From the NCBI GenBank assembly GCA_977030845.1, contig OZ365112.1:26536001-26600000 (forward strand): a stretch of 64,000 nucleotides of DNA, written 5' to 3'. Position 1 is the stretch's first letter, and the number at the start of each line of letters is the position of its first letter. Positions 1 to 64,000 of the stretch are shown here, one piece after another. The position numbers were made by a program, and so were the translations under genes. The notes under the pieces were generated by a model. That model was given only the letters and a program-made list of their open reading frames with translations. It did no database searches and was not told the DNA's origin. The stretch is from Fimbriosthenelais zetlandica. Its lineage: Eukaryota.

Positions 1-2645
1 TATTGATCGAAGTCTTTGCAAAGATGGCCAGTGTTCGTGCAGGTTAGGGTACCATGATGGATTGTCCAACGGAACCTGCATATTACGAACCATCAGTGGT
101 GAATGCAGTCAAGATTCAGACTGCTCTGAAGCTGTTACCAATTCGTTTTGTAACCAATCCTCCTGTGCCTGCAAGGATTCATACGAGACAAACTTGGATG
201 GCACTACTTGCGCGGCCAAAAAAGTAGGCTCAAACTGTAGCCAAGAAGAAGACTGCTCCCATATCGTAGATGGGATATGCTCCTCTGAAAGATGTGTCTG
301 CCCCAGTGGTTTTGAAATAGCAAATAACACATATTGCCAAAAAAGTGAGTCTATTTTGCAGAAATCTGGTTACTTTCTCTTGGGTAGCGACTTTCTACTG
401 TGTTTTTTGTAAGAAAGTTTTACGTCATTCCCTCTTGTATAGATTGTCCTGTCTATTTTGATATTGTTTCGTCATTGTCTTTTGGAGTAGAACTAACCTA
501 ACAATTATCTTATGTATATTTAGCAGAAGCTTTTACAACAAGTGGGGAGTTTATGGCAGCACCCATAACTCACAGCATGACAACTCAGAGCGATATCACA
601 TCAACAGTCACTTCCACTATTGGCAAAGACACAGAAATTCCAAGCGAATCATCCCTAACAACATTCACCAACATTGACACAAACACTCCAGACACATCCT
701 TAGGAAATGACATGAATGATAATATGACCACTAGTGAGATATCAGAAGTAACACTCACTCAAAACCCCAATGTTTTTACCAGGGTAACCAACCAACCAAC
801 AATTTCTAGCGCAAATAGCGAACTGAACATCACAACCGAGACTCATATGAAACACGTTGTTAGCACAGCAGAATCCAATGACTCTTTTGGAGTCACTACA
901 AGCCCAGCAGATGAGTCCAATTTCACGACCGTGTTTTGGTTTCATCAAACAAGATTCTCTGAGAATGGTTTATCTTCCTCTGAGCAAACCTCAAGTGATG
1001 AACTGACTACGGAGGAGGGGGTGAATCCCGCTGAGATCTCTACTCCACGCATACCATCTACTCCAGGCCATGGGGAGGCATCTAACAGCAGCCCTTCCAC
1101 TGTAACTATTTTAAGAGATGAGGACCCTTCACCATCACCTTCTGATGAGTACACCAGATCATCAGCAGCTCAGTTTGTCAGCACAGACGCTCCATTCTCA
1201 GGTCATTTTCACTAGGGTGGAAGCATACTATATCTTTAAGCACAGTAACTTTGTCAAGGGGGTGGTGAGCATGCGCTTAATTTAAAACAAAGTTATGGAC
1301 AGACTAGCAGTTTTTTTTACAACACCAGGTGTATAAAAATCTTCGCACTTTCATTTCACTGAACCCAAAGCTTTGACAATAATAACAGGGTTCTGAGCTT
1401 TACAGCAAAACTAAGGCTGTCACTTGTCATAAGGTTATTGGATGTGACTGTCAGAGAGGCAGAACTTATTGGCAATTTGTGTATAGCAAAGGTGAGTTTA
1501 GCTGCAATTAAACCACAACATTATAGCTTCCAGGGCAGGTGTAGCCCATCTCCTAGTGGGATGCACCTGTTGCTGATGAGGTTGAGAACTAGTTATCAAA
1601 ATTTGTTGGGCGTTGGAAATGGGACCAGGAAAAGGCGGGTAGCTCTCATAAATATCAAGTGATGGGCTTGTAATAGGCTAAACTAGTTCCACTGGTAAAG
1701 CCTAGGTGGGGTAGCTGCTTGAGACTTGTTTCTTGAGAGCTGGAAATCCATGAACATTTCACCAAGATGTTTCACCCAGAAACTGGGATCTTTTTTAACA
1801 ACATTTAAGAAAAGAATGTCTTTGTATGTGGTCAGTGTCCATTTCACCAATGTGTTTCAATATTGCATGATTAGTTAGTAACTTGAATCACAAGTACATG
1901 TAATGCACGATTCCTAGTTAAAAACGTAATATTCACGCACGGATATATTATAATACTCAATGTAGAGCACTTGGCACATCAGGCATGTTTTGAAACTTGT
2001 GCACTTCGTGCCCCTGCCACATGGCACCACATACTTCAGCCTTCTTGTCAATGCCAATTAATAAAGACTACTAATTCTAACAAATAAATATTTGTTATTT
2101 TGAGGCCAAGCAGAGATCATTTATGTGTTTCAGGAGAATTGGGAGACCCGTGCCAAACCTACTCAGATTGTACGGCTGTACCATGGGCGGCATGCATGGC
2201 AGAGAACCTCTGTGCATGTCGGCTCGGCTTCCAATTGGAACCGACGGAACAAAAAAGTTGCCTCAGGCGCCATATTGGAAGTTCATGTACTAAACAGGAA
2301 GACTGTAGCTATGCTGTTGTGGCCAGTCATTGTTACAAGCGACAATGTCAGTGTAACACTGGATATCGCGTGGCATCAGACATGCAACAATGTCTCGCAC
2401 GGCGACTTGGTGAAAGATGCAACACAGACAATGATTGCACATATTCAGTGAAAAATAGCATTTGTGTGAAAATGCGTTGTCGTTGTAGGCATGGGTATAA
2501 TCCTGACAGAGTTGACAGATTGTCATGTACAGCATGGTCAGGGCCCAGAGATACCATAATAATAGCTTTTTGTGTCATCGGTATCTGTGGATGCTCGCTA
2601 TTTTTAATTTTTGTTGGTTTCGTGGTCATAACAATTATCATGTGA
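1..2645 (+). CDS. Locus A (5'-partial): EB-like Cys-rich modules, Ser/Thr-rich mucin-like stalk, 3 EB modules and a C-terminal hydrophobic anchor with no cytoplasmic tail
   Basis: Exons <1-344 (frame open from base 2, donor A|GTGAGT), 524-1201 (NAGNAG acceptor at 524/527, S/T/E-rich, weak phase-1 donor CAG|GTCATT) and 2134-2645 (acceptor TTTCAG, three LGxxC-x5-C-x7/8-C-x4-C-x-C-x2-G[YF]-x8/10-C modules, then IIIAFCVIGICGCSLFLIFVGFVVITIIM, TGA). All junctions are phase 1. EB assignment is by cysteine pattern (PF01683-like), not by HMM. Confidence 0.78.
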
Positions 2646-2766
2646 CATCATTTGCTGGGCAATTAGTTAAAAAGGAGTATCTAAACGCTCTAAAAAGATT
2701 CTAATAGTTTTATGTTCAGACTGCAAAGCTGGAAAGGAACCTATAGCAGCTTTACAAATATGGCTA

Positions 2767-2772
2767 AATAAA
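2767..2772 (+). promoter_or_regulatory. Candidate polyadenylation signal for the locus A terminal exon
   Basis: AATAAA about 120 nt after the TGA at 2643-2645. A second AATAAA lies at 2976-2981. Confidence 0.4.
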
Positions 2773-3062
2773 AAGAACCTAACCAAGATATTTCCCCACT
2801 TTTCATGTGATGGGTCCTTAACAGTTATTAAATGAATTGATATCTTGATCATTCTACTTACATTAAAGCTAAATGATTCACAATTACTATAATACTTCAG
2901 CACATTTCAAATAATTATATTTTAATATATAATTATAGTCAATGGTATTTATCAAACCAATTGGGATACCTTCCAAATAAATCATGGAAGTTCTTTTAAA
3001 GATTTAATTGGAACATTAATCTTGACAGATTGATTGTGAATAATTGGCTGTGAACATTTCAG

Positions 3063-6000
3063 GAAGGATCGGGGATGAGACGTGCTTGAGTGACTCTGAC
3101 TGTAGCTCAGCTGTTACTGACAGTTACTGTAACAATGGACGGTGTGATTGTCTCATTGGTTATTACGCCAGCTACTCAAACACTTCTTGCATCAAGAGTA
3201 AGTCATCTAGATAATCCAGAAAGTGAATTCAATGCCATCCATTGAAACAATCCTATGCAAGAAGTTTAGGCAAAGGTTTATGCAAAAGTTTCAATTGCTA
3301 TAATTATCAAATCTAGGGATAGTTGGAGATGAGTGCGACTTCCAAGAAGACTGTAGTTTCAACTTTAGTATGTGCAACAATTCTTCAGCTTGCCAATGTC
3401 AGCTTGGGTATATGGCCATACAGAATAACTCGGAATGTGCCAGAAGTAAGTACCTAAATTAAGAATGATATGATGTGTGTGCATGATGTTACAAGGGGGC
3501 AGGTTTGGTGGGAGGGTATTGGGGAGTTCCAGGGAAGTCTAGACACATAGATTTATGAAGAATCAAGAAAGGAAATTGCACCAAATTTAGTTTTTCCGTG
3601 ACCTAAATATGTCAATTTTCTAAATATGAACAATCAATTTAATTTCAGGAATGTTAGGTGACCCTTGTCAGGAGGATATTGACTGTACTGCCAGTGTTGC
3701 TAATTCCACATGTGATAGAAGCAGCACAACATGTGCTTGTCCTATAGAGTTCATGGATGCTGACAATGGTAGCCGCTGTGACATAAGTGAGCAATAATCT
3801 ATTGGAGAGCACCCTTAATTCATTCTCAATTCTGCCCCAAATAAGATCATAGATGCATATAGCTTATGAGTATTGTAGCATTTAAAAAATACACTTTTCA
3901 TTTTACTCTAGGGCCAACGTTAGCACCTTATATTCCGGACATAGCGGAGGGCCCGCTCTCCTGCTGGTATGGAGATAATATAGAAGCGTTATTTTCCTGT
4001 GATCAAGATCCCAATTCTATATGTGATCAGGGCAGATGTGTCTGCAAAGGAGGTTATGCTCGAGCATCCCCACAAAGCCTTTGTTACAGTAAGTTCAATG
4101 TTGTTAATTGACAGACCTTAGAAATGATATATTTCAAAGAGCGCATCTTTTCAAAATGGGACGCCATTTTATCATTCTAAACTCTTTTTTTTCAGGAGCC
4201 AAAGGTTTCCTTCTCAGAATGACTTTGGTTGCAATTGCTGGAAAATATTTCATGGATCCATTAATATATTCCTCAGATTTTTGGTCAAACTCTACTGACT
4301 ATCTGAACTTTACTCAAAGAATTGAAGTTATGGGGGTAAGAAAACATCTTTTACGACGAGATCATTACATGGCAATAATATGGTTTCATCAGCATGCGAA
4401 TTACATGCAAAGTTCTTCTTTTCATATCAAGCAAAATCAATTAATAATAGCTTAATTCATTGTTAATTATCTTAATGTAATAGTTATACAATCTTAAGCA
4501 TTGTCTCATTTAACAGGTTGATTTCATATTACGGGACATTGTACCCGGCTACCTTGAGGCCCGGGTTCAGCGGCTAGACGAGGGATCTACAGGTCTCGAG
4601 GCAGCTATCATGATCTTTACTTTGTTGCAATCCAACATCACTTTATCAGAGTTAAACTCTACCATAGGTGACAGCTTATACAGGTAATTCCCCACTAATG
4701 TAAGTAGTTTAATTAGTAGATCTTACAGAAGATGTTTAGTAGATTAATAGATTAGAGATTTTAGATAGGTTACTGTGTGAAATTCAAATTTTTTAAATTT
4801 CATTTTAGTTCATCAGGAGAGCTTGGCAAGAGCAGGATCTATACGTCCTTCCCCTTGATCGACGCCATTGTAACGGGTAAATCCGGGCAAAAACTTCACT
4901 TTGAAGTTGATGAAATTGAAAAGATATCTAGAAAAGTTTTCTGAATTTTGGATACTCAATATTATTTTGTTTTTCAAACAGATCTGGATGAATGTGATAT
5001 TAGTATAGAGTTGCCTATCAATGACTGCGCACCGAATGCCAGTTGTTACAATACTGATGGATACTTTGAATGTGTCTGCCATCTGGAATTTAAAGACCAT
5101 TCCGGATCAAATGTATTTGACGGAAGAAACTGTACACGTAAGTCAATCCAGTATCTCTCTTCTCTTCTGGATTTCCATATTGTTTCAATTGTTTTATTTG
5201 GCATCCCGTTACTTGCTTTGTTATGTTCTTTTATTGTTTGTAATATTGTAATTTCTAATTTTATTGCTATTCTAAATATTTTTAGATGAAGACATTTACA
5301 AAAGATTGCTGGAAATTCAGTTGGAAAGAATGAGGTGGGTTGCTCTGCAGCATACACATATATGGTATTGGAACATTCAGAAAGGATTTTCGTGATTTCA
5401 GTATAAATTTTCCAATTTTCTTGCGCTTTTTAGGTGTACAGGTGGTATTTGTGAAACACCATGGGGTCGTAAGTACAACTTTTACGTGATAAGATAACTC
5501 GTCCTGCAATTCTTATATCTAAACTTAACTCTAGTCTTACTGAATCTAAACTTACTGAATTACTTATTGCAGTTGTATCTGGAGTGCTTGCAGTCATTTT
5601 CACACTTTTGTTGGGGCTGATGATCTTGGAGCTTTGCTGGAAAAGAAAGAAAACGTGAGTCAATATTGAACTTCAAATTCTCAATAATTATACATCGGCT
5701 GATGAAGCAAAGTATAGTTCGGTTTACAAAAGTATTTTTTCTTACTTTTGATTCATTGCTAGCCTACCATTTCATCAAAAGCAATTCCCTTTAAGGTATA
5801 TTCGTCGAACTATGCGAGTACCAATATCTCAACTGCTGGCGGACACTGATGTTTCCTTTGAGAACAACATGCCCCGAAAAGTGAGATTAGCGCCCACTCC
5901 AACAGTCCATGTGATAGAGGAATGGCTGCCATGTAAGCCATCACGGACTACCAAACCCACATCAACTCAATCCAGATCAAGACGAAGCAGCTACTACAGT

Positions 6001-6614
6001 GACAACGGTAATCATAAGTACACTGATTCACACACAGTTCAGTGCTAAACCCATCAAATTGATTCTGTACACTCATAATGCTTGAGTCTAAATTCGAGCC
6101 TATTACTTTTTATGAATGGCATTTTTCAGAGACCTCATCGGAAGACGCCTCCAGTTCTGACAGAGATGCCGGTTCATCATCTTGTCAAGATGACTCTTCT
6201 GACACACCATCTGACTCATCCATAGTTAACAGAGTGACTTTGCATTCAGAGCCCCAACCTGGACCTTCTTATATTGAAGGTGAATTCGGCTGTAACCAAC
6301 CAGAAGAGAGAGACAAAGGGCCGCGTGAGAGTCCAGCTAGCCCTATCAAAGATTCTGAGACTTCAAGTCTTGTGGAAAGTGGTCCAGAACAAGGTTCTAG
6401 TCCAGAACTAGGACATGTAAACCATGGACTGAGTTCAGGCGAGGATGCTAGGTCAGATCTGGGACATATAAACCACGGTCTCAGTTCTGATGAGGACGAC
6501 ATCCCTGAGCTGGGACATAATATAAACGATTGGCTGAGTTCAGGCGAAGATGGCAGCGCTGAGCTGGGACATATAAACCATGGTCTCAGTGATTCAGATT
6601 CAAGCTTAGTCTAA
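3063..6614 (+). CDS. Locus B: 4 EB-like modules, SEA-like domain, Ca-binding EGF, TM and a ~235-aa acidic cytoplasmic tail; no 5' end of its own, so probably an alternative 3' half of locus A
   Basis: 13 exons: 3063-3197, 3317-3445, 3649-3786, 3912-4088, 4196-4335, 4517-4683, 4809-4876, 4982-5137, 5286-5334, 5434-5468, 5573-5654, 5796-6007, 6130-6614. All GT-AG, frame closes to TAA. SEA-like: FLLRMTL..SDFWSNSTDYLNFTQRIE..GYLEARVQRLDEGS. EGF_CA: DLDECD..DCAPNASCYNTDGYFECVC. TM: LVSGVLAVIFTLLLGLMILELC followed by WKRKK. Confidence 0.83.
6405..6599 (+). repeat. Coding tandem repeat, 4 x 51-54 bp (17-18 aa), in the locus B cytoplasmic tail
   Basis: Units start at 6405, 6456, 6507 and 6561: ELGHVNHGLSSGEDARS / DLGHINHGLSSDEDDIP / ELGHNINDWLSSGEDGSA / ELGHINHGLSDSD. 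Confidence 0.9.
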
Positions 6615-7415
6615 AATACTTCACGATCACTAAAGACTTTTTACAAGAAAGCATCGTGGAAAACCACCAGATGATCTAACTAAAGATTCTAACTCCGATA
6701 TCAACTGAACTGTTTGCTAAATGAGTTCATGTATGATCTCACTCACTGTTTATGAACTCTCTGTCTGTGATAAAAATTGTAGAACCTATACTTGAAACAT
6801 ACTTTTTTATATTGTTGCCGGGGAATATAATCGTTATAAGTGACGGTGGGACTTAAGGTTTCAGTAAATGATATATAGCTATCTGTGATAATGTTACTCC
6901 TATGATTTCCTATGATGAATTTAATAAAATGTGAATATAAACGACTCTCTTATACTTTGCTGAGCATCTTATATTTTAACATCATAACATATTAACATTT
7001 ATATAGACTAGAGAGGGCATGCTCCCAGACAAAATAAGCCTAACAATTGCTATGATCGCGCGGGATAGAACAAAGCAATAGTGGATTAAAAATGTTGGAT
7101 ACGCGACTAGAAAGCTTATCATGCAAGACTTGTATATGACTCACAGTCTATAAGTCGCATTAGTGGGACCATGGTAAATATTTGAGACTTGGCAGAGCTT
7201 CTAGTTACAGGATTAATACTTCTAATTTCATTCAGCTTATGAATACCTAATTAACGAAAACTACAGCTATAAATTTCACATTAAAGTATAATCTAGATTA
7301 AGACAACATCATAATTTCTTCCTTAATTGTTGAAAATCATTTAAAGCCAGAATATGCAAGTCTAGAAAGGAATTTAAGTAGGCTTTGCATCAAAGTGAAT
7401 AGAGAGTTGTTGGGT

Positions 7416-7424
7416 GGGGCGGGG
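7416..7424 (+). promoter_or_regulatory. GC box, possibly in the gene C promoter
   Basis: GGGGCGGGG in a G-rich patch. Donor-like sites at 7446 (GTAAGT) and 7841 (CAG|GTGAGT) could end non-coding 5' exons. No transcript evidence. Confidence 0.25.
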
Positions 7425-8894
7425 GTCACAGGGAGGAAGGGATAAGTAAGTTACCTTAGGCAGTGACTGGTCAGTGGGAGATCTTCACCACCCAGTCGCC
7501 TTAGCTGGACATTGCTGGCAGGATTCTGGCTACTGACCATTGCCTCACTGGGCAGTCCCCCTCACCACCATTGACCATTGCCAGGGCTTAGTGTTTACAC
7601 CAAGGACACGGTTATGTGGAGTAGGGGGAGGAGTTAGGACACATTAGAAGGCTAAGTTACCTGGATACAGCAGGTATCACTTAGTGGGGATAGAGAACTG
7701 CTCCTACAGTTCTATGGTGGGGAAAACAGGGAGAGGAGCAGAGGGAGTTACTGCACCTTAGAGAGTGGTCAGGGACCAAAGGTGATATATACAATCAACT
7801 TTAAAGGAGAAGGGAGGGGCAACCTTGCTCCATCAAACAGGTGAGTTACAATTTATACTTCTTATACAGTTTCTATTTAATTATAATACAAGCATCCTGT
7901 TCTTTGTTTTCAAAACCTTAATTCAGTACCTCCACAGCCAGGTTATGCGCGTGTATAACTATGAAAGTTCATTCTTATGATTTTATTATACAGATATTTT
8001 AAATTTATTTCTGAGGAATAAATCATACCATCCATTAAAGAATATTTACACTTTACTTCAATGCGACAAGCAAATTTATACAGGTAGCAGTTACTTTTCG
8101 GTTGAGAAATGAACATGTATAAACTTTCATGGACAAAACGTGTGTGTTCATACAAATCAATTAAGCAAGGAGGAGGATTACAACGCTTTTTAAGTCATAC
8201 AGACTGGATTTGAGAGTAAGGATTTAAAGCGCTTGGTGGGATTTCTATTAGGTTATAAACAGAGTGTTAATTGTTTTGGTTTCACTCCATGCATGGGCAG
8301 TAGCAAGTCCCACTACTCTTTATAGTCTAATCTCTAGAGCCTGAAGCTTTATTTATAAGCTACTTTCTCTTGTTAGCCCGTGAGGTAATCACATTGGACG
8401 CCATTTAATTAATGAAAAACAGTAGAATTGAGCCATGAATCAATTGCTATAACGGTAGCATAAAGATTAGAACAACTGCTAAATATCAGCAAAACTGTTG
8501 CAATTTCCAGGCTAAATGAGCATCTGAAAGTTTAGGAAGTAACAGTCGATTGACCTCTGCAGTGACAACCAAGTTCATGTGATAATGTAAGACTTCATAC
8601 TTACTTTATAAATGTTACACGTATGATTATCTTTGCAAACTTTTCGTTGTGTAAATTTGGGTCTGTATCAGTTGTACCTGCGTAATCCATTGGTTCATAT
8701 ATCAACACTTTCATTTGAAATAGACTGGAGTGTATTCAATATACATGTCATAATAGGTTGATTATGGGATTTGTCAACACACTTCATATATTTCTATTTT
8801 AGGCAAACAAGAAGTCTACAAAAGACCATGAGAAGGAGCTCCTGATGATGAAAATCCCCCCATTATCAATAAGATTCAGAACTTGGACGAAAAA

Positions 8895-11800
8895 ATGGCG
8901 AGTCAGAGAAGCAACATTGTGCTAGTAGCAACAGTCCTGCTTGTATCATATGGTAAATAATACTACTCTTGACCTTCTGCAATTAGGCCTATATTACTCT
9001 TTATAATACTACACACTTTCTGAAGTTTTCCACACTTTCTAATATACCTACAGAAAGGGCAAATTCAAAACGTATGTTAGATCTCGCGATCAAATGGACA
9101 GAAACATTCATATTGTGGTCAAAGATTGAAAATATATGTTGTGTGTTTCAATACATTTTGTGTATTCCCATTTCAGCCAGTGCAGCTTGTCCACAAGGAA
9201 AATATGAGTGTTCAAATAGTGTTTGTGTAGATAATGCATATCGGTTGGACGGGAGAAACGACTGTGGGGATAACTCAGACGAAGGTAAAACAATTGAAAT
9301 AAAAAAAACTTCCGTTTGTAACCTTATAAAATGACAATGACAAGTTTGAAAAGGAATCATATCAATTGTACTCATGACATTTTTCAAGAAATGAATCATG
9401 CATACCCCCAAACCGTTTCTAATCTATGATTATATATTTTCCAGTACAAAATCACTGTCAAAAAGTCGCTCATTTCCACTGTAATAGTGGCGATTGTATA
9501 CCAATCGGCTACCGATTAGATGGCGTAGGAGAATGTATGCCAGCCAAAGAGGATGAAGGTAAATATATCTAAAAAATATCAAATTTGATCGGCAAAATTC
9601 CATTCCAAGATCTACTGAACTCATTTAGTAAGATCTGGGTCTCCTGAGGATTGGACCAAGTCTTCTTGGTGTGGATACCTGGTATAATTTTCAAGAATAA
9701 TACTTGTGACGCTTAAAGTTATGAATGTGTAATAACATCAGACTTTGTTTATGACACATCTCTTTGTGATTTGCAGCAAAGTATTTGGGAGACCCTTGTG
9801 ATCACAGGTGGTGTTGTCCCTGTGAGAATTACGTCAACAATTCCCGCTGTGAGAATAACCGATGTCGGTGCTTGCCGGGATATCTAGCTTCTGGGAGGAA
9901 TGACTTGTGCACACTCCGTAAGCAATTTTCACTTTTAATCTTCAGTGAATTTACTCATGTGTGGCGTCCCAACAAAATGACTCAATCTTACAATGAACCT
10001 GTACATATTGTGTTGAATAATTCAATTTGAGCAATTTTGAAGAAATCGTACATATTTTCACAAATTTCTTTGTTTCATTAACTATTTACAATAGACGTGA
10101 ACAGAGATTAAATAATGCACTGTACATTGTTATAATGCAGCATTTCTTTGACATTCTTTTACATTCCCTCAAAACACATGAATCATCCTACAAATTTAAC
10201 ATACTAAAAGCTACCACTCGTCTTCTAAGACACACAAATGTTGTCGATTGTTTCATGTGTGATGTGTTTCCAACATAATTTATGTTGTTCGTCATATTTT
10301 CTTCCAGGTAAAAGTACATGGACTAATCCCTTATCTTTCAGCCACCAGGAAAAGGCATAGTCTCATACCGCCTTGAGATGTTTAAATTTTCAGCTACCAT
10401 CATTGTACTCAAAAGCAAATTTAACATTGTACTGAACTGCATTTATAACATTATTCTTCAATACATTTCTTTTGTACCACTGTACAATCATAGGGGAGGT
10501 TGGAGACTCTTGCAGCACAAACACAGATTGCACAGCAGCAATAAACGACAGTACTTGTACCATTTCTAAATGCACATGCAATGTAGGATTTGGTGTTAGA
10601 AATGGAGACAAGAGATATTGTATCTTCAGTAAGTCCTTCCCACCCACAACTGAATAACATTAAGCACAAAAAAGGCATGCTTAGGATAAGACATAGAATA
10701 GGTTGCACAATGAAAACTGTTGCATTAAGATATAGATGTAGGCCTAGTATTAAGCCAGATGTTTAGTTGGTGTAAGAATTCCTTTTGATTATTTAAGAAA
10801 ACATTTTTCTTATTCTCAAGTTTATTCATGTGTCTAACACTATTCATAAGTCTACCATATATCTCTTACATTTGGGGTTTAGTCAGATTCAGTTGCCTGC
10901 TTTCGTCAAAAGAAAGTGCAAATCATACACGCTAACGCACACTTATTTTTCTAACCAAACTAACTCTATCATAGAAAATAATGTACTTGCTTTATTCTTC
11001 TGCTGTTCATATCTGCTTTACGTTTTTCTGTTTGAACAATTTGAATGAAATTCTTAATCTAATAAACAAATTAATAATACCTTTCAACTCTGAATTGACC
11101 ATCGTTTTTACTCTACTGTCACTTCATTTTTCTATTTTGTGATTTCTTGTGTTGTTTTTAGGTAAAATTGGAGACATTTGCACTACTGATGCAGATTGCT
11201 TTTCGGCTGTTGAGAACAGTAGCTGCTCCAACCGTGTTTGCATCTGTGACCCTGGTTTTAGAGTGGTCATGAACCAAACGTCTTGTTTGCTGAGTGAGTT
11301 CAAATAATAATTCAATTTACTAATACAATCCTACCAGATATTGTCTCTCCGACGTCAATTTTAGTAAGAGAGTACCTTCAAGATAATTCAGAAGCATTAT
11401 AGGAACAATCTAAATAGACTGGGCCATTCAGTGGTCATTCCTGATGTGGGAAGAAGTCTCTGTGAGAAAAACCTCACTTCAGGGGCCATTCCTGATTTGG
11501 GAAGAAGTCTCTGTGAGAAAAACCTCACTTCAGGGGCCATTCCTGATGTGAGAAGAAGTCTCTGTGAGAAAGACCCCACTTCAGTGGCCATTCCTGATTT
11601 GGGAAGAAGTCTCTGTGAGAAAGACCTCACTTCAGGGGCCATTCCTGATGTGAGAAGAGGTCTCTGTGAGAAAGACCTCACTTCAGTGGCCATTCCTGAT
11701 GTGAGAAGAAGTCTCTGTGAGAACGACCTCACTTCAGTGGCCATTCCTGATGTGAGAAAAGACTTCAGGGGCCTATATTATGTTAAACAGATGTATCCTG

Positions 11801-14638
11801 TTCTTTCTTAGATCAAAAGTCCCTCAAGAATGAAATACAACTAATAACTTCGCTTGCTTTACACAATTTGCACATAATTATATGCCCATTTCAGGAGAAT
11901 TAGGTGATAGCTGTAGCAAGAACAGCGACTGTTCTTCCGCAGTGGAATATAGCATGTGTTCAACTTTATCTAACCAATGTGAATGTGCACTAGGATATCA
12001 AGATGTAAACAACACGTGTAATAAAAGTGAGTCCAAATAGAAAAGAAATATGACGGCTGCACTACGGAACCCTGCATGTTCTACAACGGTTCTTTATATA
12101 TAAAATACGCACACTGGGAGAAAGGTTAAGATGGCATAGACTTTTGGTGCATGTGGGATACTATAAATCTTTCTACAGACCCGGAACTAACCGTGTACAT
12201 AGGAATTTTGGCGTGTGATAGTCTTACTAATATCAAGTATGTTATTAATACCTAATTGAAAATTCTATGAATAACAAAATATTCTGCTAAGAAAACTCAA
12301 ACATTGTTACTAATACTGGCAAGAGGGCATTTGACTGTAAAATGTTAGAGTGTAGTGTTAAACGATATTTCATTGATGAAAGAGGTAAACCAGTTCAGTT
12401 GTATTCAACTTATAGTTGTTAGACTTAAGATTTTTCAAATACGAAATAGAATTTGACCTTTTTTAAATGATTTCTTTATGAAGCCAACAAACAAGAAGTA
12501 TGCATTAGTCATCAGTTCAATGACTGAAGTAATAATAGATTCCATTGTTCTATAATTTTCTTTCTTTCCATTAACAGGAGAGCTTGGGAGTTCATGTTCC
12601 TCGGACGGAGACTGTTCTGCAGCTATCGCTAACAGCCTTTGTTCTAACGGCATCTGTCTATGTCCAGACACCTATCTCAACATATCCAGCTCTCAGTGTT
12701 CAGCCAGGAACCTAACAGTAGCCTGTACTGCTAACAGTCAATGTACACTGGTACCAGGCGCCATATGCACGAACAATGAGTGTAGGTGTCTTAAAACCCA
12801 CGAGGAAAATGTGGCTGCCAACACCTGCAACAAACTCACCCTAGGAGATGCTTGCAGTTCATCCATTGATTGTTCTACTTATATTAAATACACATTCTGT
12901 GATAATAACAAGTGTGCCTGTAAAAAGGGTTATTATACCAACCAGGCCAAAGATATGTGCATTGGCAGGAAGGTCAATGATCCGTGTTCGCTTGCAGAAG
13001 ATTGCTCGGCTATCATTGCCTATAGTACCTGCAGCCCTACCTTGAAATGTGCCTGTCAGTTGGGCTATTTCTCCAATAATGATGGTTCCCAATGTTATGG
13101 GAAAAAGGTGTACGAGGTGTGTTCCCTCAGTACTGATTGTTTGGCTCTGGGAGGTGGAGGTGAGTGTGTTACCAATGGACAGTCCAAGATGTGTACATGT
13201 AAAGCTGGATATAGTATACCCACGGATAACTCGACGTGTATCCCAAGATATCTCGGAGATTCCTGCACAGCTGACTCTCAATGCAGTGTTGTTGTGAATG
13301 CCCAATGTATAAGTGGAATATGTACCTGCACAGGCGATGCCATAGGGAACAGTACATGCCTTAACAGTAAGTATTCCTATTATCAGTTTTATCTATTTTC
13401 AATATTTTCCGTTTTTGTTGGATCATCTAATCTGACACTTCTAACTTTAAACTGCAATACATGTGGACAGGAAAAAGACTTTTAATCGAAATAATCTAAT
13501 ACAACTTTTCCATTTCTTTCAGCTGGGGCATCAACTGAAGGGTAAGAGTAAATCACAATGTACTTTCTTTCAAAAAGAATAAAAACAAAAATATTTGTAT
13601 ACCTCCAAATCTCTACTTCAATATAACAATATCTGTTTTTATATTTCAGCGACTCGGGCTTCCCAATGTGGGCAAGTAAGTATTGTTTTATATAACTGTC
13701 TCATGTTTAATCAGCTTGGGGTGAACACCACAAGTTAAATAAATATCTTGGGAATAAAAGGGTTCTCATTATTTAGAGACATAGCTATAGCCCCATAAAC
13801 TGATGAGTCACTCTTATATTTGTTTCATTTTCAGTTGGTGTGATTGCTCTCATTCCATTAGCACTAATTATTGGAATTGTAGCAAAGATCCTTCATGATA
13901 AAAAGAAGAAGGTAAGTGACTATACATACATCTGTATATGATCTATCATAATTCATAAAGCTACTGAATAGATATAATGGGCACAAGGTGCAATTTGTCA
14001 GCTGAAACACAATGCCAAGTAAACGACAATTTCAAGACCTATCCTACGGAGAGGATATCTGGATCATTCTTTAATTGAGATCATATTCTTGAAATCATTG
14101 ATTCTCTATTCTGCATCTATACTAACTTTCAGAAAAAAGAGGTCGAGCCACAAGAAAGGCCTTATTTCAAATCAGCTGTGGTACGTGCCTTCCATAGTGT
14201 GCTTGGTTACTTCCTTATTGCAGTACTTTGAATGCATGCATGTAATTTTATTTTTTAGATTTAATTCAGCTCACTTTCGTTTTCATGGATTGATATTCTT
14301 GGGTTCAAACATTCATGGCATTTCCTGAATGTGAATTCAAAGTGTGTGCATTCGTTTTACTGTTGTGCATTCGTTTTACCGTTTTATGTTTTAAAGAACC
14401 GTTTGTTTTCATTTCACTTGAGTAGCTTTACAATTTAAGAACACAGTTTGGCTTGCTTTGTGTCAAGTAATCATTTGCTGACTGAATGGATATATGTCTG
14501 CTTGAGACTGCATTGAACATTTTCACTCGATATACCAAGTCTTATTTAGCGGATAATGTCAATTGGGACTTAATACAATATATATTCTTGATATTTCAGA
14601 CACCGGGCCCGCCGATCGAGTCAGAAGATATGATCTAA
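8895..14638 (+). CDS. Gene C: type I membrane protein, signal peptide, 2 LDLa-like, 10 EB-like, TM, short tail (605 aa)
   Basis: 13 exons: 8895-8952 (MASQRSNIVLVATVLLVSYG), 9177-9284, 9445-9558, 9777-9917, 10494-10628, 11162-11293, 11895-12026, 12578-13366 (6 modules), 13523-13541, 13650-13675, 13835-13911 (TM IGVIALIPLALIIGIVA then KILHDKKKK), 14133-14180, 14600-14638. Total 1818 nt, open to TAA. The two tail exons are the least certain. Confidence 0.85.
11427..11773. repeat. Intronic 51-bp minisatellite, about 7 copies
   Basis: ATTCCTGAT recurs at 11437, 11488, 11539, 11590, 11641, 11692 and 11743, an exact 51-nt period. It lies in the gene C intron 11294-11894. Confidence 0.95.
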
Positions 14639-15601
14639 GATTGCTACAACAGAATATCGGAGTGGCTTTTCCAATGTGGAAAAGATGTATTTTAAGTTCA
14701 ATACAAAAAGGTGGCACAGTTTTGCATTCAAAGCTGTTCGCTTTCATGTGCATTTACTTATACTAAGTGTAGCTTTTGTAAATAAAATTAGTGATTGTGA
14801 TCGTCTGATGATCTAAAAATAATACAAGAAAGATAGTATGCTTCAATCTACAAATCTCCATGGTGTGTTCTGATGTGTGCTTGCCAGTTAATATTTTAGT
14901 CAAGATCTCTTTGCGACAAATATTATTATTTTATTGTATTACAAAGATGAAAGAGGGATCTGGATTTGAAATAAAAATTTTACTTAAAAATATTCTTCAT
15001 GCCTTCATGTTTATGTTAACTGCAAAATATAATTCCTTTTAGCTATTACAATAATATTATCTCCTCCCAATAATCTTACAGGACCATGACGGTCTATTAC
15101 CTTCTTATCTCTAGATAAAAATCAAATTGTATGAGGGAGTAAGATGGGAAAAGTAGATAGTTATTACATTATCCACCTTGAAGTGTTGAACCATAGATAA
15201 TGTATTGGGTTTGTACAAAGAGAAGAACTTTGATAAAGGCTCGACCGACAATATTGGCAGTGTTCAATAACAACATGCCCAATCAAAGAACCATAGAGGC
15301 GGCCAAAACTCCAGAGCATGGGGGATGATTCTAAAAACAAGATGGCCACCATTTACCAAGCAGCTGTTAAGAACTCATTGCCCATTTGTTAGCAGACCGT
15401 CCCCAGGTTTGGCAGTAGGTGTCTTACTATAAAATACTGGGTGATTTTCTTGGCGTTTATGAGAGAGCTTCATGACTAGGTGAGGATTTACAGAGGTCTA
15501 CATGGGAAGTGTGTCTCACCATGGAGATACCAAGATCACAGACACATGTCTGACGAGTATCAGACCTATAGACGAGGAGAGTGACTTCTTCATGGCTCAA
15601 C

Positions 15602-18600
15602 ATGGAGAATACTCCACTATTACCACATCTCATCTTTATACTTTACTTATTAATCAACGTTCTAAACACAGGTGAGGAGAACTGTCTTTATAATTTCTTC
15701 GATGGTAATGAAATAGTTCATATATTTAGAAAAGAAGACAAATTTATATGTATATTGCAACTTGCTCCTTCATATCCAATGCCCAGGTCCGAAGGCATAT
15801 CCAGTTATACATCCAGTATCATAAAAAGGGAATATTGGATCATTTGTTTCGTTTGTTACTAACATAAATTGTAGAACTTTAACCTTTAAATAAACCAAAC
15901 GCTGAATTGTACCTGTTGAAGATTGGCTACCAGCTGAACTCTACCGAACAACAACCTTAAACTCAAACTCGAGAGTTTGTCATGTTGCTTATTGCAGTCC
16001 ATGGACAAGGTTGTCAACCATCAGAGTTCCAGTGTGCACTGAATGTAGCCATCGATGGGACTCAGTCAGGAGTACAATGCATTCCATTAGAGTATCAATT
16101 TGATGGCATACCGGATTGTTTTGACAATTCAGATGAACGTAAGTACACCCCATAAACACAGGAATATGTTTACGATTTATAAAATTTTCCAAGTTTAATA
16201 TACAGGTCTACTATTCTTCAGTGAATATAAGTGAAAAATAAGCAAAATACTGGGAGTCGCGACTGTTTTTCCCCAGATGCATATTTATGCACAAGACCTG
16301 ATGTACAGCAGTTCCAATGTCTCACTGGAGATGCTTGCTTAGCGCTAGATGGCAGGGGTGATAACATTATTCAATGTGGTGATGACAGTGATGAAAGTAA
16401 GTTGATATAAGTCTTGGTGGAATTACATTATATACCTTTAGTATGAATGGTGATTTAACGCCATGCTAGCTACGGTGGCTATATTCATGGCGAGTATACA
16501 GGTACTATACTTTATCTATAGGCTATGATAATGACTTTCAACCTTTTCATTTACAGCAAAAAGGTTAGGATTTCGGTGCACGTTACCAGAGCTAGAGCTT
16601 CATGCCTGTTCTGTATATGCGACCAGATCTGTGTGTAACGGTCAGATATGTGTGTGTGAAGGAGGCTATTCACCAAGTCCTGAAGACCCACGAACTTCAT
16701 GTGTGCCAAGTAAGTGTCTGAAAATTAGTCCATATATTTCTTTCTCTTGACTGCTACTGCTCTAAAAGGTCCTCGGGTACAGGGACTTTCTGAACAAGTA
16801 TTATTTGTGTTGACTTTGTAATGCCATTTAAGGCACACCAACTGCCAACCTCTGCGTCTCAGAACCAACTAAAGACTAGTGGTTGTTAGATGATTAAAAG
16901 GAAATTATCAATTTGTCAAGGGGTGATTTAAGGACGTCATGTAAATGTGTTTTTTTCTCTCCTTCATCCAGACATCATTGGAGACAGCTGCACGCAGGAG
17001 TCGCATTGTCTCCAGTTCATACCAAGGAGCACCTGCTCAAGCAGCGAATGTGTCTGCCTACCAGGATTTGCAAGTACAGATGATGGGAGGAACTGTGTAG
17101 AAAGTAGGTGACTTGAGTAACCAGAATTATCCTACCACAACCTCGACTGAGTGAATTAGTGACATACAACTCTTGCAAAGTCTGCCATACAATGAGACAA
17201 ATTTGCTTAGATGAGTGTCTAATATATATTTTCATTTTCAGATACGTTAGGTGATTCCTGTACGAATAACGATGAATGCACCAGGCACATATCACGAAGT
17301 TTGTGTGTCAATTCCCTCTGTCAATGTGAGGAATTGTTCTACGGACCAGTTGGGAGCCAGGTTTGTGACTTCCGCACATTCGCTGACCCTTGCGATACCG
17401 ACATCCAATGTCAAGCAGGGGTTGGAAATTCTCTCTGCACGTCAGCAAGGTGCAACTGTCCCGTCGGCTATCTGTTCTCTGGGGGCCAATGCAGAAAACG
17501 AATGCTCCATGAGAGTTGTAGCTCTGATTCCGACTGTTCAGGGGCCATTGGGAACACAGAGTGTTTCCAGGGCGGCTGTGAATGCCTGGAAGGTTACAGA
17601 CTCCGTACCTATGAGACGGATGAATGTCGCCTGGTCCTCATCTTTGGCAAGTGTAAGACTCAGCGACATTGTGGTGCGAATGCCATATGCACAGCGGAGG
17701 AAAGATGTGAGTGTCCGGACGGCTACAGAATTGCAAGCCCAACAAGCTGTTTACAAAGAAATTTAGGTGATCGCTGTAGTTCACCAAGTGCCTGCGCTGC
17801 CATTGGTAATGCAGTATGTCTACAAGGTAGATGCGCCTGTGATCGTGCTTTTCGTGCTGTTGGTCTTTCGTGTTCTGCAAACCTAGTTGGAGACAAATGT
17901 GATGTACAAGACAACAGTACATGTGAGGAGGCGGGAAACGGAGGTTACTGCAGCATGAATACAATGACCTGTCAGTGTATGGAAGGCTGGGATGTGAGGC
18001 ATGGAAGGTGTTTAGGCAGGTCCATTGGTTACAGGCCATGTTCTCGTGATGAAGACTGCGCCTCCATTAGATGGGCGGAATGTCTGAATGACACTTGTGT
18101 CTGCATTTATGGACAGAGAAGCATGTCACTTTGCCATTCTAAACGTGAGTATCTCCAAAGACTGTCACAGTAAAATTGGTAATGGTCTTCTTCAGTTTAT
18201 GTCTTGGTATTTCTAGGACTGGTGTAACGACTTCAAATTTCCCCACATTCATGTCTTTTTCAAATTCACCCCAGGAATTTGAAAAGGGCGGCTCTTAGAA
18301 TGGACGCGTGGTCCTTGGAATGAACCTTAGAATGGACGCGTAGTCCTTAGAATGGACGTGCGGTCCCTAGAATGGACGCGCGGTCCTTGGAATAGACCGC
18401 GCATTGGACATTAGAATGAAACTTAGAATGGACGCGTCGTCCTTGGAATGCTCGCGCGATCCTTAGAATGGACGCGTAGTCCTTGGAATGGACTCGCGGC
18501 TCTTAGAATGGACCCTCGGCTCTTAGAATGAACCTTAGAATGGACGCGTAGTCCTTAGAATGGACGCGCAGCCCTTGTAATTCACTCGCGGCCCTTGGAA

Positions 18601-20622
18601 TGGACGCGTGGTCCTTGGAGTGGACGCGCGGCCCTTGGAATGGACGCGCGGCCCTTAGAATGTTCGCAAATTTGAAGTCGTTACACCGGTCTGGTAAAAT
18701 TAAATTATCAAACACGAACAGTAGACCTGACTTTATTTATTTTCTTTTTCAGCAAGGGAACCACCAATGCCGTAAGTCAAGAACTAAATATGATTGCAGT
18801 GACATTGTGACACTTATTCATAAATAGTTTAATGAATAAGTCGATTTATTTGTATGCTGAATAATAATAAGGATGATGACATTTTAAAGACGAGAAATCC
18901 AAGCATTAAAAAATTGCTTGCACTGTCCACATTATTTGACTTATTCAGCATTTTTCTTTCATGCAGCACTGGAGCCCCACCTGGGTAAGACTAAGAGTAT
19001 TTTCTCGATGACATCAAACATATTTCCATATTCCTAGTCACTATCCTAATTTAAGAAATGCATATCTTTGTAATATAAATTCAAACTATGAATAGATCTT
19101 AATTTGGATAAGCTTTTTCATATAGGAAAGAATAAATATTAATTAATGAAATTTAACATAGATAACAACAACTTGCACTGGAATATAAGACGCATTTATA
19201 ACTTGCTATAGAGATGGTCTTGCGATATGGGCAGGTGAGTTATTGGGGTTTATTTGGCACAACTCAAAGAACTTACGTTGATGCTACAGCCATGTATAAA
19301 TATGCATACTATTTTGGCATTGTTTGAGATTATATTTGAGAGTGTCATGATGATGGACCTTTTATAAATGCTACTTTCAAAAATGGATTTTAATACTTTT
19401 GTTATCTATCGTTTATAGCTATGTTTTATAGCTGTCATGTGAATATTTTAATGAAAGTTTAACATTGTCTGCTTGTTTCCTAATATCATTTTTTTTCTTT
19501 GCCTTGAGCTTTTTTAGGCTATATGTGAGAGATGAATTTGACTATAATTATCACCTCCAACAGAGTAGAAAAGAAGTAACAGTAATTCTACTTTCTAATC
19601 AGACTCTGCATATATCCAAATTCCAGTCTTATTGCAAGGAATTACAATGTATTGAGTCATATCATGATCATGAAATGCCATATCATGATCATACAATTAT
19701 TGCAATGAAAAGTTTCTTATCTCTTTTTGCTTTGAATTTTCAGTGATCCTAATAATACTTGGGATTATTATCTTGATCATCATCATCCTATCAATTGCCA
19801 TCATATGTTACATGAAGAAAAAGGTAAGTTCAAACATGCAAAGTAAGATTTAACTAAGCCTTCTTCTGATGAGACACATTTATAAATGTCGGAGGGTTAG
19901 ATATGCATTCTTAATGCTTTATCTTTTTTTAGTTTACTTTTGTTTCTAATTTCAGAAGCGTGGTGATGACAATAAGCCAGAGGACAGATATGTAAGGGAG
20001 GCAACAACACTTTCTGTTCGGAGGACAATGAGTGCGAGATCTGCTACCAGAGTAGCACCCATGGCCGAGGTCAATGGTGTAAGTACACATTACAAACGGG
20101 ATTTCTAATAATTTTAAGGACACTTTGGGGAATTCAGTCTCGCCGAATTTTGATATTGTTGGTTCTATTTATCATATTGCAATATTTATACGCAGAATTA
20201 TAGTAGCGCAGAGATGCAATCAAAATAATAAATGTCTTAAATAATTGTCGATACCTAAAAAATACCAGCAAATACAGTGCCTTAAAATATATAGTAACCT
20301 ACAGGAACATGGACTGGAGAAACCAGAAATTGCGTCAGCGATTGACTATGCGGCACAAGTTCCCGACTACCTGAAACAAGACCCAATATACTCTAACGTC
20401 ACCTCTAAACACCCGCAGCCAGCACCTGAGGGAATAAAACCCCACCCTGAAGACACAAAGAGTGTAAAGCTAAATTCTGAGGGCACAAAGCTAAGTCCCG
20501 ATGCTGAGAGCATGAAGGAAGAAACCAAGTCAATGCTGGATCAACACGAACTGAATTCGGATGTCCGTTCTATAAACGAAGCCAATGGTAAAAATAACGA
20601 TATGGAACTTGATTCACTCTGA
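15602..20622 (+). CDS. Gene D: type I membrane protein, signal peptide, 2 LDLa-like, 9 EB-like, TM, ~150-aa tail (699 aa)
   Basis: 12 exons: 15602-15671, 15998-16138, 16277-16396, 16557-16709, 16972-17103, 17242-18144 (7 modules), 18753-18771, 18967-18984, 19212-19234, 19744-19823 (TM VILIILGIIILIIIILSIAIICY then MKKK), 19956-20078, 20305-20622. Total 2100 nt, all GT-AG, open to TGA. Confidence 0.87.
18217..18691. mobile_element. Putative non-autonomous TIR/foldback-type element carrying an internal tandem array
   Basis: 18217-18240 (GACTGGTGTAACGACTTCAAATTT) matches the reverse complement of 18668-18691 at 23/24 positions, with partial similarity for about 10 more nt inward. An internal 11-bp hairpin is at 18257-18285. 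No clean target-site duplication was found. Confidence 0.6.
18291..18661. repeat. 20-bp tandem array (consensus about CCTTAGAATGGACGCGTAGT), roughly 18-20 units including truncated ones
   Basis: Abutting units read directly from the sequence, each with a quasi-palindromic GGACGCG(T/C)(A/G)GTCC core. No unique spacers. Confidence 0.92.
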
Positions 20623-21394
20623 TTCACTTAAAAGTCTCAAGAACTATGTACGATATAATTCATCTGTAAGACATTCGAATCAGATAAATCAATATGTTTC
20701 CATTTCTACTGATATATTTGAACAAGGGTTAATAATTCCAAGTGTCCCAAATGAGTGTCATTTGCGTAATGTGCTATACTAAATATGTACAGTTTAACAA
20801 TGTAAATAATATACAAAAGTATTCCTATGTGTTACATAGAATGTGTGTAACTTCTGGTTCAGAAAGTTCAATGATGGGAAGTCATGAAATCTAGGTTCAA
20901 GTTTAAAAAACAAAACGTCAGTAATAAAGTATTTTAGAGAAAGTAAACCTTAGGGTTGCCTTCTGCAGGTTGAAGATAGATTGACGGTGAAATAAAGTTA
21001 GTATCCAAGACAGTCATTTTTGTTACGTTACGTGAAATCACTATGGGATAGAAATAAAGAAATCTATGAAAAGATAAATATATCATGGTTTTCATTTAGG
21101 GAAAATGCTAAGTATTATTTTGAGAAAACCACTCTAATTGATGCCTGAAACCCTTGTTAGACTATAATCAAAATTAATGGGGGAACATGAAATAAATCAA
21201 ATAGAAATGCATAATACTCCCAAAAAGTGTGTCAGTGTATGTCACGACTATAGGGATTTATTCGCATAAATCATTTACCATAAACATATGACATGGAGAT
21301 ATAGTGAATCACATGTTCCTCACATAACTCGTGTGAGAATAAAACGTAATATTTTTTTATAAACCGCGCTCGGCAAAAAGTGATTTCACGCCTG

Positions 21395-21399
21395 ATTGG
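21395..21399 (-). promoter_or_regulatory. CCAAT box (reverse orientation) upstream of gene E
   Basis: ATTGG about 110 nt upstream of the ATG at 21506, in a CpG-containing patch within AT-rich DNA. Confidence 0.25.
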
Positions 21400-21505
21400 T
21401 TCTCATTGAGTAGACACAGTCACGGACCAGTGATTGTGTTGTCTGTTCTATTCATCCTTAGCGACAGACATGAAACACTGATTCACTGTGAACCATTCAA
21501 TCTAC

Positions 21506-24500
21506 ATGATACAGACAATCATGCTGGTGAGAATAATAACCGTCTTCACAATATTGTATTCATCATTAATGACAGGTAAGTCAAACTAATTTTACACTTT
21601 CATTTTAATCCAAGGGAGCTACCGCATTTATAAGGACTCTACAAAATATGGAATGGGATTCATGGTGAAAATGAGGCACACTCTTGATATTTTGCATTAC
21701 GTTTGTTCGTCTAGCATGCTTTGCCCAGTGTGGTCCAGAGGAATTTGCATGTGAGGTGGATGGAGCATGTATCGATACAAATTTCGTCAATGACGGTTGG
21801 ACAGACTGTAGAGACAATTCTGATGAAGGTAATTAATATCCTTCTTGGGCATGTTTAGGTGCACTTCTATGCAACAGGTGAGAAAATGCCTTATGAGGGA
21901 TTGGACTGCCAACTTCCTATATATACATCTCAGATAACAGATATCTACTTGATAATCCCATGGTGTACCAGTGCCATTATTTGTACCAGTCATAACTTAT
22001 GTTTTCAGTATCCACTGCCTGTGCATCATGTCCAGATGGCACCTGTTTCAGGTGTCCGGGAGGTACCTGCGTTGATGGCAATTACTACATGGATGGCGTG
22101 CCTGATTGTGCTAGCCGTGACGATGAAGGCAACAACACATCTCTTTTTCTTCAAAACATATTTCGAACAAAACACATGCATTACAATTTTCTTTCACTCT
22201 GGTGCGAAATAAACTTTGAACTCTTTCACTTTTACAGAAAAGAGGATTGGATTTCCATGCCTGTTGTCGTACAACTTTTCGATTGCTTGTGAAGATTTTG
22301 TGGTGAATTCAGAATGTGTACCAGGGACTTTGGTGTGTACGTGCATCACTGGCTATGCCAGAAACTCAGAAGGTACCACTTGTACCAGACGTAAGCAACA
22401 TATTGATTTGGCATTGCTTCTGATGAATTTTTCTATCACTTCTAGTTGGGGAAGTGGCTAAGTGAATCTCAAGGCTGCCACCTAGGTTTAGTCCGTGGAA
22501 AACCCAGTGAAGTCCATGATATTGATCAAACAATTATATGAAACTTTTCACTCAAGAAACTTATTTATTATATTAGTTTAACCATTCATTGTATTGCTCT
22601 TTCAATCCTTCATTACAAAGGGGTAATTGGTGATGCTTGTGTGGTTGATCTGGACTGTTCAGCAGCTGTCAAGGACAGCTTTTGTCCATCAAATATTTGC
22701 CAGTGTAACGATGGCTACTACAACCTTCCCGACCTCATAACGTGTATGATACGTAAGTGGATTAATACTCATGAAAAATATGTTCATTAAGACGACCAGT
22801 CTAGTATCAACTGTAGACATTAATTCACCCAATTTCAAATTTTAAATTCAATGAAGGAATCTTGGGGGATGACTGCGTCACAGACATTGACTGTGATGCA
22901 GCAGTGTCAGGATCATCATGTATCAACAGTCAATGTGAATGTAGCGATGGATACTATGTCAATGACACCGAATGCATGAGGAGTAAGTCAAAGTTATCCT
23001 GCTCTTTCAACTATGACAGCCCTTATACTGAGTGATATATAACGTTGATTTCCTTATACATGAACCATAGAATTGTGTTAACTTTTAGGGAACATTGGTG
23101 ATGATTGCTCTGTGGATATTGACTGTGCGGCTGCTGTGGCCAACACTTTCTGTGATGCTAGCACTTGTCAATGTACAGTAGCGTACAGAAACAATCCCAG
23201 TATCACTGCATGTGACCTTCGTAAGTTAATGTTTCTTTTGATAAGAATTAATATTGTATATCAGGGGTAGAAATGTGCCTTTGGTAAGTAACCTACTCGT
23301 ATTGTGTAAAAACACACTTGCACCTTCCCCGGGACCCCCATTCAGACTGCCTGAGCTTTTTAAAAATTCTCACTTCATTCACAGCAACAGATTCCAAAAG
23401 GTTTCAAATTTCAATTTTTCACCTCTATCTATTCTATACAGGACAAATTAATGACCCATGCACAGTACAAGAAAGCTGCAGCCTTGCAGTCCCAAACAGT
23501 TCTTGCATACAGCCTGAAGGCCTCTGTCAATGCGACAGTGGGTTCCTTCCATCCATCGACCAAACTGCTTGTATTTTGAGTGAGTACTTCCAATGAAATT
23601 TGATTTGAAAGGACAGTCTTAACAAGAGTTAAAAGAAATGTAAACCAATAGATTGGACTATACAGTTGTTTTCTTCCATGGTATTCGTTTTCAGGAGTAT
23701 TTGGTGACCCTTGCAACATTGGCACTGACTGTACTGATGCCTTTTCAAACAGCCTGTGCATCGATGGAACTTGCCAATGTGAACTGGGGTACAATACAAC
23801 CATCAGCATTGCATCTTGTACGAGAAGTAAGCACCCTCTTGACATTTTTTTTAGCCATAGCCAAACGCAGAATTTCAGCAAAATACCACTCTCCCAAGCA
23901 ACAAAAAGGTGTTGGTTCCTAACAAATATTTTCAGTAAGCGGATGATAATGTTTGATACCATTGTATAATCTGACTGCAGGAGTTGTGGGTGACTACTGC
24001 GACGCTTCACAGTCTTGTTTAGCTGTAGTGGATGAGAGTGACTGTATTGATGGGACATGTCAGTGTATCAGTGGGTACTATGTCCAGACTGACCCTGCCA
24101 TCTGTACTCCACGTATGTACACTTCCACTAACGAAATCAAGACCAGAGTTCTATACCTCAGAGTGCCCGCCATGACATGAAACTTTCATATCTTTTTCTT
24201 AGGAATCATTGGCGACCTGTGTTCTGTGACGGAGGACTGCAGTGATATCATTGACAAGAGTGACTGTACTACCAACCAGTGCACATGTTTGAGTGGATAT
24301 CAGCCTTTGAACAGCGGCAGCCTCTGTAGCTTACGTAGGTGTCATTAGGTTCATCATAGGTCAATTCACTATTTGCCAGGGCCTACAAAAATGACTGAGA
24401 TTAGGGAGGGAATCTCTTTGGTGTAGGTCACTATAATTCTAGAAAGTCGGATGGTGAAGACTAGATACATGATGATTTCTACTTTAGGTATTCTTGGTGA

Positions 24501-27500
24501 CAACTGTGTGACCGATACCGACTGTTCTGATGCTGTCAACTCCAGCCTTTGTGACAGTGGGTTCTGCGCCTGCCAAGATGGTTACATTGACATTGGTGAC
24601 AATACTCACTGTAGAATAAGTGAGTATGTAAGCGAGAAGGGACAATGCTCATAAAAGGCCATGTTTTGCAACCTTTAACAGTACGTAAAATGAAATAATT
24701 ACTTGGGATATATAAATAAAACATGTTTCATTTGTTCTAAAGAAATTATAGGAGATCCCTGTACTGAGATGATTGATTGCCAAGCCACCCTGAACAATAG
24801 TGAATGCTTACTGAATATCTGCAATTGTGTATCTGGATACTATACCTCCACAGACGACACATACTGTGTCCAACGTAAGATACTTTATATCTTCATCAAA
24901 GTAAAGATTTTGGGCCTTCAATTACAAAAGAAGAGAGGAAAGTTTGGCCAAGTGCCCTATGCTATCCGGCCATCTCTCCAGTCAATATAGGTATTGTTAC
25001 ATTGTCGACTACGGTATAATAACCGATACGGTCTAAGTGTTTAGAAATACAGTATATTATAGTTGTTCACAAATACATTATAGGCGTTATTGGTGATCCA
25101 TGTGCCCTGACCAGTGACTGTGCTTCAGTAGTCAATAATAGCATCTGTGAAACTGATCAGTGTAATTGTGAGCTTGGATATCACAGCCTCGATTCCGGCT
25201 TTACATGCATCCTACGTAAGTCTCATTATTTTACTCAAATAAGAAATTATATAAAGGAGCTGGAATAAAAGGAACTTCAGCAAAACACAGACCAAAAGTC
25301 TGAGAGCATAGTACTAGAACATGTAGGACACGATTCAAGTTTCAAAAGACTACAGATAATGATTAATCAAATAAAGTCAATGACGTTAAAGACATTGTAT
25401 TGAACTGCAGGGGAAATTGGTGACAACTGTGCAATAGATGTTGATTGTTCAACGTCAGTAGTGAATACCATTTGCGCTGAAGGAGTCTGTGAGTGTGAGG
25501 TGGGCTACTTCCCGAACATGACAATATGCGAGAGACGTGAGTTTAGTTCAAAAGTACTTCACGTTAGATAAGAGAGGATTTTTCGCAAATATTAATGGAT
25601 TAATAATGCAAATCCTTTTCCTCTATATGTGCAGGTCGCATAGCAGATGACTGCATCATAGACCTTCAATGTTCAGCATCCGTCAGCAACAGTTTCTGTG
25701 AAGAACAGAAGTGTGCTTGCTCACCAAGTTACTACTCAAGTCTAGATGGCTTTGTTTGCATAGAAGGTATACAGTTTAGCTTGTTCAGTAGCCTCATTGA
25801 ATCAGGATATCATGGAAAGACAAGTACCGTTATGCCTTTATGAACTAGCCATTAGCTAGGTATATAATCCACTGTTCTGTTTTCATTACTTTACAGTTCG
25901 TATTGGTGCTGTGTGCGCGGTTGATGAAGACTGCACATTTACCATCGATGACTCTTTTTGTTACAACAATGCCTGCTTATGTCAGAGTGGTTATTATCCA
26001 ACTGACGATGACACCTTTTGCATGCCATGTATGTACATTTGTAAAAGCTGTTATGCTGAATCTGGGACTTAAAAGTATAATAAAGTAAAGATCCCAGAGG
26101 CCTGTACTTTTGCTCTGTTTCAGGGAGGCTTGGAGAGAGCTGCAATAATGACAGCAACTGCTACTCCGCCGTGCAAAACAGCTTCTGCATCGATACAATT
26201 TGTCAATGTGCGGAAGGTTTTTACGGTTCCCAAGACCAGTCCTTTTGCTTGAGAAGTAAGCCAACAATTTGGTAACTCTACTGACAAAATCGAAAAGTAT
26301 TTCGAAAGCATTCCACTTGAGAATGCAAACGTTTCAATATTATTACAACAGGGAGATGGAAAAGGGTCAAAATCACAACTTATATTTTTCTTCTAGACCT
26401 CGTTGAGGATGAGTGTGAGGATTCTAGTCAGTGCCTGAGTGTCATTGAGAACAGCTTCTGTGATAACATCACCAACTCATGTCAATGTTTGCTGAGCTAT
26501 GTGCCAAGTGACGATAGGACCAGCTGCGTCAAAAGTAACGAAGCCAAACCTACATCCTAAATCCAAACATTTATATTAAAAAGAAAAAAGAAGAGAAAAG
26601 GAGAAATACAAATATCCTCAAGACAGTGATATTTTCATTTCAGGGCAGATCAATACTCCGTGTCTTGAAGACCAGGACTGCCTTCCATCCATACCTTGGT
26701 CTGTATGTTATCAGGGTACCTGTCAATGTTCTGTGGGTTATTATGCTTCCCAAGACGAAGCTACGTGCACTCAACGTTAGTATACCCTTTCTTTAGAAGA
26801 AACTTACTAACTTTGTAAGCCAGCAAGCAGTAGCAGTAGACTAACATTTGACCTTCCAAAAGCTATATTGTTAGGCCTCCTTATAGATGATAAAAAAATT
26901 TCCATTTCAGGGAAGCTGAATGATACTTGCAGAATCAGCACGGATTGCTCAGCTGTAATTGCTGACAGCGTTTGCTCCAACAGTTTATGTTCATGTATCA
27001 GTGGTACAAGACCTGGAGCTCAGGGTAATGCCTGCATTCAAAGTAAGTGCAAACATCAATGGATCAATATTATATAAAAGTATATGCAGCAAGGTGATTC
27101 AAATTCTAGCTTAGAACTGCCCTTATGATATGAAGACACATATGGGCTTCGATTGCAGTTGTACTTGGGGATGACTGTGATAGTGAACGGGACTGTTCAG
27201 ACTCTGTCATTCAGAGCACCTGTGTAAATGGTCAATGTGTGTGTATTGACGGTTATCGGCAGACGGGGGATGAGGTCACTTGTTTAAGAAGTAAGTATAA
27301 GCTCTCAACAGCTTCTATCCATTCACAAATCTGTCATTTAGAAAACTGCATACTTTATGGACTTTCACTTTCAGATCTTCTTGGGGATAGATGCTTTGGA
27401 GATGAAGATTGCTTTGTACAGAATGCGCATTGTGACCGCTTCAATTGTGGATGTTTTGAAGGGTACTATCCCTCTGATGATCGACTGAATTGCTTCAAAC

Positions 27501-29713
27501 GTAAGTACACATTGATCCTTAGATATATAATGTGACAGATTATATGATCTTGGATGTACTAATGTGATTTTAGATTGATCTTTTTTGGATTGACATTTAG
27601 AACGTTCATTTACAGGTCAGCTGGGGGACTTCTGTTCAGAAGACGAAAACTGTGGCCAGGCAATTGAGAACAGTGAGTGCAGAAGAGGAACATGTGAATG
27701 TTCGTCATTATATTCAAATTCAGGAGATAATCTCCAGTGTTTGGCGAGCAAACCTTTTGACCCCTGCCAGACAGATGCTTTCTGCCAGTTCTCAGTTCCA
27801 AATAGCATCTGTGACGAGGGCTTATGTAGGTGTCCGCTTGGATACGGCTACAATGATACCTTGGCTGATGTTTGTGTCCTGAGAAAACTCAATGATGGCA
27901 TCAAGTGTTTTAGTGACCGCGAATGCACGGATGTCTTCCCAAACAGTTACTGCCGGAGCAGAATCAATTGTGAATGTATACCTGGGTATTACGAGAACAG
28001 CACAAATGATGGGTGTGTACTGAGAGAGCTGGGAGAATTCTGTGTGACTGATGATTACTGTGAAGCGATTGAAAACAGCCACTGCTCCAACTCCCTCTGC
28101 TCCTGCCTCCCAGGCTTCTCCGCCAGACTTGACACTGTCAAATGCCTTCTGAACATCCTGGGTTATGCATGTAGCTCTGATGGAGACTGCGCAGCCATCG
28201 CCAATGGAGAGTGTGGCTCAGACGGTAAATGTGCATGTAAGGATGGATACTTCGAACAAGGAAATCACACATGTATGGGTAGGAGGTTCAATGATACTTG
28301 CCAGTTCCAGACAGACTGTCTAAGCTTGGATTCCTCAATATGTCTGAGTGGGACTTGTCGTTGTCGACCTGGATTCAGGGAGGACTATCTGACCGGGCTT
28401 TGTAATGCTAGTCTGTTAGGAGAGGGGTGTAGGACTGAGCTAGACTGCTTGATTCATACTGATAGCACACGCTGTTTGAATGGCACCTGCCTTTGTAATC
28501 CAGGATATTCAAGGACAGACAACTCCACATGTGGATATGGTAAGCTTGCAAGATATGGATTGCATGGTAACATGGACATTTCAAGAATATAGTCGTAGGA
28601 ACAGAATTTGTACACCGATTTGTTCTGATTATATAGTATTCATAAATGTAATACTCCTAATAGCATGTGTTTTGTGTTTCAGACCTTCCGAATATCCGTC
28701 TGTATGTATCATTCCCTAAGATTATACATAACTTAAAAATAATGAAGATTTTGATAGAAGCTTAAACTGATTTCCATCGACTTCTCCTTATAAATTGTTA
28801 GCTCAATTGTTTTGATCTCAAAACTGCACTTAACACTCCTATTTTCAGTTCCCCGATATTCTACAACTATGGCTGGATTGGTAAGGAATTGTGCGCTGTA
28901 TACCACTTTTTTATGACATGATCCATTTTCTCAGTAATTTTTATCTATGAGTACATTTTTATTTATGAAGTAAACTATGTTCTTATTCCATCATCAGGAA
29001 TACTGGTACTTATTATCTGCCTCACCCTTCTATTTGGCATCATCATTGGTCTCTACATTCCTTATTTCAAGGTAAGAACAAAGTATCAGATAAAGTAGTG
29101 TCTTGGATATTAGGTCAACAAAAGCATTTTCGTTCATGCTTTTCAACCAAAGCTTTCGCTCAATACATTGCAGAAACATTGCTACAAACTGAAGAAAAGA
29201 AAGATAAAGGGTAAAAAAGCCATCAAGAGGATGGATTCTGCTCGTATCGCTCCAATACTTCAAGGAAAGACATCCCTGAATGGCCTCCCACCACCATTCA
29301 AATCCCAACTGAGCAACAAGAAGAACAAATTAGGAAGTATCTACCGATCAGAGAGTCGAAGACCCATCACTTTCAATGAGAATGGAGAACTATACATGAA
29401 AGGAGAAGACTACCGAACAGATTCACCCAGTATGACTGGGAGAAGCACACCCTTCAGATCAGTGGAGATACCAACTCGCCCTGGTACTCCCCTCGATACC
29501 AATGGACGACCCATGACGCCATCTTTTGGGCTTTTCCTGCAGGAATCTGAACTGGATGAATCACTGGAAGTACCGGAAGGAGGGGAGTTCCTCAATAGGG
29601 GACAGCAGGAAACCGTTAATGAATTGAACATTTTAGAAACGGATGGCTTCCGGCACCCACCAATCTTAACCATTAACCAGATACCTCCGACTGCTGAGGT
29701 TTATAGACTTTAA
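21506..29713 (+). CDS. Gene E: large type I membrane protein, signal peptide, 2 LDLa-like, 27 EB-like, TM, ~180-aa tail (1515 aa)
   Basis: 28 exons: 21506-21575, 21715-21828, 22009-22128 (GC donor), 22238-22390, 22621-22752, 22857-22982, 23089-23220, 23442-23579, 23695-23826, 23981-24112, 24203-24334, 24488-24619, 24743-24874, 25084-25215, 25411-25536, 25635-25766, 25897-26028, 26124-26255, 26397-26534, 26644-26775, 26911-27042, 27159-27290, 27375-27500, 27616-28539 (7 modules), 28683-28701, 28849-28880, 28998-29071 (TM), 29174-29713. Total 4548 nt, open to TAA. Confidence 0.87.
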
Positions 29714-31604
29714 GTAACAGATTGGACAGACTGGTCTTAGGAAAGTTTTACAGCGATCAAATGTTTCCGTTCATTAAGCTGGGGTGCTTTTTCTTGACTT
29801 GAAACCAGCAACCATCTAGCATCGTTTTAGTGAGGATTTTGAGCCCTACAACCAGAGCAAACTCATGTGACTTTAAACTATCTAACACTTTTAGATTGGT
29901 TGTGATTAAGGAATCTTGCATGGAAAATGGCAAAATCCAGTATAGTTCAATATGCTGTTCAGTATTAATATAACTATGTACCTCGCCAACAGTATTTTAT
30001 CTAATAATATATTAATTTGTGAGATATACTGATGTTAAATTATAGTGGTAGAATATTGATATTATGGTATGGATTGATCTTATTGACATTGGGACAACAT
30101 GACCTTTTAAGGTATATGGCTTTCTAAATGTGTTTCCAATTTGTTTTAATGTGTTCATTTCTATAGTGCGTAGACCACTCGCAAGTCGGCCGAAGACTGA
30201 TCCACGGGGCATAACGTCGAGTCAAATATACCGTTGTCTCTAAAAGTCGAAGAATTTAAATAATTGTAAACAGATGCATCCAGCTTTGAAATGCTACTTC
30301 TACGTTGACGACATTATATTTCAATAAAAGAATACTTTAAAAAAGCTTTTGATCTATTATGCTCACGTATTCTTTAAGATAGCACAGAATGAATAAGTAT
30401 ATGAGATGTAGATCTATCTCTGCTTCATTGGTGAACAATTGCTTCCCATATTTATAAGCTACTGCCTTAATAGACTTAAAGATCTTTTGGGTGTTTATGT
30501 TTAAGTGGTGAACAAAGAACCACTAACCATTAACCACTATTCAACATTAGCCACACTTAGGCAATTCATTGTTCACACTCAAAAGAAGTTACCTCATGCG
30601 TCCCCTGTTGCAAGTATCAATTGCTCCATTTGGCTAGAATGGATACAACGAGGAGAACACTGGAATCTTCAGCTACAATATAATGACAACTACATATAGA
30701 TCACTTCCAGTATATCAAACCTTGGTATAAGGCCATATGATACCATGAATAGAACTCCACTTTGCCACTATAAAATGTAACTTGTCATGCTTAAATTTCA
30801 TCGAAGTTTCGAATCCATGGTCAAACCATTCCAATATGTCTGCCTACCTTTGTAAATTTTATAACACAGACTGCGCTATTCTGTAATATTATTATGAAAA
30901 GCAGAGATGTGCAGCTCACCATCTCCTTGTTGTTTTTGTTTTTGATACAAGCCCCAGGCTATAAAGTGGATCATAGCTTCCCTGACTACATGCAGCTCAG
31001 AGCCACTACAGCCCACCAAGCTCGCCTTGATCCATGTAACTATACATGCTTTAATATTTGGCTGGGGATCAAAAGTCTTTATCTTTATGGTATGAATTTA
31101 ATATATAGACTTAGAGGAAGGTTGGGCTACACACGGCCTATAGGATTGGGATCTTAGTAGTGGTTGGCAGATTGTGCTGTGGGCATTGGTAACTATGCTC
31201 CCAGGAGACTTAGCCAAGTGGTCACCAGGATTGATTGGTAAACTCCAGGCTGACCCATGGACCTAGAGTCTTCTGTTTGCCATGAAGGATAACATTCGTT
31301 TTCTCCGACTCACTTTGTAATGAAGATGAACGATCATGGCAGTTGATACTTTCCCTGAGACGCCACCTTCTAGGATTTCTGAATGTAGCTGATGGAGGCA
31401 AAGAGTTTCTGGTGAGTGGCAAGCAATAACAATTTACTGTTACATTGTTAAATTATATTACATCCATAGTATAGATGTAATTAGCCTTTCCTTTGCAGTA
31501 CACAATATATTCAGTTTGGTTTCACACAATTGCCCAATTAAAGAGAGTAAGATCTCTTATGGGAAACTTTATAATAATATATCAACCCAGCTTGCATGGA
31601 CATC

Positions 31605-31650
31605 CCAATCACTGATTGGTGACAGTGATTATTCTCTTCCTTATATAAAA
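31605..31650 (+). promoter_or_regulatory. Possible gene F promoter: inverted CCAAT pair plus a TATA-like box
   Basis: CCAATC-act-GATTGG at 31605-31619 and TATATAAAA at 31642-31650. A donor-like AG|GTTAGG at 31826 and an acceptor at 32940 precede the signal-peptide exon. Confidence 0.25.
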
Positions 31651-32971
31651 TGAAATCCATGATTCATTATATATTATGTAAGAACATAATTGCAATACCA
31701 AAATTGCTTATGTAGGCCTCAACAGGTCTTAGCCGCAGTTTTATTTGATTAATTAGGAACTGGATTAGTTCCTCCCCGTGAAAAATAGTATGGCATTATT
31801 AGTTTAGTTTGTCAATATATATAAGGTTAGGTGTAAACATCCACAGTGAAATGTGTGGAATACAGAATACAGTACGTGACTTCACACTGTGAACAAAACT
31901 CATATTTGATATTGGTCTCCTGCAAAACCTTCTATCGCAAAGGAAATTCCAATATAATATTAGATTAATGTATTTGATATACCTGAGACATAGTATATAG
32001 GACTAAGTGAACGTTGTTTTTCATTTTCGTGATAGTCATCAGGATATATAAGGAAGGAAGCACATTAGCTCATGAAATAAAGTGATTTCGAAACATAAAT
32101 GAATGTTTGAAAACACCGTTGATAGGCGGACACATGGAATCTTTAATACGCTTAAGTTAATATGTATTCATGAATGGAAGTGAGCTGAGCCTGTAAGCTG
32201 ATTTGATCCTGATCACGATCAAGGCACATATAAATGATTTACTTAGAGGCCGCCCACTGAAGATTTATCTAATATTATGACATATTATTATAACTCGTTG
32301 TGTGTTGAGAAATATGAGCTTTTTCATTCTTCTTTTCCCACAAATTACTGAGGTGTTTGTAGTTAGAAACATTTAAGTGTTCAGCCAAGTTTCTTAGAAT
32401 ATTTTCATTGAGTTCTCTCCCGTTTTTGACATAATAAGGGTCTTATTGGTTGACCTGGTGTTGCTGGGGAACTCGGGCAGTAGCGGGAGATCTCACTTGT
32501 ACTGTATATAATAACAAGTATAGTTCATGCCATATAGGCGCATGTTTTAGGAGCTAAAATTCACTGCCAATTAAGTGTCGAATTTACAATTCATCTTGAC
32601 AATGAATTGTATTGTATTTATCTCGTATGGAGCTATAATAATTCACAAGGTCGCCAAGTTCACGTTCTAAAGGAGTAAGGTACTGGTCATAATCCTGTTA
32701 AGTCTAAAAATCATTTCGATCCAGTGAGTTTTGACCAAGCATGAACGCACTCAGTGCCACCGTCGAAAGCGTGTTACTATTTCCTTCTATGGTTATAGCT
32801 GGTAATTACAGACAAATGTTTTGTATAGAACACTAATAGCTACTGTAGTATGACTGCCTTTTTCGCATGTAAATCATCTGATTATACTCGATCTTCAGAT
32901 AATATAGCATTGATGCTATGACATAATATTGTTCTTCTAGGTATGATACAGGGGTGGCAAGCTAGACAGAC

Positions 32972-35900
32972 ATGATGAGTTTCACTAGCCTCTTTATCCT
33001 GACACTGGCAGCTGTACTGTTTCACAGTAAGTGTTCTATTCTTAACTCACTCTAACTCTATAGCGCTAATTCCATCCTGTACTGCTTCCATGTTATTTTC
33101 TGAGAAATTTCTATTAAATTTTCTAAAATAGTATATTAACATGAGTAAGTATGGTATATTACCATTACAGATGTGGAAGGCGTATGTGATCCTGTCACAG
33201 AATTCACCTGTATATATCAAAATGCATGCATTCCAATAGCTAAGGAAAGAAATGGAGTGAACGACTGTTTCGACAACTCAGATGAAGGTAATGTCCAGTC
33301 AATGTTAAATATATTAATTAATAACGTTATGTAAAGGGTAGGGATATTTAAAATAGTGCTACACTTAAACAATGATATGCTTATTTAAATCAGGAGATTT
33401 TGAATTTTGAAAACACATTCAACAATTGTCCACAACCTGTAGAGTTCAAAAGAAATCAATTTCTCGTCTTTGTTTCAAGTGACCAGCAGTTGTTCGAAGG
33501 GTGGACAGTTTCTCTGTACCAGCGGAACATGTATTCCTATAAGCTACAAGGATGACGGCGACAGGGATTGTGCCGACGGGGCAGACGAACGTAAGATATG
33601 AAACTAAAACCTTGCATTGTTATTTGTTATTCAATATTTGAAGACTATTGTATACATCCTTTCATTCATGTAGCATTCACTCAGAAAATAATAAAAGCAA
33701 TTTCATTTAACACAGAGAAGCTCATAGGAAGCGACTGTGACCACATCCCAAATGGATGCTGTCCATGCAACATGTACGTCAGCAACTCATTCTGTGATGC
33801 TGGGAAATGTAAATGCTCAGACGGTCACTATCCCAGCACCCTTCTCAACGACTGCATTATAAGTAAGTACAATTTCTCCTCAATAATAAACTATTTCACC
33901 AAAAAGTACATTCAGAAGGATCATGATACTAGTATATGCAGAAACATTATGAGTTTGAGCGTTTTGAATTGATAAATATTCAAAGTCTCGGAATGGTAAA
34001 AATGAGTCTTTTTTGCCCCAGATGCATTACAAGACACATTTTAATGGCATATTCTGCAAAATAGAATCTCATGTTCCAAGTGTGCACTAAGCACATATTT
34101 GCATGGCCTGTCCAAAGGCAGAGCAAAAGAAGCTCAAGGGTGGAAAAATCACCTCCTGATCTGTGTAGAGCTCTTAATGAACTGCTGCTCAATCGAAATT
34201 GGTGAACACCATCTCCCAAACTGACCTGACTCCCCACTGGATTAGCTTAATCTGCCATTACTCTACACTATCATCTCTCTTCATTCACCCCACAGGGACT
34301 CTGGGTGACCCTTGCACCAAGGTCGTTGACTGTAGTGCAGCGGTACAGTTCTCAACATGTGACAATAAGAGAGAGTGTTCATGTGCTCTTGGTTACTACC
34401 CAGATTTCAACGAGACATTTTGTACAGCAAGTAAGTATGAAGACTGTCTTAGACATGGAATTTACTCAATCGTCACTGCTTTTCAATAAGTGCCCATCAG
34501 ATATATGATGAAATTGATCGGAAATTGGATAAAAGACCTAACATGGCACATTGATACTTTGAATTATTATAATGAGACCAATAAATAATGTGTACTAACT
34601 TAATCTAATTTTCTTTGGGTAACAACAGGAGTTATAGGAGACAATTGTACCGCAGACAATGAATGTTACGCGGTTATGGAGGGCTCACTGTGCGTGGCTG
34701 GTAAGTGCGAGTGCGGCCCTGACTGGTTTAACCGTCTTGATGGTTCAGGATGCTACCATCGCAACATCGGGGATGCTTGCGACAAAGACAGCAACTGTCT
34801 AGCCGGTATAAACAATGCCTTCTGTGACACCAACAATGTGTGTGCCTGTGTGGCAGGCTGGTTACAGAAAGAAAACACAATGGACACTTGTAGGAGAATG
34901 ATCTTAGGTTCTGACGCCTGTCCGAGCAGTGGTCAGTGCGCCCCTGGCATCCCTAACTCTGAATGTGTTTCCGGGAAGTGCCAATGTGTCGAAACTTACT
35001 ACGAGAACTTAGACAAAACCGCCTGCGTCCTCAGGAAGATCTACGACGCGTGTACTTTAAACCAGCAATGTGGAGGAGTGCCCAATACCATGTGCAGTTC
35101 AGCTCAGGTCTGTCTGTGCCTCAGTGGTTTCCTGCCCACTGTAAGTAAAGTTAACTGTAACCCACTGAGGGTTGGTGATTCCTGTAACACCACGGCACAG
35201 TGTCGCGTTGGTCTTCCCAATAGTCAATGTTTAAATAATATGTGTGAGTGTGTTACTGGGTTCATAACAGACACAGACAAAACCTGCAGAGTCCGATACC
35301 TGGGTATAGACAGTTGTTCTAGTGAAACTGACTGCTCAGGTGGCATCCGCAACAGTAACTGCACCGATGGCACATGTGCCTGTAATGCAAATTACCGGAC
35401 TGCCACTAACTCTATGAGTACTTGTAGTATAATAAGTATAAGCTCCACTTCGTGTTTAACTAATGCTAACTGTTCTAGATTTCCTGATAGTATTTGTAAG
35501 GCAGGGAAATGCGCTTGTCCTGATGGCTACAGGGATGAGACCGTCAAATGCACCAAGCTGTACTTTGGTGGGCCATGTACGGCAGAGGCTCAGTGTACCG
35601 CCGTGGTGCAGAACAGTACCTGTAACGGGACGACCTGTGTCTGTGCCGATCCGAGTCATTTATATATAGAGGTAAGTCACTTTACAATGTTTAAATCATT
35701 GTCAATCTCTTGGGCATAGTCATAAATTTGGTGGAAGAACCCATGAATGTTAAGAATGTTCCTAGTCTTGGCATTATATATGTTGCCATCCTAAATAACA
35801 TTGGTGAAGGAAGGATCACTACTTACATGTCGTAAATACCAAAGACATATTCAAATCTGAAATATTTCCTTCCATGCCTTTCCATGTACCCAGCACCATT

Positions 35901-38128
35901 CCTGCCCCAAATCCTAAATTCCTCTCTCTTTTTTGACAGGTTGACCGGTCAAGGGACTATAATACCCTAACTTTTAACCTTAACATTATTTTATTCACTA
36001 ATTTCAATGAAGGTTAAGATAGTGCCTAACAAAATTGTCTGTTATAAGTTTACTGTTGTCTGTATCATTTATAACACAATGAGAATCCAAACACTTCAGG
36101 TTCCAAAATGGTTAACAACCATATTCGAGTGCGGAGATCATTTTGTTTTAACCATGAAGGTGTCTATTGTTTATCAGGATTACAACGCATGATTTCACAT
36201 TTATAATTTGTGTTGAACCTATTTTTGATTTCTTCATGGGAGATATATAACTGCATGATCAACCCCCCTTTTGATTCAATGTTACTAACTCAGTCAGTCA
36301 AAATTGTGTTGAGGAGAGAAGAATGACTTCATAATATAACATACTTTTAGCTTTAAGTCAAAGGAACCAATGTCAAACTCATTCAGTATATATATCCTAA
36401 CGTAACAAATTCTGAAATATTCTTGAAATTCATTAAAGTATAGATGGTAAACTTTCTACCACGCCAGGACCTAGCGTTAATTGATCCATAGAATCTACGC
36501 TTGTACGCCAAATATTTGTCAATATCACTTGTATAACAATTAGATTTTAATTGACGTCTCTGATTTGTTCTGGTATAGTCTACCACCTCATGCAGGCGGA
36601 GGGTGCTGGGTGTAGACAGCTGTACCATGGACAGTGAATGTCGGGGAGGTATCGCTAATTCCCTCTGTGGTGCTAACAAGACCTGTCTCTGTGGTCCGGG
36701 ATATGAGACCACTGACGACAGATTAGCTTGCCTCAGCAGTAAGTTTTAATCAGTATTTTACCTTCAGAACTGCTCTTGAAAGCTATCACTATTAAAATAG
36801 ACATCCAGCTGTAGTATATTCTTGCAATGACTATTTCTTCAATACATCATCTCTTCTTAGGAACTTAAGGAATTTCTGACCAAATCAATTGCTTAATATG
36901 TACGCAGCAATTAAACCAAAAGTAAATTTATAAACTGTTCTTTGTATTTTGCAGCTGGAGCGTCTACAGAAACAGAGTGAGTACTGTGGGAATCTAAATC
37001 GAATTTGTTAAGGAAATAAATATGTTTCCCTTCTGCATTAGATTGTTAACACCTTTTAACACCTTTTGATATATTCTCTAGGTGTACAGACTTTGCCTCC
37101 TGTAAACCTTGGGCAGGTGAGTACTTCATCTTCTAAGTAAACTCCACCACACAATCAGTGACCGATTAACTTCTATACCGAATTCCATTGCCCAATCCTA
37201 TTTAATAACAATCATTTTGATGTAGTTTTTGACAACTATTCCAACCCATACACCAATTAAGAAAACTGGGAAAACTTATAGATACTAGACAGTTTGACTT
37301 AAAATCTAAAATAGGAATTGTTAAATTACCTCTGGCTTTTCTTTTCAGTTGCTCTGATCATCGTCCTCCTTTTGACACCTCCAGCAATAACTGGAGTAGT
37401 GATGGTCACCTACAAAAATATACAAGATAGAAAGAAACGGTGAGAAACGGTGGAATTCAATTCCAACTTTGTACATACCATTGTATATACTAGCAAATAT
37501 CACCAATCAGAAATTTTGGTGCAAGAAATTCATAGCATACTTCCATGATTCCTTCAAGCTCCTGTCAAAGATAAGCTTTGGAAATCAATGGTAGATGCTT
37601 TCTGCTATTTTACTTTCTATTTCTTTAATTTCGTTAAGCAGGTAATGGTGACTTTCTCATAGTCTCTTGAGCACCTACGATCTAGATCCACACATCAGGG
37701 GATTGTTTCAAAAGAACGATCAAATTCATAGACTTTTACCTAAAGGCTCATGGAAAACGTATTTCCTTTGAAGCAACCCCCATATACTGTATATGATCTA
37801 TTCCAACTACACACTGTTAGAAAGGATGCTGGTATCTTATAACAGTGCACGGGGCTAACTTGCATCTTTCAGGTTAGCAAAGAAAGGACCGAGTAAGAAG
37901 AGGACGGACCCATACCGTGAACTGGGTATGGCCATCATTCCGACCATCACGTCCATTCCACCCAAGGATACGGCCTTACACAACCTCCCCGAAATAGGTG
38001 CAGACTGGAGCATTACCAATGACGACACATGTAATCATAAGTTGACACCTACTAATGACTGCACTCTGCATTTAGTGGGCAACCATCGCTGTCATCTCAC
38101 AAAGATTATTACTCCAAAGAAATTATAA
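32972..38128 (+). CDS. Gene F: type I membrane protein, signal peptide, 2 LDLa-like, 11 EB-like, TM, ~95-aa tail (723 aa)
   Basis: 11 exons: 32972-33026 (MMSFTSLFILTLAAVLFH), 33171-33287, 33480-33590, 33716-33862, 34296-34430, 34629-35671, 36579-36738, 36955-36976, 37082-37116, 37349-37439 (TM VALIIVLLLTPPAITGVVMVTY), 37873-38128. Total 2172 nt, all GT-AG, open to TAA. Confidence 0.86.
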
Positions 38129-40860
38129 ATTATACAAGGGTATATCTATCGCTCAACTGGTCATCAGGCGGAAGTTCTTAGCACAATCTGTTGGTGGGCC
38201 TGCTTGGTCGGAAATCATACTTTTTTGGACTTTGGTATAAGGAATCGAAATGTCTTTTTTGGGGGATATAGGTCAGTTATACACGTGCCGAAGATTATTC
38301 TATATACAGCGATTGTTGCCAACTAAGCTTACTTGATTATCTGATAATCTATTTAATCTGGATCGATTTACACATATTGTATAATCAATCATGCTCTTCT
38401 CAAGATTAGAGGTAAGTAAGATAATGCTAGTTAATGCTTTCTAAGCTTATTGTCAGAGATTTAGGAGCTTGTGCACTCCATGGCCACTTTCTAATGGCTT
38501 ACTGTTAAGAAAGATTTTGGTTGCAGGCCGATTAGAAATGGAAAGACATTAAAAGTTAAATTTTATCCTAAATATATTACCTTTAGCTATTAATACTATA
38601 GACTGCTTCCCCTTTTCCGTGCATGAAATTCTGAGGTTTGTGAAGGACTGTGCATGAAAGTGTCATTGTAGTTTTGGAAATATGAAGGAATTTGGTGTCA
38701 TTTTTCTCGGGAATACAAATTGAAGGTTTTTCTATTGATTTGGAAAGTGGTCTTAAAGCAAGATTCTAATTTGCCTTAAAAGGTTTGGCCCTGTTGAAGA
38801 ACACATTTGATTAAAGTAAATTGCTTAAAGTAGAAGTCAAGAGTATAATTTATAACCATTGAAGCCAATGTCATACTATCAGCACATGAAAATAATGAAT
38901 AGTGTAGTGCCTTAAAGGCTTGCAAGTTTGTCAGCAATTGCCTGAATGTGACACTTGCCAATACAGCTTCTTGCTTGAGTAGGCTGCATGGAAAGCTAGA
39001 ATCAAGCTTTATATCTGATTAACAGTAATGTGCTTTTATTTTTGCTATTGTGTTTGGTTCTTATGACACTTGCACAATTGCGCTTTTTCAAATTGCCAAA
39101 AGATAAGTCAGAAAATTGATAAAGGGTCAAGAGGATATCAATGATGGTAGATCTTCTGGACACAGGTCCTTTCATCTCTTTATAGCCCTTCATGTCTTAA
39201 CTTCTCATTGGGGACACTTCATCTTTCATGTGATGATAAAGATAAACAATTTCACATTCCTGCTCACTTCACTCTGTTGCCTGCCCTCACTTATTTTCCG
39301 TATCAAATTTTGTCTTTTTTCTCTCTCCAGACTTCACTAGTACCCCCAAAGCCGCAGGTACATGATAGTTATCTTGAATCAAGAATCTCACTCTTCTCTA
39401 TCCAAATGATAAGGGTCCATTGTCTCTAGATTTGACGGCCAACCAGAGAAAACCATATTATATCCCAAAAAGATCACTTGAAAGATCGAACGGAATCCAT
39501 TCAATTGTTTTGGCCTCTTACATAATTGGAAGCTCAAAAGAAACATTGTAGTTCGCAAAACCACAATGACCCTTGTCATGAAAACCCTTTTTGATAGAAC
39601 TAATACATTTTTAACATTTTTTATGAGTAGAAGCCACAAGCAGAGTGCTAGACACACAAACAACCAATAACACATCCTCTCTCATCTAACAACATAATAC
39701 ATTATATTTAATGAACAAGTCATCTTCATTTGATCTAACCCATGTCTAGATACCTCATTTTTAGTTTAGTGGAAGTCTGTTCGTGTTCTTTGTCAGTGAC
39801 CATTCTCTTCTGAAAAATCAATCATGATGTCTGTGGTATCTTTCTACTTGACTGTAGTTTCTGATACTCCCTCATAGATATCCTCCTGCCTTTTGCTTTA
39901 ATGTATTTGTTTTTTCAATTTGCAATTCCATTATTGCCCCTATTATCAAATCTATATAGTAATGGTGTTGTTCCAAGTTCTTACGTCATTATTTTTTCAT
40001 TCCACACAGTCGGGTTGGTCATGCGGGAGAAATCATTCTACCGGGACATCACTTCTATTACGTCTAAACCAGGCAGCTTGGAGGATGGCTTCGTCTTGAG
40101 CAAAGTGGACATTTAGGCCAACCTGAAGAGAGATTGAACATATTGGTCAACAACCACATCCTATAAGCTGTACCATGTTTATACTGGTTATGTGGAATGT
40201 ATATAATATTGCATCTACAAGGATCGAACATTTTTCTAGGTTATCGGATGGAGTTAGAGATAGTTATGCATTTGGTGTGTAAGCATTTAATTTGTACATT
40301 TGGCATTTAATTTGTAAGTTATGTGGACATGTATAAATAATCATAGTGTATTTAAAATAGACACTCTTGGGTAGATATTGTACATATACCGAAACTATAG
40401 TCTATCTTAGAATGTCTAATGTCATAGTAACTCAAATACTAATTTAAAGCACTCTGTGATATTTGAACAATCTGCGATAGTTAAAGGTATTGAAGCCAGA
40501 AAGATATTTATTTGTCTTGTTCTAAATCATAATTCTTTGGAATATTAAAATAACTGAATATCTTATTTTTGTACGTTTTCTCTAATTCAACATATTATAA
40601 CGTCAAAATGAGTGTAATTTGCGAATGAACAGTGAACCAAGATCGGAAACAGAATAGTAATACATATGTATTCAATAACAGTAACTTGAACAATAACAGA
40701 GGAGCAATGATTGGGGACTATAATTGGTCCAAATATATATGTTATCAATGGTAATCCAATACTTAGTTCAATGGAGAAATAACTCAAATCAACAACCGCT
40801 TGCTGGCCACAACATCAAGGCATCTGCCAGAAAGCAGCGCCTCCATCCCCCCATATCCAA

Positions 40861-40899
40861 CTCTCTCTCTCTCGCTCTCTCTCTCTCTCGCTCTCTCTC
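40861..40899. repeat. Interrupted (CT)n microsatellite
   Basis: CT dinucleotide run with two CG interruptions, read directly. Confidence 0.9.
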
Positions 40900-41117
40900 A
40901 TTCTGTGAGGGTGTGGTTGCTGGGTAGTTTCCCTCAGCACACACACACCATCCCAGGATCCAAGCAAGCGTTCAGCAGAGATCCGGCCCAGTCTGATCAG
41001 ACAGGATCAGTCGGGGGTTCACATGCTGGCTGATCAGAAGGGATATACTAGCTTCCAAAGAAGTCTGTCTCCTATACAGGCAAGTACTGGCTGTTGGCAG
41101 CCAGCAAAATAGTTTTG
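40900..41117 (+). other. Candidate non-coding first exon of the class A GPCR, implying an intron of about 11.4 kb to the acceptor at 52504
   Basis: GC-richer patch after the (CT)n run, ending in the consensus donor G|GTAAGT at 41118. A strong acceptor (TTTTTTTTCATTACAG) lies 80 nt before the GPCR ATG. The pairing is inference and the start is approximate. Confidence 0.3.
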
Positions 41118-44100
41118 GTAAGTTCAAAACTTGCTACTTCTTTCGTCATCCTTTATATTAACTTCATATGGAAATAGAAAGGAAATGTATACAATATTAT
41201 CTTTGTGTTTTGGGGCGCGGATTTTGATGTTAGGCACTCTTTCTAATACACCCAATAGTTAGAAAATACCACAAACTGACTTTCATAATATAATCTGCCT
41301 GCCTCACAGGTTTTTAGATCATTAGCAAGATTCTTTATGAGGTGGCAATATCGACAAATCGTAAGATAATCAGGAGGAAGGCTATGGAAACGGTGTTTTC
41401 CACTCTATAAAACGAAAACTTTGGTGTTTACAACACGTTTGGGGCAAGCCAGTGGATGGGCCTTGCCTGGACTACATCTACATTTCCCCTAACAACCAAT
41501 TTAGATTAGGTCGTTCCATTATCAATGGTAGGAGAATTACTGGATAAACTCACTTATTTGTATTCCCGAGTGAATGCCCTGCTATATAAACACTGAACAC
41601 GGGATTAGATGGAGAATAAAGTTATTCATTTCAAAGGGGACGCGATGGTCGTGCTCAGAATGGCTGATTCTCAATGAAAATGCACATTTGAAAGTCTTTT
41701 CACTTTGAAGGGTCAGATAAGGACTGCGGTAGATGGATTATCAGTCCTTTTTTGGGTAGAATTCTTCCAAATAAATAACTGTTAGAGGGCTTGGGGCCTG
41801 TTTCATAAAACAGAGAGACTTACACTTGCGCATCTCCATAATGAAACATTTCTTTGATAAGCTGATGAACATTTGAACCATAGCCAAATATCTAACCATA
41901 GTGGATATATCTTCTATCAAATATGGAAGCCAAATGTTTGGACCGTTGGCCTAACTGAATATGACAGCATAGCGGTTACAAATTATCAAATCATAAATAC
42001 ATTAACTAATGTTATATGGCCTCCAATGGAAGTATATGACAAGCGTTATCGAGCTAATAAATATCTAACGAAGCATGTAAGTAGCTGAGTGGGCTAGCTG
42101 GGCAATACACATGGACCCATGCTTGATGGCGCTGGTAGAGTGGAAAAACCATGTCCAACCATTACCATCCTCCGTCATCTTATCTGAAAATGCCTGGGAA
42201 ATAGGCTTACTAACAGGTATAGCATTTAATATACTGCTGTGGGCAAGTTTTTGGTATGGCATGAAGGTAAGAGAGGTCAATAGAAATATATAAAGAAGGG
42301 ATAGATACATCATAAGCATGTGATGCACTGACAGGCACATACACATATATCAAGGACGTGCCGAAAGCTAGCATTACATCAGCCAAAAAGCAAAGACATG
42401 CTCCATGAATAAGTGCAGCAACTGCTGGGGAATGATATAATTGTGGGGAAAATCTGGTGGGCGAGATATACTTTGAAGCCTTTCATGGAGATAATTTGAT
42501 ATAGCACATCATCTGGATCTACGCAATATTCTCAACTTTATTCCGCGAATCTGGAAGTTTTGACTTTTGTGAAACGCACTTCGATACGATATCCATGTGA
42601 AGCTTCCATAACATAGGATGAATGATAATGGTACTCTTTCATTATCATGACAGATACCAATGGATAGAAGCCAGTCTATAAATCATTCGGTCATATATAC
42701 AAGAGGAATCGGCGGATGTTTTTCATGTTTTTTTTCTCTACCAGAGTTGTGTGGCAGGTCCCTTGTGGCCTCAATATCGTGTGGTCATTCGTTATTCCAC
42801 ATGAAGCACAAACCAATGTCGATTTTCCACTTCAACTCTATCTGCAAATCTCTATGGTGTCTGTCACTAACTAACTTACTCCGTTTCTTTTCATTAGTCT
42901 TCAAATGTCTTTCGTAACCGAGGGGTAAGTGGGCATATGAAGCCATTTCCTGCAAAAAAGAACGAGGCATCTGCCATAGAATTGTGCTTATAGTCAACAT
43001 AATAAAGGCAGGGAAATTGATTTCGCCCACTAGCCTGATGAACGCTTGATCTGCTGATACCAATAGGAAGCTGCCTGTTATCGCAGCAATTAAAGTGGAA
43101 GGCATTTCACAGCTAATGCACTTACTGCGGCAAATGTCTGTGGAAATGGGCACAATTTCTATGTATTTTTTATCAGCTGTCAGCCATATGGAAAGCACTT
43201 TAATGTCAGTGGGGCGTCCTCTTAATTTCATATAAGCAAAGCCAGGTTGATTCAGCTACTATTGTCCATCAGGGAACCATCTGGGTGGAGATCCATAGAA
43301 AAAATCCCTCGTCATTTAAACCTGTTTTTCATATAAATAGAGAAAAATCTCTTTGAGGCAGATAACCCAATTTCGGCGTGACTCTCTCTATATATAGGGC
43401 TTTGGTCTGGGGTTTGTCAACCACCTGATGGGGTGTGCAATTTGCTGTGAAAAGGACATGGTGGAAGTATTCCTCGGGGAAATCAATTGTTTAATGGCGA
43501 GCGGGTGGATTAGGGAACACAATTCCTTCACAATATCGTGTTTCTACAATGTGTTCTACAATTAATCTCTTTTCTCAAATCAACAGTATTGATATAAATT
43601 ATCTTCATATGGAATGAGAATTTTGAGATGCGCAGAATCAAGGGATGAAGAATGAACCATACCATATGGTCAGTTGATATATATAGATCCCAAATGACTT
43701 CCCAAACCAGAGAACTATAAATCACATTTTTGCTCTTTTGATCTTTTCAACCCAGCCCGTGACTCCTACACGATTCTCGATGATGTGCATGCATGTTTTT
43801 ACAAACGCCCGCGGTATTCCAACTTCTTCATGCAGGATAACACAAAGTCTAATGGAAAGCAAGTGAAGCAAGTTACTTGAGCGAGACAACCCTTGCTGGC
43901 GGGGGTAAGTTTACATTTTATGGCGATGGAGAACATGGTGTTTGGGTTCCTTCGAGAAACCTTCCCCAAATGTTGGGAGGATCTTTATCATCTCTTGAGG
44001 GTATCTGAGAAAATGAGTGCTGAAGGCAATCCACATTGGAAAAATGGTTCTTATATACGTCTGTTCCTCGGGCAGACATGTTTATAGTGGGAAGGGTTGA

Positions 44101-47100
44101 TTGCTCCAGATACTATAGAGCTATTGACCTGCACGGCCAACCAGACATTGCTAGAATTTCCAGGGGATGTTTTCCTAGGGGTACCAGGTTTTCATTCTGG
44201 TGGGAGATGCTGGGGTTTGCCTAGTAAATGATAACCGGGAAATAGAGATGAGTAAATATAGGGGAAGGTCCATGTAAGGGCAGAAAAACAGAGAGCCGGG
44301 CATTGATGTAAGGTGCAGAACAACATGGTTACATACATGTAGGTAGGATCTTGTGAATATGATTGCCGAGACATAACATTATAGACCTGATAGGTAAACC
44401 TTTCATTTGCAACACATCTCTTTCTGTCTCATTTTGCGTCACTCTGTCTTTGTATGTCTGTCCCCCTCTTTATCTCTCTCTCGATCTCTCTCTTTCTCTC
44501 TCATAACTTATAGGAACTTTTCGTCATTATAGGGATGGAAGATCTTGTAATATCTTTGGGAGGAATGTATACATATCAAAATAGTCTAACACACCAAAAT
44601 ATGGTCCCTTCTGGACAACGTTGTGACGAGCATGCAACGAATGAACCTCTTATATCACCTAGTAATTGCTCATCATCTGCAATTGTGAATCTCACATGTC
44701 AGTGAGGTTATTGCCTCTGTCATGTAGGCCTATGGTTCATTTCGGAGCAGATCTCTTTCATAACTTGATTCAGCATGAAACCCTATAGCTGGCTGATAAC
44801 TTTGAAGTGTGGAAACGGATATTAAAAGTTTCTAATTTGCGAAATACTTCCATAGAAAGTAACGAGATAACTGTAAAGGACATTATCGTCTGACGCATGA
44901 TTATTCGTGGCATTTCTGATGGAGATGTTTTGCCTCGTATTACCGTTCAACGGTGGTGTTTTCTGGAACGCTTCTGAACAAATTATATGGTGGGCGACCA
45001 TGTTAACCCTATCTATATAACAGAATCAGGTGGGTGGTGGCTTTTCTACTGTTTCCATGAAAACAGACTCTGTGCAATGATTGTACGCCCACCCAAATGG
45101 CAAACTAATGTAAGGTCCTATACGGTATACTGGGGGTCAGTTTCAGGAGAAACTACATTAGACATGAGACTGTGGGCTTAGTTAGCATTGGTTGATGTAG
45201 AGTTGGTGTTTTTTGTGAGACAGGTCCTGGTGAAGCATGTTTATAATGGTCCTGCCTACCATAGTGCCTGACACAATCTATAGAGGCGAATACACGTACA
45301 CACAAACATTAGCCGAGAACTGGTCAAAAAACGAGGGAGACAGGAACTCTGGGACCAGAGGTACCAACCTAATTTCATTATTTTTCCTTCACCATGTGCT
45401 GATTCTTAGGTATTTTCCATTTCGCAGAATTATCAAGGGGGAAATGCTGAGCAACGAATTCCCAGATCTAGATCAAGCATGCACTGATACTGGAGAATTA
45501 TCCTTTCAACAAGGAATTCCTCCTTAAAGATGTTTTCAGCGGACCCTAAAGATTTATTACTGAGATCTAGGGCCCTTTAATGCAAGAGAAATGCCAAGCA
45601 AATTTACAACTCCGCGAGTTGTTGTCCATTTTGACTTAAAATCACCTTGTTATACAGAAGTTATGCCCTCTTTGGATTGGATATTGTGGATTTATGTTTG
45701 GCCTTAATTCAACTTATTCTTTGGGGAACACGCCTCCCCCTTCCAATTCCATCGTAATTATAATTAATTAATAATAAAAATGAAATAAATTGACTGAAAG
45801 GTGAAATCTATACCACTCAGTGCCCAACTGACTCAGAAACCCAGAGTCCCCTGGGTTTTGAATGTAGTGCGCACTGGGTAAACAGTGCCAGTTTTTGTCC
45901 CTATATTTGTCCAGGCAGGGAATTAATAAAGTCATTATCAGATAGAGTTACTAAGGAATAAAGCACATAATCGGGTGTCCGTGCTGGCCCTATACCCATA
46001 CATCCCCACAAAGCAATTCCCTTATCGTAATCCTGCCCCAACCTCACACCAGCCAATTACACAGCAATAGTCGGCGCGCCTCTCATAAAGGAATGACCTC
46101 ACTAATTGTAGCGCTGGATTACTTTTCCCACGGCCACATCTGCCTTTTGGATTGTGCTTTATGGCCACAGATATTGTCACATGTACGTGGCTTTCTTTTC
46201 TTAATCAAATGCAAATAGTGCATGCATATGCTGAGATCTGTATCACTGGAGACGATAACAAGAACAAGTGTGGAGCCTTTTTCTCGCAGATGATTGTCAA
46301 GCTATGTTGGTCTTCACGTGTGATAGTGAAACATTCCTCCCATAGGATGCACACATTCACACCAAGCACCAATAACAGATAAGCCACACGTTGTCAGATC
46401 CCTTAGAGAAACAGTGCCAAAGTAAAACATGAGGAAGGCTGCTCGGGGATAGGGCAGTTCGACAGTGATGTACTTTAAAGTAAACCTTGGCAGGTAATAA
46501 ACGCTTGACAAGTGTTTGAAGAAGAAAGCTTCAGACAGATTTAAACAAGCTACAGGTTTTTGTCTGGCTTCCATCAAAGTCTAGCAGGGAGACCTTCATG
46601 AAGTGTGGTAGGTAAAAAAAAACCTGGTGATCTTGAAAGCAGTAAACGGAAATTAATAAAAATCTGTTTCTAAGTCTTTGTAGGTCATAAAAACATGCAT
46701 TGGTCAAGGATTCCCAACTTAAATACCAGTGATAAGTTCTTCTTTGGGGCTTAGAAAATGGAAATGTTAAGTTGTTGGCTTTCAGGCAAGCGAACAAGAG
46801 ACAGAGTCCATCATTAGAGTATTCCAAAGATTTATACAATTACGCCAGGCCAGGTTGTGTCGTCCAAGTGTCGTAAAAGGAAGTCGTAAAACATCCGGCG
46901 GCTGACAAGTACTTTCTGTAGGCAATCGGCACCATGAGGGTACTCTTAATGCTTTATGGAGATCATCTCAATCATGGTGATTCACCAGTATCAGCTTCAC
47001 CAGGGATTTCTATTAGAGTCGATGTCTCCTTGCTTTCACAATGGAAGATGTGATAATGAAAAATCATAAATAAGTGGAAAAGCGTAATAGGCCTAGATCT

Positions 47101-47954
47101 ACAACTTACTTGTAGTGAGTTGAAATTGGGGAATGCACCTAGCTCTCATTTTGCAAATTTTCACAGCTTCATTGTCACTTATATTCAAATTAGTTTGATG
47201 CATGCTGATAAAATGCATTCATGAGTTACCTGTTTGGACATCGAACAATTAAAGCAATTATTGGGTGACAAACGTTGGCCAAATGAAAGGTTTAATGGCC
47301 AAAAATGAATTGGGAGGAATGGACAAAAGCTATTGATAACTTGAGATTTATAGCCATTTCGGACACTTGTCCTCAGCTAATCACTTCGGAGCTAGCCTGG
47401 TCTTTCCCATCAGTGAACAAACAATTGATGGGCCCGCCATATTTCCAACACTCCTGTTGAGAAATGGCTCTAATTGTGCAAAACCAGCAAATTATGTGAA
47501 ACTATTGGTGGGAAAACAGTGGGGCAAAAGAAAAGCATGACTGATTAGTTTTGTAACGGGGGCAATACCCAGTGCCTGGTGGAATCATATGGACTATTAA
47601 CTACAGTGATGAATGAAGCCTTGCCCCATTGCCTGCAAAACTGAAGATAAAATGAGTGATAATCAATGGTCCGGTATGATGGTCCACAGACCTGTTTTCA
47701 CAGGAGCAATGAGACTGTTGTAGTAGTAATATACGGACATTATTGTTCTTCCATTCCATGTCCTGGTCACCTACTCCTTGGGGAAATTCTGATCCATGGT
47801 TTTAGTCCGATCAAAGTCGCTCGGTGTGCAGACCTTTATCTTTGGGAAAGTAGATTATTAATGGGCGATGTGTTGCATGTGGTATAAATCATGGTGACAT
47901 TCCGACATTTTATTTCTTGATTTCTTGGTTTTCCTCGAACCAAAACTACTGATG

Positions 47955-48170
47955 TACCATCAGCCTTCACTAGAAGACTATCCTTGCCTCTTGATGCCAT
48001 GACATCAGCCTGAATTAGAAGACTCTCCTTGCCTCTTGATGCCATGTGCAATCATCCTGAATTAGAAGACTATCCTTGCCTCTTGATGCCATGACATCAG
48101 CCTGAATTAGAAGACTATCCTTGCCTCTTGATGCCATGACATCATCCTGAATTAGAAGACTATCCTTGCC
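47955..48170. repeat. 45-bp minisatellite, about 5 copies
   Basis: TAGAAGACT recurs at 47971, 48016, 48063, 48108 and 48153. Unit is about CATGACATCAGCCTGAATTAGAAGACTATCCTTGCCTCTTGATGC. Confidence 0.93.
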
Positions 48171-51100
48171 TTGCGTCAAGTGCCATCAGCTTAGGGTGCA
48201 GGTCCACTAGTTGTGCGTTAGTTCTCAGTGGGGTCTGACTTTAAGTCTCACATTTGCTTTCTCCCTCATGACTTCCACGTGAGAGAAGAGTCCGCTCCCT
48301 GTTTCTACAAAGTCTCTGTGTATTTCTCCTTCCGGTGACGCCCACTGAGCAAACTCAGGGCGAGCTCACTTCCTGTGGTCTGTGCAAATTCGACAAGTCC
48401 CCGCCATTATATTTGACCATGCACATCCCTCCCCATCAAAGAAAGGAAACCCCATGAAAGCCAGACATGATAAGTTCCACTCTTTGTTCCCACTTCTTTG
48501 CTCCATTTCCTTTCCAAACTGCCGAGCTCAACAGGTTTATCACGAGCAATTGCCTCCCGCAAATTGAATCTCAGTTTTTGAGCGGGGAAAACAAATATTA
48601 TGCTCAGCCACTGAAAAGAAGGTGGTGGAAAGTTCAATAATCAGGTTAATTGCTTGGTTTCTGGTTCAGATGGTGAGGGTGTTTTTTATTATTTCTAATA
48701 AAGCACCCTAGCCTGATGATGAGGCGTGCCCACTCCGTCATATGAAGGCAGGGGGCGGCTCATTAATATTCTCTCAGGAATGCGCTTCATTCACTAGGCG
48801 GAGGACAAGTTTCATTCCCTTCCTGTGTCAAGGGATCTGACATTAATGAAACATTGTCAGAAGGAAAGTCAAACAGTCTACTCACAATAGACACTTGCTC
48901 CACACAGGGAATAGGCCTTCAGGTTTTCTGTTTGCTTCCCTTTTTCTTTAAAGTTTCTCTCATTTTCTAATACTGTCAGTTGAGACTAAAACTTGGCCTG
49001 TGTTTGAAAAGCTGTTGTTTGAAAAGTAGAGTGCTGCGGTCAGCAAGAGTTATATAGTTCCAGTTAGCATATAGAGTTTTATCATAAATTTGATAAAAGT
49101 CTTCAATTATGCGAGCACCGCATGAAGGAAGTATACAATCAGAAGTGCCAAATTCACATTCCCGCAAATTCTGCGTTTTACAAGCTGTTGTTTGAAAAGC
49201 ATAATGTTGCGGTGAGTGAGCAAGTGAGTGAGCAAGAGCAAAACATGTCACCCACTGTATATGATTCTATATATGTACCAGAAAAAAAGTATCGTTTCTG
49301 AGGTAACAGTTACATAGTCTATATCAAAACAAATATTGATCGTTGATACAAAGTTAATATGTGAAAGCATTATAATAAAAACTGGACTGTAAACACGCGG
49401 AGCCAGGCCATGAATCAATCAGAACTTGTTGATATTGTGCAAACTCTGGTTTGAACCTTGAAGCATGTGTTATGTGGGAAGGTTTGCTGAGTGCAGCTGG
49501 AGGACATGAAAACATGACCATATGTGCCATAGCCATGGCGAAAAACATTAATCATGGCAGGCTCCATGGCTTCTAACATCACCCAACATCGCTCTGCCAC
49601 TTATTGGCCTTCTTTATTCTTTTTTGCTCTAATATATCGCAAAATGTTTTGAATTGCGGCAAGGTCAAACTTAAACATTGTTAAGAACTAGTAGCTCTCT
49701 TCTTGGCACTCAGCAGTAATAGAAGGGTACTAGGACTGGTCGGCCTGGCGTTGTGCACTGTGTGAGGTATCATGCCATAAGCCTGTGACGTGATACCTCA
49801 GTGAGGCAGCCCGATAAAAGACTAATTAGGGCTCACTGTCACAAGTAGGCATCGTCATGAGCTAACTGATGAATTATTGGAAGTGCAGTTAAACCCCATT
49901 AAAAACATGTCACAATACATGTCTGGAGTTTTACTATACAGATATACAAAAACCTTATTTGTTCAACATGTTTTAGCAACTTGTTTTAACATGAATCTGG
50001 TATACTGGGTCATCAATCCTTCATCCTCATCCTTCATCCATATTCCTGATAATTATCTCGGTTTTCAACCATGCAATATGCATGTAAATTCACACTTAAC
50101 CGCGTGCATTCCCGCAGCGCGAAAACGATGATGTCAATAGGGTTTAAGTTACTGACTGCATAAAATGGGTGATTAATGAAAGAGAACTACATTGCTTACA
50201 ACAGAGTACATGGATTATCCATAGAGTACGGAAAAATGTTCATGGAAAAATGTTCATGAGATATTATACTTGCATACCAGAAAAGTATACTTCAGTGTGA
50301 TCATACTTTTTGTGGTTATTTTCACCCAGATAGAACTGGGTTAAACGGAAGTGCATAGCAATTTAATATACTATGATCTGTCAACACAGTTTGACTTCAA
50401 AGCGAAGAAATAAATCCAACATATATTCCAGGAAGCCGGAATATATATACCGAAACCACATCTTTTGAATAAAACATATCCACTTGGGGGCGTCACAGAC
50501 GACAACATTGATATTCCATTCGCATGACCAAGGCTTGTTTGAATCCCTGAAGTGTCCACCGTTGCAGCAATGTTCTGAAAATGTATAAATTTGAGGGGCC
50601 ATTTCTGAAGCACCATTCGCCACCTCTATCATGGTTCCACCTTGCTCCAGTGTACTGCCATCTGTTGCCTTGGTAACAGAGGAGTTTCTGGGTGCATTGT
50701 GGTTAAATGTAGTCGGTGCAGAGAAGTTCATGGCATCACAATACCAAATCCCATCCGAATTTCAATCGAGGAACATGTACGTGACTTTGGAAAAGAAAAT
50801 TAATTTCACATGGACAAGTGGGCTGATATTTATCCATGCATTAGAGAAGTTTATCTAAGTCTTCAGAAGTGAATTTTTTCCATCGGTCAAAGATGAGTCA
50901 AGCAAAGTGTTTTCTATATGCCTTGGAATTGTGGTGAAAGCTGCAGGAGTCAATACTAAAGGTAGGGCAGAGATGTGCCAAAAATCTTCAGTGATATTTA
51001 AATCCATTGTCAATGCAAAAAAGCTAATTTCTTATATTGATTCCTGAAAATTGTTGCCATTTAACCAGAAGAGATACTGAGATACTCATATTTTCTGGGC

Positions 51101-52583
51101 TCCAGAACCTCTAGGAAGGAAAGGTTTTTCGGTTGATTTATATCGTGGGTGCCACCCTGCCGAGTTCTTTTATGGGCAACGCCAATCATGGAGGATATCT
51201 GTGTGCCGAGTTGGGCCATTTGTGTGTTGACATGGTGTAAGATAAGACATGTTAAGATGGCCATTGCACAAGAACACACTCACGCCCCCAAGTGCCATAT
51301 CCATTCCATCAAGCAGAACTAGTACCACATGTAGAGCCCATTTCTAGGAGTCTCAACATTCATATGGAAGGGTACATTGACATGCCTCAGTTACATGGAC
51401 TGAACTAATAAAAGACTTCAAAAGCTACTATTTATGTCAACCAGTATCATGATTCTCTTCTTGTGACTTGATGATTTATGAACGTGATCGAAGTCTGAAT
51501 CACTATCTATTATTAGCGAAAATGACTTTCAAAATCATACATATTTAACAAAAGATGCATCCAACTGTTAATTATTAAATTTAATGTATAACCTTGGGGA
51601 TATGTCAATGCTTAGGAAGACCTGTGCAAGGCAAGGCAATTCAATGCTAAATCAGTGGAAGATGAAGAGGTCAGAGATAATCCTGTATAAGTGACCCCTG
51701 GATCAGACTATAGCCGGTTTGTGGAGACATCTTATCAGTTAAATATAATCTGAGCTGCTTTATATATGTGATACGTGCATGTAGTATTCATGATTCAATT
51801 ACCAGCATACATGATTCAATATGAGAGGATCGATGCTCATGTGTCCAGATCTGGTTCAGTGCTACTGCCACTTCAGGCTGTTTTCATATCGATAGACCTG
51901 TTATCTCATTATGAGCATCAGGGGAGGGGGTTACGCAAGAATCCCTATACACTGGATTACATGCATGAACAGGCAAGACATACATCTATATGGTACAACT
52001 TGAATTATTGAGGAGGACACTATAATGTCCCATTATTTATACATTCTAAGCTCTTCCAAGGTCCATATTTTAGTGGGTTTGTTCTCAGGATTGGAGCGAT
52101 AACATAATTTTTGACCTCAATTCATCCTAGTAGAACACTGAACCATTATGCTGAATCCCCATTGTTGGGAGGTTCCTTATCATTTTGATCAAGGATCTTT
52201 CCAAGACCAGGTATAGAGTGGAATATTTCGTTCCATGTCCTTGTACAAGGTAGGTGTGAGTGTATTCTTTTCATTGCACGTGTCGTTTGTTCTCTTCTAA
52301 TTTGTAGCTTCTTAAAGTTTTCTGTCGAAACAAATGACTTATACACTAATAGGGGGCACAACAACTTGTGTACATAGGTCAACAGCTTTTGTACATAGGT
52401 CAACTAGTTGTTATATTATATATTAGGTATGATATGACACTATTGTCCATATTTCCTTGACATTGACTTGCCAATAAAACTTCATCATTTTTTTTTCATT
52501 ACAGGAGGAAAGCGGACTCCATGCATTCACAAGTCATGTACTTTTACGGATAAAGTGAGGCCAGATCTTTGGAATCTCATAAA

Positions 52584-54047
52584 ATGATGGATACGGTAGC
52601 ATCCACATCCATCTACATGTCTCGTTATCTTGAGAACATCTCCAATGTATCCACCACTTTATCCTCACCTTCGCTGCCGACCAGCTGCACCATACTGGAC
52701 AGCAGATGTATGAACAAATGGAGGGATTTTCAGTTTTTTGCCCTGGCTGTGATCATACCGCTGGGGCTGGTGTTTAACAGTGTGTGTTTTGGTGTGTTTG
52801 CCGTGTCATGGATGAGGAGAACCATACCGGGCCGTTATTTCATGGCCTTGGCTTTGGCTGATAACCTCGTCCTCACGGGAGAGCTAATAAAATGGCTGAA
52901 CACGTCAGATCCGGACCGGGGTCCCAAGTTGGGCATGGACTTCGTCAACACTGTGGACGGCATGTGTAAGTTTTTTAATTTCCTGCGTTACGGGGCCCGG
53001 ATGTGGTCATCCTGGGTGACCATCAGCATCACTATAGAACGATTCCTCACAGTGACCTTCCCTTTCAAAATCAGGAGGATATCCAGTCCCACCAAGGCCG
53101 TCATTGTGGTGGCCATTGAGGCTGCCTTCTGCTTCTGTTTGGCTTCATTTGCATTCTTTACTCTGTATTCAGGGCCGAATCGGGGTAAGATTATGTGTAT
53201 TATCCACCCGGAGAAATACAGCATTTACGCTTGGTTTATCCTTATTCTACAAGCGGGTATTGGAGAGCTGGTTTTCCCAAGTATCATAGTGTTGGTTTTT
53301 ACGGTGTTGATCATAAGGAAGTTACTTCAAGCCCGGAAGAGGCGACAGTCGCTGAGCACGACAGAGACCATGAGCCGGAGAAGGCAGTCCCATCCCACCA
53401 TAGCCCTGGTTATTATAGCCATCACCTTTGTTACCATCAGAATGCCGTATGTTATAATGTTTCATATAAACCAATTCAGTCAGAAGATCTGGCCGGATAT
53501 TACACATCGTGAACGCTATATAATCTATGTCATGTATAGAATCTCGGAAGTTCTAGCAGTGCTGAATTATGCCATCAATTTCTTGCTCTTCTGTGTGGCG
53601 GGGAATACCTTCAGGGTGGAAATGATGAAGTGCTGCCCCTGGGCTCCCGTGGCCGAGCCGAGAATTAGTCAAACTCGCACGTCCAGTGTGTCCCTCTACC
53701 GGGAAAGGAATTCCATAAGGAATTCCATTAACACAGAGATCTATCTGAGAACCTATGGGAAGACTTCCGTACGAAAGCTGACAGCTGGTAACTGTGCTGC
53801 CCTGCTGGAGGACAGTCCCTCCAGCAGTGGCTCCTCTAGTGTTAAAGCACAAAAACCAACAGACTCAGAAGGCGAACTGAAGCCGCTCAAGGAACCGGAC
53901 GAGAGAGATTTAATAATAGTGGAAAATAATTCAGGGCAAAAGAAGTGTTGGATGAAAAAACCGAAAAATGAGATCGTATACAAATGGCGAGACCATTTAC
54001 TGAATGAAGACAATACTCCAAATAATACAGACAAAGATGATATTTGA
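52584..54047 (+). CDS. Class A (rhodopsin-family) GPCR, FMRFamide/peptide-receptor-like orphan, intronless CDS (487 aa)
   Basis: Seven hydrophobic segments with family motifs: TM1 LGLVFN, TM2 LALADNL, TM3 CKFF..TIERF, FPFK, TM6 FVTIRMP, TM7 NYAINFLLFC. First in-frame ATG is 52584; the ORF track's TTG start is not used in eukaryotes. Ligand unknown. Confidence 0.92.
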   Translation: MMDTVASTSIYMSRYLENISNVSTTLSSPSLPTSCTILDSRCMNKWRDFQFFALAVIIPLGLVFNSVCFGVFAVSWMRRTIPGRYFMALALADNLVLTGELIKWLNTSDPDRGPKLGMDFVNTVDGMCKFFNFLRYGARMWSSWVTISITIERFLTVTFPFKIRRISSPTKAVIVVAIEAAFCFCLASFAFFTLYSGPNRGKIMCIIHPEKYSIYAWFILILQAGIGELVFPSIIVLVFTVLIIRKLLQARKRRQSLSTTETMSRRRQSHPTIALVIIAITFVTIRMPYVIMFHINQFSQKIWPDITHRERYIIYVMYRISEVLAVLNYAINFLLFCVAGNTFRVEMMKCCPWAPVAEPRISQTRTSSVSLYRERNSIRNSINTEIYLRTYGKTSVRKLTAGNCAALLEDSPSSSGSSSVKAQKPTDSEGELKPLKEPDERDLIIVENNSGQKKCWMKKPKNEIVYKWRDHLLNEDNTPNNTDKDDI

Positions 54048-57000
54048 AATAATTAAGAGAAGATAATTAAGATTATTGGAATCAAAATGGTATATTTTAA
54101 GGAAATGAAATATAATTCCTTGGTTCTGTGGTTAAACAGTAGAACAGTCGTAGTACAGCTTAGCTTCTATTTTTCTTGTCATTGTCTTATCATAAACTGT
54201 TTAATCAGCAAGTGTTGAATTGTCTCTTCACAGAGTGTTCCATGTTATTCAGTCACTTGGGTGCTGAACTGTCAAAAACCCTGATATGCTTGATGTATGT
54301 CACATTCTCATTGCCAGAAAGGAATTATTTCAATATAATAAACCAATTACTCGGAGATGAGTAGGTTTCATTCTTTCATTAGCGGCACATTCGGTTGTAG
54401 TTGTCTGTAAAAGGTAAACTGTTCAGGGTTGTTTAAACTGTCCTGAAGAAAATCAGTCTGATGGGAAACTATTTTGTATTATATATCAATCAAATGCGAA
54501 TAATTAATAATGACTTCAAAGCATAATTTGATTTATAAACCAATTGGTCTTTCCCGGATGCGTGTAGAAGTATCTAGTTAATTATGAGTTGATTTATGAG
54601 AAGTTACTGAAGGAATCCAGGTGCAAACACTCACATCATAATAATTATGACCTAACCAACATGGTACGTGCTAAAGTTATAAGTTCCTGCTTCCTGCAGG
54701 TCTACCTGCCTATGGGGACTAGGGGTGTATAGATCAATGTCGCGGGTGTTTATGGCAGTAGGGTGAGATGGTTGACAGGGATATATCATTCTGGTGGAGG
54801 GGGTATGTTCGTGAAGTTCTCCCTTTTATCCAATAGATGCCTAAAGAGCTTCTGTCAATGAAGAAGCGGAATAATTCATGGGCTTTTACCTGTTACAAGC
54901 AACAGTATGACCTTCTCAACCCTCATTCATTAGGTCTAACACTTAGGGACAAATGACTACTCCCTCACTGTCACGGAGCCCCAATAAATGCGGCATTCAT
55001 GTATGGCATCATAGGTCATAACGGTATGTTGGTTCTACGAATAAATTACTTTCAAGTGCAGATTACGCAAGTATGATTAAATCCATGCATTAACAGTTGG
55101 CAATGGAATTGATACATATACAGGATACTTGGACCGTTAACTTTCAAGAGCTTTTAATGAAAATGAAGGAGATTCGATGCTAACATTCCTATAGAAGTAT
55201 GAAGTTATAACATCATCATAATACCTATATAAAATAACAGAAGAAGATAAAAACAAACTTGAAAGAATCCGTAGATTCCGAAAAAAAACTTTCCATAATA
55301 CACGCTCTGCACATACCCCAAAATGCACATTTCATTTCCATTAATACATAAAAGAAAGGCAATAAAATGGGATCCGATCAGTATTAAGGTCAGCTTCGAT
55401 AATGGATGTTAATTATAAAAAAAAGTTATTTGGTGTAATGTTCTCCATCAAACCTGGATTTTTTTCTGACAGCAAAGTAAACTGTATTCTTATCTGGTTC
55501 TTCGTGTCATGATAAGTGATTGGGGAGTGATTATATTGCAATATGCACTCCAACAAATAAGTGTTTCACTGATTATTAAGAGCCGGGGGTTATTCCGGGT
55601 TACCTCTATCACAACATGCGACCCTTGGACCTGAAACCCACTTCATGATGAGAGGGACTGATAGGCGGGCACGGGAGTGCAAAGTGCAATATCGCCTGTC
55701 AATCAGATCAGTGAGAAGGTGTCCAAGATTCATGTCATGGGCGTTACTGAATACATGACAGATAGGTCCACACCTATAGTGTCCTTCTAGGTTTTTTTCT
55801 CTTTTTTGAAGGAAGGTTACGGATCGTTTCTAGGCACCGAAGGCATGGAAAAGGATGTGAAGAAATGGACAATGGTATGGAACAGCACGTAGATGACACT
55901 GATGGATTAGGCTCTATGTAAACGAAATATGGCCAAGCAATTGAGAAAGATGTACCAAGGGGGAAAAGGATGTAAATATACATCTTGTTTCAAGGCGAGA
56001 AGATGATTAAAAAACCTAGTAGAATTTCATATTTAGCCCAATTTCAGAAATTAATAGGGGTCAGAAGATTTTTCACCAACAGATTGCCCCTTTTAAGCGG
56101 CTTATTTTGGAGGAAGTTCCAGTTCGCTCGTATATAACGGGACTTGAACATTGATTCGTATACAACAGATGAACTTACATATATATTCCCGATCACTACT
56201 TTCAGACCTGGGATAGTTGGCAAAAGTTTGACATCTGTGCATAATTCATTGCTTGAGGAATGCGCAGATTGGGAATGCATGGTTCAACTCTGGAAAGGAG
56301 TTTTTAGAATCCCCAAGCACGTCCGTCAGCTTGCCATGTGTAATCGAACCTGAATAAGCAGGGATTGATTACCAAGAAATTACGCCTTCAAGTCCCAAAG
56401 GATGTTTTAATCTGAGCAAACCAGGAAAAACAATGCTAAAGAAATTCATAAGCCTTGCAAAGCGAGCAAGGCTGCTGACTGCCAAAAGAGATCTGAATCC
56501 AGAAGTGAAAAAACAGGAAAGAAATTCCCCTCTCAACGTGTGGAGGATTGTTAAAGAACCCCAGTATAGATTGTCGATGGGATCGTTCAGTAGAAGGTTT
56601 TACATTCCATGTCAAATGTTCTGGATTGCTCTTGAGGCATTGCTCACATTTTCATGCAAGCATACTGGGATCATAGATTTTTAACGGTAGAATATCAGTC
56701 AATATCTCTGTTGACAAAGACTTTTCACCATTCTTCTTTGTCACGGCCACATTGTCACATAATCATCCGTTTTGACTTTGTCTTGCATTATTCAATACCC
56801 ATTGAAAGGCAATACGGCCGAATTCTACTTGGTTTCCATGAACAACTATACTGCATAAGAGGGGTGTACATGGCTATTGAGCTAATTATCTTTTGTTCCG
56901 TGGGAGAGAAACCCTTCCACGTTGGCTCCTCCAAGGACGAGGTAAGCTCGTTTGTGTCACGTACCTGCAAGGCCTCTGTGTAAAATCAATGACCAACATG

Positions 57001-60000
57001 CAGTGAATGTTATGAAGATAAAGGCTTTGCCGCTCACGGAATAAATTATACCCACATCCTATATACACCACCTTCTTTTATTAATAGGCAACGAGCAAAT
57101 TCAAGTCTTTCAAGATACTGGCGTGAGCAACTCAAGAGCTTTTCACCCAGCCTAAAATGCCTTCAGCTTTCTGGTGCAACAGAGGAACCATATAATTACA
57201 AAGTTCTGTGTTGGTAAAGTTGGCTTCCAATAAAAGTATGTAAGTTTTTGTCTCTGAAGAGTTGAACAAAGCGATTGGCATCTTCGAAAAGACCAATCCA
57301 ATACAACTTACATAGGTGTGGCAAAACTGTGTGGAAAAAGCTATCAGTTTACGGATAAGCATCCTCCGTAATTTGCGCTTGGTGGGTTGGGGTCTTCAAT
57401 TCTCAGGATGCGCATAAATGTCACATTTGATTGAAGAGTTTCTTTGTCATTCATTTGATAACTTTCGTGAATTGATTTCCCATAAATTTGGGAAGCAAAA
57501 AACTGCTAGCACTTTGTGGCTATTAATAAACAATACAGAAATTCAATATCCACAAGTGGGAAGGAACTTGAAGGCAATTGGTGTCCTTCTGTGAGTCACC
57601 GCAAAAGAGAAGCTTAGAAACTTTCTATGTTTTCATGGTATAATTTAGTGTAGGCCTAATGACAGTGGACAAGTTTTCTTTCATCCCAGGTTTTGAGGCC
57701 CAGTGTTAGGACACCAAAGTCTTTCATTAACACTCATGCAGACTCCTGCCTTTGATTTTGCACTGTGAGCGTCTACACTGAGAGGACTAAGATATAAATG
57801 ATCCGTTAAGTTATAGGGTTCTGTTGGTGGTAGATTGGGTTCAGTCTTGTACCGGACCACGTCTGTGTGGTGTATGTTTAGTAGTGCCAGCAGTGGGCGG
57901 TTCTGATGTGACGAGGGAAGCTGGAGAGCTTATTGGAGGAGCACTGGTACCAGTGACACGGAGGAATGGGCATCTCTGGTACGCACAATATAAAGGCGTT
58001 AAGGCACAAATTGGGACTACACAGTCACAGTCAACTCCCCTACAGAAACTAAATAACGATTCAATGGACAGAGAAGGACACGATTTTGATAGTGGTATTT
58101 GGTATCAAGCTTGGCTGAACTGACTTCAAGAAAGAGGTAAGTATATTATTATTATGATTAATTGGATTCAAATTCGTTGTACATCAAAATAATCTGATAG
58201 ATATATTTATGTTATATACCTGTAAATATAAGCCAGTCACTCGTGTCATTTTATAAGTTCACAGTGTTAAAATGACTTATGACTTTGACTGAGCCCAGTG
58301 ATCGATATCATTCTGGTCCATCTGACACTTTTTTAATAGGCACCTATTCCATGTTTGACATCATATTGAAAAAATATCCCACTAGGAAGTGATAATCATA
58401 TAAACTCCATGTGCAGTCATGACTTCAGGATAAAATTACCGATGCGACGCCTCTGCCAGAGACAAACATAACAGTCTAAACTGCTGGAGATCTAAAGACA
58501 AAAACACTAGCAACATGTCATTTATCTTAAAGCGCATATAAATGCCCACATCCTATGATGAATGTACGTCCAGATTAACAGACCAATGCCAGTTAAACAC
58601 TCTTATAAATGCACACAGGAGGCTAGAATTGTTAATTAAGGTGAAAACAGAGCTTATACCCCGAGATATTACCCAAGGATAGAATAACCAATGTTCAAAC
58701 CCAAAGACATTATTCTGACATTTATGGAAGTAGTATAAGAAATGAATTTTGTTGAAGGGTATAATAATCACTGCAGCAGGCATGGACAAGTCCTTAGTCA
58801 TTATCTTCAGTTTGCAGAGGGTGTCTATTGTACCTCTATAGTTATTGCCAGATATATTGCTCTGTATGCTGTTTCTAAAGGAAGTCACAGACTATTCCCT
58901 GTCGGGATACGATACACTGTCAGAGTTAAGATTGGGTTCGTGCTAGGAATGTGGCAATCACACTATTCAAACAATCTTGGAGCTCCTTTTCATGGAGGGC
59001 TCCAGATTTGGTTTCTAGGCACGGAGGAAAAACCATGTTTCCCTGCTATCTGGTCATAAGAGAAACTATAGCCATCTGATGATGAACATATAGTATAATT
59101 ATGCAGCCTGCATATTGCAGAACAGGTGCTCAACTGTAGATATAAATCTATAGTAAGCTTTATGCACTTTTTTGTTTAATAAAATTGTTTAGTAAAATAA
59201 TATTTAAATTGTGGAGATTTTGAAAGATCCTCTCCCTAGAAGCAAATTGCTGTATGAAAATGAAAAAAAACAGCTGGAATTTTCCAAGAGTTGATGTAAA
59301 TCTATAGTTGCATTAAGTATGACTGAAAGGACCCTATAGTGGGACCTCTGATTACGGGACAAGACTGCTATATTTAGTCCAGCCCTATCGATTCTTCCAT
59401 AATTATGAAGACCTGCTTCTGACAACAATATTGACTTCATTCCCTTATTGGTCCCGCTATGCTCCTCTTAGAACCCTGAGGAAGCAGAAGATGGTCTTAT
59501 ATTACAGATGAAAAATTAATCAGTCTTGCCAAGAAATCCTTTTGTCGATATGCTAAGCAAATCATGAGTTTGACCTAAAAGATAGGGAGTATACCGTACT
59601 TCTTAGACAAACGATTCTCGGATCAAACATTCTGTACATTTGACAGAAAGGGTCCTTGATTTGAGACAAGTGGGACCGATGCCATTCTAAAATCTAAAAT
59701 TATGTCAATAATGTAGCAATTTTTTAATTGTACAATGTATTGAAAGCATTTTATGATCTGGAAATGTTTGCTTTACACCCCATTCAACCAGCTAAAAGGG
59801 ATATCCTTTAGTTACTTTTGCCATGTAATAATAAAATCATGCGCTCCATTATGTTTTGCGTTGTGCCCGCATATGAAAAGCAACAAGCAATTTGATTGTG
59901 CTAGACCGGTATTCAATGTTATGTATGCAATTGCAACGGAGGCAGCAATGAAATTCAAATTCCCTGAAAGCTGAGTGCAGTCCAACAAAAGATGCTTTGA

Positions 60001-60593
60001 TAACATTGCGGTGCGATGAACAAAAGAGTAACATTATGTTTTGCATTAATAACAGAAAAGTTTACATATCAATGTAAGTTTACTTATTGTTAATGTGAGC
60101 CACCCTCCTGGAGACTAGCTTTATGATTAGGAGTTAGTTGGCATTAGTGTTTAATTTCTCCTGTTTGTTCCAGCAATGAGTTGGCGAAACAAGCTTTGTG
60201 CTTTAAACAGGCAACGTGTGAATGCTAATTTAAGCTTAGAAACTAGAACCCATGTAGCTTAACGGGTGTAGCATTATTAGTATAAAAAGGGTTGGGAGTC
60301 TATAGGGCATGCTGGTCACTTGTTGACTACTAATATTGTAGGCAACATTTGGGATTCCTTGCTGATTCCCCAACAGTTATGGAACATTATCTTTTTGAAA
60401 ACGTCGTGTCATTCGCAAAAAGGTACACCACACCTTAGTTAGTGCTGAACTATGCTATTTGGATAATTGACTGTGTATTTCTGTAAGGAAGGTGAGGCAC
60501 CCATTATTTTATATTATAATAAAAGATAACAGGCGAACCAGCAAGCTTATGCATCCGGTATGTCTTAATTCGAACCCATATTTAAACTTACAG

Positions 60594-60651
60594 GATTGCG
60601 CCTGTCTGGCCAGTGCATGATCAGCTGGTCTCTGAGTGCAGCAACGCAGGT
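60594..60651 (+). other. Candidate 5'-UTR exon of the class C GPCR
   Basis: Acceptor ACTTACAG at 60593, donor GTAAGG at 60652, and next acceptor TTGTTTCAG at 60909, 22 nt before the ATG. A further strong donor at 58137 (GAG|GTAAGT) may end an earlier exon. Confidence 0.3.
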
Positions 60652-60931
60652 GTAAGGCAGGAGGATTTTATGTGCATTGGGTCATTTTTATAGGTTTTCT
60701 GAAAGGGCTTAGTTCTGGATTTTATTATATTCATGCCATTATGTAGGGTATATACTTTTGTAATTATCCAGCCTTCTCAGAGAAACGAGATACCTATGCA
60801 CGAAATATCCAGAAAAAGTTTTCAACGAGAACATAAAATCTCTTCATGACAACAGTTCAACACAGTTTAACTCTTAAGAGTACAACAATTGTTTTCTGCT
60901 TTGTTTCAGACATCTGGATTAAAGATTTAAA

Positions 60932-63840
60932 ATGTTGATTGTCGGAGCAGAAATGCAAGTAGTCCCAGTCCTTTTCATGTTTTTCTCACTCCCCCTGATT
61001 GCCAAAGCCCAGAAATCAGAGTGCTACAACTACAAAAAACCGATTGCCTTTCCCGAGGATGCTTTCGTCCGGGATGGGGATGTCCTCATTGGAGTATTAT
61101 ACTCGGTAAGGGACAAAAGTTCCAATCAGTCTAACCCATGTGGGGGATCGGTGGTCAACTGGCGCCTACAACAGAACATTCAAGCCATTGTCTACTCCAT
61201 TGAGAGGATCAACATGAATAGCTCCCTGCTACCTAATGTCACACTCGGTTTTGCCATGGTTGATGACTGCCGGAATGCCATCACTGCCCTGGGCCAGGCA
61301 ATGATATTCACCCAAGGTTCAGATGAAAAAGGAGCGCAGTGTAGAGATGAGGATTCTGGTTACCAAGTGGCCGCGGTTCTTGGTCCTACTTCCAGTTCCC
61401 GGTCCATCCCGAGTAGCCAACTACTTGGATTATATCATATTCCTCAGATAAGCCCAGAAGCCACGAGCGATGACCTCACTAACCATTTTGACCATGCTTA
61501 CTTCATGAGAATGGTCCCACCAGACAAGAACCAGGGATCTGCAATTGTAGATTTGATCGTTCGGTTTAATTGGACTTATGTATCGCTTCTCTATAGTGCA
61601 GGTAGCTATGGCTCCAACCTAGCCAAGCAAGTGCAGAACAGAGCCAGAGAAAATGCTATTTGCATCGGTAGCATCCATGAGTTTGAAGACAATTACCAGG
61701 ATGAAGACCGCATGGAGCGTACAATTGACAAACTGGTGGAGAACCGTCAATCAGCCAGAGTGCTCATACTCATCATGACGGTGGACCATCTTAGAGAGTT
61801 TTTCCGGACTCTGGTGATGAAGGACGCGGTGGGACAATTTGTCATGATCGGTGGGGACACGTTAGATCAACGATCTTTTGTGGATTATCCGGAAGCCGGC
61901 GTGGGTGTCATGTCCCTGGCTTTCCCATTGGATGTGGACAGGGAATTTGAAACTTATTTTGGTAATTTAAACCCAGACACAACAGGGGGAAATCCCTGGT
62001 TTGAATCCCTGTGGACAAATTTATTTGGTTGCTCATGGAAGGACGACCCCCAATGTCGTGACTATGATAAAATTTCAATAGTAGACAATTATTACATCAG
62101 CTCCTGGACCTCCAAGACCCAAGACGCTGTAAGTGTTGTCGCTAAAGCAATAGAACAGATCATAAAAAAGGACTGCCCAGATGCAGTTGGTAACAGGGTC
62201 AAATTAAGGCAGTGTGTTCAGGGAACTAAACTTCTGAGATATCTCAAAGACGTGTCATTCGACGGGCTCTCAGGTCCAATTGCATTCGACGAGAACGGCG
62301 AATTGATCGGCAACTACCTCGTCAATCAGTTTGTAATAGAAGAAGGCGAGCAAGTATGGAAAACAGTGGCCATTTGGCAAAGAGACACGCTGGGAAAATC
62401 AGGCAACCTGACGTTCCTTCAGGAGCCCAAGTTCTACTTGGCTGGGGAGTTGGGTGGAGAGATAGAAGATGCTTGGGAGGCACCTGAGTCTGTGTGTAGT
62501 CATCCATGTGAGGTGGGCTACATCTACGTACAGAAAGAACTACCGTGTTGCTGGGAGTGCCTCCAATGTCGCGAGAACGAGTATGTAACATCTAATGGTA
62601 CTTCATGTCAGGCGTGTCCTCTTCTCTTTTGGCCTGAAGAATTCACCCGAGAGTCTTGTGAACGCATCAACCCCACTTATCTTGCCATAACTGACCCGTT
62701 TGGGATGACACTAGCCATCCTGGCTATATTTGGACTGATTCTGACCATCGTCTGGACTTATATTCTAATCCGGCATAGTCACCGTAAAGTGATCAAGGCC
62801 AGCTCAGTGCCGGTGACGGGGGTCATCGCTGCAGGTTTCTACGTCTCCTTCATCAGTGCCTTTATCTTTGTGCTTGAACCCTCGGTTGTGAGTTGTAGTA
62901 TAGGTCACGTGGGCTTTCATTTAAGTTGTACACTTCTCTATGGTCCTTTGAGTGTGAAAACTGTCCGCATATACAGGATCTTTGCAGCCTCGAAGAAGTG
63001 TCGGCGTCCTCGGCATTTGGTGAGCCTCAACTCTCAAATGGTTACCATAGGCGTACTCATGGTTATCCAGGTAATGCATAGAACTCACATATTTAATATT
63101 CAGTCATATTTAAATGATAATGTGAAGAAATTCACCATCCAAAGTACTTATAAAGTGACCTTTTTGATACGAATATAGAATAAAAGTTATTGCTTACAGG
63201 TATTAAATGTCCCATTATTTTATGATAAATATCTTTGCAGGTGTTACTGGTAATCATCACTTTCCTCATTGCCAACTGGGAAAAGTACTCTGATGGAGGT
63301 TCCATGTTAGTTCTGCTCGCTCCCTCCAGTCCGCGCCTTGAGATGCCTGTCGTCATACAGGAGTACACAGAGTTGTACTGTGAACGCCACCAGATCGCTC
63401 TCTACCCTCCTCTCGCCTTCAACCTCCTTCTCCTGGTGGTCTGTGACGTCACCGCCTTCCTCACACGGCGTCTGCCAGAGGCCTTCAATGAATCCTGGTT
63501 CATTTTTCTCTCCGTCTCCTCCACGCTCGTCATCTGGATGGCTTTCCTCCCAACTTACTTCATTTTGTTCTTCGCTTTCTTCAAGGAATCCTTGCTCTCC
63601 TTGGCTCTCTTGCTTAATGCTTTTTGTAATATAGTTTTCACATGTGCTCCGAAAATTTACGCCGTCTGGTGGGTGGAAGACGAGGATATCGCTGCTACAT
63701 ATGATATTAATGATACAATGGAGAAAGATAGACGGAGGATGACGAAGAGAATGAATGCATCAGCTTCTGATGTATCAGATGCATCAAAGACAACAGCCAT
63801 CTCTGGTAATGACACGACCAATAAGAAACAGCCACAATAA
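60932..63840 (+). CDS. Class C GPCR, metabotropic glutamate receptor-like (Venus flytrap, nine-cysteine domain, 7TM; 912 aa)
   Basis: Exons 60932-63070 and 63241-63840, with a 170-bp phase-0 intron (CAG|GTAATG..TTTGCAG|GTG). Signal peptide; GDVLIG, IERIN..LLPNVTLGF...DDC, GPTSSS, PQISPEATS, FMRMVPPD, NWTYVS, NPWF; CSHPC..CCWEC..C..C..CP; KTVRIYRIF, PEAFNE, APKIY. Confidence 0.93.
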
Positions 63841-64000
63841 ATGAATGGGGGGATCAGGAAAGGTGATACGAGTGAATAAAATATTGAAACTAGTGTTGCT
63901 AAATTACTTTCGACAGCAATTGCACCTAAACGTTACACGCACAAAGTCAAAATACAACTATCCGTACAGACAAAAGAAACTTTGTCTTGTGATACTCATA

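What the first reader, a model, noticed from the sequence alone, without database searches (positions are those of the whole stretch)
1..38128. Tandem cluster of LDLa-EB cell-surface receptors with variable module number
Seen: four complete same-strand paralogs (C-F) share signal peptide, 2 LDLa, n EB-like modules (10, 9, 27, 11), micro-exon stalk and TM. The A/B locus upstream is built from the same module. Known: EB modules occur in Cys-rich invertebrate proteins that pipelines often label loosely as EGF-, tenascin- or fibrillin-like. I do not recall a characterised family with this LDLa2-EBn-TM layout, but I cannot search. Inference: tandem expansion, copy-number variation and divergent tails resemble a recognition, adhesion or immune receptor family.
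Basis: partly seen in the sequence, partly recalled or inferred. Interest (0 to 1): 0.8.

Follow-up and report, generated by a model that had tools for sequence, protein, structure and literature searches.

The report
Tandem LDLa–EB membrane receptor genes
Four neighbouring intact genes in a worm-like invertebrate encode single-pass surface proteins with a small LDL-receptor-type binding tip on a stalk of 9 to 27 cysteine-rich EB modules; the family is old, shared with an annelid and a clam, and unnamed and unstudied in what I searched.

Summary
All 60 EB-like modules lie on the + strand between 1 and 36.7 kb; there are none on the other strand and none in shuffles. Splice-site and phase modelling gives four uninterrupted ORFs: C 609 aa, D at least 594 aa, E 1515 aa from 28 exons, F 723 aa ending at 38128.

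Each has a signal peptide, two LDLa modules, 10, 9, 27 or 11 EB modules, two or three micro-exons, a TM exon and its own tail.

All LDLa units have four cysteines, lacking C4 and C6, but keep the calcium-cage residues and the predicted LDLa fold.

The same head and order occur at an ortholog of F in another assembly, in Ridgeia (annelid), in Solemya (bivalve), and in two uninterrupted short contigs that are probably transcripts. All relatives are "hypothetical", and I found no paper on this layout.

The duplications are old: modules are at most 51% identical. The TM and tail of F are better conserved than its stalk. This does not look like a fast-diversifying immune cluster.

Most likely these are calcium-dependent binding or endocytic surface receptors with stalks of different length. 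No RNA runs were listed, so the exon joins in this species remain unproven. Interest is modest.

The parts
1..6611 (+). Locus A/B, with its 5' end outside the window. EB exons at 2-344, 2134-2528 (three modules, running on into a hydrophobic stretch and a stop at 2645), 3063-3197, 3317-3445 and 3649-3786. A degenerate EB/EGF-like exon at 3912-4088. SEA-like exons at about 4196-4876. A calcium-binding EGF exon at 4982-5137. A TM exon at about 5473-5654. An acidic tail with 17-aa repeats up to 6611.
   Evidence: Pfam EB and EGF_CA hits. tblastn to the C-terminal cassette of P0157, P0005 and P0007. Six-frame segments and splice sites. 51-nt repeat at 6411-6590.
8895..14231 (+). Gene C, 609 aa as modelled. 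Signal peptide 8895-8952; LDLa1 9177-9284; LDLa2 9445-9558; EB1 (CCxC type) 9777-9917; EB2-4 at 10494-10628, 11162-11293 and 11895-12026; EB5-10 in one exon 12578-13366; micro-exons 13523-13541 and 13650-13675; TM 13835-13911; last exon 14133-14231 (tentative).
   Evidence: LDLa 37.5 and 24.8 bits.
15602..20622 (+). Gene D, at least 594 aa. Signal peptide 15602-15671; LDLa1 15998-16138; LDLa2 16277-16396; EB1 16557-16709; EB2 16972-17103; EB3-9 in one exon 17242-18144; micro-exons 18753-18771, 18967-18984 and 19212-19234; TM 19744-19823; tail exon 19956-20078. The 3' end is unresolved: either read-through to a stop near 20105, or a further exon in the ORF 20245-20622.
   Evidence: LDLa 37.2 and 17.0 bits.
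21506..29713 (+). Gene E, 1515 aa from 28 exons. Signal peptide 21506-21575; LDLa1 21715-21828; LDLa2 22009-22128 (GC rather than GT donor); EB1 22238-22390; 19 single-module exons between 22621 and 27500; EB21-27 in one exon 27616-28539; micro-exons 28683-28701 and 28849-28880; TM 28998-29071; 180-aa Ser/Thr/Pro-rich tail exon 29174-29713.
   Evidence: LDLa 36.0 and 21.1 bits.
32972..38128 (+). Gene F, 723 aa. Signal peptide 32972-33026; LDLa1 33171-33287; LDLa2 33480-33590; EB1 (CCxC type) 33716-33862; EB2 34296-34430; EB3-10 in one exon 34629-35671; EB11 36579-36738; micro-exons 36955-36976 and 37082-37116; TM 37349-37439; tail exon 37873-38128, which holds a YREL motif.
   Evidence: Exon-by-exon conservation with the ortholog locus L001. 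LDLa 29.5 and 37.0 bits.

Best explanation
This is an old tandem cluster of four intact paralogous genes, C to F. Upstream lies a related gene (A/B) of a longer type. C to F belong to an unnamed lophotrochozoan family of type I membrane glycoproteins.

Shown: each protein has a signal peptide, two LDLa modules, a special first EB module and n further EB modules. A short juxtamembrane linker coded by two or three micro-exons follows, then one TM helix and a paralog-specific cytoplasmic tail. The LDLa modules have lost the C4-C6 disulfide but keep the acidic calcium-cage residues and the predicted LDLa fold. The EB modules are compact helix-plus-hairpin units related to EGF.

Inferred: the LDLa pair is a calcium-dependent ligand-binding tip. 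The disulfide-rich EB chain is a stiff stalk that holds the tip at a paralog-specific distance from the membrane (9, 10, 11 or 27 modules). The different tails couple binding to different intracellular fates. For F this is probably endocytosis or sorting through a conserved YxxL motif.

The proteins therefore most likely act as cell-surface binding or uptake receptors, not as a rapidly diversifying immune repertoire.
For: Architecture: continuous ORFs across 11-28 phase-compatible exons, and strict strand bias of the modules.

LDLa: 6 of 8 units are above the Pfam cut-off, all ending at profile position 34 of 37. An 18-unit alignment has four invariant Cys and an invariant DE, and most units keep D/N-G-x-x-D/E-C. 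The AlphaFold model of F LDLa2 (pLDDT 86.6) superposes on VLDLR, CD320, LDLRAD3 and megalin modules at TM 0.75-0.87 and rmsd 0.6-1.0 A.

EB: Pfam hits. The two-module model has pLDDT 93.9. Its nearest predicted relatives are C. elegans EB proteins.

Family and age: L001 is colinear with gene F from LDLa1 to the last exon. The same order, LDLa then LDLa then CCxC-EB1 then EBn, occurs on one strand in Ridgeia (L005) and Solemya (L004). Short contigs L002 and L003 carry uninterrupted ORFs with head, EB modules and TM.

Constraint: between F and L001, amino-acid identity is 0.57 for the head, 0.48 for the stalk, 0.85 for micro-exon plus TM and 0.72 for the tail. The matching dN values are 0.31, 0.49, 0.11 and 0.24, with dS saturated or about 0.77. 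YREL in F aligns with YRDL in L001.
Against: There is no transcript evidence from this species, so exon joins, micro-exons and 3' ends rest on splice signals, phase and paralog or ortholog conservation. The 3' ends of C and D are the weakest. No ligand, expression site or phenotype is known for any member. The YxxL motif is short and is seen in F only. Tails of C, D and E carry no family I could recognise. Loss of the C4-C6 disulfide could weaken or change calcium and ligand binding; D-LDLa2 and C-LDLa2 have altered cage positions. The AlphaFold models of such well-known small folds lean on prior knowledge. Stalk stiffness is inferred from general knowledge of EGF-like tandem arrays and was not measured.
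Confidence: 0.6

Rival explanations
1. These are matrix or cuticle anchoring proteins of epithelia, working like nematode MUA-3/MUP-4. The long EB chain spans the space to an apical or basal matrix, and the tails tie into the cytoskeleton. On this view the proteins are mechanical links, not ligand receptors.
For: Close EB-rich relatives in gastropods are named mua-3-like by NCBI and have EBn, a weak SEA match, EGF_CA and a TM. Locus A/B in the window has the same SEA-like, EGF_CA and TM cassette. Solemya P0007 combines that cassette with the LDLa head. Very different stalk lengths would suit spacing functions.
Against: Genes C-F lack the SEA-like and EGF_CA cassette and have no vWA domain. Their tails are short (C, F) or Ser/Thr/Pro-rich (E), with no recognisable cytoskeleton-binding family. 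Between orthologs the head is better conserved than the stalk, which fits a binding tip.
Confidence: 0.2
2. This is an immune or self/non-self recognition repertoire. Tandem paralogs with variable module number and divergent tails would recognise diverse targets, perhaps with extra diversity from skipping symmetric module exons.
For: There are four paralogs in tandem with different module numbers. Gene E has 20 single-module exons of 126-153 nt (19 of them 126-138), all multiples of three with phase 1 at both ends, so any of them could be skipped without breaking the frame. Module number also differs between F (11) and its ortholog (13). The stalk evolves fastest.
Against: The duplications are ancient: modules are at most 0.51 identical, and there are no recently repeated units. 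There is one-to-one orthology with purifying selection. The head is conserved across phyla. No pseudogenes or fragments lie in the cluster. No expression or challenge data exist.
Confidence: 0.12
3. The gene models are artefacts. On this view the exons are not joined as modelled, and the array is one or more differently spliced or decaying genes.
For: No RNA data were available. One LDLa exon needs a GC donor. Micro-exons of 18-35 nt are hard to prove from sequence alone. The 3' ends of C and D are ambiguous.
Against: Each of the four units has its own start codon with a hydrophobic leader, its own TM exon and its own stop. There are no in-frame stops in up to 28 chained exons. Substitutions in F's 35-nt micro-exon are almost all synonymous in the modelled frame. 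The whole exon series is conserved in L001. Related species yield contiguous ORFs with the same order.
Confidence: 0.05

Closest known systems
Unnamed lophotrochozoan LDLa-EB proteins: Solemya velum KAL5010874.1 (P0007), Ridgeia piscesae NP493_958g01022 (P0168) with its downstream EB exons, and unannotated contigs of runs ERR13301064 and ERR9682780 (P0093, P0166)
   Same: Signal peptide, two (three in Solemya DNA) four-cysteine LDLa units, a first EB module with a CCxC motif (as in genes C and F), further EB modules, and a TM in P0093 and P0166.
   Different: Module number ranges from 1 (P0166) to over 20 (Solemya). Solemya ends in a SEA-like plus EGF_CA cassette that genes C-F lack. EB1 of D and E has lost the CC pair. 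None has a name or a tested function.
LDL receptor family ligand-binding repeats (LDLR, VLDLR, LRP2/megalin, LDLRAD3, CD320)
   Same: Pfam PF00057 match, acidic calcium-cage residues, and a predicted fold that superposes at rmsd about 1 A. Like these receptors, the proteins are type I membrane proteins with the LDLa modules at the N-terminal, membrane-distal end.
   Different: Only four of the six cysteines are present; the C4-C6 disulfide is absent. There is no YWTD propeller or EGF-precursor domain and no NPxY in the tails read. Only two LDLa units are present, and they sit on an EB stalk.
EB-module proteins (Pfam PF01683) of nematodes and insects, such as C. elegans ZC84.1, PQN-25 and BLI-5, and wasp 'prion-like Q/N-rich protein 25'
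   Same: The same module by Pfam and by predicted fold. A C. elegans ectodomain survey treats EB, WR1, lustrin-type Cys-rich and EGF domains as one continuum (bioRxiv 10.1101/2024.07.08.602367).
   Different: Pfam found no LDLa in the wasp protein scanned. The nematode proteins were not scanned here; from my own knowledge they combine EB with Kunitz domains. Most have no assigned function.
Gastropod EBn-SEA-like-EGF_CA-TM proteins, auto-named MEGF6, CED-1 or mua-3-like (Aplysia XP_035829175.1, Biomphalaria XP_055901712.1, Physella XP_059167429.1)
   Same: They are the best EB-array matches, at about 33% identity. Their membrane-proximal cassette matches locus A/B in the window.
   Different: Pfam finds no LDLa head in them. 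Genes C-F lack their SEA-like and EGF_CA cassette.
CED-1 / Draper / MEGF10 / SREC engulfment and scavenger receptors
   Same: They work in a comparable way: type I receptors with a long array of EGF-like modules and a tyrosine-motif tail. Pipelines borrow these names for relatives.
   Different: No EMI domain. The modules are EB rather than laminin-type or atypical EGF. No NPxY. Names aside, no homology beyond the general EGF-like module was seen.

Membership tests
Pfam EB module (PF01683) | Match to the family HMM above the gathering score (24.3 bits) | tested here: met
   Six long exons score 35-109 bits with 2-7 stretches each. The EB1 exons of C and F alone score below the cut-off, at 20.0 and 10.6 bits.
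Pfam EB module (PF01683) | Conserved cysteine framework of the repeat | tested here: met
   In a 135-row two-module alignment, 11 of the 12 cysteine columns are invariant and the twelfth is at least 90% conserved. The consensus is GDxC-x5-C-x8-C-x4-CxC-xxGY-x8-C. Each repeat here has six Cys. From memory, Pfam describes eight for its 52-residue model, which spans slightly more than one repeat.
LDL-receptor class A domain (PF00057) | Match to the family HMM above the gathering score (24.1 bits) | tested here: met
   6 of 8 units score 24.8-37.5 bits. D-LDLa2 (17.0) and E-LDLa2 (21.1) fall below.
LDL-receptor class A domain (PF00057) | Six cysteines forming three disulfides (C1-C3, C2-C5, C4-C6) | tested here: not met
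   All 18 aligned units (window, L001, P0007, P0093, P0166, P0168) have four invariant Cys. The C4 position is variable, and each unit ends at ...DE before C6.
LDL-receptor class A domain (PF00057) | Acidic calcium-cage residues (D/N-G-x-x-D-C-x-D-x-S-D-E) | tested here: met
   DE is invariant and most units keep D/N-G and D/E before C5. C-LDLa2 and D-LDLa2 deviate. Calcium binding itself was not tested.
LDL-receptor class A domain (PF00057) | LDLa fold | tested here: met
   AlphaFold model of F LDLa2 has pLDDT 86.6. Foldseek against solved LDLa modules gives TM by query 0.75-0.87 and rmsd 0.6-1.0 A. This is a prediction only.
LDL receptor gene family (LDLR/VLDLR/LRP) | YWTD beta-propeller / EGF-precursor homology region and an NPxY tail motif | tested here: not met
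   The spliced models consist only of LDLa, EB, linker, TM and tail. No NPxY is present in the tails as read, and Pfam finds nothing in the E and D tail exons.
MUA-3/MUP-4-type matrix receptors | LDLa plus EGF arrays together with vWA and SEA domains next to the TM (definition from my own knowledge) | tested here: not met
   Genes C-F have micro-exon linkers instead of SEA or vWA. Locus A/B has a SEA-like region and EGF_CA before its TM, but its 5' end is outside the window.
CED-1/MEGF10/Draper | N-terminal EMI domain, atypical EGF repeats, and NPxY/YxxL tail motifs (definition from my own knowledge) | tested here: not met
   The N-terminus is two LDLa units, the repeats are EB, and there is no NPxY. 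Only F has a YxxL.
Unnamed LDLa(4-Cys)-EB family (defined here) | Signal peptide, at least two four-Cys LDLa units, then EB1, then EB modules in that order on one strand, with a TM after the array | tested here: met
   Window genes C-F, L001, Ridgeia L005 and Solemya L004, and P0093 and P0166 including the TM.

The most novel reading that the evidence does not exclude
Gene E's 20 symmetric single-module exons, and the equivalent exons of the other genes, may be skipped combinatorially. One locus would then yield many receptors of different stalk length and surface. In that case the cluster would be a lophotrochozoan diversity-generating recognition system built on a calcium-binding LDLa variant that has dispensed with its third disulfide.
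Probability: 0.12. Interest if true: 0.65.

Novelty: new variant of a known kind. Interest (0 to 1): 0.35.

Why it matters
It defines an undescribed receptor architecture conserved in at least annelids and a bivalve, so it is probably hundreds of millions of years old. In databases it is hidden under "hypothetical protein", or split across gene models as in Ridgeia.

It offers a natural experiment on LDLa modules that keep the calcium cage without the C4-C6 disulfide. It also offers paralogs that differ mainly in stalk length and cytoplasmic tail.

It is nevertheless a reshuffling of well-known extracellular modules, which is common in these animals. No function, ligand or expression pattern is known.

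Tried and rejected
- **RNA or DNA read support:** two look-ups listed no run.
- **Word-indexed protein search with the Solemya head (P0007, residues 25-165):** it found only itself.
- **Same search with P0093:** it found three true relatives plus ordinary LDLa proteins.
- **Naming the organism through the neighbouring class C GPCR:** no named invertebrate hit came back. The annelid origin rests on other agents' notes and the Ridgeia match.
- **PDB sequence search with an eight-module EB exon:** nothing better than E = 0.03.
- **Foldseek of the two-module EB model against PDB:** no match below E = 0.26. Single modules resemble cysteine-stabilised alpha/beta scorpion toxins (TM by target 0.53-0.62 over about 33 residues). 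I treat this as a shape resemblance, not homology.
- **dN/dS between F and L001:** dS is saturated except in the tail exon, so only dN and identities are reported.
- **A first model of F that joined EB11 directly to the 35-nt micro-exon:** rejected because the phase did not fit the frame in which the micro-exon's substitutions are synonymous. A 22-nt micro-exon (36955-36976) encoding TGASTE, as in gene C, resolves it.
- **A D stalk using a 7-nt exon:** rejected in favour of the path that reproduces the TGA..G / D....WA motifs of gene C.
- **One Pfam call failed** on a reference containing stops.
Full report
**What is in the sequence.** The window is AT-rich eukaryotic DNA with about 36-44% GC. 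An EB-like cysteine pattern scanned over six frames gives 60 non-overlapping matches. All are on the + strand between 77 and 36731. There are none on the - strand and none in 20 shuffles of bases 1-38128. Pfam confirms the EB module (PF01683) on all six long exons tested, at E 1e-8 to 1e-31.

**Gene models: module exons.** Single-module exons are 126-138 nt, mostly 132. They start two bases before a codon and end one base into a codon (phase 1 on both sides). They have ordinary AG and GT sites. Each gene also has one long exon with 6-8 modules.

**Gene models: heads.** Upstream of each array lie an ATG exon with a hydrophobic leader that ends in phase 1, and two LDLa exons, also phase 1 on both sides. 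The second LDLa exon of E needs a GC donor.

**Gene models: stalk, TM and tail.**
- Downstream of each array lie two or three micro-exons of 18-35 nt, a 74-91 nt TM exon and tail exons.
- The micro-exon paths were chosen by splice score, phase and absence of stops.
- The paths reproduce shared motifs. C reads TGASTEG / DSGFPMWA, F reads TGASTETE / CTDFASCKPWA, D reads TGAPPG / DGLAIWA, and E ends in ...YGWI before its TM.
- The 3' ends of C and D are tentative.

**Resulting ORFs.** None contains an internal stop.

| Gene | Length | Exons | EB modules |
|---|---|---|---|
| C | 609 aa | 12 | 10 |
| D | at least 594 aa | 11 or more | 9 |
| E | 1515 aa | 28 | 27 |
| F | 723 aa (stop at 38126-38128) | 11 | 11 |

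**Independent support from other genomes.**
- The best hit of a library-wide HMMER search with F's long exon is an ORF on a 2.66-Mb contig of an ENA assembly (L001). L001 is colinear with gene F exon by exon, from LDLa1 to the last exon.
- F's 35-nt micro-exon differs from its L001 counterpart almost only at synonymous positions in the modelled frame.
- L001 has 13 modules against 11 in F.
- Two short contigs, of 1483 and 1100 nt, carry uninterrupted ORFs. P0093 has LDLa-LDLa-EB1-EBn-TM-tail. P0166 has signal peptide-LDLa-LDLa-EB1-TM. These units sit on separate exons in the window, L001, Ridgeia and Solemya, so the contigs are most simply transcripts. They indicate that such exons are joined in relatives.
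- In Ridgeia piscesae DNA (L005) two four-Cys LDLa units, a CCxC-type EB1 and ten further EB modules follow one another on one strand. The annotation splits them into a 226-aa gene and a 546-aa gene.
- In Solemya velum DNA (L004) three four-Cys LDLa units, EB1 and at least 24 EB modules do the same.
- No sequencing run could be listed for the window itself. The joins in this species remain inferred.

**The LDLa head.** Six of eight units pass the Pfam gathering score, and all end at profile position 34 of 37. An alignment of 18 units from five sources has four invariant cysteines and an invariant DE. There is no cysteine at the C4 or C6 position. Most units keep D/N-G-x-x-D/E-C-x-D-x-S-D-E. 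The AlphaFold model of F LDLa2 (pLDDT 86.6) superposes on solved VLDLR, CD320, LDLRAD3 and megalin modules at TM 0.75-0.87 and rmsd 0.6-1.0 A. The units are therefore LDLa modules by sequence and predicted fold, but they fail the six-cysteine criterion. This agrees with a separate first-reader note on the same stretch. A further protein, P0167, has eight four-Cys LDLa units and no EB, so the variant is not confined to this family.

**The EB stalk.** A 135-row alignment of module pairs has 11 invariant cysteine columns and one nearly invariant. It gives a confident model with pLDDT 93.9. Each module is a short helix followed by a beta-hairpin. No solved structure matches the pair below E = 0.26. 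Single modules resemble cysteine-stabilised alpha/beta toxins in shape. The nearest Swiss-Prot predictions include the C. elegans EB proteins ZC84.1, PQN-25 and BLI-5. PDB holds no sequence relative. A C. elegans ectodomain survey states that EB, WR1, lustrin-type and EGF domains form a continuum.

**Age and selection.** Modules within and between genes are on average about 30% identical, at most 51%. The tandem-repeat finder sees no repeated exon units. The table compares F with L001.

| Region | Amino-acid identity | dN |
|---|---|---|
| Head | 0.57 | 0.31 |
| EB stalk | 0.48 | 0.49 |
| Micro-exon plus TM | 0.85 | 0.11 |
| Tail exon | 0.72 | 0.24 |

dS is saturated, except for about 0.77 in the tail exon. 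This is an old family under purifying selection, strongest on the membrane-proximal and cytoplasmic parts. F's tail holds YREL, which aligns with YRDL in L001. Pfam finds nothing in the tail exons of D and E that were scanned.

**Relatives and names.** The top EB-array hits are gastropod proteins auto-named MEGF6, CED-1 or mua-3-like, and wasp "prion-like Q/N protein 25". Pfam shows them as EBn, with a weak SEA match and EGF_CA in some, and no LDLa. Locus A/B in the window ends in that same cassette: a SEA-like region, EGF_CA at 4982-5137, a TM at about 5473-5654 and an acidic repeat tail. Solemya P0007 joins the LDLa head to such a body. Genes C-F look like a derived short-linker form. Two full-text searches found no paper on an LDLa-EB receptor.

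**Interpretation.** The anatomy is shown. It is inferred that the LDLa pair binds ligand with calcium, that the EB chain is a spacer of paralog-specific length, and that the tails direct different fates. I rank this binding or uptake receptor reading first. A matrix-anchoring role like MUA-3 comes second, and an immune diversity system third. The third rests only on tandem arrangement and skippable exons, against clear signs of age and constraint.

**Verdict.** This is a new architecture made of known modules, of modest interest until expression or a ligand is known.

Noticed in passing
window 9179-9557, 16000-16395, 21717-22127, 33173-33589; L001, L004, L005: Every LDLa unit of this family has four cysteines instead of six (C4 and C6 missing) but keeps the acidic cage. 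This holds in the window, another assembly, Ridgeia, Solemya and two probable transcript contigs. An unrelated protein, P0167, has eight such units. This looks like a real LDLa subtype worth a structural look.
   Followed up: yes
window 22123-22134: The donor of gene E's second LDLa exon reads GAAG|GCAACA where the paralogs have G|GTAA. It is either a GC-AG intron or a weakened site.
   Followed up: partly
window 11427-11758: A 51-nt tandem repeat of 6.5 copies, 93% alike, lies inside the intron between EB3 and EB4 of gene C. Open frames run through it on both strands.
   Followed up: no
window 18294-18662: A degenerate 20-nt tandem array of about 17 copies (CCTTAGAATGGACGCGCGGT) lies in the intron between the long EB exon and the first micro-exon of gene D.
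   Followed up: no
window 6063-6611: The probable cytoplasmic tail of locus A/B is very acidic and Ser-rich. It carries about 3.5 copies of a 17-aa repeat (ELGHINHGLSSGED...) encoded by a 51-nt tandem repeat at 6411-6590. Pfam finds nothing.
   Followed up: partly
window 2134-2645: A three-module EB exon of locus A/B runs on without a good donor into a hydrophobic stretch and a stop. This is the possible alternative 3' end that another first-reader note raises.
   Followed up: partly
window 52569-54047: An intronless ORF of 492 aa is a rhodopsin-family GPCR (7tm_1, E = 5e-20).
   Followed up: partly
window 60932-63840: A class C GPCR with ANF_receptor, NCD3G and 7tm_3 domains lies in two adjacent ORFs, with a break between 63178 and 63235. 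A 70%-identical relative exists on an unannotated contig (P0172).
   Followed up: partly
L005 10001-30099 (Ridgeia piscesae JAODUO010000957.1): The public annotation appears to split one LDLa-EB gene into a 226-aa head gene and a 546-aa gene holding the EB modules.
   Followed up: partly
window 553-1215: An ORF of 220 aa in an intron of locus A/B has no Pfam match.
   Followed up: no
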